Positions 1-64,000 are shown, counted from the first letter of the stretch. The stretch: DNA of 64,000 nucleotides from Gemmatimonadaceae bacterium (GCA_035650335.1 DASRHU010000052.1:17043-81042), one strand, 5' to 3'. The notes: generated by a model from the letters alone, not told the origin. Numbers and translations: made by a program.

Positions 1-575
1 TCGAGCAGCACCTCGACGAACACGGTCGCGGTGTGTGGCACGTCCTCGGCCGGCTTGAACACGATCGAGTTTCCGCAGAGGAGCGCCGGGAACATCTTCC
101 ACGTGGGAATCGCGAGCGGAAAGTTGAACGGCGTGATGACGCCGGCGACACCGATGGGACGCCTGAAGCTCATCGCCCACTTGTCGCGCAGCTCGCTCGG
201 TACCGTGTGGCCGAAGAGGCGGCGGCCTTCGCTGGCTGCGTAATAGGCGGTGTCGATTCCCTCCTGGACGTCGCCGCGCGTTTCGGTCAAAGGCTTTCCC
301 ATCTCGCGCGTCATGATGTCGGCGATCTCCTCCTTCCGCTTGGCGAGAAGATCTCCGGCGCGACGAATCACATCGCCGCGCGCCGGTGCCGGCGTTCGCC
401 GCCACCGCTCGAAACCGCGGCGTGCCGAGGCAACGGCCTTGTCGACGTCAGCGCGCCTGGATAGTGGGAACCGGCCGATGAGATCGCTCGTATCGGCCGG
501 ATTGATGTTGTCGAAGTACGCGCCGCCCGATGGCTCGACCCAGGCGCCGGCGATGAAGTTGCGGAAGACCTTCAT
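1..575 (-). CDS. Aldehyde dehydrogenase family protein, N-terminal ~191 aa (rest of the gene lies beyond the window start)
   Basis: Own translation of the minus strand from ATG at 573-575: MKVFRNFIAGAWVEPSGGAYFDNINPAD...GVITPFNFPLAIPTWKMFPALLCGNSIVFKPAEDVP. The FNFP and KPAE segments are typical NAD(P)-ALDH motifs. It is absent from the ORF track because it is open at the window edge. Confidence 0.85.
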   Translation of the reverse strand, partial: MKVFRNFIAGAWVEPSGGAYFDNINPADTSDLIGRFPLSRRADVDKAVASARRGFERWRRTPAPARGDVIRRAGDLLAKRKEEIADIMTREMGKPLTETRGDVQEGIDTAYYAASEGRRLFGHTVPSELRDKWAMSFRRPIGVAGVITPFNFPLAIPTWKMFPALLCGNSIVFKPAEDVPHTATVFVEVLL

Positions 576-600
576 GGAGAAGAAGGATTCGAGTCGAAGG

Positions 601-698
601 CGGAATGCGGAATGCGGAGCGTCATGAGGAGCTGCTCGCGGCGCGACCATTTAGCGCCTGCCGCCAGTTCATCATAATCCTCCGCATTCCGCATTCCG
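601..698. repeat. Palindromic element: perfect 19-bp arms made of CGGAATG heptads (601-619 / 680-698) with a 60-nt spacer
   Basis: cggaatgcggaatgcggag at 601-619 and its exact reverse complement ctccgcattccgcattccg at 680-698. It lies between the stop of ORF 706-1155 and the ALDH start. Confidence 0.9.
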
Positions 699-705
699 AG
701 TTCCG

Positions 706-1155
706 TTATTGGCACTCCCACGCCGCCGGATGCTCCAGCGTCGGCTTGGCGTACCCAATACGCGGGAGAATCTCCTGAGCGGCGAGAAGGCCGCCCCACA
801 ACAGGATGAGCAGCGACAGCACGTGGGCCTTGCCCGCGCGATGCCGCCAGGCCCAGACCGCGCTCCACAGACCCGCTCCCGTCACCACCGCCACGGCGCC
901 GAGATACCCGAGGAGCCCGAATCCGCAACGCGCCTCGTATGGCCAGAAGATAATCCCGATGCCGAGCGCCACCGCGAGAGTCAGCCGCGTGAGCACTCCG
1001 AGGGTGGACGTCCGCCCCTGCTTGTCGACGACCTGCTGCGGCGGGGCCGTCGTTTTCGTTGGGGTCTTCGGGAAGATCTGCTCGTCGGACACCGACTCGA
1101 GCTGCTTGTCGATCTTCGCGAGCTCCTTCTCCCAATCTCGATCCACCATCGTCAC
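706..1155 (-). CDS. Hypothetical membrane protein
   Basis: 149-aa ORF with a hydrophilic N-terminus followed by three hydrophobic segments (LTLAVALGIGIIFW, LLGYLGAVAVVTGAGLW, VLSLLILLWGGLLAA). GC-rich third codon positions. Located 37 nt downstream of the NtrC-type regulator gene. Confidence 0.55.
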   Translation of the reverse strand: MTMVDRDWEKELAKIDKQLESVSDEQIFPKTPTKTTAPPQQVVDKQGRTSTLGVLTRLTLAVALGIGIIFWPYEARCGFGLLGYLGAVAVVTGAGLWSAVWAWRHRAGKAHVLSLLILLWGGLLAAQEILPRIGYAKPTLEHPAAWECQ

Positions 1156-1192
1156 CTCGGCGCGCAGGCTGCCGCGCGTGGTAAGGCATCAG

Positions 1193-2560
1193 TCACGCAT
1201 CCTCTCTCGCTAATCCATAACGTTCGATCTTCTTGTAGAGATTCGACCGCGGCATGTCCAGGATCCGTGCGGTCTCGGACACGTTCCAGTTCGACTCGCG
1301 CAGCTTCGCGAGCAAAAACGCGCGCTCGGCGGCATCCTTGAATTCCTCGAAGGTGCGACACTCCACCAGTGACCCGAGGCTCGTCTGCTCGGTCGCGCGC
1401 TTGCCGACGAGTCGCTCGACGTCCGCCGCGGAGATGCGCGGCCCGGATGAGAGGATGAGCAGGCGCTCGACGGTGTTGCGCAGCTCACGCACGTTGCCGG
1501 GCCAGTCGTATTCGGAGAGCCGCTTGACCGCGTCGTCGGCGAAGGCGCGGGGCGGCATGCCTTCGTGCCTGGTCAGGCGCTCGGTGAAGTGTGCGACGAG
1601 CTGCGGAATGTCCTCGCGCCGATCGCGAAGCAGCGGAACGTTCACCGGGACCACGTTCAACCGGTAGTACAGGTCCTCCCGGAACTTCCCCTCGGCGATC
1701 TCGTGCTCGAGGTCCTTGTTCGTCGCGGCGATCACCCTCACGTCGACGGAGATCGGCTTGCTTCCCCCGATGCGCGTCACGACGCCGTCCTCCAGCACGC
1801 GCAGCACCTTCGCCTGCGCGGCCAGGCTCATGTCGCCGATCTCGTCGAGAAAGAGGGTGCCCCCACTCGCGAGCTCGAACTTTCCCGCGCGATCCTGCAC
1901 CGCTCCCGTGAACGAGCCCTTCATGTGGCCAAACAGCTCGCTCTCGATGAGCTCGCCGGGAATCGCCGCGCAGTTCACCTCGATGAACGGTCCCTGCGCG
2001 CGCGGAGACAGGCGGTGCACCGCGCGCGCGACGAGCTCCTTCCCCGTTCCGTTCTCTCCGGTGATGAGCACGCGTGCCGGTGAGGGCGCGACCTTCTCGA
2101 TCTTGTCGAGCAACGCCTTGATCGCGTAGGAGCGGCCGACGATCTCGTATCGCGACTCGATGGTCTGCTTGAGTCGCGTGTTCTCTTCCGACAGCGACAG
2201 GTGCTCGAGCGCGTTTCGCAGGGTGACGAGAATGCGATCCGTATCGAGCGGCTTTTCGAGAAAGTCGTATGCGCCGAGCTGCGTGGCCTCGACCGCGGTT
2301 TGAATGGTTCCGTGGCCGCTGATCATCACGACGATGGCGTGTGGATCACTCTGCTTCAGGCGCTTCAGCGCCTCGAGCCCGTCGATGCCCGCCATCTTCA
2401 CGTCCATGAAGACCAGCTGCGGGCGGAAGCGATCGTACTCGGTGATGGCGTCCACCGCATTGCCCGCCGTCCTGACCTCGTATCCCTCGTACTCGAGCAG
2501 CTGGCCTAACGCCTGGCGGATTCCCTTTTCGTCATCGACGACGAGGATGCGCCGGGTCAT
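1193..2560 (-). CDS. Sigma-54-dependent Fis-family response regulator (NtrC type)
   Basis: 455 aa. Receiver domain (ILVVDDE..., FMDVKMAGIDG), AAA+ sigma-54 interaction domain (GENGTGKE Walker A, ESELFGH, GSFTGA loop), and a C-terminal Fis-type HTH (NVSETARILDMPRSNLYKKI). Confidence 0.93.
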   Translation of the reverse strand: MTRRILVVDDEKGIRQALGQLLEYEGYEVRTAGNAVDAITEYDRFRPQLVFMDVKMAGIDGLEALKRLKQSDPHAIVVMISGHGTIQTAVEATQLGAYDFLEKPLDTDRILVTLRNALEHLSLSEENTRLKQTIESRYEIVGRSYAIKALLDKIEKVAPSPARVLITGENGTGKELVARAVHRLSPRAQGPFIEVNCAAIPGELIESELFGHMKGSFTGAVQDRAGKFELASGGTLFLDEIGDMSLAAQAKVLRVLEDGVVTRIGGSKPISVDVRVIAATNKDLEHEIAEGKFREDLYYRLNVVPVNVPLLRDRREDIPQLVAHFTERLTRHEGMPPRAFADDAVKRLSEYDWPGNVRELRNTVERLLILSSGPRISAADVERLVGKRATEQTSLGSLVECRTFEEFKDAAERAFLLAKLRESNWNVSETARILDMPRSNLYKKIERYGLAREDA

Positions 2561-3201
2561 CGCGCTGTGGACTTGTAGAGCGTGACGCGCCCTTCGCCGA
2601 TGCGCACGTCGGCGATGTACGTCGGCACCTCGAGGGGGAGACCGTCGTCGGCCAGTCCCGGCGGGCGCGCGCCGCGCGCGACCCGCTGCGTGAGTCGCGG
2701 AATCATGCGCGCCGGCACCGAGAGCTCACGGAGGCGGAGCATCTTCACTCGATATTGCGCGAGGCCGGGTCGAACCAGCTCGAGCGTTCCGCCGAACTCC
2801 ACCGGCTCGCGGTCGCCGAGCATCGCCGCCAGCGGCCCGAGCGCTCCCGCGCCGCCAAAGTCGTTGAGGTCGACGAGTGCGCGCACGTGCAGGCGGTCAC
2901 CGATCACCGCCGCCTCGAGGTTCTGCGCCGAGGGTGGCAACTGCTTCGACAGCTCATCGAAGACGTATGACGCCAGGTCCGCGCCCCGAAGGTTGGCGAA
3001 CACCGCCCCCTGCGGACGAGAGAGCGCCTGCACTGCTCGCCGGGCCCGCTCGGCGCCTTCCGTCGTTAGGGGCTCCCACACCGGGGACGTCGAGACCGTC
3101 TCCGTCGTGCGACCGGGACGCAGGAAGATGTACCAGACGCCCGCGGCCACCAGAGCCAGAGCGAGCAACGCCAAGCAGCCGAGCTTTCGCATACACCCCA
3201 T
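2557..3201 (-). CDS. Hypothetical membrane-anchored protein
   Basis: 214-aa ORF with an N-terminal hydrophobic anchor (LGCLALLALALVAAGVWYIF). Its stop overlaps the regulator start by 4 nt (ATGA). No recognisable family motif. Confidence 0.55.
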   Translation of the reverse strand: MGCMRKLGCLALLALALVAAGVWYIFLRPGRTTETVSTSPVWEPLTTEGAERARRAVQALSRPQGAVFANLRGADLASYVFDELSKQLPPSAQNLEAAVIGDRLHVRALVDLNDFGGAGALGPLAAMLGDREPVEFGGTLELVRPGLAQYRVKMLRLRELSVPARMIPRLTQRVARGARPPGLADDGLPLEVPTYIADVRIGEGRVTLYKSTAR

Positions 3202-3780
3202 TTATGAGACGCCGAGCGGAACGGCGGCGAGGACGGTATAGCGGGGTCCCTGTGACGACAGCTCGCTCCGCATCACGTCGATCGTAGCGGCGTCGACCGA
3301 GCCGCGATAACGGACCGCGCGAGCCAGCGCGGCGACCGAGCGCGCTTCTTCCGCCGTCATGTCCCGTTTGGCGCGCCCGAGTGTGACGTGCGGTCGGAAG
3401 GCGCGAGCGTCCACCTCGTGCCCAAGCGCTTCACAGGCGAGCTCGACGTCGTGGTGCAGCAGCTCGAGCTTCGAGTCACCGGCGATGCCCATCCAGAAGA
3501 TCCTCGGTGACCGCAGATGCGGGAAGGCCCCGACGCCGCCAACGTCGAGCCGCATCGGCTGAAACCGGCGCGCGACCTCGCTGAGCGCGCCGCGGACCGG
3601 TGCCACCGCCTCGGGCGGATGCTCCCCCAGGAACTTCATCGTGAGATGGATGCACTCGGCAGCCACCCACGTGACGCCGCGCGCCGCTGCGCGCAGAGGC
3701 GCCGTCGCCTGATGAATCGCTTGCCGCTCGGATTCGGGGAGATTAATCGCGATGAACAGCCGCACGTCGGTCGGCGTCAT
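3202..3780 (-). CDS. thpR: RNA 2',3'-cyclic phosphodiesterase (2H phosphoesterase, ThpR/LigT family)
   Basis: Two H-x-T/S motifs (HLTMKF and HVTLGR) with the spacing typical of the 2H superfamily, plus an RLFIAI start region. The start is uncertain: ATG at 3780 or GTG at 3765. The 216-aa version in the ORF track is probably too long. Confidence 0.8.
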   Translation of the reverse strand: MTPTDVRLFIAINLPESERQAIHQATAPLRAAARGVTWVAAECIHLTMKFLGEHPPEAVAPVRGALSEVARRFQPMRLDVGGVGAFPHLRSPRIFWMGIAGDSKLELLHHDVELACEALGHEVDARAFRPHVTLGRAKRDMTAEEARSVAALARAVRYRGSVDAATIDVMRSELSSQGPRYTVLAAVPLGVS

Positions 3781-3964
3781 CGATCTCGAGCGCAAGGTGC
3801 GTGAACCCGTTGCGCTCGGCAGCCTCGACGGCGAGAGAGCGACGCGCCTCATCCGCGAGCTCCGGGGCGTCCTCCATTCTCAGAACCGCCAGCGATCCCC
3901 GCACCTCTACGATTCCGTGAAGGCCGATCTCCGCCAACGCCCGCTCGAGGGTTTCGACGTTCAT
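3743..3964 (-). CDS. Small hypothetical protein (73 aa)
   Basis: MNVETLERALAEIGLHGIVEVRGSLAVLRMED... is the C-terminal part of the 287-aa track ORF. Its ATG overlaps the LarE-like stop as ATGA and third codon positions are GC-rich. The 3' end overlaps the thpR start by 23-38 nt. No family recognised. Confidence 0.45.
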   Translation of the reverse strand: MNVETLERALAEIGLHGIVEVRGSLAVLRMEDAPELADEARRSLAVEAAERNGFTHLALEIDDADRRAAVHRD

Positions 3965-4815
3965 GCGGCGTTTACCTCCTGGAATAGGTTCAGCGAGCCC
4001 GACCGGAAGCCGCGCAAATCCACCGCCACGCGCGCGAACCCGGCCGCTCGAACCGCCGCGGTCAGCGTGCGAAGCGCCGCCGGCGCGAGCCAGCGAGAGA
4101 GCATATCGCGCGAGAGCTCGATGCGCGCAAGGTCGCCATGATGGCGTACACGCAAATCCCCTGTGATGCCGAGCTCGCGCAGCGCACGCTCGGCGCTCTC
4201 CACCTGCGCGAGACGCTCCGACGTAACGTGTAAACCGTACTGAATGCGGGACGCGAGGCAGGGCGCGGAGGGCCGCGACCACGTTGGAAGTCCCCGCGCG
4301 CGCGATCGTTCGCGTACGTCGCGTTTGGTCATGCCGACCTCCGCGAGCGGGGAGGCGATGCCGTGCTCGTTCGCCGCACGCATACCCGGGCGATGCCCGC
4401 CGGTGTCGTCGGCATTCGTGCCATCGACGACGACAGCGAGTCCTCGCTCGCGCGCCAGCGGCGCGAGCTTGCCCCACAGCTCGCTCTTGCAGAAGTAGCA
4501 GCGGTTCGACGGATTGGCGACGTACCGCGAATCGCGCATCTCGTCGGTATCGACCTCTTCGACCCGCAGACCGATCCGCGCCGCGATGTCGAGTGCCGCG
4601 AGCCATTGCTCTTCAGGGTACGATGCCGATCGCCCGATCACTCCCAGGACTCGGTCGCGGCCGAGCGCCTCCACGGCCACGCTCGCGAGGTACGCCGAAT
4701 CGACTCCGCCACTGAACCCGAGGAGCACGGATGCGCGCGCGCGAAGCCACGCGAACAGCGCGTTCTCCCTCTCCTCAGCCGTCGTAATCGCCGTCAGCTC
4801 TGCGGGTACGGTCAT
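3961..4815 (-). CDS. PP-loop ATP-utilising enzyme, LarE-like (ATP-dependent sulfur transferase family)
   Basis: 284 aa with the SGGVDS PP-loop (LLGFSGGVDSAYLA), NRCYFCK, and the overall layout of the TIGR00268/LarE family. No larB or larC in the window. Confidence 0.8.
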   Translation of the reverse strand: MTVPAELTAITTAEERENALFAWLRARASVLLGFSGGVDSAYLASVAVEALGRDRVLGVIGRSASYPEEQWLAALDIAARIGLRVEEVDTDEMRDSRYVANPSNRCYFCKSELWGKLAPLARERGLAVVVDGTNADDTGGHRPGMRAANEHGIASPLAEVGMTKRDVRERSRARGLPTWSRPSAPCLASRIQYGLHVTSERLAQVESAERALRELGITGDLRVRHHGDLARIELSRDMLSRWLAPAALRTLTAAVRAAGFARVAVDLRGFRSGSLNLFQEVNAA

Positions 4816-4865
4816 GCTTCAACGTAACCGCGCCCACTGGCGGTTGGGAGGTGCGCCAGCCCCGG

Positions 4866-5366
4866 CTAGCCCAGCCGGGTGCCCGCTTCGTGATCGAGGA
4901 GCCAGCGCTTCCGCTCGATGCCGGCGCCGAAGCCTGTCAGCGACCCGTCAGCACCGATCACACGGTGGCAGGGAACGACGATCATCAACGGATTACGTCC
5001 GTTCGCCGCCCCGACGGCGCGCATCGCTTTCGGGTTGCCGACGCGCCGCGCGAGCTCCGCGTAGCTGATGGTTTCCGCGTAGGGAATCTCCCGAAGCGCG
5101 TCCCACACCCGACGCTGGAATTCCGTTCCGTGCGGGTCGAGCGGCAGGTCGAACCGCGTCAGGCGCGCATCGAAGTACGCCTCGAGTTGTGCACGCGCCT
5201 CGCCGAATATCGGATCAGCATCCGCCGGCACATCGGCCGGCTCGGGGGTGTCGCCGTCGGCGAGAAGCAACTGCGTCAGCGCATGGCCGTTGCTGGTGAG
5301 CGCGAGCATGCCGATCGGGCTGCTGATGCGAGTGCTGAGCGTCGAATCGATCATGGTGACGGTCAT
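4866..5366 (-). CDS. ogt: Methylated-DNA--protein-cysteine methyltransferase
   Basis: 166 aa with the active-site PCHRV motif (IVVPCHRVIG) and the helix-turn-wing region YAELARRVGNPKAMRAVGAANGRNP. Confidence 0.9.
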   Translation of the reverse strand: MTVTMIDSTLSTRISSPIGMLALTSNGHALTQLLLADGDTPEPADVPADADPIFGEARAQLEAYFDARLTRFDLPLDPHGTEFQRRVWDALREIPYAETISYAELARRVGNPKAMRAVGAANGRNPLMIVVPCHRVIGADGSLTGFGAGIERKRWLLDHEAGTRLG

Positions 5367-5530
5367 CTCTGTGCTCCGGATAGCCGCGCGCGAGGGCGGG
5401 CATGGTTTCCAGACGAAGGGTTCAGCTCTGCGAACTCATTATCGACGGGTTGGACGTTATCGCGGTGCGTCGGCGATCGCTCGCCGTTTTCGGACACCGG
5501 CCTGTCGCGGTGTATCGTCCTTTCCCGGCC

Positions 5531-7114
5531 TCATGCGATTGCCAGCGGTGCCTCTCCGCGCTCGTTCTGCTCCGAGCCGCCGAGGCGGAAGCGGAGTGCC
5601 TCGGCGACGTGTGGCGCACGGATCGTCGATTCCCCATCCAGATCAGCGATCGTCCGAGCAACGCGGAGCGTGCGATGATAACCGCGTGCCGTCAGCGCAC
5701 CCTGCTCGGCAGCACGAACAAGGAGACGGTGGCCGTCGTTCGCCAACCCTCCGCGAGCGTCGAGCCAGCGACCGGGCGCGCGGGCGTTGCATTCGACGTT
5801 GGCGAGCGATGAGTACCGTTCGCGTTGACGCAGACGCGCGGCATCGACGCGCCGCCGCACGTCTCGTGAGCATTCAGCGGATCGACCCGCTGAAAGCGCT
5901 CCAACCGCGACGGCGCGCACCTCGACACGAATGTCGATCCGATCGATGAGCGGGCCGGACAGTCGAGCGCGATACCTCGCGATGTCGCCCGCGGCACAGA
6001 TGCATCCACGGCGCGCGTCACCGGCGTAGCCGCACGGGCATGGATTCATGGCGCCCACCAGAAGGAACCGAGCCGGAAAGGTGATCGAATGCGCCGCTCT
6101 CGCGATGACGACGCGCCCATCCTCGAGCGGTTGGCGCAGAGCCTCGAGCACGTGTCTGCGAAACTCGAGCACCTCGTCGAGAAACAGCACGCCGTGGTGC
6201 GCAAGGCTGACCTCGCCAGGCCGCGGCGGATTCCCGCCCCCGATCAACCCCGCGTCGGAGATCGTGTGATGGGGCGCGCGGAACGGGCCCCGCCTGACGA
6301 GCGCGCAGCCCGATGCGAACAAGCCGGCGACCGAGTGGACGGCCGTCACTTGCAATGCCTCGCGCTCGCTGAGCGCCGGGAGAATGCCTGGCAGCCGCCG
6401 GGCGAGCATGGTTTTCCCCGCGCCTGGAGGCCCGGTGAGCAACGCGTTGTGCCCACCAGCCGCGGCGACCTCGAGCGCTCGCTTCGCGGTCTCCTGTCCC
6501 GCCACGTCGCTGAGGTCATCCAACTCCTCCGGGATCGTGATGCGCGGTGGCGATGGTGGCTCGCTCAAGCGGCCCGCCCGGAGCTCAGCGACGAGTGCCG
6601 GAAGCGTGGTCGGTGCGGCGAGCGTGACTCCGCCCACGAGCTCGGCCTCGGACACGTTCGCCGGGGGAACCACGAGCACCCGCAGCCGCGCACGCTTGAC
6701 GAGCATCGCGACCGGGAGCGCCCCGCGGATGGCGCGCAGGGTGCCGTCGAGCCCGAGCTCTCCGATTGCGAGCACGCCCTCGAGCGCCGCCCCCGGCAGC
6801 TGCCCCGTGACGACGAGAATGCCTAACGCGATGGGCAGGTCGAACCCCGTGCCTTCCTTGCGGACATCGGCGGGGGCAAGGTTGACCGTGATGCGTCGCG
6901 GTGGCAGCGTGAAGCCCGCGTTCGCGAGCGCGGCGGCCACTCGCTCGCGGCTTTCCTTCACCGCTCCGGCCGGTAGCCCGACGATCGCGAATTGGGGCAG
7001 CCCCGGGGCCGCATCGACCTCGACGGTGACGGCGTAGGCCTCGATTCCTATCAGGGCGGCAGAGCGGACGGCGGCGAGCACGGCGGGATGATAGGACGCG
7101 ACGGCGGAGGGCAC
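5531..7114 (-). CDS. comM: Mg-chelatase-like AAA+ ATPase, YifB/ComM family
   Basis: 527 aa. N-terminal Lon-protease-like domain (GLPQFAIVGLPAGAVKESRERV), Walker A GPPGAGKTMLA, Walker B VLFLDE, and the MNPCPCGY zinc motif. Confidence 0.9.
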   Translation of the reverse strand: MPSAVASYHPAVLAAVRSAALIGIEAYAVTVEVDAAPGLPQFAIVGLPAGAVKESRERVAAALANAGFTLPPRRITVNLAPADVRKEGTGFDLPIALGILVVTGQLPGAALEGVLAIGELGLDGTLRAIRGALPVAMLVKRARLRVLVVPPANVSEAELVGGVTLAAPTTLPALVAELRAGRLSEPPSPPRITIPEELDDLSDVAGQETAKRALEVAAAGGHNALLTGPPGAGKTMLARRLPGILPALSEREALQVTAVHSVAGLFASGCALVRRGPFRAPHHTISDAGLIGGGNPPRPGEVSLAHHGVLFLDEVLEFRRHVLEALRQPLEDGRVVIARAAHSITFPARFLLVGAMNPCPCGYAGDARRGCICAAGDIARYRARLSGPLIDRIDIRVEVRAVAVGALSAGRSAECSRDVRRRVDAARLRQRERYSSLANVECNARAPGRWLDARGGLANDGHRLLVRAAEQGALTARGYHRTLRVARTIADLDGESTIRAPHVAEALRFRLGGSEQNERGEAPLAIA

Positions 7115-7213
7115 CGCATCCCGGACGCGCGGCCACCACCGTTCGCGCTCCGCGCCGGCAGCCGATAGTTTGGGCGGCGCGCCGCAGTAAACGCCTCCAC
7201 GCGGGAGCCATCC

Positions 7214-7750
7214 ATGAAATGGGTTTGGGTGTCGGTCGCGGTCATCGTCGTGATTGTCGGGGCGGTCACCTTGATCGGCCTGCTACTGCCCCGGGATCAC
7301 GTGGCCAGCACGAGAACGCTCGTCAACGCATCGATCGACAGCGTCTGGAATGCCCTCGTCGACGTCGAGGACTATCCACGGTGGCGCCCGGATGTTCGCG
7401 CGGTCGCCGTGCTTTCGAAGGAGGGCGCGCTGCGGTGGCGCGAGCAGACCAGCGATGGCGACATTACCTTCGAGCGAGTGGAGGAGCAGCCGCCCCGGCG
7501 CCTCGGCGCTCGCATCGCTGACGAGACGCTTCCCTTCGGAGGGACCTGGACGTACGAGCTCGCGCCCGATGCGGAGCGGACCAGTGTGACGATCACCGAG
7601 CGCGGTTACGTGACCAATCCGCTATTCCGCTTCATGGCGCGATTCGTATTCGGGCATCATCGCACGCAGGAGAGCTTCCTCCGGGCCCTGGGTCGCCGCT
7701 TCGGGCACGACGTGACGATCACGAGGGATCCGCACCAGGTCGCTCCGTAA
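7214..7750 (+). CDS. SRPBCC (START/polyketide cyclase-like) family protein with an N-terminal membrane anchor
   Basis: 178 aa. Hydrophobic N-terminus (WVWVSVAVIVVIVGAVTLIGLLL) followed by the SVWNALVDVEDYPRWRPD signature typical of the SRPBCC fold. Confidence 0.75.
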   Translation: MKWVWVSVAVIVVIVGAVTLIGLLLPRDHVASTRTLVNASIDSVWNALVDVEDYPRWRPDVRAVAVLSKEGALRWREQTSDGDITFERVEEQPPRRLGARIADETLPFGGTWTYELAPDAERTSVTITERGYVTNPLFRFMARFVFGHHRTQESFLRALGRRFGHDVTITRDPHQVAP

Positions 7751-8186
7751 GCCCCGACCCGGCCGGGTTCGCGCTCCGCACCTCGATCGGAATCGCCACG
7801 TCACGGTCGAGCGCGAGTGGTATCATCCACCGCAGATTGTCGAGGACGTTGAAGGGCAGCGCACCCACGTTCGCGAGAAACACTTCCTGATCCTCGGCCG
7901 TGCGCGCCTGCCGCGCGATATCATTGAACGCGCGGACGGCCCGGAGGCGGTACTCGGGATCGCGCCACACGAGGAACTCCTCCCACCCCTCCACATCGAC
8001 ACCGGCCTCCTCGCGGACCTCGCGCCGCGCCGCATCGACGAGGCCCTCGCCGGCATCGAGCTTTCCGCCTAACGCGTTGACGCGTCCGGCCTGCCACGCT
8101 GGACGCGTCTTGCGAACGAGGACGACCTCGCGCCCATCCGCCGTGAAGAGCAGGGCGAGCACGTACTCGAGCTTTCGTTTGTCCAT
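7719..8186 (-). CDS. NUDIX hydrolase
   Basis: Nudix box GGKLDAGEGLVDAARREVREEAGV. The start is taken at the internal Met (MDKRKLEYV), and the 194-aa track ORF may over-extend. The 3' end overlaps the convergent SRPBCC gene by about 32 nt. Confidence 0.8.
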   Translation of the reverse strand: MDKRKLEYVLALLFTADGREVVLVRKTRPAWQAGRVNALGGKLDAGEGLVDAARREVREEAGVDVEGWEEFLVWRDPEYRLRAVRAFNDIARQARTAEDQEVFLANVGALPFNVLDNLRWMIPLALDRDVAIPIEVRSANPAGSGLTERPGADPS

Positions 8187-8401
8187 GCGTTCCGAGCTTG
8201 TGGGTGGCACGGAATCAGCCAACGAGTGAACTGCGTCGGAGTTTCCGAGTGCAGGCTCAACGCGCCGATGTACCCGCAGCTTTGTTGTTTTCTCTGCGGC
8301 CATTGGACGAGGGGACAGGCTTTCCTCCCGAGCAGCACTCCGTCCTGTTGCGGCCCTCTGCGGTTACATGCCGCGGCACTCACTGACTCGGACGCAGTTC
8401 A

Positions 8402-10609
8402 CTAGAACCCGATCGTCGCCGTCGCGAAAACTGCGCGAGGCGAGCTCACGAAGTAGTACGGGCTCGTGCCGTCGGTGTATCCGGCGGCGAAAAAGCGCTC
8501 GTTGCCGACGTTCATCACGTGAACCGCCAGCCCGTGACGCCCGCTCCGCCATGCCGCGCGCGCGTCGACGAGATACGCAGCCGGGGTCATGAATCGCCGA
8601 TCGCCGGTATTCGCGAGGAAGCTGCGTCCCACGTAGCGGCCCCCGAGCGAGAGGGAGAGCGCGCGCGTCATCCGCCAGTCGAGGGTCTGGTTGACCAGCA
8701 TCCCCGGCGTGAGCAACGGATCGACATCGCGGTACGTCACGCCCGACGCGTCATCGGTATACTCGGCGATGCGGTTGCGGCTCAGCGTTGCGTTGACGGA
8801 GGCCGTGATCGTCGGCACGGGAACCCAGCTCACGTCCGCCTCGATGCCGCGTCGATACGACCTTCGCACGTTCTTGCGAAGCGGGAGCCCGATGTAGCTC
8901 AGCTCGCCGACCGGTGTGATCTCGTTATGAAACCGCATGTCGAACACGTTCACGTCTGCCGTCAGCGAGGGCCTCCGCCACCGTACCCCCGCCTCGGCGT
9001 CGTAAACGCGTTCGGGTCGAACGCGCGACAGCGGTCCCACGAACTCGATATTGGTGGTGTCGACGTTGTCGAAGCCGGCGAACATGTCGTTGCGCGTTGG
9101 CTCGCGCCCGTTCGAGCCGTACGAGGCATAGAACGTGGCGGCGCGGGATACTTCCCAGGTGATGCCCGCCTTCGGGTTCACGAACGTCCAGTCGATGCGG
9201 CTGGCTTCGATGCCTGATTGGGCGTCCGGCTCGTACTCGAACTCGGCGCGGCGCACCTGCAGGTCGCCGTAGAGCGTGAGGGACCCGAGCGCGAGCGCCG
9301 CCTTCGTGAAGGCACTCTGCTCGCGCTTGCGCCCGGTGTTCAGGTAGACCAGGGCATCGAGGTTCGGCCTGATGGCGAGCGAATGGTCGCGGTAGTAGGT
9401 GTTGGCGTGCACACCCACGTCGAGATCGAAGGCACCGCGCCGGGCACTCCAGGTGGTGAGCGCGCCCGCTACTCGTGAGGCAAGCTGGAAATTGTACATG
9501 TCCGGCGCAATGCGAACGTCGTAGTCGCCACCCTGCCAAATGGTGTACGCGACGGCCTGAAGCGCGGCCTCGCCGCCGACCGCCCGCGTCCAGGAGGCAC
9601 TGGCGAAATGCGCCTGGAAGTCATCGCGCTCATCGTCACCCAGCGGGTTGGTGCGCGGATCCCGCTCCAGGTCGGCCAGCGGGACCGCGAGATACGCCAG
9701 CTCGTTGCGCGATCGGCCGCCGAACAGGGTCACCTTCACGATGTCGCGGCCGCCGAAGTAGGCCCCGTTGGCGAAGTAGGATTGGCCGGTGTTGCCGGAG
9801 TGGTGTCGGTAGCCCTCGGTGCGGTGCGCGGAGGCGCGAACGTAGCTGGCGAAGCGCTCGCGCATCCGCCCGGAGGTCCACTCGCCGCTCCCGCGCGTCG
9901 TGCCGAACGATCCCCGCCCCACCTGCACTTGTCCGCTCCGCGTGCTGTTGGCGAGCGCTACCGACTGAAAGTTGATCGCGCCCGCGTACGCGGCGGACCC
10001 GTATGAGCTGGTGCCGACCCCGCGCTGGATCTGTACGGACTCGAGGCTGTTCCCGAAGTCGGGGAAATTGGAGAAGTAGACGAACTGATCCTCGGGATCG
10101 TTGAGCGGAATTCCATCGAGCGTGATGTTCACGCGCGTATGGTCGATGCCGCGCAACCGGAGGTACGTGTAGTTGGAGAATGCGCCCGCGTCGGCGTACG
10201 ACGTCACCGACGGCTGGCCCGTGAGCAACAGGGGAACGTCCTGTCCGACGTAACGGCGCTCGATCTCCTCGCTCTCCATCGTCCGCTGAGGAATCGGCGC
10301 GCCGGCGTCACCCCGAAGGGCAGTGACGGTAACGCGCTCGAGTGACGGGGCAGCCGGATCGAGCTCCACGATCACGATGGTATCACGCGACACATAGAGC
10401 TCGGCGGGCTGGTACCCCGCGCGCGCAAACCGGATGCGCGCCGGCCCATCGAGCTCGAGGGTGAAGCGGCCGGCCTCGTCGGTGAGGGTTCCGCCGCGTG
10501 CGGCGCGAGACGCCACCACGACGCCTACGACCGGCTCCCGGGTCACCGCGTCGCGAACCTCACCACGCACGGTGACGATGGCGAACAGCAATGTGAAAAA
10601 GTGCGACAC
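8402..10609 (-). CDS. TonB-dependent outer-membrane receptor with a carboxypeptidase-regulatory-like N-domain
   Basis: 735 aa. N-terminal GEVRDAVTREPVVGVVV...TDEAGRFTLE (CarboxypepD_reg-like), a plug region (ERVTVTALRGD...), a long beta-barrel, and a C-terminal aromatic residue (ATATIGF). The signal peptide is unusually short, so the start is uncertain. Confidence 0.9.
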   Translation of the reverse strand: MSHFFTLLFAIVTVRGEVRDAVTREPVVGVVVASRAARGGTLTDEAGRFTLELDGPARIRFARAGYQPAELYVSRDTIVIVELDPAAPSLERVTVTALRGDAGAPIPQRTMESEEIERRYVGQDVPLLLTGQPSVTSYADAGAFSNYTYLRLRGIDHTRVNITLDGIPLNDPEDQFVYFSNFPDFGNSLESVQIQRGVGTSSYGSAAYAGAINFQSVALANSTRSGQVQVGRGSFGTTRGSGEWTSGRMRERFASYVRASAHRTEGYRHHSGNTGQSYFANGAYFGGRDIVKVTLFGGRSRNELAYLAVPLADLERDPRTNPLGDDERDDFQAHFASASWTRAVGGEAALQAVAYTIWQGGDYDVRIAPDMYNFQLASRVAGALTTWSARRGAFDLDVGVHANTYYRDHSLAIRPNLDALVYLNTGRKREQSAFTKAALALGSLTLYGDLQVRRAEFEYEPDAQSGIEASRIDWTFVNPKAGITWEVSRAATFYASYGSNGREPTRNDMFAGFDNVDTTNIEFVGPLSRVRPERVYDAEAGVRWRRPSLTADVNVFDMRFHNEITPVGELSYIGLPLRKNVRRSYRRGIEADVSWVPVPTITASVNATLSRNRIAEYTDDASGVTYRDVDPLLTPGMLVNQTLDWRMTRALSLSLGGRYVGRSFLANTGDRRFMTPAAYLVDARAAWRSGRHGLAVHVMNVGNERFFAAGYTDGTSPYYFVSSPRAVFATATIGF

Positions 10610-10685
10610 TGGAATCGTCGGTTGAGGTCGCCATTATCGCGCCCGCGTTCGAGGGGCGCGTCATTTCAACGATCGTATCGCGATG

Positions 10686-11231
10686 CTATGCGGGGCGACC
10701 CGGGGACGCAAGCAGCGACTCGATCGCGCTGATGGCCGTCGCCGCACGCTGCTCCCACGTTCCGCGCACGAGCGTGCGCGTGGCGCCGTAGCGATCGAGT
10801 CGCTGCGCGAACGCGGCGTGAATTTCCTCGCGAGCGTCAGGCCGGTCTCTCGCGACATCCGGCACCCACGGGACGTCGACGTCGCAGAGCAGGTAGTGAT
10901 GGGCAAGCCGCTCCCTCGCGGCTCGCTCGATCCACGCGGGACACATGCCGTAATAGTGCTCGGCGTACACGACCGTGCTCACGAGGTCGGTGTCGAGCAC
11001 GGCGAGGTCATGCGCGCGCGACAGGATCGTGTCCTCCAGCTTGATCTGCCCGTGCGCGATCGGCTCGACATCGGACGCATCGAGGGGCGCGGCCTTCTGC
11101 TTCACGTACTCCCGCGCGAACTCGGGAACCCAGACAGTCTCGAAGTGATGCGCGAGCCGCGCGGCGAGCCAGGTCTTGCCTGTCGATTCCGAGCCGGTCA
11201 CGGTGATCCGCTTCAACGCCCCCGATTTCAC
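10686..11231 (-). CDS. AAA-family ATPase resembling the ribosylnicotinamide kinase domain of NadR
   Basis: The last 181 aa of the 401-aa track ORF: VKSGALKRITVTGSESTGKTWLAARLA (P-loop)...DTDLVST...YLLCDVDVPWVPD. The GTG start overlaps the pnuC stop as GTGA. The upstream 220 aa of the track ORF is a shadow frame over pnuC. Confidence 0.7.
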   Translation of the reverse strand: MKSGALKRITVTGSESTGKTWLAARLAHHFETVWVPEFAREYVKQKAAPLDASDVEPIAHGQIKLEDTILSRAHDLAVLDTDLVSTVVYAEHYYGMCPAWIERAARERLAHHYLLCDVDVPWVPDVARDRPDAREEIHAAFAQRLDRYGATRTLVRGTWEQRAATAISAIESLLASPGRPA

Positions 11232-11812
11232 GCGAACGCCGCCTCCGATGCCGGGCTCGCGCGAAGCGACGCTCGCCAGTGGCGCCAGCCGATGACGGCG
11301 AGCACACAGAAGACGAGGTACAGCCCCGCGGTAAGCCAGAGCGACTTGTAGAGGAACATCGCCACGTACGCGACGTCGGCCACGATCCACACGATCCAGC
11401 ACTCCACGTACTTGCGTGTCATCATGTACTGCGCCACGAGGCTGGCCGCCGTGAGCGCGGAGTCCGCCAGGGGCAGCGAGGCATCGGTGAAGCGCGAGAG
11501 AAGCGTGGAGAGGGCGGTGGTAAACACGAGGAAGAGCACCGCGAGAAGAGCACCTTCGCGCACCGAGACGCGTGAGACGTGCAATGCACCGCGATTCGCG
11601 CCACCGTGGAGCCAATGCCACCACCCGTAGAACGCGAGAACAACGTACACGACCTGGAGCCCCATGTCGGCATAGAGCTTCGCGCCGTGAAAGACGATGA
11701 TGTAGAGCCCGACGTTGATGATGCCGAGGGGCCAGTTCCACACGTTCTGTCGCGCGCTGAGATAGACGGCCGCAATGCCAAACGCGACGGCCAGGACTTC
11801 GATCGGATCCAT
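11228..11812 (-). CDS. pnuC: Nicotinamide riboside transporter PnuC
   Basis: 194 aa with about 7 hydrophobic helices and PnuC-type motifs (SARQNVWNWPLGIINVGLY, FYGWWHW, QYMMTRKYVECW). Confidence 0.85.
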   Translation of the reverse strand: MDPIEVLAVAFGIAAVYLSARQNVWNWPLGIINVGLYIIVFHGAKLYADMGLQVVYVVLAFYGWWHWLHGGANRGALHVSRVSVREGALLAVLFLVFTTALSTLLSRFTDASLPLADSALTAASLVAQYMMTRKYVECWIVWIVADVAYVAMFLYKSLWLTAGLYLVFCVLAVIGWRHWRASLRASPASEAAFA

Positions 11813-11851
11813 GTCGCAAAGATACTAGATCGCGTTGGACCATTGCAGAAA

Positions 11852-11895
11852 CGGAATGCGGAATCCGGATACTCATCTCCGGATTCCGCATTCCG
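11852..11895. repeat. Perfect 18-bp hairpin built from CGGAATG-type heptads (8-nt loop); likely also the terminator of the upstream kinase operon
   Basis: cggaatgcggaatccgga tactcatc tccggattccgcattccg, starting 18 nt after the stop of ORF 11913-12248. On the minus strand it is followed by TTTCTGC. Confidence 0.9.
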
Positions 11896-11912
11896 CTTTC
11901 TGACAGCCGTGC

Positions 11913-12248
11913 TCAGCCGTGCGGCAGTCGCTTTCTCACATCCCGTGCACCGCGCGCGACGCCGAAGCCGACGGCGGCCCCGAAGAGCAGCGCGGAGGGA
12001 AACCCGATGAACGGCACGATCCACACGATCGGCGTCGCGAGCGCGAGCGCCAGGCCACCGGCCACGAACGGGGCGGCCGGCGACTGAACGGCATCGACGA
12101 ATTGCAGGCGACGGCGCACGTATAGACGGGACTGGGCGAACGCGAGGGCGGACACGACGGCCACGCCGATGGTAGCAAGTAGCTCGAACACGGCAACTCC
12201 TCTGGAAGCTCTGCTCTCCGTACGCGGCTCAGGGCCCGCGCGTTTCAT
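11913..12248 (-). CDS. Small hypothetical membrane protein
   Basis: 111-aa ORF with two or three hydrophobic segments (VFELLATIGVAVVSALAFA, FVAGGLALALATPIVWIVPFIGFPSALLFGAAVGFGV). Its ATG overlaps the kinase stop (ATGA). Confidence 0.45.
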   Translation of the reverse strand: MKRAGPEPRTESRASRGVAVFELLATIGVAVVSALAFAQSRLYVRRRLQFVDAVQSPAAPFVAGGLALALATPIVWIVPFIGFPSALLFGAAVGFGVARGARDVRKRLPHG

Positions 12249-15200
12249 TCAGCCCGGCGAAGCCAGATGCGCACGATCGCCCCGCGGTCCTCGCGGCTCT
12301 CGATCTCGATGGTGCCGCCCCAATTCTCCAGCAGCTGACGGCTGATCGCGAGCCCCAGCCCGCTCCCGCTGGTGCGCGTCGAAAAGTGCGGCTCGAAGAT
12401 CCGCGGCAGGACCTCGGGCGCGATTCCGTGCCCATCGTCCTCCACCTCCACGAGCACCCGGCCCCCGTCCGGCGACACCCGCATCTCGACGTGGCGCGCG
12501 TTGGCCAGGCGGGCATTTTCGAGGAGATTGATGAGGACCTCACGGAGCTCGTCCTCGCTCGCGAGTGCGAGCACGGGCGAGGTGGCTCCGGTCGCGCGCC
12601 ATTCGATCTCGTCGCGGCCGAGCCGCTCGAGCTCCACGACGTCGCGCACCACTGCCGCGACGTCCGTCGCCTGCGCGGGCGGACGTTCGGCGGGAGCAGT
12701 TCCATATCGGCTGAAGCTGCGCGCGATCTCATCGAGCCGGTCGATCTCGGCGAGAATGCGCGTCACGTTGCGGTCGAGGATCTCGTCGAAATCGGCTCGC
12801 GCGTCACCGCGCGCGCGTCGCAGATGCTGCACGCCAAGGCGTATCGGCGTGAGCGGGTTCTTGATCTCGTGCGCGACCTGCCGGGCCATCTCGCCCCATG
12901 CGAGCACACGCTGGGCGCGAGCGAGATCGGTTACGTCATCCATCGTCACGACGGCGCCACCGACGCCGCGCGTCAATCGCGTGAGCCGAACGTGCAGCTG
13001 CCGCTGCCCGAGCGTCTCGTCGAATTCCTCCTCGTCGGTCGTGCCCTCCAGGAAGGAGCTCACGCGCCTCACCAGGGGCTCCGGCGCGATATCCTCGAGG
13101 CGGGTCGCCGGAGGGATCGCGTGATCGAGCAGCGCGTCGGCGGCCGGATTCGCCAACGTCACCACCAGCCATTTGTCCACGGCGATGACACCGCTGGCGA
13201 CGTTGCGAAGAATTGCCGCGATGCGGCGCTGCGCCTCCTCGAGGGCGGCGCGGCTCTCACCGAGATCGGCCGCCATCCGGCGGAACGCCGAGAATACCGG
13301 CGCGAACTCCTCGGGAGGAACACCCGTGAGCTGCGGCTCCCGGTCCCCCCGCGCGATCGCCAGCGCAGCGCTCTGCAGCGATCCAATGGGCTGCGCCAGC
13401 GAGCGCGCCGCGAAGCCGCTCAGCCACAGCGCGGCGAGGGCACCGAGCACCGTCGAGAACATCACCAGAATTCCGAGGTCGCGCCGGCGTCGATCGAGCA
13501 GTTCTACGCCTCCGCGTGCCGGCGCCGCGAGCACATCCCGTTCGCCCGCGGGGCCCGCGGTGAGCCGGTAGCCGACCAGCGTCGGTGTGCCGCCGATGGC
13601 GAGCGTCTCGCTGGCATTCACCTCGCCGCTCAAGCTGAGCTCCCCGTGCACCTTCCGCGGCAGGAACCGGCCGACGGCCGCCAGCGATTCGTGCAGCGCC
13701 GCGCTCGCCCGCCGCAGCGCGCCGTCGCGATAGAGAAAGAGCGGCGTTTGCAGCCGGTCCCCAATGGCCTCCAATCGCTCGAGATCCTCGGCGCCCGCGC
13801 CGGCACGCAGCGTTTCGCGCACGAGAAGCTCGCGCGACTGTCGCACCTCATCCTGGAGCCGGCGATAGCTCCACAAGGCGAAAATGCCGGCCGGAATCAC
13901 GAAGAAGAGGAAGAGGGCGACGGTGAGGCGCGCACGGTACGACCGCGACCAGCGGCGTCGCCGAGCGCGCAACCAGCGGCCAAATGCCCCGCCGGGGACG
14001 ACGCTCAGTACCCATAGCCCAAGGAGAAGGACGAGATCGAAGAGCACCACCAGCGTTCCACGCTGGACGAGCAGGTCCAGCGACCGCAGCTCCACCTCAA
14101 TGTGCGCCCTGGCCGGTCCGTTCGGCGTGGCGACGATGCGGTCGCCGTGAAACTCGTTCACATCGCGGTACCATCGCGTCTGCCCGGTGGGCGGAAGTGG
14201 TGATCGCGAATCGACGTCAGTGAGCGCGAGCGAGTACGGCGGCTCGCCGCGCTCGCGGGGCTCGAGTCCCAGCAGAACCAGGAATGGGTCGTCGGGGATG
14301 AGGCGCGTACGCGGTTGAACGACGACCGCGGTCACGGTTCCGCCGGGATGAGGCACAGCGAGAATCGTGTTCGTCCCCGGAACCGAGGGGACGAGGCGAA
14401 GCACGCGGGTACCGCGACGGCGTGCATCAGTGACGACAGGGCCGACCTCGCGCTGATCGACGTCGACCGGCGTCAGCGAGAGCACGGCACCGGGGAAGCC
14501 ATCGGGGAGCCAACTCGACAGCGCCACCGGGTAGCCGGCCCCTCCGAGATCGGAGCGAACGAACCGGCGAAGCAGCTCGGCCTCGGTGAGCGGTGCCGGC
14601 CCGGCCTCAATGGAATCGGCGAGGCGCTCCAGCAACGCGACCGGATACGGATCGGGAGCGGCGAGGTCACCCACGTCATCGTTCGCCAGCGCCACGCGCC
14701 CGCGGACACCCGCGCCCCAGGTGAGCGTCGCTGCCCCGAACGCGGCAACAGTGGCCGCGGTCACGACGAACGCGACGTGCCGCCGCGTGAGCGCGAGCGC
14801 GCCGATCGCTCCGATCCAGAGGATCGGATACCATCCGGGCCAGCGTCCGGGAGCGTCCCACACGACTGGCCCGATGAGCGCGGCCACACCGGCCAGGGCC
14901 GGCGCGATCGCGGGATGGAGTCCGCGTGAGGCGCCGACGATCGCGCCTCCCGCGGCGGCGGCTCCGAGCAACAGCGCCGCGGCGGCAAGGAAGATGGCGA
15001 CCTGCCACGCGAGCCAAAGCCCGAGCGTGATTCCGGACGCGGGCACCGTCACACCGCGGGCGAGGTCGCGCAGCAGGAACGGGCCCAGCGACATCACGAT
15101 CACCACGATCACGATCGCCGCCGGTCTCCAGCTCGCTCGCGCGCGCGCGCGCAGCACGGTCAGGAGGGCGAGAAGCGCGGTCGCGCTGGAAAGCGCGAGC

Positions 15201-16315
15201 GCTCCCACGCTCGCGGTGTAGGGGCCGCCGAGGTGGGCAGAGTACACCGTGGGATCGAAGAGCGGCGTGTCACTCGAGAAGGTGCCTAACGGCACCAGGC
15301 CCAGCGAGGCGAAGGCCACACCGAGCGTCGCGAGACGCCACGTCAAGGCGCGATGGCGTGCCCAGGACGCGGCGAGAAAGAGCGCGAGAGCGAGCGCCAG
15401 AAGGAATGCCCCGCGCTCCCGCGCGCGGTCGAGCGAGAGCAGGGCCGCCTGCCCTTGCGAGGGCACGATGGGGCGCACGCGGAAGAGCGTGTCGCCACCG
15501 CGCCCGACGTACGGAGCGCTTTCCGGAAGCTCGCGTACCGTCGGCAGCACGAATTGATAGGCTTCGAGTCCGGACCGCGCGGCGATGCGCTCGTCCACGG
15601 CGTGAGCGAGACGGTCGGCGGGCGATTCCGCGTGGACGAGCGCGGCGGCAACCGCGCGCCTCTGCCCGCGCTCCTCCGACGCATACAGCGCCACGTAGAA
15701 TGGCGTGAAGATGACGCCCCCCGCACCTGCGACTGAATCTGTCCGGACGCGTGCTCGGCCAGCCCACGCGAACGGTCGGCCCGACTCGTAGAGCGCGACG
15801 GTCTCCGCGCCCTCGAGCGGTACCACGCGCTCGAGCTCGGCGAACGCCTGCGCGGTATCCGCGGAGACCTCGAGCGCGGTTCGCGCGCGGCGCAGCAATG
15901 CGCCTTCGACACTCGCGAGCGCGTCGTCGAGACGATCGGTTCCTCGCGCGATTCTCTGCCGCCGGTAGTCCGCCCAGCCACCATCGATCCGGCGCAAGTC
16001 GACCTGGGCGATCGCGGCGACGACGCAGAGGCTCGCGAGGACGACCGCCGTCAGCACCCCCCATGCGCGCGGCCGCGGCGCAAGGCGCAGGAGTATCACC
16101 GCCGCCACGGTAGCGATGGCCGCCGGGACGAGGTAGCGTACATCGGGCGTGCGGAGCCAGAGCGCCGCGAAGAGCAGCGCGACGGCCACGATGACCGTCC
16201 ACGCGCGTGCCGTCGATTCGCTCGTCAGGCGCGCGGGCCGCGCCAGCCGGACTTTCTCATCGATGGAAATGACCGTCCCCCTCCCCACCGCCGCGTCCTC
16301 GCCGCGCCGGCTCAA
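12245..16315 (-). CDS. Large multi-pass membrane sensor histidine kinase (NtrY-like C-terminal module)
   Basis: 1356 aa. About 850 aa with many hydrophobic segments, then a HAMP-like linker, a PAS-like segment (ILRNVASGVIAVDKW), HisKA (HEIKNPLTPIRLG) and an intact HATPase_c (NLLENA, DDGHGI, GSGLGLAISR). The start is uncertain because the track start is a TTG only 5 nt from the divergent creatininase ATG. Confidence 0.9.
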   Translation of the reverse strand: MSRRGEDAAVGRGTVISIDEKVRLARPARLTSESTARAWTVIVAVALLFAALWLRTPDVRYLVPAAIATVAAVILLRLAPRPRAWGVLTAVVLASLCVVAAIAQVDLRRIDGGWADYRRQRIARGTDRLDDALASVEGALLRRARTALEVSADTAQAFAELERVVPLEGAETVALYESGRPFAWAGRARVRTDSVAGAGGVIFTPFYVALYASEERGQRRAVAAALVHAESPADRLAHAVDERIAARSGLEAYQFVLPTVRELPESAPYVGRGGDTLFRVRPIVPSQGQAALLSLDRARERGAFLLALALALFLAASWARHRALTWRLATLGVAFASLGLVPLGTFSSDTPLFDPTVYSAHLGGPYTASVGALALSSATALLALLTVLRARARASWRPAAIVIVVIVMSLGPFLLRDLARGVTVPASGITLGLWLAWQVAIFLAAAALLLGAAAAGGAIVGASRGLHPAIAPALAGVAALIGPVVWDAPGRWPGWYPILWIGAIGALALTRRHVAFVVTAATVAAFGAATLTWGAGVRGRVALANDDVGDLAAPDPYPVALLERLADSIEAGPAPLTEAELLRRFVRSDLGGAGYPVALSSWLPDGFPGAVLSLTPVDVDQREVGPVVTDARRRGTRVLRLVPSVPGTNTILAVPHPGGTVTAVVVQPRTRLIPDDPFLVLLGLEPRERGEPPYSLALTDVDSRSPLPPTGQTRWYRDVNEFHGDRIVATPNGPARAHIEVELRSLDLLVQRGTLVVLFDLVLLLGLWVLSVVPGGAFGRWLRARRRRWSRSYRARLTVALFLFFVIPAGIFALWSYRRLQDEVRQSRELLVRETLRAGAGAEDLERLEAIGDRLQTPLFLYRDGALRRASAALHESLAAVGRFLPRKVHGELSLSGEVNASETLAIGGTPTLVGYRLTAGPAGERDVLAAPARGGVELLDRRRRDLGILVMFSTVLGALAALWLSGFAARSLAQPIGSLQSAALAIARGDREPQLTGVPPEEFAPVFSAFRRMAADLGESRAALEEAQRRIAAILRNVASGVIAVDKWLVVTLANPAADALLDHAIPPATRLEDIAPEPLVRRVSSFLEGTTDEEEFDETLGQRQLHVRLTRLTRGVGGAVVTMDDVTDLARAQRVLAWGEMARQVAHEIKNPLTPIRLGVQHLRRARGDARADFDEILDRNVTRILAEIDRLDEIARSFSRYGTAPAERPPAQATDVAAVVRDVVELERLGRDEIEWRATGATSPVLALASEDELREVLINLLENARLANARHVEMRVSPDGGRVLVEVEDDGHGIAPEVLPRIFEPHFSTRTSGSGLGLAISRQLLENWGGTIEIESREDRGAIVRIWLRRAE

Positions 16316-16319
16316 AGAG

Positions 16320-17015
16320 ATGACTCCCGCTCAGGTCGCGGCAATCCTCGCCGAGGACCCACGGCTCATCGTCCCGGTCGGGACGTGCGAGCAGCACGGC
16401 CCTCACCTGCCGATCGGAACCGCGACCATCATCGCCGAGCGCCTGGCCGACGACCTGTCGGCGGAGTACGGAGTCCTCCGTGCCCCGACGGTCGAGTACG
16501 GCGTGAACGTCGTGACCGAGCGTGCCTTCGCCGGCAACGCATCGGTTCGCAGGAAGACGCTGCACCGCATGCTCAACGATCTCCTGGCTTCATGGGAGGC
16601 CACGGGTTTTCGCGAATTCATCCTGCTCACCGCCCACGATCATGACCCGCACCAGGAAGCGCTGGCGACGGTGATAACGTCGGTGGCGCGGGTTCGCGTG
16701 GTCGATCTGAACGCGATCCCCATCGCCGATCTGCTCGAAGGGCAACCGGAGCACATGCACGGCGATGAGGTCGATACGTCGCTATTGCTCTTTCTGGCGC
16801 CCGAGCTCGTACATCTCGAGCTGGCGCAGGATTATATGATGTCGCGCGAGGCGATGCGACGTTACCGGCGCGGTTCACTGCGCGTCCCGAAAGGGAGTCC
16901 CGGGTCGATCGGGCGGCCGTCGCTCGCCTCTCCGGCGAAAGGACGCGCGCTGTACGAGCGGATTCGCGAGCGGATCAGCGAGCGCATCTTCCTCGCGCCG
17001 GCCCCCGAAGTATGA
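16320..17015 (+). CDS. Creatininase (creatinine amidohydrolase) family protein
   Basis: MTPAQVAAILAEDPRLIVPVGTCEQHGPHLPIGTATIIAERLA...LLTAHDHDPH...HGDEVDTS, with family-typical EQHG.HLP and metal-ligand segments. The start is taken at the internal ATG, since the longer track ORF would overlap the kinase N-terminus. Confidence 0.8.
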   Translation: MTPAQVAAILAEDPRLIVPVGTCEQHGPHLPIGTATIIAERLADDLSAEYGVLRAPTVEYGVNVVTERAFAGNASVRRKTLHRMLNDLLASWEATGFREFILLTAHDHDPHQEALATVITSVARVRVVDLNAIPIADLLEGQPEHMHGDEVDTSLLLFLAPELVHLELAQDYMMSREAMRRYRRGSLRVPKGSPGSIGRPSLASPAKGRALYERIRERISERIFLAPAPEV

Positions 17016-17725
17016 ACCGAGACCAGTCCGCGGGGTATCACCAGATCATGCGCCATCTCATCGCTGGCATCGCGCTCCTGGGAGCGGCCTTCCCGGCCTC
17101 CGCGCAAGTTGCGGTCGTCGACGAGGGGAGCTTTACCATTACCCAGAACGGTACCCGGATTGGTCGCGAGGAGTTCGCCATTCGGCGCACGCCGAGCCCC
17201 GGCGGCGACGTCCTCGTCGCGAACGCGACCGTCGTGTACACCGATCGGCGCCTCTCCCCCGCGCTCCAGACCGACGCGGCGGGGGCTCCGCTCCGCTACC
17301 AGGTCGAGGTGAGTGTCGGCGCGGACGTCCAGGAGCGGCTCCAGGGCCGCGTTGGACGCGGGCGGTTCAGCGCGCAGCTGCGCACCCCGCGGGGCGAGTC
17401 GTCTCGCGAGTACGTCGTCGCCGACGGCGCGCTCATCCTCGATGACGACGTCTTCCACCAGTACTACTTTCTGGCGCGCGCCGGCCGCACCGGCACCGTT
17501 CCCGTGGTCGTCCCTCGCCGCAACGTTCAGCTGTCGATGCGCGTAAACGATGAGGGCGCCGACCTGGTGATGATTGGCAGTAGCCGAGTCGCGGCCACTC
17601 GTTATGCCATGAGCGATCCCGATGGCGGGACGCGCCGCATTTGGGTTGACGCGCAGGGGCGCGTGCTCAAGGTCACGCTCGAGGGGCGCGGGATCACCGC
17701 CACGCGGGACGATCCCCCTCGCTGA
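17012..17725 (+). CDS. Secreted hypothetical protein
   Basis: 237-aa ORF containing a signal peptide (MRHLIAGIALLGAAFPASAQ). Its ATG overlaps the upstream stop (ATGA). No family recognised. Confidence 0.55.
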   Translation: MNRDQSAGYHQIMRHLIAGIALLGAAFPASAQVAVVDEGSFTITQNGTRIGREEFAIRRTPSPGGDVLVANATVVYTDRRLSPALQTDAAGAPLRYQVEVSVGADVQERLQGRVGRGRFSAQLRTPRGESSREYVVADGALILDDDVFHQYYFLARAGRTGTVPVVVPRRNVQLSMRVNDEGADLVMIGSSRVAATRYAMSDPDGGTRRIWVDAQGRVLKVTLEGRGITATRDDPPR

Positions 17726-17744
17726 GGGTGGCTGGACGCAAACG

Positions 17745-17773
17745 ACGCCCCGCTCGCGGGGCGTTTTTGCTTT
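17745..17773 (+). terminator. Rho-independent terminator
   Basis: acgccccgc tc gcggggcgt followed by tttttgctttg, 20 nt after the stop at 17725. Confidence 0.7.
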
Positions 17774-17858
17774 GTGGACACCACGCGGAGTGCCCTGAAA
17801 CCGGGTCGCGGGCCAGCCCGTACGCACACACGACCTTCCTTCGAGAGGTATCCCCCCG

Positions 17859-19349
17859 ATGAGACTCACTGTGCTCGTCGCACTCGTGCTTGCCGCCGGC
17901 CTTCTGCCGCCCGCCGTGGACGCTCAGGTCCCGGATACGGCTCGCAGCGCCGTGCTCACGCTCGAGGAGGCGATCGCGCTGGCCCAGCGCAACAATCCGC
18001 AGCACCTTCAGCTGGTGAACGACCAGCGCGCCGCCAACGCGTCCGTCCGCGCGGCCTACGGGTCATTGTTGCCGAGCGCGAGCATTTCCTTCAGCAGTGA
18101 GTACCGGAAGGAAGGCTCTCAGCCGTTTCAGGGCCTCAACTTCAGCACGAGCTCCGACGTCTACCAGTCGTCCTATTGGCTCGGCTTGCAGTACGACATC
18201 AGCCCGGCGACGTTCATCACACCGAAGCTCGAATCGGCGCGACGTGACGCCGTCGAGGCCGACATCGCCGGGTCGAGCCACGCCTTGCGAGCGCTCGTTA
18301 CCCAGGACTACTTGACCGCGCTGAAGTCCGAGGCGCAGGCGACGTTGCAGGATACGCTGACTCGAACCGCCGAGGTGCAGCTGGAGCTGGCGCGCGCCCG
18401 AGCGGCTGTCGGCGCCGGCACTCAGCTCGACGTCACGCGCGCCGAGGTCGCCCTGGGGACGCAGCAGGTGGCCGCCCTGCGCGCGCGAAACACTGCTGAA
18501 ATCGACAAGCTGCGACTGTTCGAGCGCATGGGAGTCGCTCAGCCTGCCAATGTGCGGCTTTCCTCGCGATTCGCCGTTACCGCGCCTTCGATCTCGATGG
18601 ACGAGGTTCTGCGGATCGCTCGGGAGGAAAACCCCGCCCTCCGTGCCTATCGATCGCGAGAGAAAGTCGCATCGCTCGACGTTCGACGGGCGCAGTCGCA
18701 ATATTTGCCCTCGCTCAGCGTCAGCACCGGCTGGGGCGGGTATACGCAGCAGTACACGAACGATAGGTTCCTCGTCGAGGGAGCGCGTTCGCGCGTCCTG
18801 GGGGACCGCGCACAATGCTTCACGACCGACTCGATTCGACAAGGTGCCGGATTGAGTCCAATCACCTCATTCTGCAACAGCGCCTTCACCTTCGGCCCAG
18901 CCGATGAGGAAGCAATCCGGCGCGAGAACGACAGGTTCCCGTTCGATTTCACCCGCCAGCCATTCAGCGTACAGGCGCGCGTGTCGCTTCCGCTGTTCGA
19001 CGGCTTCACGCGCGAGCAGCGCGTGCAGGTTGCCCAGGCCTCACGCGATGATGCACGATTCCAGGTGCGGCAGACCGAGCTTCGCCTCACGGCCGACGTC
19101 AGCGCGGCGTATTACACGCTGGTGACGGCGGTGCGCGCGAGCGAAGTGCAGGAGCAGAATGCCGCCAAGGCGCGAGAGGAGCTGCGCTTGACCGAGGAAC
19201 GCTACCGTGTGGGCGCCGCGACTTTCGTCGAGCTCGCCGAGTCGCGTTCGAGCTTCGAGCGGGCCGAGCAGGACCGGATCGCCGCAATTTACGATTACCA
19301 CCAGGCGTGGGCCGCACTCGAGAACGCGGTCGGCCGCCCACTTCGCTAA
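17859..19349 (+). CDS. TolC-family outer-membrane efflux protein
   Basis: 496 aa. Signal peptide (MRLTVLVALVLAAGLLPPAVDAQ), LTLEEAIALAQRNNPQ, and two repeated OEP halves. It is first in the efflux operon. Confidence 0.9.
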   Translation: MRLTVLVALVLAAGLLPPAVDAQVPDTARSAVLTLEEAIALAQRNNPQHLQLVNDQRAANASVRAAYGSLLPSASISFSSEYRKEGSQPFQGLNFSTSSDVYQSSYWLGLQYDISPATFITPKLESARRDAVEADIAGSSHALRALVTQDYLTALKSEAQATLQDTLTRTAEVQLELARARAAVGAGTQLDVTRAEVALGTQQVAALRARNTAEIDKLRLFERMGVAQPANVRLSSRFAVTAPSISMDEVLRIAREENPALRAYRSREKVASLDVRRAQSQYLPSLSVSTGWGGYTQQYTNDRFLVEGARSRVLGDRAQCFTTDSIRQGAGLSPITSFCNSAFTFGPADEEAIRRENDRFPFDFTRQPFSVQARVSLPLFDGFTREQRVQVAQASRDDARFQVRQTELRLTADVSAAYYTLVTAVRASEVQEQNAAKAREELRLTEERYRVGAATFVELAESRSSFERAEQDRIAAIYDYHQAWAALENAVGRPLR

Positions 19350-19361
19350 ACAGAGGACGAC

Positions 19362-20651
19362 ATGAGCCGGAAGACCAAATGGGGAATCGGAGTGGTGCTC
19401 GTTCTCGGCCTCGGCACCTGCGTCGCCGTCACCGCGGCGAAGCGAGGTAACAAGGCCGTCGACGTCCGCATCGAGGAGGTCGCTCGTCGCGATCTCGTGG
19501 CGTCGGTGACCGCGAGCGGTCAGGTGGAGCCGCGCACGAAGGTCGACCTCACCGCCGACATCAGCGGACGCATCGTTCGCCTGGCGGTGAAGGAAGGTCA
19601 GATGGTGTCGCGCGGACAGTTCCTCCTCGAGATCGATCCCGTGCAGTATCAGGCAGGGGTCCAGCGTGCGGCCGCCGGGCTTGCCGCGGCGCGCGCGCAG
19701 GAGGCGCAGGCCAAGGCCAACGTGGAGCAGGCGCGCAGCAACCTCGCGCGGTCGGAGGAGATCCGTCGAGCCAACCCGACGCTCGTGTCAGCCGAGCAGC
19801 TCGAACAGCTGAAGACGGCCGTCGAGGTGAACGAGGCGCTGTATCAATCGGCCAGGCACAACGTCGAGCAATCCGCCGCATCGCTGCGCGACGCCCGCTC
19901 GAGTCTCTCGAAGACGGTGATTCTCGCGCCAATGGCGGGACGCATCACGCGACTCAACGTCGAGCTCGGTGAGACGGCCGTGCCCGGCACCTTCAACATG
20001 GACGCCGCCACGCTGCTGACGATCGCCGACATGAGCGTGCTCGAGACGAAGATCAAGGTCGACGAGACCGACGTCGCGCGCATCTCGCTGGGCGATTCGG
20101 CGATGGTCGAGATCGACGCGTTCCCCGATACCTCGTTCGTCGGCCGAGTGGTCGAGATCTCGAACAGCTCGATCAAGCTGGCGGGTGGTGGCGGCCAGCC
20201 GGGCCAGGATCAGGCCGTGGACTACGAGGTCACGGTGCAGCTCGTGAATCCGCCGTCGGAGACGCGACCCGACTTCTCGGCGACGGCCAAGATCGTCACC
20301 GACACGCGCCAGAACGTCCTGGCGGTTCCGATCATCGCGCTCACGGTGCGCGAGCACGAGACCACGAAGTCGAGTGATTCCGCGGCGATCGCGCTCGGGC
20401 GCCAGCCCACGAAGCAGGTCGGGCAGCGCGACGTCGAAGGCGTATTTGTGGTCGGCAAGGAGAACAAGGTGTCGTTCCGCCCGGTACGCGTCGGCATCGC
20501 CGGAGAGGAATACTTCGAGGTCATCGAGGGCCTCCAGCCCGGCGAGAAGATCGTCGCGGGCAGCTACCAGGCAATTCGCGAGCTGCGCGATGGGGCCACC
20601 GTTCGTGAGGCGAAGCAGGAAGCGAAGCCCGCGCAAGGAGCCAAGGCGTGA
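19362..20651 (+). CDS. Efflux transporter periplasmic adaptor (HlyD/MacA-type membrane fusion protein)
   Basis: 429 aa with an N-terminal anchor, a coiled-coil hairpin ([30 protein letters not shown]), and barrel-sandwich and beta-barrel segments ([19 protein letters not shown]). Confidence 0.9.
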
Positions 20652-21454
20652 GCACGCAATACGAGACGGCGATCAGCAACACGGCCGAACGCGAAGCCGT
20701 CATTCGCGACCACGGCGGCGCGCCGGAAGACGACTGGGTCATCGTGACGCGCGGCATCCAGCGCGATTACGACATGGGGGGCGAAGTGGTGCACGCCCTT
20801 CGTGGCGTGGATCTGGCCGTCAGACGCAACGAGTACGTCGCCATCATGGGTCCGTCGGGCTCGGGCAAGTCGACACTCATGAACATCATCGGGTGCCTCG
20901 ACACGCCGACGGCCGGCGAATACTGGCTCAACGGGCAGCTCGTGTCGGCCATGAGCGACGACGAGCTGGCCCGTGTTCGCAACCGGGAGATCGGGTTCGT
21001 CTTCCAGACCTTCAACCTGCTCCCGCGGGCGACCGCGCTGCATAACGTGGAGCTGCCGCTCGTCTACGCGGGTATCCCCTCGCAGGAGCGGAAGCGGCGC
21101 GCCAATGAAGCACTGGAGCGCGTGCAGCTCAGCGACCGGGCGAGCCACCGCCCGAACGAGCTCTCCGGGGGGCAGCGGCAGCGCGTCGCCATCGCGCGCG
21201 CGCTGGTGAACCGGCCGGCGATCCTCCTCGCGGACGAGCCGACGGGCAACCTCGACTCGGGAACGTCGGCGGAGATCATGAAGGTGTTCGAGACGCTGGC
21301 CACCGAGGGTCAAACCGTCATCATGGTCACGCACGAAGCGGACATCGCCGCGCACGCTCGACGCATCGTCGTGCTCCGCGATGGACGCATCTCGTCCGAC
21401 GAACGGCGGGAGTCGTTCGCCGCGCGCGTGGCGCTTGCCCAGGCCGCACACTAG
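20648..21454 (+). CDS. ABC transporter ATP-binding protein (MacB/LolD type)
   Basis: Walker [10 protein letters not shown], signature [15 protein letters not shown], Walker [16 protein letters not shown] overlap with the adaptor gene. Confidence 0.93.
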
Positions 21455-21456
21455 CC

Positions 21457-22698
21457 GTGCCGTTCTTCGAGGCCATTCGACTCGCGCTCTCGCAGATTCG
21501 CGCGCAGAAGCTGAAGAGCTTCTTCACGCTCCTCGGCGTGACCATTGGGGTCATGTTCCTGATCGCGGTCGTCGCCGTCATCAACGGCATGGGCCGCTAC
21601 ATGGAAGAGGAGTTCGCCGGCAAGCTGATGGGGGTGAACACCTTCACCCTGCGTCACCGGCCGTACTTCGAGATGAACACCACCGACGAGGAGTGGCGGT
21701 CGTACGCGAGGCGGCAGCGCATCATGCTGCACGACGTCGAGCCGGTGGTCGCGGCGCTCCCGCCCGACATCATGTGGGCGGTCGAGAGTCGCGACAACAT
21801 CCCGGTGTCGACGAAGGACATGCGCCCGCGAGACGTCGACGCGTTCGCCGTGGACGGGCAGTTCTTCGAGATCCGGAGCCTCGACGTCGCGAGCGGACGG
21901 TTGATCGCGCCTCACGAGTTCGCGAACGGCTCGAAGGTGGTGGTGATCGGGCAGGACGTCAAAAAACGGTTCTTCCCCACGACCGAGGCGCTTGGCCGCG
22001 AGCTGCGGATCGGGGGTGTGCCGTACCGCATCATTGGCGTGATGGAGGAGCAGGGATCGGTGTTCGGTCTCTCCGTCGACAAGTTCGTTGTCGGGCCGAT
22101 GAAATCGCCGCTCGCGCGCCTGCTCAATCGTCGCCCCGGCATCATCGATGGCATCATCCTCAAGTCGAGCTCGATGCAGGGGATGCAGGAAGGGATGGAG
22201 CGCGTCCGCCAGGTCATGCGCGGGCGCCACCACCTGCGCCCTGCCCAGCCGGACGACTTCGCCATCGAGACGACGGAGTCCGCGCTCACCTTCTGGGCGA
22301 AAATCGAGAACGTGCTCGTCATGGCCGGCGTCGTCCTTCCCGCCATCGGCCTGCTCGTCGGCGCCATCGTCATCATGAATATCATGCTGGTGGCGGTCGC
22401 ACAGCGCACGCGCGAGATCGGCATCCGGAAGTCGCTCGGCGCGCGACGTCGCGACATCCTCTCGCAGTTCCTCGTCGAGGCGGCCACGCTCAGCACGATC
22501 GGAGCGGTATTCGGCATTCTGCTCGGAGTTGGGATCGCGGCACTCGTCGAGAAGGCGAGCCCGATGCCAGCCAGCGTGGCGCCCTGGTCGGTCGTGACGG
22601 CGGTCTTCCTCGGTGCAGGCGTCGGCATCATCTCGGGCATGTATCCCGCGGCGCGCGCGGCCCGGCTCGACCCAATCGTCGCCCTGCGACAGGAGTGA
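21457..22698 (+). CDS. ABC transporter permease, MacB/FtsX family
   Basis: 413 aa. N-terminal TM segment (LKSFFTLLGVTIGVMFLIAVVAVING), a periplasmic MacB_PCD-like domain, and a C-terminal FtsX domain with QRTREIGIRKSLGA. Confidence 0.9.
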   Translation: MPFFEAIRLALSQIRAQKLKSFFTLLGVTIGVMFLIAVVAVINGMGRYMEEEFAGKLMGVNTFTLRHRPYFEMNTTDEEWRSYARRQRIMLHDVEPVVAALPPDIMWAVESRDNIPVSTKDMRPRDVDAFAVDGQFFEIRSLDVASGRLIAPHEFANGSKVVVIGQDVKKRFFPTTEALGRELRIGGVPYRIIGVMEEQGSVFGLSVDKFVVGPMKSPLARLLNRRPGIIDGIILKSSSMQGMQEGMERVRQVMRGRHHLRPAQPDDFAIETTESALTFWAKIENVLVMAGVVLPAIGLLVGAIVIMNIMLVAVAQRTREIGIRKSLGARRRDILSQFLVEAATLSTIGAVFGILLGVGIAALVEKASPMPASVAPWSVVTAVFLGAGVGIISGMYPAARAARLDPIVALRQE

Positions 22699-22700
22699 CG

Positions 22701-23966
22701 ATGAGCTTCTCCGCACGCGTCTTCAACCTGCTGGAAGGGGTCGGCATCGCGTTCGATTCGATTCGCGCGAACAAGGTCCGCGCGGCGCTGACGATCCTCG
22801 GCGTCGCCGTCGGCGTGTTCACCGTCGTGGGGATTTCGGCGGCGATTTACGGCATCAATCGGAGCGTCGCCCGCGACTTCGAGGCGGCCGGGCCAACCTC
22901 GTTCTTCATCTACAAGTTTCCGATCGACTTCAACGTCTGCGACGGCAGCGACGAAACCTGCCCCTGGATTCACTATCCGGCGCTCACCACCGCGGAGGGC
23001 GACGCGCTCGCCCGACTCCCGACCATTCGCGGCGTCACCACACACGTGGGCAGCTCCGCGACCTTCAAGTACAAGGACCGCCAGCTGAGGAGCGGGCTCC
23101 TCGACTTGTACACGCCAGGGTGGACCGACGTGGACGGGGGAGACATCTCGCCGGGGCGGAGCTTCACGTACGCCGAGAACGAAACCGCCGCCCGCGTGGT
23201 GCTCATCAACGACCTCATGGCCGAACGGCTCTTCGGGGACATGGATCCCATCGGGAAGTTCATCACGATCAACGGCCAGCATTTCCGCGTGATCGGGCTG
23301 TATCACTACAAAGCGAGCTTTCTCGGAACGCCAGGTCGCGAGGGGGGCGACCGACCGCGCGCGATCGTGCCGTTCGAGTCGGGCCGACGTCACCTGTCCG
23401 TGTGGACACGTTGGGCGGACATGACGGTGAAGCCGGTGGACGGTGTGCCGCGCGATGTCGCGATGGACGACGTCATCGCCCGCCTGCGATCCATTCGCGG
23501 CCTTGGACCGGCAGAAGAGAACACCTTCTTCGTCACGCCCCAGGAAAAGCTGTTCGAGTTCTGGAACAAGCTCACCGGCGTGTTCTTCATCGTGATGTTC
23601 GTACTGTCGGCGATCGGTCTGATCGTCGGCGGCGTGGGCGTGATCGCCATCATGATGATCAGTGTCACCGAGCGCACGCGTGAGATTGGCGTTCGCAAGG
23701 CGCTCGGCGCGACGCGATGGACGATCATGTGGCAATTCCTCGTCGAGGCGGTGACACTCACCGGCGTTGGCGCGGCATTCGGGCTTTTGTTCGGCGCCAT
23801 CGTGACGTGGCTCGTGCGCTCGAACACTCCGATCGAAGCGACGATGACCCCCTTCTGGATCGCGGTGGCAGTCGCCGGTAGCGCGCTCACGGGGGTTCTG
23901 TTCGGCATCTTGCCGGCCATGCGCGCCGCACGCCTCGACCCGGTGGAAGCGCTGAGGTACGAGTAG
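22701..23966 (+). CDS. ABC transporter permease, MacB/FtsX family (second paralog)
   Basis: In-frame ATG inside the 861-aa track ORF: MSFSARVFNLLEGVGIAFDSIRANKVRAALTILGVAVGVF...ERTREIGVRKALGA...VEALRYE. The upstream part of that track ORF is a shadow frame. Confidence 0.9.
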   Translation: MSFSARVFNLLEGVGIAFDSIRANKVRAALTILGVAVGVFTVVGISAAIYGINRSVARDFEAAGPTSFFIYKFPIDFNVCDGSDETCPWIHYPALTTAEGDALARLPTIRGVTTHVGSSATFKYKDRQLRSGLLDLYTPGWTDVDGGDISPGRSFTYAENETAARVVLINDLMAERLFGDMDPIGKFITINGQHFRVIGLYHYKASFLGTPGREGGDRPRAIVPFESGRRHLSVWTRWADMTVKPVDGVPRDVAMDDVIARLRSIRGLGPAEENTFFVTPQEKLFEFWNKLTGVFFIVMFVLSAIGLIVGGVGVIAIMMISVTERTREIGVRKALGATRWTIMWQFLVEAVTLTGVGAAFGLLFGAIVTWLVRSNTPIEATMTPFWIAVAVAGSALTGVLFGILPAMRAARLDPVEALRYE

Positions 23967-23970
23967 CCGC

Positions 23971-24093
23971 GGGGTCGACGGGTTCGAGGGGATCGAAGGC
24001 GATCAAGGGGAACTTCAGTAGGCGCTGGCTAACTCTCTGCGCCACCTGACGTTCCCCTTGATCGCCTTAGAACCCTTCGAACCCCTCGATCCC
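23971..24093. repeat. Palindromic element: 43-nt arms made of 9-nt GGGNTCGAN units, 37-nt spacer
   Basis: Left arm ggggtcgac gggttcgag gggatcgaa ggcgatcaa ggggaac (23971-24013). The right arm (24051-24093) is its imperfect reverse complement, with the inner 18 nt perfect. It starts 5 nt after the permease stop. Confidence 0.9.
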
Positions 24094-24138
24094 GGCCTCA
24101 ACCCGTGACCGCCGGCACGCTCGTTCAGTCCTTTCGGT

Positions 24139-26133
24139 ATGAGCGAGGTCCCCCGCAGCAAGCTGCCCGTCAACGGTCGCGTCGTCACGCAGGCCACCTC
24201 ATCGTTCGCCAAGACGGTATCCACGCTGGCGGCGCTGGTCTCCGTGCTTTCGTTCGCGCGCGCATACGGCGTGATCGGCGATGACGCCGCGCACCTCACC
24301 GTCGGTGACATCGGTGCGGTGTGGGTCGGCCTTTCGCCGAGCGCGGACACGGCCGAAGCGCTGAACGATACGCTGCAGCTCACGGCGACGATCAAGGACA
24401 AGAGCGGGAGCGCGCTCATGGGCGCATCGCTGAAGTGGACGAGCGATCATCCCGAGATCGCGTCGGTGACGCAGGGCGGCGCGGTCGTGGCCCATGCGCC
24501 AGGAACGACGACGATCACCGCGACGGTCGGGGGACTCGTCGCGCGGTCGCGCATCGTCGTCAGGCCGTTCGTCGCCAACGTGCGCATTGCGGGGGACAGC
24601 GACATCGTGATGCGCGACGGGGAGCAGCGCGCGATCTCCGCCCGCGGCGTCGACCGGCGCGGCTACGTCATCCCGGGGCTCTTCGCGAAGTGGCGGACCA
24701 CGGACACCGCCATCGTCCGCGTGGACTCGAACGGGTTCTCCACGGCCCAGCGCCCCGGGCGTGCGCTGCTCGAGGCGACGATCGCCGGTGTGAGCGTGCA
24801 AGCACCCGTCACCGTCATTCCGACGGCGTTCGCTGTGCGCGTGGTATCTGGCGACAACCAACGCGCCCCGGCGCGCGCAACGCTGCCACTTCCCGTCGTC
24901 GTTCGTGTCGTGTCGCGGCACGGGCTGCCCATTCCACGAACGAAGGTCCAGTTTCGGCCTGAGATCGCTGAGGAGCGCGCGGAGCCCGACACCGCGACGA
25001 CTGACGCAGACGGACGCGCGAAGACGCTGTGGCGCCTCGGTGCGATCCCGGGAACGCGGCGCCTGCTGGTGCTTGCCGAGGGGGTGGATAGCGCCGTCGC
25101 CATCACCGCCGACGCGGAGCCGCTCGCCGCCGAGACGCGCATCATTGCTCTGGATACCGGGCAGCAGGCGGACATCGGCGCGAAGCTGCCCCGCCCCGTC
25201 GCGATCAGAGTCACCGACACGACCGGTCGCCCATTGAGCGACCTGCCGGTGAGCTGGGTTGCGCTCGAGGGGGGCGCGCTGATGCCCCTGGCCGCGCGAA
25301 CCGATTCGTTGGGTGAGGCGCGCGTGGAGTGGACGCTCTCGAACCGCGCCGGTGTTCAGCGCCTGCGGGCACAAATCGGCGTCACGCGGGCGGTGCCACC
25401 GGTGGTGATCAAGGCCACGGCGAAGGCTGGCGGTCCCGCGAGCGCATGGGTCGTCGGGGGGAACACGCAGACCGGGAAGGTCGGCGCGCCGCTCGCGAAG
25501 AAAGTCGCGATCAAGGTGCTCGATCGCGCAGGTAACGCCGTGCCGAACGCGGTGGTGTACTTCGCGCCCGTTCAGGGATCCGTGATCGATTCCGCCGTGA
25601 TGGCGGATACGACCGGCATCGCGCGCGCGGTCTGGACGCTCGATCGCGCCCCAGGGCCGCATTCGCTGTCGGTGCGAGTGGAGGGAGTGGCGCGACCTCT
25701 CATCGTTACGGCTGTCGCACGTCCCGGAGCGGCCGCGGCGATCGAGCTCACGCCAAAACAGGCCGTGGGCACGCCGGGAAAGCCGCTCGCCGACGGAGTG
25801 GAGGCGCTGGTGACCGACGAGTTCGGCAACGTCTTGAAGGGCGCTACCGTCACGTTCAAGGCCAGCGAAGGCACGCTGTCGCCGGCGCGCGTCGTCACCG
25901 ACGAGAAGGGTCGGGCGCGCACACGATGGACGTTGGGGCGCGGCCGCGTCGAGCAGTCGCTCATCGCCCGTGTGCTCGGCAGCGGTGCGAGCGCCAGCCT
26001 CGCCGCGCGTGTGTCGCTTCCGGCCACCACCGGGTCATCGACAACCACGACGAAGCCAGCGGTCTCGACGAAGACCGCCGCCAAGACGCCCTCGAAGACA
26101 TCCTCGAATCGGAAGTCAGCGCGTAAGCCGTAG
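24139..26133 (+). CDS. Membrane-anchored protein with tandem bacterial Ig-like domains (Big_2-like, then invasin/Big_1-like repeats)
   Basis: 664 aa. N-terminal anchor (TVSTLAALVSVLSFA), Big_2-like segments (LQLTATIKDKSGSALMGASLKWTSDHPEIASV...GTTTITATV), then four repeats of about 95 aa of the type GDNQ/GNTQ...LP.PV.IRV.D..G.P..., and a Ser/Thr/Lys-rich tail. Confidence 0.8.
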   Translation: MSEVPRSKLPVNGRVVTQATSSFAKTVSTLAALVSVLSFARAYGVIGDDAAHLTVGDIGAVWVGLSPSADTAEALNDTLQLTATIKDKSGSALMGASLKWTSDHPEIASVTQGGAVVAHAPGTTTITATVGGLVARSRIVVRPFVANVRIAGDSDIVMRDGEQRAISARGVDRRGYVIPGLFAKWRTTDTAIVRVDSNGFSTAQRPGRALLEATIAGVSVQAPVTVIPTAFAVRVVSGDNQRAPARATLPLPVVVRVVSRHGLPIPRTKVQFRPEIAEERAEPDTATTDADGRAKTLWRLGAIPGTRRLLVLAEGVDSAVAITADAEPLAAETRIIALDTGQQADIGAKLPRPVAIRVTDTTGRPLSDLPVSWVALEGGALMPLAARTDSLGEARVEWTLSNRAGVQRLRAQIGVTRAVPPVVIKATAKAGGPASAWVVGGNTQTGKVGAPLAKKVAIKVLDRAGNAVPNAVVYFAPVQGSVIDSAVMADTTGIARAVWTLDRAPGPHSLSVRVEGVARPLIVTAVARPGAAAAIELTPKQAVGTPGKPLADGVEALVTDEFGNVLKGATVTFKASEGTLSPARVVTDEKGRARTRWTLGRGRVEQSLIARVLGSGASASLAARVSLPATTGSSTTTTKPAVSTKTAAKTPSKTSSNRKSARKP

Positions 26134-26172
26134 GCTCGCTGTTTCGACCGTGCGACCTTCTCCCACGAAGCA

Positions 26173-26218
26173 AGAAAGCCGCGGAGGCCAACGTCGGCCC
26201 CCAGCGGCTTTCTCTTTT
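26173..26218. terminator. Hairpin between convergent genes (possible bidirectional terminator)
   Basis: agaaagccgc (26173-26182) pairs with gcggctttct (26204-26213). A T-rich run, tctcttttcc, follows on the plus strand. Lies between stops at 26133 and 26230. Confidence 0.5.
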
Positions 26219-26229
26219 CCCTCAGGATC

Positions 26230-27741
26230 CTACGCCTGACTCGTCACGCAATCCGACGGATCGTACAGCGGATTGTTTTGCTCGTTGAACGGAACGGGGT
26301 ACGAGACGTCCGTTCCGTAGGTGCCACCGCGGAAATGCGGACCCGTCGGGAACACCTGCGACGCCGTGAATCCGTAGTGCCGAACGAGACGACGCAGATC
26401 TCCAAGGCGATGCCCGGTGTGGTACAGCCACAGCGCACGCTCCTGGAACAGCAGGGCACGGCGGGCCTCGAACCGTTCGGCCGGCGTCGCCAATCCGGCT
26501 CCTGGGTCGGTGAGCGGATCGAGCGAGACGCCGCCGCCCGCGTTGAAGAACCGCTGAATCTGGCCGGGATACAGCCGCGGCAGCAGCGTGGCCACACTCG
26601 CACGGAGAGCGTTCAGCCTCGCCATCATCAGCGAGTCATTTCCCGCCTGAAGAGCGGCCTCGGCCTCGATCAAGCGAGCCTCGACCCCCGAGGCCAGGGG
26701 AACGTCAGCCTCGAAGTTGAAATAGTTGTTGTTCCACCAGCAGAAGATCGCCGAGCTGAAGCATCGCCCGTTGCCGGGCCGCGCCTGCCACGGCACGCGG
26801 GGATCGCGCAGTCCGCGGAACGGCAGGCCCTCGGCGCTCGGTGCCGTGAGCGGGTGCGTGTTGAGATCCGACCGCAACGCCGCCCCGGTGCTGCTCAGGC
26901 CGCCCTCGAGGTTCGCGACGCCGTACCGCCCATTCTGTTGAAGCGACGCGGCTGGATTGTTCTCCGAACCAAGGTTGACGGAGTGCTCGAGCAGGAACAC
27001 GTAGTCCGTCGGAATCGTCGCCACGGCAGCGGCGGCGCCGGCGAAATCGCCGAGGTTCAGCAGCGCTCTCGCCTTCCCCATCAGGGCGAGGCGGTCGGTG
27101 CCGACATAGCTGAGCGCCTCGTCGAACCGATCGACCGCCGTATCGCTCATCTGGTCCGTTGTCAGCGACTCGCCGTACTCGATCGTCGCCGGATCGATGA
27201 GCCCGGCGTCCGGCATCCTGCTGAACGGGACGGCGCCGCACCAGCCCTCGCTCAATGTCACGTACACGTACCCTTCGATCGTGCGGAGACGCGCTTTGTA
27301 CGCGTCGTCGCCGCCCGGGTCGCTCGGGAACTGCTCGACCACGGCGAATGCCCGCCGGGCGTTGAACCGCGCCTGCATCAAGCGGGAAAACGCATTGTCG
27401 GTAATGTTGCCTAACACCACCGGCTGCAGATTCCGCTTGTCCGCCGCCTCACGAGTGGTGAAGGTGTCTCCGTAATATGTCTCGTCGGTCAGGACCGCCG
27501 ACCCGGAAAGAAACGCGTCATCCAGTCCGAGGCCGCTGTACCCGCCGAGGAACTGGCGAAACGCGCCGTTGACGAGCGCGGGAACCGCACCCGCGTTCAG
27601 GACTTCCTCTGGGCGAAGGGCCGCCGGATCGTCGACATCGACGAGGTCGTTCGTGTCGCACCCGACCGAGAGCGCGAGCACTCCCGCCAGCGCGAGCCAC
27701 GTTCTTCCGCGGCGCCTCGGCACTATGTATGAGAGATTCAT
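26230..27741 (-). CDS. SusD/RagB-family nutrient-binding outer-membrane lipoprotein
   Basis: The start is taken at the internal Met, giving MNLSYIVPRRRGRTWLALAGVLALSVGC (lipobox). TPR-like SusD body. Located 20 nt downstream of SusC. Confidence 0.85.
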   Translation of the reverse strand: MNLSYIVPRRRGRTWLALAGVLALSVGCDTNDLVDVDDPAALRPEEVLNAGAVPALVNGAFRQFLGGYSGLGLDDAFLSGSAVLTDETYYGDTFTTREAADKRNLQPVVLGNITDNAFSRLMQARFNARRAFAVVEQFPSDPGGDDAYKARLRTIEGYVYVTLSEGWCGAVPFSRMPDAGLIDPATIEYGESLTTDQMSDTAVDRFDEALSYVGTDRLALMGKARALLNLGDFAGAAAAVATIPTDYVFLLEHSVNLGSENNPAASLQQNGRYGVANLEGGLSSTGAALRSDLNTHPLTAPSAEGLPFRGLRDPRVPWQARPGNGRCFSSAIFCWWNNNYFNFEADVPLASGVEARLIEAEAALQAGNDSLMMARLNALRASVATLLPRLYPGQIQRFFNAGGGVSLDPLTDPGAGLATPAERFEARRALLFQERALWLYHTGHRLGDLRRLVRHYGFTASQVFPTGPHFRGGTYGTDVSYPVPFNEQNNPLYDPSDCVTSQA

Positions 27742-27761
27742 GATTGTATGTGTAACCCTGG

Positions 27762-30700
27762 TTACAGTCTGAGGTCGAGGCGAAGCGTGTAGACACGAAC
27801 GGGCGGCTGCGTGTTGAACTCGTTCTGCGTGAAGTTCGCACCGCCACCGGATTCGTTGATCTCCGGATCCAGCCCGCTGTAGTCGGTCCACGTCTTGAGA
27901 TTGCGACCGGCGAGTGTGATCGCGGCATCGCTGAGCGGGCCAAGACGCGATCTCCAGGCCTCAGGTACGCCGAAGCGGACCGAGACCTCGCGCCATTTAA
28001 TGAAGTCCGCATCCTCGATGTAGCCGTACGGTGTCGCCGAGAAGAACTGCGCCCCGATGAACGCCGCCTGCTCCCGCAGCGAGGCGTTGGGATTGGACAG
28101 CGCGCCGCACTGGCTGTGGAACGCGTTACCGGCCTGCTGCCGGCACCGGAAGTACTCGGTGTAGTTCAACTGCTTGTGCCCGGCACGGCGCTCGAAGAGC
28201 GTCGAGATCGTGACGGTTCCCCACAACGTCAGGTCGGCGCCAAGCGTCTGCTGATTCGTCGGCAGCTGCGGCCCGACGAACGACGTGTTCAGCGTATCGA
28301 GACCATCACCGTCAGCGCTCGGCACAATGAGGCGCTTCGACGAATCGACGGAGACTTCGGCGCGCGTCAGCAGGCCGTTGCCATCGGCGTCGTTGTACTT
28401 GATCGGCAGCGCGAAGAACGCTCCCGTGGGGAAGCCCTCACGGTGCGCCTGCGCTCCGCGGTTGAACTGAATCGGAGCGATTCCTTCACCGAGCACCTCG
28501 ATGCGGTTCTTGAGCGTGGTCGCGGTCACACGCGCATCGAGCCGCACGCGGGGAATCTCGAAGACGGTGGCGCTGAGCCCCGTTTCCGTACCCCAGTTGC
28601 GAACCTCACCCAGGTTCTGGAACACCGACCCGGTCAACCCAGCGGATGGCGGCAGGTTGCGCGAAATGAGCGCATCCTTGGCGGTACGACTGTACGCCGT
28701 GAACTCTCCGCTGATGCGGTTGTCGAGGAGCCCGAAATCGAATCCCCCCTCGATTTCCGTGGTGCGCTCAACCTTCAGGCGCGCGTTTCCGGTTCTCGAG
28801 AGGATCAGCGCGGGCTGCTCGACGCCGCCCGTGGGAACCGCGACGGAAACGAAGAACGTCTCTGCATCGCCGAAGCCGGGGCGCTGGCCTGCCTGACCCC
28901 AGCCCGCGCGAAGGCGAAGCTGACTGAGCCAGCTCGTCGCGGGGAAGAACGGCTCGCTGGTGATGACCCACGAGGCGTTGAAGGACGGATAGTAGGTGAA
29001 CCCCGTCCCTTCAGACCCTTCCTGCAGACCGCTGTTGTTGTCGCCGCGAACGCTGGCGGCGAGGAAGATCCGGTCGAGGAACGCCAGCTCCTGACGCAGG
29101 AACGCGCCGACCGTCTTCTGGTCCGTCTGCCCCTCGCCGACGGCGAACTGGCTGGTGGTCGACGCACATGACTCCGTGCCGGCGGGAATGCCGACGCCGT
29201 AGCAATCGTTGTTCTGGAAGAGCGCCCTCTGGAAGTTTCCGCCGAGCGTCGTGTTCGAGATGAGGTTCGCGGTCGGCGAGAACGTGGCCGTTCCCGACGC
29301 GTTCGCGTTCCAGAGGTAGTTCGAGGCCCTCGTCGCCGAGCGGAAGCCCAGAATGTACGACTGCGCCAGCGGCAACTCGTTCGGATCGACCGTCTGACGG
29401 TCGAACCGGCCGAAGTAGTCGAGGCCTGCGTTGGCGTTGAGCCGCAGCCACGAGATCGGCGTGAAGTTGATGTTCGACCCGATGATGAAGCGGTCGACCG
29501 ACTGGTCCGCGGTGACCTTGCGCTGATCCGCGGTGTTGTAGCCGAAGTACGAGCCCAGGCGGCCGCCGGCCTCGCCGACCGTATCGGACTCCATCCCCGG
29601 GAGATACATCGCCGTCCCGAGCAGCGCGTTGATGAGCGGGCTGAAGATGCTGTTGTCGTTCGAAATCCGCTCGGTCTCGCTCTGAATGTAGGACACGTTG
29701 ACGGCGGCGTTCGCCCGGCTTCCGAGGCGCGCGTTGACGTTCGTACGCACACTGGTACGCGTCAGGTTGTTGGGACGAAGCACGCCGTTCTCGCGTTCGC
29801 GGTCACCGGAAATGAAGTAGGTGAGCGCCTCGCCACCGCCCGACACGTTCAGTCCGACCTTCCCACGCGCCCCGTCCTGATAGGGCGTGGTGCGCGAATC
29901 ACGGAACTGGTCGAACGAGAGCAGGACGTCCTGCGAGCACCGTGTCTGGCCGGCGACCGTTTGTCCCTCGGGGATGCCCGCGCGATAGTTGGGGCAGATC
30001 TCGTAGGGGCGGTTCGGGTCTCCGAAGATGCTGCGGATGTTCAGATACCCACCGGCGTCAATGTCGTAGTACGGGGCGCCGGGCGTGAACTCCGTCAGGG
30101 CCGCATAGTTGAGCGGGTACTCGTTGACATCCTTCATCCGGCCCGCTTCGCTGTACACGCGCCACACCGGTGCGCCGGGGCGCCCGCGCCGGGTGCTGAT
30201 CAGGATGACACCATTCGCCGCGGCGCTTCCGTAGAGCGCGGACGCCGCGGGTCCCTTCAGGATCTCGATGTCCTCGATCTCCTCGGGATTGATGTCGTTG
30301 AGACGCGAATAATCCTGTCCGCCAAGTGAATACCCACCCTTGCTGTTCGACGCGAGCACTCCGTCGATGTACAGCAGCGGCTCGTTGGACAGCGACAAGC
30401 TGTTCGCACCGCGAATGCGGACGCGCTGCGAGCCGCCGGTGGTGCCGACGGCGCTCTGCAGCGTGACACCAGCGACTCGACCTTGCAGTACGTCCGACAG
30501 TTTCGTTATCGGACCCTTGTCCAGATCGGCGACGTTGATGTTGCCGGTGTTCACCCCGGACTCGACGCGCCGCTGCTCCTGGCCGGTGACCGCGTTCACG
30601 ACGACTTCGTCGAGCGTCGTCGCGGCCACGGCGAGGGCGAAGTCGGCCGCGACGGTGGCGCCGGCGGCGACGGTGACGCGGAGGGTCTGCGGAGCGTACC

Positions 30701-30941
30701 CGACGCGTCGAGCGCGGACGTCGTACGCGCCGGCCGGGACGCCGGGGATCGAGTACTGCCCGTTCTCGTTCGTCATCGAGCCCCGCTGGGTACCAGCGAC
30801 GACAACCTGAGCGCCTGCCACTGGCTGCTGCGTGGTCCGATCGGTCACGACGCCGGAAATCGTTCCGTCGCCCTGGGCGAGCAGCCCAGCGGGAAGGACG
30901 AAGGCCGACGCGAGCATGAGGAATCTGACTATTCTTTTCAC
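27762..30941 (-). CDS. SusC/RagA-family TonB-linked outer-membrane protein
   Basis: N-terminal signal peptide (VKRIVRFLMLASAFVLPAGLLAQ), CarboxypepD_reg domain (GTISGVVTDRTTQQPVAGAQVVV...NGQYSIPGVPAGAYDVRARRVGY), plug (LDEVVVNAVTG...GVTLQS...IRIRGANS), and a long barrel. The GTG start at 30941 is preceded by GGAG. Confidence 0.9.
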   Translation of the reverse strand: MKRIVRFLMLASAFVLPAGLLAQGDGTISGVVTDRTTQQPVAGAQVVVAGTQRGSMTNENGQYSIPGVPAGAYDVRARRVGYAPQTLRVTVAAGATVAADFALAVAATTLDEVVVNAVTGQEQRRVESGVNTGNINVADLDKGPITKLSDVLQGRVAGVTLQSAVGTTGGSQRVRIRGANSLSLSNEPLLYIDGVLASNSKGGYSLGGQDYSRLNDINPEEIEDIEILKGPAASALYGSAAANGVILISTRRGRPGAPVWRVYSEAGRMKDVNEYPLNYAALTEFTPGAPYYDIDAGGYLNIRSIFGDPNRPYEICPNYRAGIPEGQTVAGQTRCSQDVLLSFDQFRDSRTTPYQDGARGKVGLNVSGGGEALTYFISGDRERENGVLRPNNLTRTSVRTNVNARLGSRANAAVNVSYIQSETERISNDNSIFSPLINALLGTAMYLPGMESDTVGEAGGRLGSYFGYNTADQRKVTADQSVDRFIIGSNINFTPISWLRLNANAGLDYFGRFDRQTVDPNELPLAQSYILGFRSATRASNYLWNANASGTATFSPTANLISNTTLGGNFQRALFQNNDCYGVGIPAGTESCASTTSQFAVGEGQTDQKTVGAFLRQELAFLDRIFLAASVRGDNNSGLQEGSEGTGFTYYPSFNASWVITSEPFFPATSWLSQLRLRAGWGQAGQRPGFGDAETFFVSVAVPTGGVEQPALILSRTGNARLKVERTTEIEGGFDFGLLDNRISGEFTAYSRTAKDALISRNLPPSAGLTGSVFQNLGEVRNWGTETGLSATVFEIPRVRLDARVTATTLKNRIEVLGEGIAPIQFNRGAQAHREGFPTGAFFALPIKYNDADGNGLLTRAEVSVDSSKRLIVPSADGDGLDTLNTSFVGPQLPTNQQTLGADLTLWGTVTISTLFERRAGHKQLNYTEYFRCRQQAGNAFHSQCGALSNPNASLREQAAFIGAQFFSATPYGYIEDADFIKWREVSVRFGVPEAWRSRLGPLSDAAITLAGRNLKTWTDYSGLDPEINESGGGANFTQNEFNTQPPVRVYTLRLDLRL

Positions 30942-31170
30942 CTGAAGTTCTCCGGTCCTTGGCAAAGGTACCGCTGAGGCATCGGCCTCAGGCGGGTTAC
31001 ATTGGCCCGTGCAGTCGATCAGGACTGCAAGGACGGACTTGCCGACGGGTTCGAGCCCTCCATGGTTGACGTGCCGGACTCTCGGATCGGATGTGATCCG
31101 TTATCCGCACGGGACTGTTTCCACAGAAATCTTTATGGGAGCGTTTCATCCCACTCCGGAACGCCTTCTG

Positions 31171-31198
31171 ATTGTGGGCGCGGTAACAGGTTTGTCAA
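31171..31198 (-). promoter_or_regulatory. Candidate sigma-70 promoter for susC (TTGACA-N16-CACAAT)
   Basis: Minus-strand TTGACA at 31198-31193 and CACAAT at 31176-31171, in an AT-richer patch about 220 nt upstream of the susC start. Confidence 0.35.
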
Positions 31199-31368
31199 GG
31201 CAAAGTGCTCATGATGCAAGGACGATAAGGCATGTTCGCACCGCGTAAATGGCGTCGGCCGCGGTCCGCATCCGCCATTCGCCGCTGCGCGCCAGCCCCC
31301 GACCGCATCCCCGACCCCGCTCCTCGAGGGTTGTGACACGAACGTTCGCCACCGATCGTTAGCCGACG

Positions 31369-32610
31369 ATGCGATTCGCGGATGTCGTGACGGTGGCACT
31401 CGCCCAGCTTCGCGCCAATGCGCTGAGGTCGTTTTTCACGACGCTCGGCATCGTCGTCTCCGTCGCCTTTCTCGTCGCCGTCGTGGCGATCATCCAGGGG
31501 ATGAATGCGTACGTCCGCGAGAACATCGCGAGCGCGATCATCGGCGCGAACGCGTTTCAGGTGCGACGCACTCCCATCCGCGTCGGCTTCTTCGATGACG
31601 AAGAGTGGAAGCGCATTCAACGCCGCCCGCGCATCACGCCCGACGATGCCGAGGGCGTCGCGGCGGCGATTCCTGGTGCTGTCGCCGTCGGCATCACCTC
31701 GGGATGGCCGACGCCCATGGCCGATGTCGAGTGGCGCAACCGCACCGTTGGTGACGCGCTCATCTTCGGCGTCACGCCGCCCTACCAGGTCGTGCAGGAC
31801 TATCGATTCGCGATGGGGCGTCCGCTCACCGAAATCGACGTCCGCGAGCGGCGCCCCGTCGCCGTGCTCGGCTGGGACATCGCGGAGCGTCTCTTCGAGG
31901 GCGCTGATCCGATCGGTCGCCCGGTCCGGATTCTGGGGCAACGCTTCGAGGTCGTTGGCGTCGTCGAACAGAAAGGGCGCGTGCTCGGTCAATCCTTCGA
32001 CGGCTTCGTGTTGCTCCCGCTCACCGCCTTCGAGAGCCTCTACGGACGACGCCAAACCACCACGATCTCGGTGAAGATGAGCGAGGCGGCCGATGTCGCC
32101 GACGGCATGCAGCGAGCCGAGGAGGCCATGCGCATCGCGCACGGGTTGCGTCCGGGCGAGGAGAATGATTTCTCGGTAGAGACGGCCGATGCGCTGGTCG
32201 CCTTCTGGAAGAGCCTCACGCGCGTGTTGTTCGCCGCCATTCCGGCGGTCGTGGGGATTGGCATTGTCGTCGGCGGCATCGTGATCATGAACATCATGCT
32301 GATGGCGGTGAACGAGCGCACGCGGGAGATCGGCATTCGCAAGTCGGTGGGCGCGCGTGCGCGCGACATCCGTCGCCAGTTTCTCGCCGAGGCCGTTGCG
32401 CTGGCGACGGTCGGCGGCGCGGTGGGCGTCGCCACCGGATGGGCGTTCGCGCAGCTCGTCGCCGTGGCATCTCCCCTTCCCGCGCGCGTGACGTGGTGGT
32501 CCGTGATCCTCGCGCTCTCCCTGGGGGCCGGGGTCGGGGTATTGTTCGGCGTGTATCCTGCCTCGCGGGCAGCCCGGCTCAACCCGATCAACGCCCTGCG
32601 CGCCGAATGA
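31369..32610 (+). CDS. ABC transporter permease, MacB/FtsX family (no adjacent ATPase)
   Basis: 413 aa: MRFADVVTVALAQLRANALRSFFTTLGIVVSVAFLVAVVAIIQG...ERTREIGIRKSVGA...INALRAE. Confidence 0.9.
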   Translation: MRFADVVTVALAQLRANALRSFFTTLGIVVSVAFLVAVVAIIQGMNAYVRENIASAIIGANAFQVRRTPIRVGFFDDEEWKRIQRRPRITPDDAEGVAAAIPGAVAVGITSGWPTPMADVEWRNRTVGDALIFGVTPPYQVVQDYRFAMGRPLTEIDVRERRPVAVLGWDIAERLFEGADPIGRPVRILGQRFEVVGVVEQKGRVLGQSFDGFVLLPLTAFESLYGRRQTTTISVKMSEAADVADGMQRAEEAMRIAHGLRPGEENDFSVETADALVAFWKSLTRVLFAAIPAVVGIGIVVGGIVIMNIMLMAVNERTREIGIRKSVGARARDIRRQFLAEAVALATVGGAVGVATGWAFAQLVAVASPLPARVTWWSVILALSLGAGVGVLFGVYPASRAARLNPINALRAE

Positions 32611-33878
32611 AACCGAGCCTGCGAGCGTTGCGCACGGTGCGCGGCGACACCCTCCAGGAGAATGTCGGTATCGCGCTCGATACGCTGCGCGCCAACAAGC
32701 TCCGCTCGAGCCTCACCGTGCTCGGAGTGGTCATCGGCGTGTCCACGGTGATGGCGATGGCCGCCATCGTCCAGGGCATCCGCGAGCAAATCGTGCACAC
32801 GATCGAGATCGCCGGCCCGACGACGTTTTACGTGATCAAGTATTTCTCCCAAACGCCGCTCAACCCGGATCAGCTGCCGAAAGAGGTTCGGGTTCGCCCC
32901 GATCTGACCGAGCGGGAGGCGGAGCGCATCGCCAGGCTCGCCGAAGTCGACTATGCGGCGATCTGGGCGCAGCTGTTCGGCCGGCTCGAGTATCGCGGCG
33001 CGCGCACGCAGACGATCACGTTCTTCGGCGCCGACGACCGCTATCAGGAGCTGCAGGGAGGCGAGCTCGTCGCGGGACGATGGTTCACGCCGGCGGAGCT
33101 CGCGAGCGGCGCGCCGGTAGTCGTGCTCGACGAGGCGATGGCCCGACGCATCTTCGGCTACGTGGACCCGTTAGGCGAGCGCGTGCAGGTGGCGGGACGC
33201 CCCGCCGAGGTCATCGGGCTCTACGTGCCACCGGAGAACATCTTCGCGCCACCAGGCCAGGAGGTCGGCGCGATCATCCCCTTTCGACTGGCGGAGCATC
33301 AGTACACCATCGACAAGACCAACGCGCTCTGGATCGTGGTGAAGCCGCGACCGGGTGTGACGGTCGCCGAGGCACAGGACGCGGTCACGGTCACCATGCG
33401 CAACGTGCGCAACCTGCGCCCCGGCGAGCCCAACACGTTCGACATGATCACCCAGGATCAGATCCTCGACACGTTCAACAAGCTGACGGGCGTGTTCTTC
33501 CTGGTCATGATCGTGCTCTCGAGCGTGGCGCTCCTCGTCGGCGGGATCGGCGTCATGGCGATCATGATGGTTTCGGTCACCGACCGCACGCGCGAGATCG
33601 GAGTCCGGAAGGCAATGGGCGCCACACGCCGGGACATTCTCGTGCAGTTCCTCATCGAGGCCGCGACGCTGACAGGGATCGGCGGCGCGATCGGGATCGT
33701 CGTCGGACTCCTTTTCGGCCAGCTCGTGACGCGCGCCATGAACATCGCGGCCGAGGTCCCGATCTGGTCGGCGGCGGTGGCCGCGACGGTGTCGATCGCC
33801 ATCGGGATCGTGTTCGGACTGCTACCGGCGAACCGAGCGGCACGGCTGGAACCGGTCGAGGCACTGCGGTACGAGTGA
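32607..33878 (+). CDS. ABC transporter permease, MacB/FtsX family (no adjacent ATPase)
   Basis: In-frame ATG overlapping the upstream stop (ATGA): MKPSLRALRTVRGDTLQENVGIALDTLRANKLRSSLTVLGVVIGV...DRTREIGVRKAMGA...VEALRYE. Confidence 0.9.
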   Translation: MKPSLRALRTVRGDTLQENVGIALDTLRANKLRSSLTVLGVVIGVSTVMAMAAIVQGIREQIVHTIEIAGPTTFYVIKYFSQTPLNPDQLPKEVRVRPDLTEREAERIARLAEVDYAAIWAQLFGRLEYRGARTQTITFFGADDRYQELQGGELVAGRWFTPAELASGAPVVVLDEAMARRIFGYVDPLGERVQVAGRPAEVIGLYVPPENIFAPPGQEVGAIIPFRLAEHQYTIDKTNALWIVVKPRPGVTVAEAQDAVTVTMRNVRNLRPGEPNTFDMITQDQILDTFNKLTGVFFLVMIVLSSVALLVGGIGVMAIMMVSVTDRTREIGVRKAMGATRRDILVQFLIEAATLTGIGGAIGIVVGLLFGQLVTRAMNIAAEVPIWSAAVAATVSIAIGIVFGLLPANRAARLEPVEALRYE

Positions 33879-33886
33879 GATGAACG

Positions 33887-33972
33887 CGGAATTCGGAAGG
33901 CGGAAATTTGTGATTGGATCGTGACGGGAACCGTTCAACGACAACCCTGCGCATTCCGCAGTCCGCATTCGC
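33887..33972. repeat. Degenerate palindromic element with CGGAAnn heptad arms (3 units each side), about 40-nt spacer
   Basis: Left arm cggaatt cggaagg cggaaat (33887-33907). Right arm tgcgcattccgcagtccgcattcgc (33948-33972) reads as CGGAATG-like units on the other strand. Arms are about 70 percent complementary. Starts 9 nt after the permease stop. Confidence 0.75.
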
Positions 33973-33991
33973 AGAGCTATCTTCTCTCTCC

Positions 33992-34708
33992 ATGTCCGTC
34001 GACATTCTCGCCATCGCCGCGCATCGGGATGACGTGGAGCTCACCTGTGGCGGAACGCTGCTGGCGGCAGCGGCGCGCGGTCGCCGCACGGCCATCCTCG
34101 ACCTGACGGCCGGCGAAGCGGGGACGCGGGGGTCGGCGGAGCTGCGCGCGCGCGAGGCCGAGCGTGCCGCCGAGGTGCTCGGCGTCAGCGCGCGCGAGAA
34201 CCTCGGCCTCCCCGACGCTGGGCTCGCGAACACACCGGAGACCCGTGCCCAGGTCGCTGTGGCGATTCGCCGGTTTCGTCCGCGCGTCGTCATCGCGCCA
34301 GCGGCACACGGCCGACACCCCGACCATCGCATCGCGGCCGAGCTCATTCGCGACGCGTCGTTCGTCGCTGGATTGGCGAAGGTGGCGCCCGAGGTGCCGG
34401 TCCACCGTCCGTTCAAGGTCGTGCACACGCTCACGTACCGGGAAGATCCCGTGAAGCCGACGTTCATCGTGGACATCAGCGACGTCTTCGAGCGGAAGCT
34501 CGAGGCGATCCGCTGCTACTCCTCACAGTTCGAGGGCGTGACGCAGGCGGGCGAAGTCTATCCGAATGGGGATCCGCTGCTCGAGATCGTGCGGCATCAC
34601 GCGGCGCACTACGGCTCACAGATTCGCACGCGGTACGGCGAGCCCTTTCTCACGCACGAGACGATGCGGGTCGACGACATTGCGACGCTCGAGGTATCCA
34701 CGTTTTGA
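33992..34708 (+). CDS. PIG-L/LmbE-family N-acetylglucosaminyl deacetylase (BshB1-like)
   Basis: MSVDILAIAAHRDDVELTCGGTLL (AH.DD motif) and GRHPDHRIAAELIRDA (HPDH motif), the typical metal ligands of the family. The start is taken at the internal ATG. Confidence 0.8.
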   Translation: MSVDILAIAAHRDDVELTCGGTLLAAAARGRRTAILDLTAGEAGTRGSAELRAREAERAAEVLGVSARENLGLPDAGLANTPETRAQVAVAIRRFRPRVVIAPAAHGRHPDHRIAAELIRDASFVAGLAKVAPEVPVHRPFKVVHTLTYREDPVKPTFIVDISDVFERKLEAIRCYSSQFEGVTQAGEVYPNGDPLLEIVRHHAAHYGSQIRTRYGEPFLTHETMRVDDIATLEVSTF

Positions 34709-35487
34709 CGAACCTCCCTCCGGCCGCCCCCGGCGGCGAGATCACCTATCCGTCGTACCTCGCGCTCGACGAGCTGCTCGCACTGCAGCGGCCGCGATCG
34801 AGCCCCGAGCACCCCGACGAGCTGTTGTTCATCGTCGTGCATCAGGCGAGCGAGCTGTGGTTCAAGGTCCTGCTGCACGAGCTGGAGGCGCTCGTCAGTC
34901 AGCTCGAGCGGGGGGACGTGCTCGCGTGTGTGTTCGCGCTCAAGCGCATCAACGCGTTGATGCGCATCGTGACGGCCCAGTTGTCCGCGCTCGACACGCT
35001 CCCTCCCCATCGCTTCGCCGAATTTCGCGGGTACCTGGGTTCGTCGAGTGGATCGCAGAGCGCACAGTTTCGCGCGCTCGAGGCGGCGTCCGGACTTCGT
35101 GAGCCGCATTTCCTCGCGGCCCTCGAGGAGCATGGCGAGCCCCCCGAGCTGGTGATGCGATGGCTGAAACGGCCCACGCTTCAGGACTTGTTCGACGCCC
35201 TGCTCGATCGCCATCGCGTGACGCTGGAGGGCGTGTATCAGGACCCGGCGCAATCGCCGCTCTTGCTGCTCGCCGAGAGTCTGCTCGAGTACGAGCAGTC
35301 GTTTTCGCTCTGGCGCTACCTGCACGTGCAGCTCGTCGAGCGCATCATCGGCCCGGCGACAGGCGGCACCGGGGGAACGCTCGGCGCCAAATACCTCCAG
35401 CGCACCGTATCCCAGCGATTCTTCCCGAAGCTCTGGAACGTGCGCGCGCGCTTCTTCGCGTCGGATTCGGAGTCCCCGCCGCGGTGA
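34705..35487 (+). CDS. kynA: Tryptophan 2,3-dioxygenase
   Basis: 260 aa: ITYPSYLALDELLALQRP...DELLFIVVHQASELWFK...FRGYLGSSSGSQSAQFR...YLQ. This is the bacterial TDO signature. TTGA overlap with the upstream gene. Confidence 0.9.
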   Translation: MTNLPPAAPGGEITYPSYLALDELLALQRPRSSPEHPDELLFIVVHQASELWFKVLLHELEALVSQLERGDVLACVFALKRINALMRIVTAQLSALDTLPPHRFAEFRGYLGSSSGSQSAQFRALEAASGLREPHFLAALEEHGEPPELVMRWLKRPTLQDLFDALLDRHRVTLEGVYQDPAQSPLLLLAESLLEYEQSFSLWRYLHVQLVERIIGPATGGTGGTLGAKYLQRTVSQRFFPKLWNVRARFFASDSESPPR

Positions 35488-36113
35488 GTGAACGGGACAT
35501 CTCGATTCCCATGGGAGCCGACACACCCGAGTGGCCGGGCGACCAGCCCTTCTCGTGTGGCTGGACAATGACGCTCGCCGGCGGCGACAGCGTGAATCTC
35601 TCCGCGATCACCACCAGCCCGCACGTCGGAACGCACGCTGACGCGCCGCTCCACGTTCGTGACGGATGGCCCGCATCTCACCACCTGCCGCTTCACGCCT
35701 TCGCCGGGCGCGCGATCGTCTGCTCGGTCGATTCCATGCTCGATACGATCGAGCGTCGGGATCTCACGACACTCCCCACGGAGGGTCCCATCGAGCGACT
35801 GCTGCTCCGCACGCAGTGCTCGATCGCCAGCGGAACCTTCCCCGAGCGGTGGCCCGTCCTGTCGGTCAATACCGTGCGTGAGCTGCTCTTGCGAGGACTC
35901 GCCCTGTTAGGCGTGGATACGCCATCGGTGGATGGGCGTCACAGCAAGACGCTCGAGGTGCACAAGGCACTCTTTGGAGGGGGCGCATTCAATCTCGAGA
36001 ACCTCGACCTGCGGACCATCGCGGACGGAGAGTACGAGCTCATCGCCTATCCGGTGCTCGTCGAGAACGTCGACGCGGCCCCCGTGCGCGCGGTGCTCAG
36101 GGACCGGCGATGA
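35484..36113 (+). CDS. kynB: Kynurenine formamidase (cyclase-family arylformamidase)
   Basis: The GTG start overlaps the kynA stop (GTGA). SPHVGTHADAPLH matches the H.GTH.D.P.H motif of cyclase-family KynB, and the C-terminal ENLDL segment also fits. Confidence 0.85.
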   Translation: MSERDISIPMGADTPEWPGDQPFSCGWTMTLAGGDSVNLSAITTSPHVGTHADAPLHVRDGWPASHHLPLHAFAGRAIVCSVDSMLDTIERRDLTTLPTEGPIERLLLRTQCSIASGTFPERWPVLSVNTVRELLLRGLALLGVDTPSVDGRHSKTLEVHKALFGGGAFNLENLDLRTIADGEYELIAYPVLVENVDAAPVRAVLRDRR

Positions 36114-36174
36114 CCGTAGACCGCGGGCCCTGATGCGTGCGGCGGGGCGCTAACCGCCTTATATTTCCTGAGTT

Positions 36175-37335
36175 ATGCCTGCGCCGATCTACCTCGACCA
36201 CGCCGCCACCACCCCGGTGCGCCGGGAGGTCTTCGAGGCGATGGAGCCGTTCTACGGCCCGCGCTTCGGGAACCCATCGAGCACGCATCGCTGGGGACGC
36301 GAGGCGCGCGCCGCGCTCGATGAGGCGCGCGAGCGGATCGCGCGGTGTCTTGGGGCCGAGACCGACGAGATCTGTTTCACCTCCGGCGGTACCGAGGCCG
36401 ACAACCTGGCGATCCTCGGACCGTGGCGCGCTCGTGATCGGCGTCGCACGGTGGTCATCACCACCGGCATCGAGCACAAGGCGGTGCTCGCGAGCGTGCA
36501 CCAGGCCGCACGCGAGGGCGCCGAGGAGCGGTTCGCCCCGGTAACGAGCCAGGGCGTCGTCGACCTCGACGCATTCGCCCCATTGTTAGGCGGCGACGTC
36601 GCGCTCTGCTCGATCATGTGGGTGAACAACGAGATCGGCACCATCCAGCCGATTCCCGAGCTGGCACGGCGCGCGAAGGCGCATGGGATCGTGTTTCACA
36701 CCGACGCCGTGCAGGCTTTCGCGAAGATCCCGATCGATGTCCGCGAGACGCGCGTCGATCTGCTCACCCTGTCCGGGCACAAGATCGGCGCCCCAAAGGG
36801 GTGTGGAGCGATCTTCATTCGCCGCGGCACCGCGATCGAGTCGCTGATGCACGGGGGATCGCAGGATCGCGGACGTCGGCCAGGTACCGAGAACGTGGCG
36901 GCGGCGGTCGGTCTCGCGCGTGCGGCCGAGCTGGCGATCGAGGAGCGCGACCGCGAGATGGCGCGCCTGGCCGCGCTTCGCGAGCGGCTCGAGGCGGCGT
37001 TGGTCGAGCGTATTCCCGATGCGATGGTGCACGGACGTGGCGCTCCACGGGCCGCGCACATCCTCAACGTCTCCGTTCCCGGCACCGATAGCGAGTCTCT
37101 GCTGATGGCGCTCGACCTTGCCGGGGTCGCCTGCTCGTCAGGCTCGGCCTGCCAGAGCGGAAACGTCAATCCATCGCACGTCCTCATGGCGATGGGCGTC
37201 CCGCGTGATCTCGCGAGCGCGGCCATCCGCATGAGCCTCGGGGCCCTGACGACCGACGAGTCCATCACGCGGGTCGCGGAGCTCTTCCCCGCCCTGATCA
37301 CCAAGGCCCGGCGGCTCGCCGGCGTCATGAGCTGA
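36175..37335 (+). CDS. Cysteine desulfurase (NifS/IscS class V aminotransferase)
   Basis: 386 aa with the PLP-lysine context [15 protein letters not shown] and the catalytic Cys loop SSGSACQSG. Confidence 0.9.
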
Positions 37336-37337
37336 CG

Positions 37338-38441
37338 ATGGCTCCGCGAGTGCTGGTCGCCATGTCGGGCGGCGTCGATTCATCCGTGGCCGCGGCGCTC
37401 CTCGTGGAGCGCGGATACGACGTCGTCGGCGCGACGATGAAGCTGTTCTGTTACGGCGACGACGTCCCCGATCGCCCGTGCTGCTCGCTCGACTCGATCG
37501 ATGACGCGCGACGCGTGTGCGAGCGACTTGGCGTTCCCCATTACGTCCTCAATCTCGAGAGCGCGTTCGGGCACGACGTGATCGAGAATTTCGTGAGTGA
37601 GTACGCCCAGGGACGCACCCCCATTCCCTGTGTCCGCTGCAACACCTTCACGAAATTTCGCGACCTCCTTCGCAAGGCCGACGCGATCGACGCCGACTTC
37701 ATCGCGACCGGTCACTACGCTCGCGTCGTGGACGGCGAGCTCCTGCGCGCGCGCGATGCGGACAAGGATCAGACCTACTTTCTGTGGGGAATCGACCGGG
37801 ATGTCGTGCGGCGGATGCTGCTTCCGGTCGGCGATCTGACGAAGGCGGAAACGCGCGCCCGCGCCCGGGCGCTCGGTCTCGACGTGGTCGCCGGGAAGCC
37901 CGAGAGCCAGGACATCTGCTTCGTTCCCGACGGAAATCACGTGCGCGTGCTGGAGCGGCGCCTGGGAGCCGGCGCCCCGGCGCTCGCATCCGGGCCGATC
38001 CTCACCCTCGACGGCCGGATCGTCGGGCGACACGAGGGCTTCGCGCGCTATACCATTGGGCAGCGCCGCGGACTTCCCGGCGGTTTCCCCGTGCCGATGT
38101 ACGTCGTCGCCATTCGGCCGTCCGATCGCGGGGTCGTGATCGGGCCACGTGACGCGCTCCTCGGTCGCGGCGTGGTTGCGCGCGGCGTGAACTGGCTCGT
38201 CGACGAGCCGCCACCAGTGGGAGCGCAGGTCGCGGTGCAGGTGCGTCATCGCGCGGCGGCGGCGCCGGCCGAGATCATTCGGTCGGACGGAGACGAAATC
38301 GAGCTCGCCCTCGACGTGCCGGTTGCGGCGATCACGCCCGGGCAGTCGCTGGTGATCTACGAGGGCCCTCGGGTACTCGGCGGTGGATTCATCGAGCGCG
38401 CCCACGGGCAGCGCCCCACGCTCCCGGTGCTCGCCGCCTAA
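37338..38441 (+). CDS. mnmA: tRNA 2-thiouridine(34) synthase
   Basis: 367 aa: PP-loop [43 protein letters not shown]-type region, [16 protein letters not shown]. Confidence 0.93.
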
Positions 38442-38442
38442 C

Positions 38443-38464
38443 TACTGACGCGCCGACGTCAGTA
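38443..38464. terminator. Small hairpin between convergent mnmA and dnaJ (8-bp stem)
   Basis: tactgacg cgccga cgtcagta. It overlaps the dnaJ stop codon and has no clear T-tract. Confidence 0.35.
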
Positions 38465-39598
38465 CTTCAGGCCCCCTGCTTCGGCGAACTCCTTCATCAG
38501 TCGTTCCTGCTCCTCGGAGAGCGTGGGCGGCACGATCACGTCCACCTCGACGATGAGATCGCCGCGCTGTCCCGATCGCTCGATTCCCTGGCCTCGCACG
38601 CGGAAGCGCTTCCCCGGCGGCGTCCCCGGAGGGATCTTGATCGTGACCTTCTTCCCGTCGAGCGTCCGAACGGCTATGCGGGAGCCTAACGTGGCCTGCG
38701 CGATGTTGAGGGGCACCTTCGCCACCAGGTCGTTGCCCTCGCGCTGAAAGAACCGATCGGGCTCGACCTGGAAGGTGATGAAGAGATCGCCCGGCGGTCC
38801 CCCGCTCGGCCCTTTTCCCCCCTGCCCCGAGAGGCGCAGCCGCGTTCCGGTGTCCACGCCCGGAGGCACGGTGATCATCACCGTCTTGCGAACGCGCTTG
38901 TCGCCGGCGCCGCCGCACTCCGGGCATCGCTCGGAGGGCACCTGCTTTCGGCCGAGGCACATCGGGCATGGACGGCTCACGGCGAACCCGCCCTGACCGA
39001 ACGTGACGTTGCCACGCCCATGACATTCCGGGCACGTTCGGAAAGTCGCTCCGGGCGCACCCCCGGACCCGTGGCAGGTGGGGCACTCCTCATTCACCTC
39101 GAGCTGAACCGGAACCTTGCCGCCGAGCGCGGCGACGCGGAACGGAATCGAGAGCGTCGCCTCCACGTCCTGGCCGCGCTCGGGCCCGGTCTGCCGCCCC
39201 CGCGCATTCGCACCACCCCCGAACATCGAGCTGAAAAGATCGCCGAGGCCGCCGAGGCCGCCAATGTCGATGTCCTCGAAGCGGAAGCCGCCGGTCGTGC
39301 CGCCCGGGGCGCCCGCCCCACCCGGCCGGGCGCCGCCGAATCCACCCCCGCCGCGGTGGGCGAAATCGCCGAACGCGCCGAGGCGACGCATGTCGTCGTA
39401 CTGTTTGCGCTTCTCGGCGTCGCCAAGGACGTTGTAGGCTTCCGAGATCTCCTTGAATCGCTCGGCAGCCTTCGGATCGTCGCGGTTGGCGTCGGGGTGC
39501 CACTTCTTCGCGAGGCGGCGATACTGCTTCTTGATGTCGTCCTGCGAGGCGGACGCCGAGACGCCCAGGACCGCGTAGTAGTCCTTCGTCTGGGCCAT
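38459..39598 (-). CDS. dnaJ: Molecular chaperone DnaJ
   Basis: J domain (DYYAVLGV...HPD), G/F-rich linker, four C..C.G.G zinc-finger repeats ([32 protein letters not shown]), and a C-terminal substrate-binding domain. Confidence 0.9.
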
Positions 39599-39615
39599 GA
39601 GTGCCTAACGCCGCA

Positions 39616-40272
39616 TCACTGCGACCACTGTCGGACCACGACGCGCGCCGGCCGGAGCAGCTGGCCACCGAATCGATACCCGCGCTGAAACACCTGCGAG
39701 ACGACGTGGTCGTCCTCGGGTGAGAGGGCCGGCTCGGTCGCTACCGCCTCGTGAAACGCCGGATCGAAGGTCTGGTTCACCGGATCGATCACCTCGAGGC
39801 CGGCGGCGGTGAGCGACTTCAACAGCTTCTTGGTCACGAGATCGACGCCGTTCACGAGGGTCTGCGCGTCCGTCGACGCCGGATCGACCGCGATGACGCG
39901 CCCCAGATCGTCCAGCGAGTCGACGATGTGCCTGACGAGCTCACCCTGGGCGCGCGATCCCGCCTCAGCGCGCTCGCGCATGGTGCGCTTGCGATAGTTG
40001 TCGAACTCCGCCGCCAGGCGCAGGTACTTGTCCCGCAGCTCGGCCATCACACGGCCGGCTTCTCCCTCCACCTGGGCGTCAGCCTGCCGCCCGTCATCAT
40101 CGGTCGCGGATGCGGCCGAGCCACCCGGCGCGCGCGATCCGCTCTGGGACGCGTCATCGTCGGGAACGCCGTCGCCCTGGGGCGCGGCGCTCGCCGCAAC
40201 CTCGTCGTTGCGCTCCATTTGCTCACGTGCCGTCTTGTCGGCACCGGATCTCACGTCATCTCGCACAGTCAA
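39616..40272 (-). CDS. grpE: Nucleotide exchange factor GrpE
   Basis: 218 aa: LRDKYLRLAAEFDNYRKRTMRE...FDPAFHEAV...VVSQVFQRGYRFGGQLLRPARVVV. The track start is a TTG, so the N-terminus is uncertain. Confidence 0.88.
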   Translation of the reverse strand: MTVRDDVRSGADKTAREQMERNDEVAASAAPQGDGVPDDDASQSGSRAPGGSAASATDDDGRQADAQVEGEAGRVMAELRDKYLRLAAEFDNYRKRTMRERAEAGSRAQGELVRHIVDSLDDLGRVIAVDPASTDAQTLVNGVDLVTKKLLKSLTAAGLEVIDPVNQTFDPAFHEAVATEPALSPEDDHVVSQVFQRGYRFGGQLLRPARVVVRQWSQ

Positions 40273-40377
40273 CCTCGTTCCGTTGCGGTGGCGCGCCGCT
40301 CATCCGCCCGCTGCGCGCACCTCGTAACATTCGCCTGAGAGGCGCAGACGGGCAACTGGCGCGCCGAGGCTTCGAGG

Positions 40378-41625
40378 TCACCCCAACATGCGCCGAACGA
40401 GGTCGAGCGCCCCCTGTGCGGCGCGCTGGCGAATCTCCTCCCGATTCCCTGGATAGACGCGATGAACCGCGCGGACCCTGCCATCGACGTCGACCGCTGT
40501 CCAAACGAGGCCAACGGGCTTCTCCGCGGTCCCACCGCCCGGTCCGGCGATGCCGGTGATCGCGATCCCGATACGTGCCTCCGAGACGCGCCGAATTCCG
40601 GCCACCATTTCACGAGCGGCCTCTTCGCTCACCGCACCGTGCGTCCGGATCACGGCTCGCTGCACGCCGAGCAGGCGGATCTTCACCTCATCATCGTACG
40701 CGATGATTCCGCCGAGGAATACGTCGCTGCTGCCGGGAATCGCCGTCAAGCGACCCCCAAGCAGCCCGCCGGTGCAGCTCTCGGCAACGGCCAGGCGCAG
40801 ACCCCGTTCGCGCGCGCGGTGGAGAACGACCTCGGCAAGGTCGGTCTCGCCCTCGCCGTACAGGTGCTCGGCGACGACCGTCTTCAGCTCGGCGACGGCG
40901 TCCTCGAGCAGAGCGCCCGCGGCTTCATCGGTCATGCCGCGCGTCGTCAGGCGCAAGTCAATCCCGGCCACGCTCGGAAGATACGCCAGCGGAATTCCGC
41001 GCAACGATCTCGCGCGATCCCCCAGAAGGTCGGCGAGATGCGACTCGGAGATGCCGGCGCAGCGCAGCGTGCGCGAGCGCACGACCTCGCGCGCTTCACC
41101 GAGCAGTGCGCGAAGCTCCGGCACCAGGACATCTTCCGTCATCCCGCGCACTTCGCGAGGGACGCCGGGGAGCATCGCGACCCACCGTCCGCGGTCATCC
41201 TCGAGCCACACTCCCGGCGCCGAGCCGTGTCGGTTTTCGAGAATTCGTGCTCCTTCGGGGATGAGCGCTTGCTGTCTGTTGGAGGCAGGCATCGGCCCCT
41301 TGAAGCCGTAGACGCGGAATCGCTCCTGGATCATCGCGACGACGTCCTCGCGCATCTCGAGGCGCCGGCCGAACAGCGCGGCGATCGCTGGCTTCGTCAG
41401 GTCGTCGGCGGTTGGCCCGAGCCCACCGGTCGTGACGACCGCACCGGTGCGATCGAGCGCTTCGCGAACGGCGGCGGCGATGGCATCGGCGTCGTCCCCA
41501 ACCGACGCGCGCCGCGCGATCTCGATGCCATGCTCGGCGAGCGCCCGAGCGAGAAAGGCGGCGTTCGTGTCGGTGGTGAACCCGAGCAGGAGCTCGTCGC
41601 CGATCGTGATGATCTCGATCTTCAT
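40378..41625 (-). CDS. cinA: CinA-family protein (MoCF-binding domain plus nicotinamide-nucleotide amidase PncC domain)
   Basis: 415 aa: MKIEIITIGDELLLG...NTNAAFLA...VVTTGGLGPTADDLT at the N-terminus, and ESCTGGLLG...GGIIAYDDEVK in the C-terminal domain. Confidence 0.9.
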   Translation of the reverse strand: MKIEIITIGDELLLGFTTDTNAAFLARALAEHGIEIARRASVGDDADAIAAAVREALDRTGAVVTTGGLGPTADDLTKPAIAALFGRRLEMREDVVAMIQERFRVYGFKGPMPASNRQQALIPEGARILENRHGSAPGVWLEDDRGRWVAMLPGVPREVRGMTEDVLVPELRALLGEAREVVRSRTLRCAGISESHLADLLGDRARSLRGIPLAYLPSVAGIDLRLTTRGMTDEAAGALLEDAVAELKTVVAEHLYGEGETDLAEVVLHRARERGLRLAVAESCTGGLLGGRLTAIPGSSDVFLGGIIAYDDEVKIRLLGVQRAVIRTHGAVSEEAAREMVAGIRRVSEARIGIAITGIAGPGGGTAEKPVGLVWTAVDVDGRVRAVHRVYPGNREEIRQRAAQGALDLVRRMLG

Positions 41626-41634
41626 GGAGCCAAG

Positions 41635-41712
41635 GTGATCGAGGTGGTCGAGGTCGTCGAGGGTGTCGAGGTGGACCTCGACACCGTCGACACCCTTGAC
41701 ACCCTTGACACC
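41635..41712. repeat. Palindromic element: arms of four 9-nt GTNGTCGAG units, 4-nt loop
   Basis: gtgatcgag gtggtcgag gtcgtcgag ggtgtcgag g tgga c ctcgacacc gtcgacacc cttgacacc cttgacacc. It has a perfect 10-bp core plus periodic mismatches. It fills the pgsA-stop to cinA-start gap, ending 9 nt before the cinA ATG. Confidence 0.9.
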
Positions 41713-41713
41713 C

Positions 41714-42430
41714 TCAGTCTCGAAACACGCCCCAATACCGCCGCAAATACAGCCACATCGACCAAAGCGTCAGCGCGACGGCGACCATCATTGTCGTCAC
41801 GCCGGCGAGGCCGTTGAAGTAGGCGTACACGCGCCAGGCGGACGATGTCCACCGCTCGTCGGCGGCAAGCGTGGCTGCGCCGAACCAGAAGAAGGCAATT
41901 CCCACCCAGGTCCACTGGAAGCCGGTCTTCACCTTTGCCGGCCCGATGGCGGCAATCACGACATCGCGTCGCGCGGCCGCCTGGCGGAAGAGCGTCATGA
42001 AGAGCTCGCGGCCCAGCACGATGGCGAGGATCCACCAGGGGAGGCCGACGGGACCCCAGGGCGTAAGGAAAGGAAAGGCCGCGCCCTGACTCCCTCCCTC
42101 TCGCGACATGGGACCGAGCACGCCGTCCACGAGCGGCGTCCGATGCGGCGAGATGAGCGACGCGTCCCACCCATTTCCGGCGAGCATGAACATCGGGACG
42201 AACGTCGCCAGCAGGAGCAGCTTGTCGGCGAGCGGGTCGAGCAGTGTGCCGAGTCGCGTGACGAGGTTCCGGCTGCGCGCCAGCCGGCCGTCCCAGTAAT
42301 CGGTGACGGCGACGACGATGAAGAGAATGAACGCCGCGAAACGGAGCGACCACGATGGCGAAAAGGGCAACAGCGCCACCAGCGGCGAGATGGCGATGCG
42401 ACCGACCGTCAGGGTGTTCGGGAGGTTCAT
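41714..42430 (-). CDS. pgsA: CDP-alcohol phosphatidyltransferase (PgsA-like)
   Basis: 238 aa with the motif DYWDGRLARSRNLVTRLGTLLDPLADK (D.2DG.2AR.8G.3D.3D) and a multi-pass membrane profile. It is longer than a typical PgsA. Confidence 0.8.
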   Translation of the reverse strand: MNLPNTLTVGRIAISPLVALLPFSPSWSLRFAAFILFIVVAVTDYWDGRLARSRNLVTRLGTLLDPLADKLLLLATFVPMFMLAGNGWDASLISPHRTPLVDGVLGPMSREGGSQGAAFPFLTPWGPVGLPWWILAIVLGRELFMTLFRQAAARRDVVIAAIGPAKVKTGFQWTWVGIAFFWFGAATLAADERWTSSAWRVYAYFNGLAGVTTMMVAVALTLWSMWLYLRRYWGVFRD

Positions 42431-42488
42431 GTCTTCAGCGCGGAACGTGGACGCTTCTGCTCCTACGAGCCTGCGCGACCGGCCGGCA

Positions 42489-43166
42489 TTACGCCAGCGT
42501 CTTCAGCACCAGTTTCGAAACCGCCTTCAGAGTCTCGAACACGCCCTCCCCGGTGACGGCGACCGCTTCGAAATACGGTGCGCGCTCGACCCACTCTCCG
42601 CTCTGGATCTGCTCCACGAGATTCTCGCCGGCGTGATAGGGATCCGGGGTGACGCGCCGCCGCTGCGGGTCGGAGATCTCCCATCCCGGGTTCAGGCACG
42701 CCTGTAGCTCGGTGATGTTGGCGGCGTTGGGCAAATCCCGCTTGTTGTACTGGACGACGAACGGGATGCGCGTGAGATCGTAGCCGTACTCCTGCATGTT
42801 GTCGTACAAGTTCTGCATCGACTCCTGATTCGCTTCCATCCGCTCGACCTGCGAATCGGCGACGAAGACGATGCCGTCGACGCCCTTGAGAATGAGCTTC
42901 CGGCTGGCGTTGTAGTAGACCTGCCCGGGAACGGTGTAGAGGTGAAAGCGGGTCTTGAAGCCGCGAATCGTTCCGAGGTCGACCGGGAGGAAGTCGAAGA
43001 ACAGCGTGCGCTCGGTCTCCGTGGCGAGCGAGATGAGCTTCCCGCGGGTCGACGGATTCACCTTGCCGTACACGTGCTCGAGGTTGGTGGTCTTCCCACC
43101 GAGGCCCGGCCCGTAGTAGACGATTTTGCAGTTGATCTCGCGCGACGCGTAGTTGATCATCGACAT
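42489..43166 (-). CDS. mglA: Ras-like small GTPase MglA
   Basis: 225 aa. The N-terminal 150 aa closely match MglA as I recall it from Myxococcus ([67 protein letters not shown]). It carries an extra segment of about 35 aa before the last helix. Confidence 0.9.
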
Positions 43167-43180
43167 GCCCGTTCCTCTCC

Positions 43181-43672
43181 TTACTGGAACAGTTTGTCGA
43201 TTTCATCCTCGGCGCCGGCCAGGATGTTCGGCTGCTCTTTCTTCTCGCCGCTTTGCGCCCGCTGGAACATCTGGTCGAAGAGTTTGCTCAGCTCATCCAC
43301 CGTCTGCTTCACTTTCAGCCTGACGAGTCCGAGGGTGGTGCGGTTGTCGAACAGGATGACGAGAATCACGCGGCGCGAAATGTCCGCGAGATACATCGAC
43401 TCCTGCTCACCCTGGTGAAAGAGCGAGCTGAACTCGGTTTCTCCAATGAGGCGGGCGAGCTGATCGTTGGCGCTGAAGTCAGCGGCGGTCAGCGTCGCGA
43501 AGGCGGTGGGGTCGAAGCGTGGCTGCTCGCCGACGGTGGCGACGAGCTGACCGGAGCGATCGACCAACAGCGCGCATCGGGCATTGCTGTCGTAGAGGAA
43601 CTGCTGAAGCGACCGCTGAATCGCGCCGAAATCATCCTCGGTGAACGACCAGCTTGCTGCACCAACGGGCAT
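43181..43672 (-). CDS. mglB: Roadblock/LC7-domain protein MglB (GAP of MglA)
   Basis: [48 protein letters not shown]... has a Roadblock fold pattern plus a charged C-terminal helix. It ends 14 nt upstream of mglA. The start is taken at the internal ATG. Confidence 0.8.
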
Positions 43673-43685
43673 TGTCGATGTCTGC

Positions 43686-43961
43686 CTAGGCGAGAGACGC
43701 TTCCATTTGGCGCAGGATGCGCAAACCACGGCGCCGGAGCTTGGCGTGCGTCTCCCAATTCACGTAATCGCGCAGGAGAAGGACGTTTTCCGGCGTATGT
43801 TGCCCGCGCAAATACCCCAAGGCCGCGAGCCGCCGCAGCTTGCGGCTGCTGAACAGGTCGCGGCGGTATCTGCGCGTCTGCTGACTCCAGACGATTAAGC
43901 CCACCAGGAGGCCACCAGCGAAGCCCCCCGCGAGATAGACGGTCCCGTCGCGGCTGCTCAC
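43686..43961 (-). CDS. Small hypothetical membrane protein (91 aa)
   Basis: One hydrophobic helix (VYLAGGFAGGLLVGLIVW) followed by a basic tail. ATGA overlap with the recR stop. Lies between recR and mglB. Confidence 0.5.
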   Translation of the reverse strand: MSSRDGTVYLAGGFAGGLLVGLIVWSQQTRRYRRDLFSSRKLRRLAALGYLRGQHTPENVLLLRDYVNWETHAKLRRRGLRILRQMEASLA

Positions 43962-44545
43962 ATGGCCCTCCGGGCACTCAACGCCTGGGCGATGGTCACG
44001 CCATCGGCGTACTCGAGATCCCCGCCAATCGGGATGCCGCGGGCGATCCGCGTGACCGTCGCCCCGTGAGGCGCGACTTGCCGCTGGACGTAGAGGGCCG
44101 TCGCTTCGCCCTCGAGACTCGGGTTCGTGGCGACGATCACCTCACGAACGCCGCCGGCTTCGATACGATCGATCAATTGGCGAATGGTCAGATCGTCAGG
44201 ACCGATGCCATCGAGCGGAGACAGGCGTCCACCGAGGACGTGATAGACGCCGCGAAATTCCCCTGCCCGCTCGATTGCCCCAATGTCCGATGCCTCCTCG
44301 ACAACGCAGATGACCGTGCGGTCTCGCCGCTGGTCGCGGCAAATCGCGCACGGGTCGGCCTCCGTCAGATTGAAGCAGACCGAGCACCGGTGAATACGGT
44401 CCGACAACTCCGAAAGCACCGTTGCAAGGCGCTTGCTCTGCTCCGGAGGTTGCTTCAGGAGGTGATACGTGAGTCGCAGCGCCGTCTTCCGACCGATGCC
44501 CGGAAGCTTCGCGAGCTCCGTGGCCAGGTCGTCGATCGCCGACAT
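43958..44545 (-). CDS. recR: Recombination protein RecR
   Basis: 195 aa with a helix-hairpin-helix (LPGIGRKTALRL), a C4 zinc finger (CSVCFNLTEADPCAIC) and a Toprim domain (ICVVEEASD). Confidence 0.95.
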   Translation of the reverse strand: MSAIDDLATELAKLPGIGRKTALRLTYHLLKQPPEQSKRLATVLSELSDRIHRCSVCFNLTEADPCAICRDQRRDRTVICVVEEASDIGAIERAGEFRGVYHVLGGRLSPLDGIGPDDLTIRQLIDRIEAGGVREVIVATNPSLEGEATALYVQRQVAPHGATVTRIARGIPIGGDLEYADGVTIAQALSARRAM

Positions 44546-44547
44546 CG

Positions 44548-44859
44548 CTAGAACGGCAGCTTGAAGGGAAGTCCGCCGGTGAGCTTGCGCATCTCTTCCT
44601 GCGCCAGGTCGGCCGCTTTCTTTTGCGCGTCGGCTACCGCGACGGCGATCAGATCCTCGAGCATCTCGATGTCGGACGGATTCACGACGCTCGGATCGAG
44701 CTTGACCGCGCGTACCTGCCCTTTGCCGTCGGCCGTGACGGACACCATCCCACCGCCGCTGACGCCGGTGACCGTCATGCCCGCCAGCTCATCCTGAATC
44801 TGCTGCAGCCGGCCCTGCATCTGCTGCGCCTGCTGCAGAATCTTGGTGATGTCGGCCAT
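44548..44859 (-). CDS. ybaB: YbaB/EbfC-family nucleoid-associated protein
   Basis: 103 aa: ILQQAQQMQGRLQQIQDELAGMTVTGVSGGGMVSVTADGKGQVRAVKLDPSVV. Confidence 0.9.
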   Translation of the reverse strand: MADITKILQQAQQMQGRLQQIQDELAGMTVTGVSGGGMVSVTADGKGQVRAVKLDPSVVNPSDIEMLEDLIAVAVADAQKKAADLAQEEMRKLTGGLPFKLPF

Positions 44860-44896
44860 AGACTGGGGAAATTATTCGGCGGGGCGGTGTTATACA

Positions 44897-44994
44897 ATGA
44901 GGAACGAGGACCGAGGACCGAGGAATTCGATACGGGAACGGCTCGCGCAATCGAGTTCCTCGGTCCTCGGTCCTCGTTCCTTCTCGTTCCTCAT
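44897..44994. repeat. Palindromic element: arms of GAGGACC-type heptads (4-5 units), 20-nt spacer
   Basis: Left arm atgaggaac gaggacc gaggacc gaggaat tcga (44897-44930). The right arm (44951-44994) is its reverse complement with a 10-nt insertion. Located between the dnaX stop (45000) and the ybaB start (44859). Confidence 0.9.
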
Positions 44995-44999
44995 TCCCG

Positions 45000-46676
45000 T
45001 CAGTCAAGCAGCTCCAGATCGAGCTCCTGAATCGCCGCATCGAGCGCCGGATCCTTCCGGCGTAGCATCTCCTCGCGCTCGCGACGCATCTGATCCTCGG
45101 TCAGACGCTTCGGGCCCGGAGCCGCCGGGGCGACGGCCGGTTCCTGCCTGCGGATCATCAACCTCGTTGCACCGTCGAACATCGTCGAGACGGCGGTCAG
45201 GACGTCGGCCGCGCCGCTTTCGATCACCTTCTCGAAGATCTCGTTCGGCTGCTCGAGCTGCAGCGTGATCGCGCCTTGCGAGGTGACCGCGGTCGGCAGC
45301 GCGTGCTCGAGCGCGGTCACCAGCATCGGCCGCCCAGCCGACCGCACGCGGGTCACGACGTCACCCCACCGCTCGCAGAGCGTGTTGAGCTCCAGGGTGG
45401 CACGCGCTGCAGCCGTCGGAGAAGGCTGCGCCACATCCGCCAGCGGAGGTGCAACGGGGGCCTCGGCGCGCCGGGACGACGGACGAGGCGCATCCGCCGC
45501 ACGCTTCGCCGGAGGGGAAGACGCCTCACGAGTGCCACCGCCGTCCCCGAGTCCTCGCAGGACATCCTCGATCTCCACGGTGCGGTCGAGGAGAGCGAAA
45601 CGGACGAGCAACGTCTCGAGGAGGAGCTGCTGCTGCGAGCTTTTCCGATAGTACGGCTCGAGCTCCGTGATGGCGCCGAGCATGCGCAGCAGGTCAGCCG
45701 GGGTGAATCGGTCGCGCCGGGCACGCAGGGCGGCCCGTGTCGTCTCCGACACATCCATCGGCTCTCCGCCGAGCACGACCGCGAGCTGCGCGCGGAGCAG
45801 ATCGGCGAGCCCGGCGAGGAAAATGGCGAAGTCGACACCGGCATCGGCCAGCCGGCCGACCGCGGGAAAGACGTCCGCGCCGCGGCGCTCGGCAATGACC
45901 TCGAGAAGCGACAGGTACTCGTCCTCCGGAAGGAGGCCGAGCGCGTCACGGACGGCGGAAGCCGTGAGGCGGCCGTCGCCCATGGAGAGGACCTGGTCGG
46001 TGAGCGAGAGCGCGTCACGCATCGACCCGTCGGCCGCGCGCGCGATCATGGCCAAGGCGTCCTCCTCGGCCTCCACCCCCTCGGCCGCGAGCACCGTCGT
46101 CAGGCGGGCGCGCACGTCGGCCGCCCCGATGCGTTTGAAGTCGAAACGCTGAAGCCGGCTCATCACCGGGGCCGCCGCCTGCGTGATCTTCTGCGGATCG
46201 GTGGTCGCGAACACGAAGATCACCCGCGGGGGTGGCTCCTCGAGGATCTTCAAGAGCGCGTTCCATGCCTCACGAGTGAGCATGTGCGCTTCGTCCACGA
46301 TGTACACCTTGAACCGCCCTTCCGCCGTGGGCGCGTACATTGCCCGCTCGCGCAGGTCGCGAGCGTCGTCGACACCGCGGTTGGACGCGGCGTCGATCTC
46401 AATGACGTCGAGGCTCGCCGCGCCGCTCCAGATGCGGGCACACGAGTCACACTGCCCGCACGGCTCCCCCTCGGGCGCCCCGCGATCGCAGTTGAGGGCC
46501 ATGGCCAGCACGCGCGCGAGCGTGGTTTTCCCTACACCCCGCGGGCCGCAGAGCAGATAGCCGTGCGCCACCCGGCCGCGCGCGATCGCGCCCTTGAGCG
46601 TATTCGAGACATGCGTCTGGACGGCGACGTCGGCGAATCGCTTCGGACGGTACTTGCGAGCGAGGGCGAGATACAT
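45000..46676 (-). CDS. dnaX: DNA polymerase III subunit gamma/tau
   Basis: The start is taken at MYLALARKYRPKRFADV. Walker A GPRGVGKTT, zinc module CGQCDSC, Walker B/SRC region DEAHML...NALLKILEEPP. Confidence 0.9.
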   Translation of the reverse strand: MYLALARKYRPKRFADVAVQTHVSNTLKGAIARGRVAHGYLLCGPRGVGKTTLARVLAMALNCDRGAPEGEPCGQCDSCARIWSGAASLDVIEIDAASNRGVDDARDLRERAMYAPTAEGRFKVYIVDEAHMLTREAWNALLKILEEPPPRVIFVFATTDPQKITQAAAPVMSRLQRFDFKRIGAADVRARLTTVLAAEGVEAEEDALAMIARAADGSMRDALSLTDQVLSMGDGRLTASAVRDALGLLPEDEYLSLLEVIAERRGADVFPAVGRLADAGVDFAIFLAGLADLLRAQLAVVLGGEPMDVSETTRAALRARRDRFTPADLLRMLGAITELEPYYRKSSQQQLLLETLLVRFALLDRTVEIEDVLRGLGDGGGTREASSPPAKRAADAPRPSSRRAEAPVAPPLADVAQPSPTAAARATLELNTLCERWGDVVTRVRSAGRPMLVTALEHALPTAVTSQGAITLQLEQPNEIFEKVIESGAADVLTAVSTMFDGATRLMIRRQEPAVAPAAPGPKRLTEDQMRREREEMLRRKDPALDAAIQELDLELLD

Positions 46677-46750
46677 GACCGGACGGAGGCTGCGTGGGTG
46701 CGCTGCACGTGGAGCGGCAGCGGAGGCTGGCAGACTCAAGATACGCCACC

Positions 46751-46796
46751 CAAACGGAAACGCGCGAGGCCGGACGATGTGTCCGGCACCCGCGCG
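46751..46796 (-). terminator. Hairpin plus T-rich tail directly after the SRP RNA
   Basis: Minus strand: CGCGCGGGTGCCGGAC ACAT CGTCCGGCCTCGCGCG followed by TTTCCGTTTGGG. The stem is imperfect and GC-rich. Confidence 0.5.
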
Positions 46797-46899
46797 AGTG
46801 CCTCAGGTCTTACGGGGCAGCGTTCACCACACGTACCGCTGCTACCTGCGGGGTCCTGACGGGATTAGTGAGCTCCCGCTCCCCGGGACCTGAGGCACC
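46797..46899 (-). ncRNA. ffs: Signal recognition particle RNA (small bacterial 4.5S type)
   Basis: A minus-strand transcript of about 100 nt closed by a perfect 12-bp helix (GGTGCCTCAGGTC...GACCTGAGGCAC). The domain IV core GTCAGG-ACC-loop-GGT-AGCAGC matches the conserved GUCAGGUCCGGAAGGAAGCAGC, with the 5' AGG / 3' AGCA symmetric loop intact. It has its own promoter and terminator and the classic position upstream of dnaX-ybaB-recR. Confidence 0.8.
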
Positions 46900-46902
46900 G
46901 GG

Positions 46903-46931
46903 AATCTAGTCGAGGTCGGGGGCCGATTCAA
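46903..46931 (-). promoter_or_regulatory. Candidate sigma-70 promoter of ffs (TTGAAT-N17-TAGATT)
   Basis: Minus-strand TTGAAT at 46931-46926 and TAGATT at 46908-46903. The first G of the RNA closing helix lies 4-7 nt downstream. Confidence 0.55.
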
Positions 46932-46933
46932 TT

Positions 46934-47084
46934 GGGCCATGGGCCAAGGGCCAGGGGCCAGGGGCCAGGGGTGCGGTAAGGCAACGGCGGCCAACGGCCG
47001 CCGTTGCTCATCAATGAGGCGGCTGCGGCGATAGCCGCGCCGCCCTTTCAACCCCCCTGGCCCTTGGCCCCTGGCCCTTGGCCC
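46934..47084. repeat. Palindromic element: arms of GGGCCAN heptads (5 units), 80-nt spacer containing two GC hairpins
   Basis: Left arm gggccat gggccaa gggccag gggccag gggccag ggg (46934-46971). Right arm ccccccctggcccttggcccctggcccttggccc (47052-47084). Inner hairpins at 46981-47007 (perfect 12-bp stem) and about 47019-47045. Confidence 0.9.
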
Positions 47085-48133
47085 GGAGTTCTCAGCCCCT
47101 GGCCCTCGCCCGCCATGCGCTCGAGAACCTGCCTAACGACACTCCCCGCCATGCGCACCGCACTCTCCCCGACGTCCAGGTGCGTTACCGCGCGAATGCG
47201 CGTCGGCGACCAGACCGTCAGCAGCACGTCACGGCGCGCGGCCTCGGCGACGACGGCAGACGCCTCGAGCGAGCCCGGGAGGTCGAGCATCACGATGTTC
47301 GTGTCCGGAGGAACCACACGCGCCCCGGCCACTCCGTCGACCAGCGATGCATAGAGACGCGCGGTCGCGTGGTCATCGGAAATGCGCGGCAGGTGCGCAT
47401 CGAGTGCGTACAACGCGGCGGCCGCGAGAATGCCCGACTGTCGCATTCCGCCGCCGAAGCGCTTTCGAACCGACCACCCTTCCGCGATCACGTCTCGCGA
47501 GCCGGCGAGCGCCGCACCAATGGGGCATCCGAGCCCTTTGGAGAACGACACCATCACCGTATCGGCCACTGAGGCGAGAGTCGCGAGGCTCTCGCCGCTC
47601 GCCGCCGCGGCGTTCCACAGCCGGGCGCCATCGAGATGCACCGCGAGCGCGTGAGCACGCGCCACGTTCGCGATCGCACGCATCTCCCCGAGCGGCGTGA
47701 CGAGCCCGCCTGCTCCGTTGTGCGTGTTCTCGAGGCACACCAGCGACGCGGACGGAACGTGCTTCGACGGTGATCGAACGGTCGCGGTCAGCCCGGCCGC
47801 ATCCATGACCGGTGCGCCAGTCACCGGGCGAACCTGCACACCCGCGAGCGCCGCGGCGCCCGCCATCTCGTAATGGAGAATGTGAGCGCCGGCGTCGAGC
47901 AGGACTTCCGTGCCCGGTCGCGACAGGAGCCACACCGCGGTCTGGTTGGCCATCGTCCCACTGGGAAAGAAGAGCGCCGCCTCCTTTCCCAGGAGCTCCG
48001 CCACTCGCTGCTCCAGCCGTTTCACCGTCGGGTCGCCGTCGAGCACGTCGTCACCCACGTCGGCGTCCGCGATCGCCCGCCGCATGGCGGGCGTCGGTTT
48101 CGTCACGGTATCGCTGCGAAGGTCGATGGGCAT
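47048..48133 (-). CDS. ltaE: Low-specificity L-threonine aldolase
   Basis: The start is taken at the internal ATG: MPIDLRSDTVTKPTPAMRRAIADADVGDDVLDGDPTV...FFPSGTMANQ...SFSKGLGCPIG (PLP Lys). The last ~12 codons (PGQGPGAKGQGG) are encoded by the right arm of the repeat element. The upstream 104 aa of the track ORF are rejected. Confidence 0.85.
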   Translation of the reverse strand: MPIDLRSDTVTKPTPAMRRAIADADVGDDVLDGDPTVKRLEQRVAELLGKEAALFFPSGTMANQTAVWLLSRPGTEVLLDAGAHILHYEMAGAAALAGVQVRPVTGAPVMDAAGLTATVRSPSKHVPSASLVCLENTHNGAGGLVTPLGEMRAIANVARAHALAVHLDGARLWNAAAASGESLATLASVADTVMVSFSKGLGCPIGAALAGSRDVIAEGWSVRKRFGGGMRQSGILAAAALYALDAHLPRISDDHATARLYASLVDGVAGARVVPPDTNIVMLDLPGSLEASAVVAEAARRDVLLTVWSPTRIRAVTHLDVGESAVRMAGSVVRQVLERMAGEGQGLRTPGQGPGAKGQGG

Positions 48134-48176
48134 GATGGGAAGATGCGCGACCTTCGCGTCACCAGAAACCCGGCGA

Positions 48177-48211
48177 CGACAAAAAAACCCCGCCGGTTCG
48201 CACCGGCGGGG
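48177..48211 (-). terminator. Rho-independent terminator
   Basis: Minus strand CCCCGCCGG TGCGAA CCGGCGGGG TTTTTTTGTCG, 18 nt after the lipoprotein stop. Confidence 0.75.
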
Positions 48212-48228
48212 CCACGGGACCCGCGTCC

Positions 48229-48498
48229 CTAGTCCGGTCTCTTGCGCACCGTCGGCACCTTCATGGTGACGGTGTCTTTCCCCAGCGTAATCGAGCTGTC
48301 GGTCACATCCACGTCGGGTACGACGACCCGTTTGCTCTCGGTGCCAATCGTTATTTCGGAATTGGCCGGGTCGGTGACACGAGTGGTGTCGCCCAGGGTG
48401 TCGATCGCGCCGCTGTCGGCCTCGTTGCGGACCTCGGCCCGACACGCCGCGAGCATGATCACTGCGAACACCGCGGACGTCAGCATCTGCTTTTTCAC
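48229..48498 (-). CDS. Small lipoprotein (89 aa)
   Basis: Signal peptide with a lipobox (MKKQMLTSAVFAVIMLAAC). Followed by a canonical terminator. Confidence 0.6.
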   Translation of the reverse strand: MKKQMLTSAVFAVIMLAACRAEVRNEADSGAIDTLGDTTRVTDPANSEITIGTESKRVVVPDVDVTDSSITLGKDTVTMKVPTVRKRPD

Positions 48499-48553
48499 GG
48501 GTTCCTCCGAGTACTGACCGTCCCCGGAAGGGGCAACCTTTAGGCCACCTGCG

Positions 48554-49468
48554 CTACGCCACTTCCTCGAACGTCTCCCGTTGGAGCCGCCTGACGCGCC
48601 TCAACTCGTAGACCTGCCCCACCTCGCCGCCGAGGATGAAGATCACCGACGTGTAATAGACCCACGTCACGATGATCACGATGACGTAGAGCGTCCCCGT
48701 GTACAGGCTTCCGGGATTGAACGACTCGAGAAAGGCGGTGAATCCGTACCTGGCCAGCTCGAACATGGCGCTCGTGAAGCCCGCCGCCAGTAACGCCGCC
48801 TGCCAGCGAATCTTCCTGACCGGCAGGAACTTGTAGAGGGCGAAGAACATGAGCACGAGCACCGCGAAGGCGAGCGTCCACCCCACGTAGAACTCGAGCC
48901 GCCCCATGACGTCGCGCGCGAGGCCGAAGCGCTCGAGCGCGCCCACGCCCCGAGTGGTGGCGAGCGTCAGGTAGGTGCTCAGCAGCGTGTTGGCGGCGAA
49001 GAGCAGCGACGCCAGCACGGTGATCTTGATGTCGAAGATCTTTCCCTGGACAATGCCGCGTTCCTGCTCGATGTCGAAGATCTCGGCCAGGACGGCACGC
49101 AACGACCCGAAGAGCCGCGTCGAGAACCATACGAATGCGATGGCCCCGACGAAGCCCACCGCTCCGCGTGTGGCGATGATCTCGTTGATGAGCTTGTGCA
49201 GCGGGGAATCGGAGCTCTCGGAATGCGGGGGGAGCAGCCGCTCGATGAACACCCACACGCCTGACGAGGCATCGGCGGTGGTCTGGTCGAGGATGTATCC
49301 GAGCGCCGAGAAGAGGAGGAGAACGAACGGCACGGCGGCGAGAAGGAGGTTGAACGACACCCCTCCCGCCAGAAAGAAAATGTTGTCCTCGCCCGCGTTG
49401 TCCCAGACACGTTTCGCGTAGTCGCGCAGCGTCCACGCGATCCGCTTGGGGAGCGGCCGGCGCGGCAT
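48554..49468 (-). CDS. YihY/virulence factor BrkB-family membrane protein
   Basis: 304 aa: DNIFFLAGGVSFNLLLAAVPFVLLL, six hydrophobic segments, and C-terminal ILGGEVG. Confidence 0.85.
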   Translation of the reverse strand: MPRRPLPKRIAWTLRDYAKRVWDNAGEDNIFFLAGGVSFNLLLAAVPFVLLLFSALGYILDQTTADASSGVWVFIERLLPPHSESSDSPLHKLINEIIATRGAVGFVGAIAFVWFSTRLFGSLRAVLAEIFDIEQERGIVQGKIFDIKITVLASLLFAANTLLSTYLTLATTRGVGALERFGLARDVMGRLEFYVGWTLAFAVLVLMFFALYKFLPVRKIRWQAALLAAGFTSAMFELARYGFTAFLESFNPGSLYTGTLYVIVIIVTWVYYTSVIFILGGEVGQVYELRRVRRLQRETFEEVA

Positions 49469-49502
49469 ACGCTAGGTGCGGCGGCGGCCCGGAGGCCGCC
49501 GC

Positions 49503-49991
49503 TCAGCCTTCGGCTTCGTCGAGATCCTCGTCGATGTCCGCGTCGACGGATGCCTCGGCGCGCGCGCGCCGGGACTGGCGCGCCACGTCGGCGCCCGCCT
49601 GATACGCGGCCTTGCTCTCGGCGATGCGCCGCTCGAGGTCTTCGCGCGCCTGGTGCGCCGCGGCGCGACCGGCGGCGATCGCCTGCTCCGCCTGGCGACG
49701 CTTGAGATCGATCGCCGAGCGCGCGGCTTCGAGCTTGTCCTCGACGGTGCGGCGCGCATGCTCGTACCGGTCGGTGACGTCGTCGGCCAGCTCCTCCGCC
49801 TTCTCGCGCGCGGCGCGCTTCACCTTGCGAGCGCTCCGCCGCAAACGACGTCGTGTCTCGAGCCCCGAATCGGGAGCGAGCAGCAGCGCGACGCCGGCAC
49901 CCAGCGCGATGCCGAAGAGGAACGAGCCGAAGCTTCCGCTGCTGCGCTCGATCACCACATACGGCTCATCGTCGTAATCGTGTCTCGACAT
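49503..49991 (-). CDS. YtxH-domain protein
   Basis: 162 aa with FLFGIALGAGVALLLAPDSGLETRRRL (YtxH motif) followed by a long charged helical region. Confidence 0.7.
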   Translation of the reverse strand: MSRHDYDDEPYVVIERSSGSFGSFLFGIALGAGVALLLAPDSGLETRRRLRRSARKVKRAAREKAEELADDVTDRYEHARRTVEDKLEAARSAIDLKRRQAEQAIAAGRAAAHQAREDLERRIAESKAAYQAGADVARQSRRARAEASVDADIDEDLDEAEG

Positions 49992-50003
49992 GTGCGATCT
50001 CTC

Positions 50004-51470
50004 CTAACGACGCTTCTTCGCTTTCGGCTCTTCCTTTTTCGCCTTCACGGTCGCGGTGACCGTGCGTTTCTCGGCACGCGCCCCGTTTTCGGTGCCGTTT
50101 CCGCTGAGCAGCCGCGTCAGCTCGCCGCGCAACTCGCCCGCACTGACGCCCAGCAGCTTCGCCGATCGTTCGACGTCGCCACCAGTGGACGCGAAGGTCC
50201 GAAGCACCAGCTGCCGCCTCGCGTCCGCAAGGGACGAGCCGACGGGAACGCTCACCACCGCCGGGACTTCGCCAGTCGTGCGCAGGTGTCGTGGGACGAT
50301 GTCCGCCGCGCCAATGATGCCGCTGCGTGACATGATCACCGCGCGCTCGACGGCGTTCTTCAGCTCACGGACGTTGCCCGGCCAATTGTACGACAGGATC
50401 CACTCCCAGGCGGCGTCATCGAAGCCGGTCACCTTCTTGTTGTTCTGCCGGGCAAAGCGCAGCAGGAACTCGTTGGCGAGCAGCTTGATGTCACCAACGC
50501 GCTCGCGGAGCGGCGGCAGGTAGATGGGCACGACCGCCAGGCGATAGTAGAGATCCTCGCGAAGCTCGTTGTCGGCCAGAGCCTTCTCGAGATCCTTGTT
50601 CGTCGCCGCGACCACGCGGATGTCGACGTTGATCTCCTTCTTGCCGCCGAGCCGGCGCACCTGGCGCGACTCCAGTGCGCGAAGGAGCTTCACCTGGATG
50701 TCGGTCGGCATCTCCGCGACTTCGTCGAGGAAGATCGTGCCGCCGTGCGCCAGCTCGAACGCTCCCTGCTTCTCGTTGGTCGAGCCGGTGAAGGCGCCCT
50801 TCTCGTGGCCGAACAGCTCGTTCTCGAGAATGTCCTTGGGAAGCGCCGCGCAGTTGAGTGCGAAGAACGGACCTTTTGCCCGGTCGCTCTTGGCGTGCAG
50901 CGCGCGGGCGACCAGCTCCTTTCCCGTTCCCGATTCGCCGAGAATGATCACGCTCGCCGTCGACGGGGCGACCGCGTCGATGAGCTGATAGACGGACCGC
51001 ATCTGCTCGGACTGGCCAGTGAGCTCGCCGAAGTGCGTGAGGTTCTCGAGCTCGCTCGTCAGGGCGCGATTCGTCTGCTTCACCACGAACTTGTCGAGCG
51101 CCTTCGGAATGAGCGCCTTCAGGCGATTCAGCTTCTCGCTGTTGAGGGGCTTCTCGATGTAGTCGTACGCGCCCTGTCGCATTGCCTGGACGGCGGAGTC
51201 TACCGTCGCCTGGCCGGTGATGATGATGCACTCGGTGTGGATCTCGCGCTGCTGCATCTCCTTGAGGAGGGCGAGTCCGTCGAGCTTCGGCATCTTGAGG
51301 TCAGCGAGGATGACGCCGTACGCCTCGTTCGACAGACGCTCGAGCGCCTTCTGGCCGTCGACGGCGACATCGACGGTGTAGCCCTCGTCCGAGAGGATGG
51401 CGCCCAGGCCGTCGGTGATCGATCGCTCGTCGTCGGCGATCAGAATCTTCGCCTGCTGCTTCGTCGTCAT
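50004..51470 (-). CDS. Sigma-54-dependent response regulator (NtrC type)
   Basis: 488 aa. Receiver (ILIADDE...ILADLKMPKLDG), AAA+ domain (GESGTGKE, ENELFGHEKGAFTGS), HTH (GGDVERSAKLLGVSAGEL), and a Lys-rich tail. ATGA overlap with the upstream kinase-like gene. Confidence 0.93.
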   Translation of the reverse strand: MTTKQQAKILIADDERSITDGLGAILSDEGYTVDVAVDGQKALERLSNEAYGVILADLKMPKLDGLALLKEMQQREIHTECIIITGQATVDSAVQAMRQGAYDYIEKPLNSEKLNRLKALIPKALDKFVVKQTNRALTSELENLTHFGELTGQSEQMRSVYQLIDAVAPSTASVIILGESGTGKELVARALHAKSDRAKGPFFALNCAALPKDILENELFGHEKGAFTGSTNEKQGAFELAHGGTIFLDEVAEMPTDIQVKLLRALESRQVRRLGGKKEINVDIRVVAATNKDLEKALADNELREDLYYRLAVVPIYLPPLRERVGDIKLLANEFLLRFARQNNKKVTGFDDAAWEWILSYNWPGNVRELKNAVERAVIMSRSGIIGAADIVPRHLRTTGEVPAVVSVPVGSSLADARRQLVLRTFASTGGDVERSAKLLGVSAGELRGELTRLLSGNGTENGARAEKRTVTATVKAKKEEPKAKKRR

Positions 51471-52054
51471 GCGGTTTCGGCACTGCGCGTGAGCGCGGGA
51501 AAGAGCAAGGTCAGACCGCTTGGCTCCGACTGGAACTTAATGCCTGCCGGAAGTCTGGGTGTGACGCGAGGTCCCGAGAAGTGCGCGGCGATGCGATCTC
51601 CGTTCCGCTCGATGTGTACCCGAATCGCGACCCCCGGGCCAACCATGGCGTCGAGGATGAGGGCGAGCGCGGTACGGGCCTCGTCTGCGGCCATGTCGAT
51701 ACCCGTCGACCCCTCACTGAGGTCCATCGCGACGCTTCCGCCTTCTGCCCTGGCGAGGGCGTCGTACAACGTGATCACCGGACCCGCGAGCACGGCGAGA
51801 TCCGGGTTGGCCGGACGCGCGAGGGCCAATAACGCTTCGACCAGGCGTGCCACCCGTTCCAGCTCCCCGCTCGCGGCGACCGCGAAAGGGAGCAGCGCCG
51901 CCGGGTCGGCGCTTCCGCGCTCACACCGCGAGCGTACCACCTCGAGGTTGACGGTGACCGCGTTGAGCGGGTTCTTGATCTCGTGCGCGATCCGACCGGC
52001 CAGACCTTGTAGCGCTCCAAGCCATTGGCTGGACGAAGCGCCGTCCCCCGTCAT
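51467..52054 (-). CDS. Sensor-less histidine-kinase-like protein (HisKA plus a short, degenerate ATPase-like domain)
   Basis: 195 aa. H-box RIAHEIKNPLNAV lies only 20 aa from the N-terminus, with no TM or sensor domain. The C-terminal ~100 aa lack a clear N-box Asn (LILDAM) and clear G1/G2 boxes (ERNGDRI, PSGLTL). Confidence 0.7.
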   Translation of the reverse strand: MTGDGASSSQWLGALQGLAGRIAHEIKNPLNAVTVNLEVVRSRCERGSADPAALLPFAVAASGELERVARLVEALLALARPANPDLAVLAGPVITLYDALARAEGGSVAMDLSEGSTGIDMAADEARTALALILDAMVGPGVAIRVHIERNGDRIAAHFSGPRVTPRLPAGIKFQSEPSGLTLLFPALTRSAETA

Positions 52055-53478
52055 TCGCCAGCGTCGGGATCATCCGGCGCCGCGACGACCGCGGGGGTCA
52101 AAGCGTCCGGCGCGCGCCGATGCTGCTCGGCGGGCGACACCCACTTCTCCACCAGCTCGGCCGTCCCGACTACGCCCAGTTTCTGGAACAGGAACGCGAA
52201 CTTCTCGTCGTACACGCGCGCCAGCGTCTCGCGAACCCCCTGAGGCAGATCCCACAGCTCGCGCTTGAAGGGACCGAGCGCCTTCTTGCGTGTCTTGTAG
52301 TAGAACTGGTCGGCCGAGTCTTTCGGCTTGCGCTCATCGGCGGCGTTCTGATCGAGCCAGCGGTAAATCTTCTCACGCATGTCCGGCGGGAGATGATCGT
52401 ACAGCAGGTTCTGGAAGTTCGTCGCGAGGTGGATCTCGCAGGCGCCGACCTTCGGGAACGCGTTGAAGGCATCGTCAGGCAGCGTCGACGCTCCGTGCTG
52501 GACGGCACCCGCCAACCCATATTCCTTCTGCGCGACGCGTGACAGCTCCTCGAGCGCCTCGAGATCGAGCTTCACCTCGGCGATCTTGCCATCGGGGAGT
52601 ACTACGCCGCCGTGCGACGTCCCGGTTTGCACGCTGATCTTCGACAGCCCCACCGCCTGCCGGCCGACGCGTTCGCGAAGCGTGCGGTTGTACCCTTCCA
52701 TGAACGCGCGCAATTCGTGGACATTCGAATTGTGCCCCCCGACCTCTCCGATCTCGCCACCGACCGAGATCGTGACATTGTCGGGCTCGATCTCCCGAAT
52801 GTAGGACGTAATCTCGACGGCCTGCTCGTAGTTGAGGCGTTGCTGCTCGTCGAGCGTCGGTTTCGAGATGTCCACCAACGTGGAGGTATCGACGTCGACG
52901 TTGTAGAACCCGGCGGTGATGGCCTCCATGGCCAGCTGCTTCACCGCCGCCACCTCGCCGCTCGAGTCGACCGCGAACTTCTTGGCGTTGACCTGGAAGT
53001 GATCGCCCTGGATGAACACCGGGCCGCGGAACCCCTCACGCAGCGCGGCCGCCAGCATCACGGCGACGTACTCGGATGGGCGCTGATCGGTATAGGCGAT
53101 CTCGGAACGAGCGATCTCCAGGATGAACGCACCGACCTCGTGGCGGATGGCGGTCCGGAAGATGGACCGTGCCGTGTCGTACGACATCCCGCGGACGTTG
53201 ATCGCCGGGACGGTCCAGCCGCCGCGCGCCTCACCCCGCCCGCGAGCGAGGTACAGGTCGTTGATCGACGCCGCTCGGACGCCGACCTCCTGTCCGATCT
53301 CCCAGATCACCCACCGCGCGTGATCGCGAGTCTGCCCCTGACCGAAGACGGCCTCACGCACCAGGGCATCCATGGCGGGCGAGGCCAGGTCGCTCTCGCG
53401 GGCAACGACGACGTGGCCGTTATCAACGCGAATCGCTCCCCCGAGCGTCTGCACGGCCCGGGTCGCATTATTGGACAT
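52051..53478 (-). CDS. Class II (metal-dependent) fructose/ketose-bisphosphate aldolase family protein, long form
   Basis: 475 aa: PAINVRG, FIQGDHFQV, SVGGEIGEVGG, SVQTGTSHGGV, AVQHGASTLP. These match the class II aldolase segments (.LDH., E.G.GG.E, GTSHG, LHG.S). ATGA overlap with the downstream kinase-like gene. Confidence 0.8.
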   Translation of the reverse strand: MSNNATRAVQTLGGAIRVDNGHVVVARESDLASPAMDALVREAVFGQGQTRDHARWVIWEIGQEVGVRAASINDLYLARGRGEARGGWTVPAINVRGMSYDTARSIFRTAIRHEVGAFILEIARSEIAYTDQRPSEYVAVMLAAALREGFRGPVFIQGDHFQVNAKKFAVDSSGEVAAVKQLAMEAITAGFYNVDVDTSTLVDISKPTLDEQQRLNYEQAVEITSYIREIEPDNVTISVGGEIGEVGGHNSNVHELRAFMEGYNRTLRERVGRQAVGLSKISVQTGTSHGGVVLPDGKIAEVKLDLEALEELSRVAQKEYGLAGAVQHGASTLPDDAFNAFPKVGACEIHLATNFQNLLYDHLPPDMREKIYRWLDQNAADERKPKDSADQFYYKTRKKALGPFKRELWDLPQGVRETLARVYDEKFAFLFQKLGVVGTAELVEKWVSPAEQHRRAPDALTPAVVAAPDDPDAGE

Positions 53479-53548
53479 CCAACCTCCGAAAGTATTGCCG
53501 TGCCTGACGTACTTTGGCCGTAGCGGGTGCGTTCGGCAAGGGTAATTC

Positions 53549-54934
53549 TCACACTATCGCGCGGGGATCGGGCTTCGGCAACGCGTCCCATTCCTGGCGC
53601 GCATCGCGCGCGTCCGGGCGCCCCAACATCGCATAGGTGTACCGCTTTCCGAGCTCCACCCCGGGCTGGTCGAGCGGATTGACCTCGTACAGCGCCCCGG
53701 CGACCACCGTCGCGATCGCGAGCATCATTAGCAACGACCCCACATGCCACGCGTCGCGGGTATCGAGTGTGATCGTCATGTTCGGCCGACCGCGGCGCGC
53801 GAGCGCACCCGCCGTCGCCCGGCGCTCGATATCGAGCAGCTCGCCAAGGGAGTGACCCCCGAGATAAGCCAGCTCCGGCACATCGGGGTGCAGGGATGGA
53901 ATCTGGATGTCGGCTGTCCCGGCGGCGACGGTGATGAACGTGACCGTCTTGTCGAGCGGCCCTTCCATGAAGAGCTGCACCTGCGAGTGCTGGTCGGTTG
54001 CGCCGAGCGCGGGAATCGGTGTCGGACCGACGCTCGTGCCGTCAGCCCGGATCTTTCCCAGACTCTCCGCCCACAGCTGCACGAACCAGTCACCGACGTC
54101 GCGCAGATTGTCGGTGTACGGCATGATGACGTGAGTTCCGAGCCCATGCCGGGCGTCGGCCATCCATTGCAGAATCGCATACATCGCGGCCGGATTACGG
54201 AGCAGCTCGCGTGCGCCGCATCGCTCGGCCATGTCGCCCGCGCCCGCCATGAGCGCCTGGATGTCGATGCCGATGAGCGCCGCCGGCAGCAATCCGACCG
54301 CCGACATGACGCTGAACCGGCCGCCGACGTTGGATGGAATGTCGAGCGCCGGGATCGATTCCTCTCGGGCGATGCGCCGCAGCGATCCCTTTTCGGGATC
54401 GGTGACGAAAACGAGATGCCGGCGGAAGTTGTCGCCGAGCGCGTCGATGAGCCGGCCGCGAACGACGAGATACTGCGCCATCGTCTCCGCCGTGCCACCG
54501 GATTTCGAAACGACGAGAAAGAGCGTTCGCCCCAGCTCGATGCGACCGAGCAACTCGCCGATCGTCACCGGGTCGACATTCTCGAGCACGTGCATGCGCG
54601 GGAAATAGTCACGCGCCTCATCGCCGAGCTCGTTCCAGCGGATCGACCGGAGGGCCGAGCGTAACGCGATCGGGCCGAGCGCCGAGCCGCCAATGCCGAG
54701 GACGACGATGTCGCTGAAGGCCTGCCCCGCCCCTTCGGCGAACCGAAGGATCTGCTGCGTGCTATCGTGCGCGGCAGGAAGATCGAGAAAGCCGAGCTCC
54801 CCTCGCCCGCGGCGCTCGTCGAGCACCGCCATCGCCCGCGCGAACAGGTCGGTTGCACCCGCCAGCGCGGCACGGGGAATCCCTCCCGGCACGTACTCCG
54901 CGAGCATGTTCGTGTAATCGAGCCGTAGCGCCAT
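53549..54934 (-). CDS. pgi: Glucose-6-phosphate isomerase
   Basis: The start is taken at MALRLDYTNML. VVLGIGGSALGP, FLVVSKSGGTAET, GGRFSVMSAVGLLPA. Confidence 0.9.
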   Translation of the reverse strand: MALRLDYTNMLAEYVPGGIPRAALAGATDLFARAMAVLDERRGRGELGFLDLPAAHDSTQQILRFAEGAGQAFSDIVVLGIGGSALGPIALRSALRSIRWNELGDEARDYFPRMHVLENVDPVTIGELLGRIELGRTLFLVVSKSGGTAETMAQYLVVRGRLIDALGDNFRRHLVFVTDPEKGSLRRIAREESIPALDIPSNVGGRFSVMSAVGLLPAALIGIDIQALMAGAGDMAERCGARELLRNPAAMYAILQWMADARHGLGTHVIMPYTDNLRDVGDWFVQLWAESLGKIRADGTSVGPTPIPALGATDQHSQVQLFMEGPLDKTVTFITVAAGTADIQIPSLHPDVPELAYLGGHSLGELLDIERRATAGALARRGRPNMTITLDTRDAWHVGSLLMMLAIATVVAGALYEVNPLDQPGVELGKRYTYAMLGRPDARDARQEWDALPKPDPRAIV

Positions 54935-54935
54935 G

Positions 54936-55715
54936 TCAGTCGATGCGAATGGTGAGGCCGTCGAACGCCGGGGCAATACCGGCGGGCAGCTCCGCCTCGA
55001 GGTCCGCATGCCGATTGTCGTGCGTCAGGTGCGTCAGGTACGTGCGTTCCGCGCCGAGGTCACGCGCGACTCGCACGGCTTCGGGGATGCTGAGGTGCGT
55101 GGGATGCTCGGTACGAAAGAGCGCGTTGATGACGAGCACGCGCGCGCCTTCCATGCGCGTCATCGCGCGCGGGGGGACGCTCTTCGCATCGGTGATGTAC
55201 GCGAGCGGACCGATCCGATAGCCGTAGACGACGCATGGCCCGTGCGGGACGGACACGGCGATGACATTCACGCCACCAAGCTCGACGGATTCACCGTCAT
55301 CGAGTGGACGCGCCTGCCCCTCCGGTTTGGAGGTGCCGGGTAGCGGACGGATCGTGTCGTCGAAAATGTAGGGGAACCGTCGCGCAAGACGGTCCAGCGT
55401 TTCGCGCGCGCCGTAGATCGGGAGCGCGGCGCCGCGCCGCACGGAGATCGCTCGAAGGTCGTCGATCCCGTGCGTGTGGTCGGCGTGGTCGTGGGTGTAG
55501 AAGACCGCATCGATTCGATCGATGTCGGCCGCGATCAGCTGGGTGCGCAGCTCGGGGGGCGTGTCGATGAGGAGCCGCGTCCCATCATCGGTTTCGACGA
55601 CGGCGCCGACGCGCGTGCGACGATCGCGAGGATCGGGAGAGCGGCACACGTCGCAGTGACACCCGAGCTGCGGCACGCCGAAGCTCGTGCCGGTGCCGAG
55701 GAAGGTCAGCTTCAC
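54936..55715 (-). CDS. MBL-fold metallo-hydrolase (PhnP/GPMB-like)
   Basis: The GTG start overlaps the pyk stop (GTGA). VKLTFLGTGTSFGVPQLGCHCDVC, metal motif FYTHDHADHTHG. Confidence 0.8.
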   Translation of the reverse strand: MKLTFLGTGTSFGVPQLGCHCDVCRSPDPRDRRTRVGAVVETDDGTRLLIDTPPELRTQLIAADIDRIDAVFYTHDHADHTHGIDDLRAISVRRGAALPIYGARETLDRLARRFPYIFDDTIRPLPGTSKPEGQARPLDDGESVELGGVNVIAVSVPHGPCVVYGYRIGPLAYITDAKSVPPRAMTRMEGARVLVINALFRTEHPTHLSIPEAVRVARDLGAERTYLTHLTHDNRHADLEAELPAGIAPAFDGLTIRID

Positions 55716-57184
55716 ACGACTTCGACCTTCATCAGGTTGGTGCTGCCCGGCTGGTCGAAGGGAACGCCCGCCGTCACGACGACGCGCTCCCCGGGCATCG
55801 CGAGCCCGCGTCGGCGCGCGGCCTCGAGGGCGTGCCCGACCATCTTGGTGTAGCTGCCTGACGAGGGAACGAGCTCGGGCTGCACGCCCCACACGAGGGC
55901 GAGCTGGCGGAAGGTGCGCTCGACGTCGGTCACCGCGAGGATGGGGACTTCGGGGCGATGCGATGCGACCACGCGCGCGCTGAAGCCGCTCTTCGTGAAC
56001 ACGATGATGAGCGGCACGGCGAGCATGCGGACCGCGGCCACGGTCGCCGCGGCGATCGCGTCCTCGGTTTCCACGGGACCGTCTGCTCGGCGCAACCGCG
56101 CATGGTCGGTCGCGCGCTGCCGCGGCGCGGGGTGGCTCTCGATCTCGGAGATGATCCTGCTCATCGCGCGCACGGCGAGCTCCGGATACTGCCCGGTGGC
56201 CGTCTCGGCCGACAGCATGACCGCATCGGTACCGTCGAGGATGGCGTTGGCGACGTCGCTGGCTTCGGCGCGGGTGGGTCGCGGATTCTCGATCATCGAC
56301 TCGAGCATCTGCGTCGCGGTGATCACCGGACGTCCCACCGAGTTCGCGAGCGAGATGATGCGCTTCTGGGCGATCGGGACTTCCTCGAACGGCAGCTCCA
56401 CGCCGAGATCGCCGCGCGCGACCATGACGGCGTCGGTCGCGCGCATGATGCTGTCGATGTTCGCGAGCGCCGTATCCTTCTCGATCTTCGCCACGACCAG
56501 GATGTTCCGCGGAATCAGCTTGCGCAGCCCCTGGATGTCCTCGGCGCGCCGGACGAACGACAGCGCGAGGTAGTCGACCTCCTGGGCGACGGCGAAGTCG
56601 ATGTCGGCCCGGTCCTTTTCGGTGATCGAGGGTGCCGACACGTGCACGCCCGGCAGATTGATCCCCTTGTGACTCACGAGTGAACCGCCGTGAACGACCC
56701 GCGCGACCACCCGCGGCGCGTGCTCTTCCATCACCACGAGGTCGAGCAGGCCGTCGTTGATCAGGATGCGATCCCCCACCTTCACGTCGCTCGCCAGCTC
56801 GCCGTACGTCACCGGGATTTCGCCGTTCCTCGCATCCGCTTCCGGCGCGAGAACGATGTCGGTCCCCTCGATGAGCGTGACTGGCGCGGGCAGGTCGCCG
56901 ATGCGGATGCGCGGCCCTTGAAGGTCACCGAGCAGCGCGACCGGCTTCTTCAGCTCCTGCGCGATCGCGCGGACCGCTCGAATGACCTCGGCGTGCTGCT
57001 CGTGCGTCCCGTGCGAGAAGTTGATGCGGGTGACGTTCATCCCCGCCATGATCAGCGTGCGCAGCGCCGCGGGCGACGACGAGGCGGGGCCGATGGTGCA
57101 GACGATCTTGGTGCGGGCGGTGTGACTCGAGGTCGTCGAGGATGTCGAGGTCGTCGAGGTCGTCGAGGGTGCCACGGTGCTCAA
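55712..57184 (-). CDS. pyk: Pyruvate kinase with a repeat-encoded Ser/Thr-rich N-terminal extension
   Basis: RTKIVCTIGPAS, MNVTRINFSHG, GDLGVELP, MLESM. The TTG start at 57184 is preceded by GAGGAG. There is no other in-frame start before the conserved core, so STTSTTSTSSTTSS is translated. Confidence 0.9.
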   Translation of the reverse strand: MSTVAPSTTSTTSTSSTTSSHTARTKIVCTIGPASSSPAALRTLIMAGMNVTRINFSHGTHEQHAEVIRAVRAIAQELKKPVALLGDLQGPRIRIGDLPAPVTLIEGTDIVLAPEADARNGEIPVTYGELASDVKVGDRILINDGLLDLVVMEEHAPRVVARVVHGGSLVSHKGINLPGVHVSAPSITEKDRADIDFAVAQEVDYLALSFVRRAEDIQGLRKLIPRNILVVAKIEKDTALANIDSIMRATDAVMVARGDLGVELPFEEVPIAQKRIISLANSVGRPVITATQMLESMIENPRPTRAEASDVANAILDGTDAVMLSAETATGQYPELAVRAMSRIISEIESHPAPRQRATDHARLRRADGPVETEDAIAAATVAAVRMLAVPLIIVFTKSGFSARVVASHRPEVPILAVTDVERTFRQLALVWGVQPELVPSSGSYTKMVGHALEAARRRGLAMPGERVVVTAGVPFDQPGSTNLMKVEVV

Positions 57185-57239
57185 GGGCTTTTCTCCTCGA
57201 TCACCTTGACGACCTGGACGACCTCGCCCACCTCGACCA
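57124..57239. repeat. Palindromic element: five 9-nt GTCGTCGAG-type units on each arm, bracketing the pyk start codon
   Basis: The left arm (57124-57170: tgactcgag gtcgtcgag gatgtcgag gtcgtcgag gtcgtcgag) lies inside pyk codons. The right arm (57195-57239: cctcgatca ccttgacga cctggacga cctcgccca cctcgacca) abuts the tal stop. Confidence 0.9.
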
Positions 57240-58361
57240 TCACCGCTCCACCACCTTCTGCTCGAGCCGCTCCAGCAGCCCCTCGAACGACTTCTGGAAC
57301 GAGGCCAGACCGTCGACCAGGAGCTTGTCGGTCACGGAGGCGAGCGAGATGCCGAGCGATTCCAGGTCGGCGATCGCCGTGCGCTCGCGCTCGATGTCGG
57401 CATCCACCGTGCGAGCGACGATCCCGTGGTCACGAAACGCCTCGATCGTCGGCGGTGGCATCGTGTCCACCGTGTCGGGACCGATGAGCGCCTCCACGTA
57501 CATCACGTCGCGGTAGGCAGGATTCTTCGTGCTCGTGCTCGCCCACAAGGGACGCTGAACGCGCCCGCCCTTCGCCGCGAGCGCGCGCCATCGGTCGCTC
57601 ACGAATCGCTCCTGGAAGAGCGCGTAGGCGAGCTTCGCGTTGGCGATGGCGATCCGCCCACGAAGGGCGCGGAGCCGCTCGGCATCCGACGCCGACAGAC
57701 TCGTGAGGCGAGCATCGATGCGCTTGTCAACCTCCGTATCGACACGGCTCACGAAGAAGCTCGCCACGGATGCCGCCCGCTCGATCGACTTGCCCTCGCG
57801 GACCCGCTCCTCGAGGCCGCTCATGTAGGCCTCGATGACATCGGCATAGGCATCGAGAGCAAAGAGCAACGTGATGTTCACGTTGATCCCTTCCGCGATG
57901 AGACGCCGGGCGGCCACCGCACCGTCGCGCGTTCCAGGCACCTTGATCATCACGTTCGGGCGATTCACCAGTGACCACAGGCGGCGGGCCTCGGTCAGCG
58001 TCTCCTCGACGTCGTGCGCGGCTCCGGGCGACACTTCGATCGAGACGAAGCCGTCGGCATGCCCGCTCGTCTCGTACACCTCGCGGAAGACATCGCACGC
58101 GTCGCGCACGTCGTCGGTGGCGATCATCTCGAACAGCTCCCACGACGTGTGCGAGGCGGGCGCGGCGGCGAGCTGGTCGTCGTACGCGTCGGACTCGGTC
58201 AGCGCCTTCTCGAAGATCGTGGGGTTGGACGTCATCCCGCTGAGCGCATCACGCTCGATGCGGCGGGAAAGCTCGCCATCGCGAAGCAGCGAGCGATCGA
58301 TGTAGTCGAGCCAGATGGATTGCCCCGCGTCGTGGAGCGCGTGCAGCCGTGTCTTCGCCAT
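57240..58361 (-). CDS. tal: Transaldolase
   Basis: The start is taken at MAKTRLHALHDAGQSIWLDYIDR. GMTSNPTIFEKA, VMIKVPGT (Schiff-base Lys), INVNITLLF. Confidence 0.9.
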   Translation of the reverse strand: MAKTRLHALHDAGQSIWLDYIDRSLLRDGELSRRIERDALSGMTSNPTIFEKALTESDAYDDQLAAAPASHTSWELFEMIATDDVRDACDVFREVYETSGHADGFVSIEVSPGAAHDVEETLTEARRLWSLVNRPNVMIKVPGTRDGAVAARRLIAEGINVNITLLFALDAYADVIEAYMSGLEERVREGKSIERAASVASFFVSRVDTEVDKRIDARLTSLSASDAERLRALRGRIAIANAKLAYALFQERFVSDRWRALAAKGGRVQRPLWASTSTKNPAYRDVMYVEALIGPDTVDTMPPPTIEAFRDHGIVARTVDADIERERTAIADLESLGISLASVTDKLLVDGLASFQKSFEGLLERLEQKVVER

Positions 58362-58536
58362 GACGGTCTCATCGACGGTGTAGGTGCGCGCCGCATCCGG
58401 CGGCGGCGATGTCGACACGAAAGATATCATCCGCTGGCCCCGTCCGCTCGCTTCCCGCCGTTCGCGGCCGCATGCATCATTCAGCGCGTGACAATCCGCG
58501 CGCAATCGCTCTTCATCAGGCCGTGACGGACGCCAC

Positions 58537-59538
58537 ATGCCCCTTGCCGATCACGCGCGAACGATTCGCGACCGCCTTGACGGTGCACTCATCCCCGCCG
58601 TCCCCGTCCCGCGCTTCGCCACCGGGCGGATCCACGCCCGAGCGCAGGAGGCGTACGCCGCCTGGATGAGGAAGCAGCCGGTCGGCGGCGTCGCCGTGTG
58701 GGCGCATACCGGGCGGGGACTGCATCTCGAGCCGGACGTGCGGGCGCAGGTTCTGACCTCGTGGCGAACGGCGCTACCGTCACCAGCCGTTCTCGTCGCG
58801 GGGTGCGGCGTACCCCAGCACACGGGGCCGCTCCCTTCGGAGGCTCGCGCGCGCACGGATGAGGTCATCCGGCGAACGCTCGCCATGGCCGAGGAGGCTC
58901 GCGCAGGCGGAGCCGACGCCCTGCTCGTACACCCTCCCGGCCAGCTCGCCGCTCTTCCCGACGCGTCCGGACGAGTCCTGGCGCTGCACGATGCCCTCGC
59001 GGACGGTGCCCTACCGGTCATCGCGTTTCTCCTCTATCAACGCGCCAGCGGGCTCGAGTACGACGAGCAGCTCCTCGACGAGCTTCTCGCCCTCCCTCAC
59101 GTGGTCGGAGTGAAACTCGCGACGCTGGATTCCGTCATGCGGTTCCAGACGGCGGCGAAGCGTCTCGCGGTCCATCACCCCGAACGCGTGCTCATCACCG
59201 GCGAAGATCGCTTTCTCGGTTACTCCCTCATGATCGGGGCGCGATGCGCCTTGATCGGCATGGGTGCCGCACGACCCGCGATGCAGGCGGCGCTCGTGAA
59301 GGCGGCGGTCACCAACGACGCACCGGAGCTGGTGCGCCTGACGAGACTCTGCGACCAGCTCGCTGCCGCGACGTTCGTCGAGCCGATGGAGGGCTATATT
59401 CGGCGTATGCTGTGGGCGCTTGCGGAAGACGGGATTATTCCCGATGAAGCATGCCATGATCCGCACGGACCCGAGCTCGATCGACGTGAACGCGCCGCCG
59501 TCGCGAGCGCGCTGCGCGCCCTGGACGCCGTCGCATGA
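58537..59538 (+). CDS. Dihydrodipicolinate synthase-family (class I aldolase/lyase) protein
   Basis: 333 aa with a TIM-barrel DapA/NAL-like layout and candidate Schiff-base Lys in HVVGVKLATL. It diverges from bona fide DapA, so substrate specificity is unknown. Confidence 0.75.
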   Translation: MPLADHARTIRDRLDGALIPAVPVPRFATGRIHARAQEAYAAWMRKQPVGGVAVWAHTGRGLHLEPDVRAQVLTSWRTALPSPAVLVAGCGVPQHTGPLPSEARARTDEVIRRTLAMAEEARAGGADALLVHPPGQLAALPDASGRVLALHDALADGALPVIAFLLYQRASGLEYDEQLLDELLALPHVVGVKLATLDSVMRFQTAAKRLAVHHPERVLITGEDRFLGYSLMIGARCALIGMGAARPAMQAALVKAAVTNDAPELVRLTRLCDQLAAATFVEPMEGYIRRMLWALAEDGIIPDEACHDPHGPELDRRERAAVASALRALDAVA

Positions 59539-60758
59539 AGCGAGAGCTTCCCGATCTACCCCCGCTTCCCGATCGAATTCGGCGCCAGCTCGCCGAGGAG
59601 TTCGAAGAACGCGCCGATCAGCCGCTGAGCGCCAACTTTCGCGAGTGGGCACTCGAGCGATGGGGCGTCGACCTGGCGGGACGCTACGCGGGCCGTAAGG
59701 TACGCCTGCCGTTCGGCAAGGCCTCGGGACAGCTCTCCATGACACCGCAGCAGGTCGAGGCGGATGCGCTCGCAGGACTCGGCTTCTCGGTACTGAAGAC
59801 CGTCATCGCGCAGGATACCAGCGGCGATCGCGGGATGGCGGCATGGGCCATTCACGAAACGCACATGCTCGTCGAGCAGATTGCCGACGAGGACGGGACA
59901 ACGGGGTGGACGGTGACCTGGAAGGGTCGCGGATGGGACAAGCCGTTTTCGAGCTACCTGCGCCTGATCAGAGCGGCGATTCCGATCGGCTTGCAACACG
60001 ATATGCCGGTGAGTGTCTCGGTGAAGTACCACCTCCCCGCAACGAGCGACGAGCCGTTTCGCGAGTCGGAGTACCGCTACACCACGCAGGCGATCGCCGC
60101 CGCGTGGCGTGACGCGGCCGGCGTCGGAGCGCCGATCATCGAAAAGGATTTCAGTCCCACGCTGGCCGCCGATCCCCGCGCCGATGATCGTGCGAACGTG
60201 TTGCGGTGGCTGCGCGAGGTTCCCCGCCTCGTGGCCAATGCCGGCGCGGGACCGATCGACCTTGGCATGAAGCTCATGAACGCGCAGTTCGATGACGACT
60301 TTCAGGTCGAAATGCTCGCGACCCTCGAGGATGTCCCGGCAGTTCGCTTTCGTGTCGCCTTCAACCGGCTGTTCGACGTGGAGCGCGGCGTCGCGTACGG
60401 CGGTCCGGCGCTCGCGCGGCGCAACCTGGGCGCACTGGACGCTTTCATCGCCCGCGAAGGCGCCCCACCCGCCGATCTCTGCGCGACCGGGGACATTCAT
60501 TCCGGTCGTCGCATGATCCAGTACGCGCTGCGCGGGGCGCAATGTGGCCAGCTGCACACGTACTTCCAGCTTCCGAGGGCCGCGTATCGCTCGGCGTCGG
60601 CGTCGCGCACGGCGGCAGCACTGCACGAGCTGGTGGTTCACCCCGAGCAGGGGCTCATCGCGTGGATCCTCGCCCTCGGTGAGATGGGCTGGCTCGAGCG
60701 GCGCGACGGCGTGCTGCACTTTCTCGATATCAGCGCCCAGGTTCCCAGTCAGCGTTGA
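59535..60758 (+). CDS. Hypothetical protein, possibly a dihydroorotate-dehydrogenase-like TIM barrel
   Basis: 407 aa. Only weak by-eye resemblance to the DHOD/DPD family (LPFGKASGQL, SVLKTVI, C-terminal ATGDIHSGRRMIQYALRGAQCGQLHT resembling GGI.SG.DA.E.I.AGAS.VQ). ATGA overlap upstream and TTGA overlap downstream. Confidence 0.5.
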   Translation: MKRELPDLPPLPDRIRRQLAEEFEERADQPLSANFREWALERWGVDLAGRYAGRKVRLPFGKASGQLSMTPQQVEADALAGLGFSVLKTVIAQDTSGDRGMAAWAIHETHMLVEQIADEDGTTGWTVTWKGRGWDKPFSSYLRLIRAAIPIGLQHDMPVSVSVKYHLPATSDEPFRESEYRYTTQAIAAAWRDAAGVGAPIIEKDFSPTLAADPRADDRANVLRWLREVPRLVANAGAGPIDLGMKLMNAQFDDDFQVEMLATLEDVPAVRFRVAFNRLFDVERGVAYGGPALARRNLGALDAFIAREGAPPADLCATGDIHSGRRMIQYALRGAQCGQLHTYFQLPRAAYRSASASRTAAALHELVVHPEQGLIAWILALGEMGWLERRDGVLHFLDISAQVPSQR

Positions 60759-61936
60759 CGACCGCGCTGCGGATCGACCGCGCGCGCCTCTGGGAGGTCG
60801 CGCTTCCGCTGACGGTGCCGTTCGCGATCAGCGGAGGCGTCATGCACATTCGCCGATCGCTGATCGTGGAGCTGACGTCGTCCGACGGCGCGATCGGCTT
60901 CGGCGAAAGCGCGCCATTCGAGCTGCCGTTCTACTCATCGGAAACGCTGGAGAGCGTACGGTGGATGCTCGGGAACGTGCTCCTTCCGCGCCTGCTCAAT
61001 CGCACGCTCGCTGCGCCGACCGATGCCGACGCGCTGCTCATGGTTGGCGTGCGGGGCAACCCGTTCGCGCGCGCCGGTGCCGAGACGGCCGTCTGGGACC
61101 TCTTCTGCCATCACGCGCGCGCGTCCTTGCTGGATCTCCTCACGCATGCGCTACGTGATGCCGGTGTCGCGGCTCGCGAGCTTGCGCCGCGTGACCGCAT
61201 CGAGTGCGGGATCGCGCTTGGCATTCCGGACACGGGCGGGGCCCTGACAGTCGAACGGTGGACTCGTGAGGCGCTGTCGCAGGGCTACCGGCGCGTGAAG
61301 ATCAAGATCCGTCCCGGCTGGGACGTCCAGGCGCTCCGAGCGGCCCGGTCCGCGATCGTCGATCACGGACGAGACGTGATGATGTGGGCCGATGCGAACG
61401 CGTCGTACGATCTCGGCCGGGATCTCGACGCGCTACGCGCCGTGGATGAACACGGCTTGCGCTTCATCGAGCAGCCGCTGCAGCACGATGATCTTCTCGA
61501 TCATGCAGCGCTCGCCACACGGCTGCGTACGCCCATCTGCCTCGATGAGTCGCTGCGCGATGCGCGATGGGCGCGTCAAGCGGTGAGTATCGGCGCCTCG
61601 CGGATCTGGAATATCAAGGTCCAGCGACTCGGCGGGCTCACCGAGGCGCTTCGTGTGTACGCGCTCGCCGCGGAGCGTGACGTTGCCCTCTGGGGCGGCA
61701 CGATGCCCGAGACCGGTATCGGCGCTCGGACGATTCTCTCCCTCGGCGCACTTCCCCGCTTCGTTTACCCGAGTGATGTGGAGCCGAGCGAGCGGTGGTA
61801 CTCGGGCGACTCCGATCCCCTGCCGCTCGTCATGGCCGATGACGGCACCATGGCTGTCCCGCGCGAGAAGGGCCTGGCGACGTTAGGCCTCGGGGAGCGC
61901 CTGACGAAGGTCGGGACGGTGGTATGGAGCTCGTGA
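60755..61936 (+). CDS. Enolase-superfamily enzyme, MLE subgroup (o-succinylbenzoate synthase / N-acylamino-acid racemase-like)
   Basis: 393 aa with K-x-K (RRVKIKIRPG), metal ligands DAN (WADANASY), IEQP (LRFIEQPL) and LDES (ICLDESL), and the second catalytic Lys NIKVQRLGG. Confidence 0.85.
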   Translation: MTTALRIDRARLWEVALPLTVPFAISGGVMHIRRSLIVELTSSDGAIGFGESAPFELPFYSSETLESVRWMLGNVLLPRLLNRTLAAPTDADALLMVGVRGNPFARAGAETAVWDLFCHHARASLLDLLTHALRDAGVAARELAPRDRIECGIALGIPDTGGALTVERWTREALSQGYRRVKIKIRPGWDVQALRAARSAIVDHGRDVMMWADANASYDLGRDLDALRAVDEHGLRFIEQPLQHDDLLDHAALATRLRTPICLDESLRDARWARQAVSIGASRIWNIKVQRLGGLTEALRVYALAAERDVALWGGTMPETGIGARTILSLGALPRFVYPSDVEPSERWYSGDSDPLPLVMADDGTMAVPREKGLATLGLGERLTKVGTVVWSS

Positions 61937-61966
61937 GGGGCCTTGCTGCGGCCGTGGGCAACCGCA

Positions 61967-63706
61967 TCACTGCCGCAGCGCCCGCGCCGAATAGAGCTTT
62001 CCCCCGATAGCCACCCAGCGCACTCGCGCTGGCCACTCGGGGATCTTGCGCAGCGTTCCTTCGACCACCACGAAGTCGCCCCGGTCGCCCTCGCGGAGCA
62101 CGCGCGCCGTCGAGGTGTCGCTGGCCTCGAGCACGTGCGGCGTGAGGCCGCCATCGCGATCCAGCCCGCTTCGAATCTCGCGCAGCGCAGCGGTGTCGTG
62201 AACCGCGAGCTGCATGGCGACCACGCCGTGTGCGAGCAGGCCGGGACCCCATCCGAGATCCGAGACGCTCCACCCCGTCGCGCGCACACCAGGCATCACG
62301 GTGACGCCTCGCCCCTTTACCACCGGCGTGCCCTTGGGGATCTTCACCTGGGCGCGAGGGCCAATGCGCGCGATGCGACCATCCTCGACGAGCACGACCG
62401 CGTTGCGCAGCGGCGCGTCTCGTTCGCCGTCGAGCACCGTTGCCCCAACGATCGCGAACCGCTCGGAGTGTGTCGGCTTGATGTCGTCGGCCGCATTGCG
62501 CACGAGGCGCAGCGCATCGCGGCGCGCCGAGCCGAGAAGGTACGGGATGGCCTCCTCGAATCCCTCGCGCAGGGCGAACGCGCCGGTCATTCCGCCAAGC
62601 GATCCGACCAGCACGCCCACCGTATCCACCCACAGCGTGCGTCGGCCCCAGCTGTTGCCACTGGCGTCGATGCGCTCGAGGATGATCCGCCGGGTTCCAA
62701 TCAGAACGGAGTCGCGGCCAAGCACCGACATTTCCAGGTCGGAATACCCCGGCACCTTGATGCGTGCGGGGCGCTCGAGACGATCCCACCGCCGCAGCAA
62801 TGCGCTCCAGGGCGCGACCGAGGGCGACTCGTTGAGCAGGAAATACCCGGTCGGCGTCTTGATCGTACGCGCCGTCGATCCCGTTCCGACACGCGTGCGA
62901 GCCCCAAGGACGGACACGGTCGCGTCCTCATCCCCGTCGACGCTCAAATGTCGAGGCCTGTACGTCGTGTCCATGCGGAGCGTGAGGACGTGAGGCGTCG
63001 CGGCGCCCGCCGACTCCACACGTGCAATGATCGATAACGTGTCCTGCGCCCGGACGAGCTCCCACCACTCGCGCGCGACGCCTCGACCCGCGACATAGTG
63101 CCGGAGCGATCCGCGCTCCGCGACGTGCATCGAAGGATTGAATGGGACGTTGCGCCGGAGCGAATCACCGGCGAGCGTGGGCGCGTCAGCGTCGCAGCGA
63201 ACTCTCCACATGACGACGTCGGCGGTCTGCACCTGCCGGTCGAAGTCCCAGGTGGTCTCCGCCTGTCCGCGAAGCGTATCTCCCTCGTGTGACAGCGACA
63301 TGTTGACGCCGCTGAACCCCGTCGTCCATCGCAGCTGGATGCTGTCGCCCTGCCCCATGTTCCACCACGAGTACCGGTGCACGCTCGGGGTGGCCCCGGG
63401 CGCCGGGCGCACCAGGAGATTTCGCCGCTCGTACGGACGCGTCCCGACTGTCGAATCGATGAGTACGCGAGATGGGGGCGTGACGATCCGCTCATCGTTG
63501 CCGAGCGCCAGCGTCGGGCGCCACGCACCCATGCGAAGCTCCCAGCAGCCGACGACGTCCGGCCAGCTGGGAAGCGCCGTGGCCACCGGGGCCGAGGTGG
63601 CCACGACGATCGGCTTGCGCGGCCCGCAGCCCGACAGGATCGCGCCCGTGATGAGCGAGGTCACAGCCAGCGCGCGGGCAATCGCGATGTTCGTCTTCGA
63701 TCCCAC
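61967..63706 (-). CDS. Lipoprotein with a C-terminal amidohydrolase-like beta-sandwich remnant
   Basis: 579 aa. Lipobox LITGAILSGC, an N-terminal 400 aa of unknown fold, and a C-terminal 165 aa described in the findings. Confidence 0.6.
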   Translation of the reverse strand: MGSKTNIAIARALAVTSLITGAILSGCGPRKPIVVATSAPVATALPSWPDVVGCWELRMGAWRPTLALGNDERIVTPPSRVLIDSTVGTRPYERRNLLVRPAPGATPSVHRYSWWNMGQGDSIQLRWTTGFSGVNMSLSHEGDTLRGQAETTWDFDRQVQTADVVMWRVRCDADAPTLAGDSLRRNVPFNPSMHVAERGSLRHYVAGRGVAREWWELVRAQDTLSIIARVESAGAATPHVLTLRMDTTYRPRHLSVDGDEDATVSVLGARTRVGTGSTARTIKTPTGYFLLNESPSVAPWSALLRRWDRLERPARIKVPGYSDLEMSVLGRDSVLIGTRRIILERIDASGNSWGRRTLWVDTVGVLVGSLGGMTGAFALREGFEEAIPYLLGSARRDALRLVRNAADDIKPTHSERFAIVGATVLDGERDAPLRNAVVLVEDGRIARIGPRAQVKIPKGTPVVKGRGVTVMPGVRATGWSVSDLGWGPGLLAHGVVAMQLAVHDTAALREIRSGLDRDGGLTPHVLEASDTSTARVLREGDRGDFVVVEGTLRKIPEWPARVRWVAIGGKLYSARALRQ

Positions 63707-63853
63707 TTACAGCCTCCTGGAACGCTCGGTCGACAGACTCCGTGGCGTATGCCGGCCCCGCAATGCACAAACCTTGCTCACGCGCCCCCAATGGCTGAAA
63801 CCGACATGCCAGGCCCCCGTACGGGATCACGTCCTCCGCTCCAGGAATGCCTC

Positions 63854-64000
63854 GTGCGAGTCCGTGCCCTCTTGCCGGTCGCGCTGCTTCTCGTGATGCC
63901 GGGCGCGCTGCCGGCGCAACCTGCCTACATCAATCTGACCGTGAACGACGTCGGTATCGCCATCGGCGATGCGCCGCGCGTCACCGGACTGCGCATCAAT
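63854..64000 (+). CDS. Secreted hypothetical protein, N-terminal fragment (continues beyond the window end)
   Basis: Own translation from GTG: VRVRALLPVALLLVMPGALPAQPAYINLTVNDVGIAIGDAPRVTGLRIN. Signal-peptide-like N-terminus and GC-rich third codon positions. It is open at the window edge. Confidence 0.4.
   Translation, partial: MRVRALLPVALLLVMPGALPAQPAYINLTVNDVGIAIGDAPRVTGLRIN

Follow-up and report, generated by a model that had tools for sequence, protein, structure and literature searches.

The gaps after many genes in the DNA analyzed here, from a soil bacterium of the family Gemmatimonadaceae, hold long hairpin-forming palindromes whose two arms are themselves short tandem repeats, and this feature is real and fast-evolving. 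Our preferred, still tentative, reading is that these are hypermutable microsatellite palindromes serving as hairpins without a U-tract at the ends of transcription units, with the periodicity of the arms a by-product of slippage. Within the window (the whole stretch analyzed, 64 kb), all eight loci of the initial annotation were confirmed to be inverted repeats in which each arm is a tandem array of 7- or 9-nt units. They are listed here with one related repeat (ΔG, predicted folding energy in kcal/mol; z, folding z-score):

E1, 596..703, minus strand: CGGAATG-armed palindrome with periodic tracts at 600-618 and 681-698, extended arms at 596-634 and 665-703, and a centre of 30-62 nt (ΔG -64, z -6.5)
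E2, 11849..11898, minus strand: CGGAATG arms at 11849-11869 and 11878-11898, 95% complementary, with an 8-nt loop (ΔG -38.7, z -6.4)
E3, 23968..24096, plus strand: 56-nt arms at 23970-24025 and 24039-24094 (86%), the outer arms made of GGGNTCGAN 9-mers and the inner stem unique (ΔG -96, z -10.1)
E4, 33882..33974, plus strand: the weakest member, with degenerate units CGGAATT/CGGAAGG/CGGAAAT facing GCATTCC/GCAGTCC/GCATTC (ΔG -34.7, z -1.6)
E5, 41626..41716, minus strand: 9-mer palindrome taking up the entire pgsA-cinA spacer (88 nt), with GGGTGTCRA x4 as the sense-strand 5' arm and CCTCGACNA x4 as the 3' arm (ΔG -49.5, z -5.1)
E6, 44893..44996, minus strand: GAGGAAC/GAGGACC heptamer arms at 44900-44931 and 44950-44981, 97% complementary (ΔG -70, z -8.8)
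E7, 46930..47105, minus strand: GGGCCAR heptamer arms at 46934-46971 and 47054-47084, an additional partial copy reaching 47105, and a centre of 82-89 nt with two inner GC hairpins (ΔG -130)
E8, 57117..57246, minus strand: GTCGTCGAG-type 9-mer arms at 57117-57168 and 57195-57246 (ΔG -75)
8225..8403, minus strand: related nonperiodic inverted repeat with 28-nt arms at 8225-8252 and 8376-8403 around a 123-nt centre (z -2.9), its start coinciding with the stop of gene 8402-10609 (minus strand)

Tandem Repeats Finder detected arrays of period 7 or 9 in both halves of every locus, and an inverted-repeat finder ranked the eight as the longest inverted repeats of the window, with arms of 21-56 nt, complementarity of 77-97%, and inter-arm distances of 2-96 nt. 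A pair detector that requires two tandem tracts of equal period (5-13), one in reverse complement to the other and at most 160 nt away, recovered six of the eight loci at strict settings, and 100 first-order Markov simulations of the window yielded no tract pair. Tandem tracts numbered 22 in the window versus a mean of 4.0 per simulation. The two loci below the strict settings (33887-33972 and 41635-41712) are real and weaker; the second, in E5, has partly diverged arms, with a perfect inner stem of 11-17 bp followed by periodic pairing. Predicted RNA folds of the eight loci ranged from -35 to -130 kcal/mol, and spacer folding z-scores at the five strongest loci ranged from -6 to -10. At least four unit families occur in the window (CGGAATG, GAGGACC, GGGCCAR, and GRGGTSGTC), the 9-nt units being found in three of the eight elements. 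The claim that the unit varies by locus within a fixed architecture was thus borne out, although the variation is not free: CGGAATG and the GRGGTSGTC 9-mer each recur at three unrelated loci.

Each element follows the same anatomy. A stop codon is followed by a G-rich 7- or 9-nt array, a unique inner stem and loop, and a complementary C-rich array; the far end of the element either meets the following promoter, some 40 nt short of the next start codon or RNA gene, or reaches that start codon itself. E1 lies between the stop of ORF 706-1155 (minus strand) and an aldehyde-dehydrogenase gene that starts at 575, and on its sense strand the array CGGAACT CGGAATG comes immediately 3' of the TAA. The array of E2 begins 17 nt after the TGA of ORF 11913-12191/12248 (minus strand) and leads into TTCTGC-N17-TAGTAT-N9-ATG of an NMN-transporter gene (11228-11812, minus strand). 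E3 and E4 each stand at the end of an ABC-transporter operon with 4-nt overlaps between its internal genes: E3 begins at TAG+3 after the MacB permease 22695-23966, the last gene of its operon, and E4 at TGA+8 after a second MacB permease operon (32607-33878), ending 19 nt upstream of the ATG at 33992 (PIG-L deacetylase). E5 starts at the pgsA stop, TGA being followed directly by GGGTGTCAA, and ends 7 nt upstream of the cinA ATG. On the sense strand of E6, CGGGAAT GAGGAAC follows the TGA of dnaX (stop at 45000), and the element lies between this stop and a promoter-like TTGTAT-N17-TAATTT-N9-ATG of ybaB. The ltaE-like ORF 47048-48133 (minus strand) runs through the sense 5' arm of E7, which supplies its final ~20 codons, and stops in the loop; its 3' arm ends 39 nt upstream of the SRP RNA gene, at a TTGAAT-N17-TAGATT promoter. 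E8 starts at the tal stop (57240), where TGGTCGAGG follows the TGA. The only start codons of the adjoining pyruvate-kinase ORF (TTG 57184 and GTG 57175) lie within the E8 loop, so that the 3' arm is read as an S/T-rich N-terminal extension; the Pfam pyruvate-kinase domain starts at residue 24. The initial annotation had overlooked this translation of some arms, as well as the strict polarity by which the G-rich arm is always the 5' one. Its gene assignments agree with Pfam (MacB-type permeases, pgsA-type CDP-alcohol phosphatidyltransferase, dnaX, Beta_elim_lyase for the ltaE-like ORF, and transaldolase), as does its placement of the elements at gene 3' ends with our own measurements: window elements start 0-18 nt past a stop codon or overlap the ORF end.

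Placement was examined further in 25 elements drawn from the window and 80 Gemmatimonadaceae loci (L001-L080). All 25 adjoin a stop codon, at distances of -39 to +26 nt; 22 lie in tandem spacers, three in convergent spacers, and none in divergent spacers, few of which were available. At all 7 of 7 independent sites where a spacer has slack, the element sits next to the stop. The gap from element to next start is bimodal, either 0-7 nt or ~19-56 nt (mainly 38-49 nt), and a gap of about 40 nt leaves room for one promoter; promoter-like TTGnnn-N17-TAnnnT motifs come immediately after E2, E6, and E7. Strong structure (z -4 to -10) was found only in stop-proximal spacers and not in divergent ones. 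This placement and structure favour the reading as hairpins at transcription-unit ends.

Such placement also bears on a competing account, which we regard as rather unlikely, namely that the elements are a neutral or selfish by-product. Here a lineage-wide process would generate 7- to 9-nt microsatellites in any dispensable DNA without selected function; arrays would expand until they met a stop on one side and a promoter or start codon on the other, and palindromic pairs would persist because a self-folding spacer is the least harmful arrangement. The elements do fill the exact free space between stop and promoter or start, and arrays run into the ends of ORFs (E7, E8, L005, L045, and L047). 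However, divergent spacers hold free DNA yet carry no element, and in Xanthomonas arrays are likewise rare there (PMC4692102). The strict polarity with respect to ORF boundaries is also unexpected under undirected slippage. The 5' arm has more G than C in 24 of 26 elements and more C than G in none, unpaired arrays follow the same polarity (34 versus 10 in Gemmatimonadaceae; 26 versus 2 in a set of CGGAATG arrays), and array pairs are convergent in 40 cases versus 1. The recurrence of the same few units at unrelated loci likewise speaks against purely neutral expansion, and the perfection of the stems is far above what neutral decay would leave.

Comparison of orthologous spacers in relatives, which had been proposed as a check, showed that the palindrome stays while the unit is replaced. 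In the pgsA-cinA spacer, five of seven related genomes have a periodic palindrome with differing units (z -5 to -10.7), and the remaining two have an asymmetric array; at this site L003 and L059 have unequal arms and keep only the C-rich array. Units in the dnaX-ybaB spacer are GAGGAAC, GATTGCK, or ATAGGTG, depending on the genome. In most Gemmatimonadaceae this spacer is short and hairpin-free, so the element is dispensable there. Turnover is rapid: at one site, two genomes that are 92.7% identical have completely different units, whole elements are exchanged between identical flanks in L001 versus L002, unit numbers differ in the window relative to L005 and in L001 relative to L002, and genomes 92.7% identical also differ in the presence or absence of elements. 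Where E6 has its counterpart in L005, one arm has decayed. This decay, together with the unequal arms of L003 and L059, argues for weak selection on pairing. The presence/absence polymorphism, the complete unit replacement, the decayed and unequal arms, and the lack of an element in the same spacers of most relatives fit elements without selected function, whereas the retention of structure as the sequence is replaced counts for the hairpin reading. The proposal of slipped-strand expansion is borne out, since slippage-type dynamics (unit gain and loss, wholesale turnover) are evident; in noncoding DNA, periods 7 (74 tracts) and 9 (25 tracts) predominate. Nevertheless, slippage alone leaves three features unexplained: the strict G-arm-first polarity, the recurrence of units at unrelated loci, and the wholesale unit replacement between genomes 92.7% identical.

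We compared the elements with canonical terminators in the same window. The initial count of about three hairpin-plus-T-tract terminators is roughly right:

17744-17765, plus strand: canonical terminator
48213-48186, minus strand: canonical terminator
near 46751: canonical terminator of the SRP RNA gene (ffs)
26173-26213: probably a bidirectional canonical terminator

Canonical terminators at other genes sit 15-20 nt after the stop codon, the same position as the elements. The elements themselves are not canonical intrinsic terminators, given the absent U-tract, stems of 18-56 bp, and centres of up to 89 nt. The contrast drawn earlier with ordinary terminators held: the elements average 2.2 T in the 8 nt past the stem, versus 2.0 on the antisense strand, and any termination would therefore have to be noncanonical. 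The likeness to intrinsic terminators is a GC-rich hairpin 0-20 nt after the stop, often just before the next promoter, and palindromes in convergent spacers could, by analogy, work in both directions. The difference, apart from the missing U-tract, is that intrinsic terminators have stems of 5-14 bp, in contrast to the long and periodic arms in the window. U-tract-less "I-shaped" hairpin terminators have been proposed for high-GC bacteria.

How the hairpins might work can be outlined from position. Located within what would be the transcribed 3' region, the elements would give rise to RNA hairpins of 18-56 bp at the position of an intrinsic terminator. Such a hairpin would mark where the upstream message ends, could terminate or attenuate transcription without a U-tract before the next promoter, and could block 3'-to-5' exonucleases. 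Where it bridges stop and start, it would loop out the spacer and bring both codons to one stem base. The 7- or 9-nt periodicity would not be the functional part but the footprint of stem growth and turnover: replication slippage would add or remove units, and either selection for pairing or template switching inside the palindrome would keep the arms alike. Slippage and arm homogenization together would yield fast concerted replacement of units between relatives. Roles in RNA 3'-end formation or mRNA stabilization, or as a cruciform or protein-binding structure, which the initial annotation had raised, did not gain support. No clear RNA-specific wobble signature was seen: sense G·U exceeds A·C weakly overall (31 versus 19) and is 5 versus 8 in the window, where its absence is again consistent with a neutral origin.

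A further alternative, which we judge improbable, is that the elements are nonautonomous mobile elements of REP/REPIN or MITE type, mobilized in trans and inserting just past ORFs, with the arrays as terminal inverted repeats. Single or paired (CGGAATG)n arrays occur on at least 120 metagenome contigs (GC 0.36-0.75), and in many taxa arrays adjoin the stop codon almost to the nucleotide. On some high-GC contigs, (CGGAATG)4-core-(CATTCCG)4 forms a dispersed repeat of ~100 nt with a conserved core, in at least 17 copies that are 80-84% identical, core included; several contigs carry two copies, and the copies have sharp AATG...CATT ends and nonhomologous flanks. The threefold CGGAATG in the window and the whole-element swap between L001 and L002 also fit mobility. 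Against it, no target-site duplications were obvious by eye in the flanks of the family alignment, and a search with the conserved core (nhmmer) found no match in the window or L001-L080. In an all-against-all comparison of loops from 22 elements, matches occurred only between orthologues, and arm and loop lengths vary widely among same-unit copies (loops of 62, 8, and 43 nt in E1, E2, and E4). Since the loops are unrelated, the Gemmatimonadaceae elements are not REP/MITE copies; the distinction from REP/MITE made at the outset therefore stands for this lineage but not for the dispersed CGGAATG family on some high-GC contigs.

It is still less probable that the function lies in DNA structure, that is, in a G-quadruplex (G4) or i-motif, a cruciform, or a protein-binding array affecting replication, supercoiling, or transcription. 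Sense and antisense strands fold with equal stability, the polarity is symmetric about the ORF rather than following transcription (at either end, the G strand always leads away from the ORF), and G4 and i-motif structures are formed in vitro by oligonucleotides with the Xanthomonas and Nostoc units (PMC4692102). However, four or more GGG runs are present only in E3, E7, and marginally E5, whereas E1, E2, E4, E6, and E8 have GG runs only. The CGGAATG, GAGGACC, and GTCGTCGAG units are incapable of a three-tetrad G4, the 7- or 9-nt period mismatches the helical repeat of DNA, and a sequence-specific binding protein is unlikely because the units differ between loci. Finally, we consider it very unlikely that the stop-start bridging subset serves translational coupling, in which the stem base would join the upstream stop to the downstream start and a terminating ribosome, melting about one unit, would free or hand over to the next start: both gaps are at most 9 nt in 7 of 22 tandem-spacer elements (such as E5, L001/L002/L004 at pgsA-cinA, L014, L016, and L019), a unit is nearly as long as the stretch of mRNA (roughly 9 nt) within the ribosome entry channel, and Shine-Dalgarno motifs are rare in the genome (17 of 57 starts), making another route to internal initiation plausible, but the argument is purely geometric, most elements precede a promoter rather than a start codon, and L003 and L059 retain only the C-rich array.

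Several known systems can be compared with the palindromes that we tentatively read as transcription-unit-end hairpins. CRISPR arrays consist of direct repeats of 23-50 nt with unique spacers of similar size; as noted initially, the elements are not CRISPR, since their units are 7-9 nt, contiguous, and in inverted arms. Integron attC sites are likewise imperfect palindromes at or near an ORF stop, variable in sequence and conserved in fold. They were rejected as candidates: the arms have no R''/R' core sites (RYYYAAC...GTTRRRY), and the neighbours are housekeeping genes in conserved synteny (dnaX-ybaB and pgsA-cinA), not cassettes. REP/BIME, REPIN, and MITE sequences are also extragenic palindromes, typically after stops and between codirectional genes, and the hairpins transcribed from those of the E. 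coli REP type can shield the mRNA upstream. In contrast, copies in the window lineage share just the short unit and not the loop or core, and the arms of REPs are not known to be tandemly periodic.

The closest likeness is to heptamer arrays. Cyanobacterial STRR/GGGGAYT heptamer arrays are intergenic and placed relative to ORF boundaries (PMC4692102), and Beggiatoaceae TAACTGA direct repeats mostly end 1 nt upstream of a start codon (MacGregor 2015, PMC4679880), resembling the Gemmatimonadaceae C-rich arrays at start codons. Both systems are nearly always single direct arrays with one dominant unit per genome, unlike the palindromes in the window; inverted arrays are limited to "only a few" in Nostoc and a single instance in Beggiatoa (PMC4692102; PMC4679880). 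The genomes of Xanthomonas campestris and X. axonopodis each carry 70-75 pairs of GGGAATC heptamer simple sequence repeats (SSRs) in convergent (inverted) orientation (Rehm et al. 2015, PLoS One, PMC4692102). The Xanthomonas arrays are 89-93% intergenic, lie on average 28 nt from the upstream ORF and 160 nt from the downstream one, with some overlapping the ORF end, and are rare between divergent ORFs; their G-rich strand is sense after stops and antisense before starts (PMC4692102). Gene neighbours are shared across related species while length and sequence vary, and the arrays are transcribed, with transcript starts and stops exceeding controls (PMC4692102). Essentially one unit, GGGANTN, is used genome-wide, which the authors read as G4 formation (PMC4692102). 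The window elements share the two opposed tandem arrays of at least two units, the stem-loop potential, the G-rich array first, the intergenic position near or overlapping the upstream ORF end, and the rarity between divergent ORFs. They differ in having no genome-wide GGGAATC/GGGANTN unit, in their mostly non-G4 families and 9-mers, in the replacement of units at orthologous sites, in their unique inner stems, and in phylum (Gemmatimonadota); L059 is the only relative that uses GATTCCC arrays, the complement of GGGAATC. The design is therefore not peculiar to this lineage, as had been supposed: Xanthomonas pairs share its placement and polarity, and CGGAATG arrays are widespread in metagenomes. 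The Gemmatimonadaceae elements fall into one general class with the Xanthomonas convergent heptamer-SSR pairs, and extend this little-known class beyond the genus in which it was first described.

Eight inverted repeats whose arms are themselves tandem 7- or 9-nt repeats, as claimed in the initial annotation, were confirmed with Tandem Repeats Finder, with an inverted-repeat finder, and in the raw sequence.

Periodic palindromes of the window, E1 to E8, with the start of the array on the sense strand
596-703: E1, CGGAATG-type units; TAA followed by CGGAACT CGGAATG
11849-11898: E2, CGGAATG-type units
23968-24096: E3, 9-mer units, after a MacB permease operon
33882-33974: E4, CGGAATG-type units, after a MacB permease operon
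41626-41716: E5, pgsA-cinA spacer; TGA followed by GGGTGTCAA
44893-44996: E6, dnaX-ybaB spacer; TGA followed by CGGGAAT GAGGAAC
46930-47105: E7, between an ltaE-like ORF and the SRP RNA gene
57117-57246: E8, between tal and pyruvate kinase; TGA followed by TGGTCGAGG

Tandem Repeats Finder placed period-7 or period-9 arrays at the flanks of each locus, and the longest inverted repeats in the window were these same eight loci (arms of 21 to 56 nt, 77 to 97% complementary, 2 to 96 nt between them). Our own unit-agnostic detector required a tandem tract of period 5 to 13 and a reverse-complement tract of equal period at most 160 nt away. Under strict settings it recovered six of the eight, and it found no paired tracts in any of 100 Markov-simulated windows. 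Fifteen of the window's 22 tandem tracts belong to the eight loci, and the rest (period 5, 6, 7, or 9) lie within ORFs. Predicted hairpin free energies ranged from -35 to -130 kcal/mol in a window of ~67% GC. E4 (33887-33972) was the weakest member, with degenerate units, and the arms of E5 (41635-41712) have partly diverged. The defining features of CRISPR and attC sites were absent from the elements, and an Rfam search at the gathering threshold returned no match anywhere in the window. The only E-value-mode matches of E7 were to miRNA-precursor models, generic for long hairpins.

Pfam confirmed the gene names of the initial annotation (MacB-type permeases, pgsA, cinA, ybaB, dnaX, an ltaE-like lyase, transaldolase, and pyruvate kinase). 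Gene boundaries came from a home-made codon model.

Window features discussed with the palindromes
8225-8403 (-): inverted repeat without periodicity (28 nt, centre of 123 nt), starting exactly at the stop codon of gene 8402-10609
16149-17015 (+): high-GC3 ORF of 288 aa left out by the gene caller, probably due to overlap with the 5' end of the 1356-aa ORF 12245-16315 (-)
19362-23966 and 31369-33878: two paralogous MacB/FtsX-type ABC-transporter operons with 4-nt gene overlaps
About 46751-46790: GC hairpin and TTTCCGTTT, terminator following the SRP RNA gene
46799-46894 (-): SRP RNA (ffs) gene, upstream of dnaX
47048-47110 (-): heptamer arm of E7 forming the last ~20 codons of the ltaE-like ORF (GEGQGLRTPGQGPGAKGQGG, then stop)
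57124-57184 (-): 9-mers of E8 encoding a ~20-residue S/T-rich N-terminal extension of pyruvate kinase

On this gene map, all eight elements lie in spacers of co-directional genes and none in a divergent spacer. At least one apparent divergent spacer, the 696-nt one at 16316-17011, is mostly coding (probably a missed gene), given the dropped ORF 16149-17015. The stop-anchored repeat at 8225-8403 indicates that the long palindromes at stop codons in this genome are not all periodic. Sense-strand arrays start at the stop codon or 3 to 17 nt from it, and the 5' arm of E7 is read through entirely by the ltaE-like ORF. At the other end, the distance to the next ATG is either 0 to 7 nt or roughly 19 to 56 nt (mostly 38 to 49). 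The sole possible starts of the pyruvate-kinase ORF, TTG 57184 and GTG 57175, both fall inside the E8 loop, so the 3' arm of E8 is translated; the Pfam pyruvate-kinase domain begins at residue 24. The segment between E2, E6, or E7 and the next start or RNA gene reads TTGnnn-N17-TAnnnT, and the SRP RNA promoter (TTGAAT-N17-TAGATT) starts where E7 ends. This RNA gene scores 37.9 bits against Rfam RF00169, just below the gathering score of 40, and is thus missed by default annotation. The paralogous transporter operons are each closed by a different palindrome family, 9-mers in E3 and heptamers in E4.

Shine-Dalgarno-like motifs precede only 17 of the 57 predicted starts in the window, and many starts carry a -10-like TAnnnT hexamer 6 to 10 nt upstream (e.g., TAGTAT-N9-ATG at 11812 and TAATTT-N9-ATG at 44859). 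Together, these motifs suggest widespread leaderless or very short-leader mRNAs. Convincing hairpin-plus-T-tract terminators are few in the window, and their distance from the stop codon matches that of the periodic palindromes.

The window DnaX shares 96% identity with its counterpart in a soil Gemmatimonadaceae metagenome-assembled genome, and all 80 related loci compared (L001 to L080) belong to Gemmatimonadaceae or Gemmatimonadota. With the strict detector, 20 further elements were found in 1.19 Mb of Gemmatimonadaceae loci (11 of period 7, six of period 9, two of period 8, and one of period 11), mainly in the clade closest to the window, with scattered cases outside it; among the remaining Gemmatimonadaceae, most, including Gemmatimonas phototrophica, had none within the sampled 20 kb. 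Merging overlapping calls from the window and related loci and adding two weaker window loci gave a set of 25 elements. Of these, 22 occupy tandem, three convergent, and no divergent spacers, and they begin -39 to +26 nt from the stop codon. Where the spacer left slack, the element was on the stop side at all seven independent sites.

The comparison of orthologous spacers, a check suggested in the initial annotation, was the most informative analysis and showed the architecture recurring while the unit was replaced at both pgsA-cinA and dnaX-ybaB. Each of the seven genomes compared has a periodic array at pgsA-cinA, with differing units.

Repeat units of the pgsA-cinA spacer
Window and L005: GGGTGTCRA
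L001: GGGGTCCTC
L002: AGGGTCCTC
L004: GAGGTGCTC
L003: CCAGCGCCY
L059: the 7-mer GATTCCC

Maintenance of arm complementarity was partial: five of these seven spacers fold strongly (z-scores of -5 to -10.7), L003 and L059 retain mainly a C-rich array beside the cinA start, and the 5' arm of E6 has diverged in L005. Five genomes have GAGGAAC as the dnaX-ybaB unit, L002 has GATTGCK, and L008 has ATAGGTG; in most other Gemmatimonadaceae this spacer is 19 to 30 nt long and has no hairpin. L001 and L002, 92.7% identical overall, carry wholly different dnaX-ybaB palindromes between identical flanks and differ by presence or absence at the E7 site. The window and L005 are 92.7% identical as well; they agree in the 3' arm of E6, and the 5' arm of L005 differs at ~29% of positions. 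Such differences indicate that the elements change far more quickly than the DNA around them, with the same architecture returning. Unit variants are mirrored in both arms in L002 (18343) and L008, and not in E7 or the metagenomic contig L089, so mirroring does not decide for templating of one arm on the other. Separately, the dnaX-ybaB spacers of L014, L029, and L030 contain a non-periodic hairpin whose loop holds the -35-like TTGCC of a TTGCC...TAGCTT promoter, which looks like an overlapping terminator and promoter.

The elements occupy the stretch from a stop codon to the following promoter or start, have strong hairpin potential, recur in architecture with replaced sequence, and show microsatellite-like dynamics. 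The interpretation in the initial annotation is partly supported. Our leading hypothesis, held at somewhat less than even confidence, is that transcription yields a hairpin that would serve as an end mark of the upstream message, its periodicity being a by-product of growth by slippage. In the transcript, the hairpin would terminate or attenuate transcription without a U-tract and block exonucleases. An element that bridges a stop and a start would loop out the spacer. Slippage would generate the periodicity, and the arms would be kept alike by template switching inside the palindrome or by selection for pairing. The main rival, which we consider unlikely though worth serious weight, holds that the arrays have no function and are hypermutable DNA that fills the available space and is tolerated at 3' ends only.

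A mobile-element origin is clearly true for one CGGAATG family elsewhere. Scanning public metagenomes for (CGGAATG)3 yielded at least 120 contigs (GC, 0.36 to 0.75). Among the matches listed, those with GC of 0.67 to 0.72 include a true dispersed repeat of ~100 nt, (CGGAATG)4 - conserved core - (CATTCCG)4, whose copies are 80 to 84% identical with unrelated flanks, two copies occurring on several contigs. The core reads GTAAGGGnGAGCGTCG...CGAACGACCTCYCACTTC, and the ends are sharp (AATG...CATT).

Copies of the dispersed CGGAATG repeat
L089: 2916-3040
L108: 1788-1898 and 2172-2288
L165: 5147-5249 and 11229-11367
L174: 256-375 and 8598-8703
Further contigs: L109, L126, L131, L153, L163, L189, and L192

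Blast of the metagenome contigs against the Gemmatimonadaceae loci gave no overlap. An HMM search found this core in neither the window nor its relatives, and the window-lineage loops were unrelated in all-against-all comparison. We therefore rejected a REP/MITE identity for the window lineage, where such an origin is distinctly unlikely. The earlier contrast with REP/MITE copies holds for this lineage, in which no internal sequence is shared, but not for the high-GC contigs bearing the dispersed repeat.

The metagenomic arrays had a consistent orientation. Among the matches listed, 40 of 128 arrays had a convergent complementary partner and one a divergent partner; for single arrays, the adjoining ORF boundary was on the 5' side of the G strand 26 times and on the 3' side twice. 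The codon model placed 51 of the 128 inside ORFs, a count that is unreliable. Inspected arrays among the matches listed (GC, 0.45 to 0.66) lay 0 to 5 nt after a stop codon, for example TAG followed by AATGCGGAATG and TGA followed by ATGCGGAATG. On L083, L129, L135, L156, L164, L198, and others, (CGGAATG)n lies 0 to 5 nt after the stop or is fused to it (TAG followed by AATGCGG, TGA by ATGCGG). This abutment has near-nucleotide precision across apparently unrelated bacteria.

Polarity, a regularity absent from the initial annotation, was also marked in Gemmatimonadaceae. The G-rich arm is the 5' arm in 24 of 26 elements, the other two being ties and none reversed; because the elements are palindromes, this polarity holds on both strands. 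Non-coding tandem tracts in the window and relatives are mostly of period 7 (74) or 9 (25), with few of 8, 10, or 11 and almost none of 5 or 6, and about half have a complementary partner nearby. Of the unpaired arrays, 34 have a G-rich strand that points away from the closest ORF, against 10 that do not. For C-rich arrays abutting start codons the same direction prevails especially clearly, by 21 to 3, as before dnaX in many other members of the family.

Unpaired C-rich heptamer or octamer arrays 0 to 12 nt upstream of the dnaX start
L024: 9980-10015
L027: 1710-1741
L034: 9977-10021
L028: 1-42
L032: 9931-9989
L053: 9964-9991
L075: 9989-10015

Their units include ACCGACCT, ACCGAAC, CCTAATC, and TCTCCCT, among others, and (CCTAATC)n is the complement of the telomere-like GATTAGG repeat. 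Particular units also recur at unrelated window loci with unrelated loops, CGGAATG three times and the 9-mer GRGGTSGTC three times.

No clear RNA-specific signature was present in fold energies or mismatch counts: sense and antisense folds are equally stable, and sense-strand G.U versus A.C mismatches number 31 versus 19 overall and 5 versus 8 in the window, a bias that transcription-coupled deamination would produce alike. No U-tract was found downstream of the stems. A structural role at the DNA level seems improbable; translational coupling, which could apply only to the subset bridging a stop and a start, is very improbable. A Shine-Dalgarno role for the GAGG in many 5' arms was rejected, as about half of random G-rich heptamers have such a motif and CGGAATG, GGGCCAR, and GATTGCK lack it.

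None of these explanations covers the G strand pointing away from the ORF, the 7- and 9-nt preference, or the recurrence of particular units, which is the most interesting part. One speculative and distinctly unlikely proposal would see in the arrays the traces left at ORF boundaries by a dedicated process common to several phyla, not passive products of slippage; the hairpins would then be self-renewing, sequence-independent gene-end punctuation. Candidate processes would be the healing of spacer breaks as short units are added repeatedly at 3' ends, or an enzyme that duplicates hairpin bases. Either would account for the constant direction of the G-rich strand, away from the adjacent ORF, which resembles the geometry of a head-to-head telomere fusion; abutment to stop codons within 0 to 5 nt in bacteria of GC 0.45 to 0.70; the same few units at unrelated loci; and exchange of whole palindromes between 93%-identical genomes.

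The Gemmatimonadaceae window separates features: architecture, post-stop placement, and G-arm-first polarity persist, and the unit and even the period vary between loci and close relatives. Since the design persists through these changes, sequence-specific explanations (a G-quadruplex or a binding protein) are unlikely. This leaves either a structural function for the hairpin at gene ends or a mechanism that generates the arrays directionally. Judged from sequence, this looks like a lineage with few Shine-Dalgarno sites, many leaderless-type promoters, and few U-tract terminators. If the hairpins are its main terminators or insulators, they would affect how operons are predicted in a large soil phylum that is mostly uncultured, and would bear on U-tract-less termination. 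They would also matter for annotation, as the arrays create spurious or real ORF-end extensions (the ltaE-like ORF and pyk).

To our knowledge, the over-representation of heptamers in bacterial spacers has never been explained, and Xanthomonas is the only detailed study, tied to the G-quadruplex of a single unit. According to work cited in PMC4692102, this over-representation of heptamer microsatellites has been noted since 2007. X. campestris and X. axonopodis carry ~185 GGGAATC arrays, 70 to 75 convergent pairs included, of which 89 to 93% are intergenic, at a mean of 28 nt to the upstream and 160 nt to the downstream ORF and sometimes overlapping the ORF end (Rehm et al. 2015, PMC4692102). 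Their G-rich strand is sense after stops and antisense before starts; they are rare between divergent ORFs, keep the same gene neighbours in both species with variable length, and are transcribed (PMC4692102). That study focused on G-quadruplex formation, and its authors state that the function "remains to be elucidated" (PMC4692102). In Beggiatoaceae, heptamer direct repeats end 1 nt before start codons (PMC4679880). Our literature search on such arrays in Gemmatimonadota found nothing. In architecture, placement, and polarity, the window elements match the Xanthomonas pairs, but they have no single shared unit, and only two to three of the eight have G-quadruplex potential. Unlike canonical terminators they have no U-tract, and unlike REP/MITE families those of the window lineage share no internal sequence. 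The finding is a known but unexplained class in a new phylum, with multiple units, 9-mers, and rapid unit turnover as its new features, and this unit variation argues against the G-quadruplex explanation drawn from the only described case.
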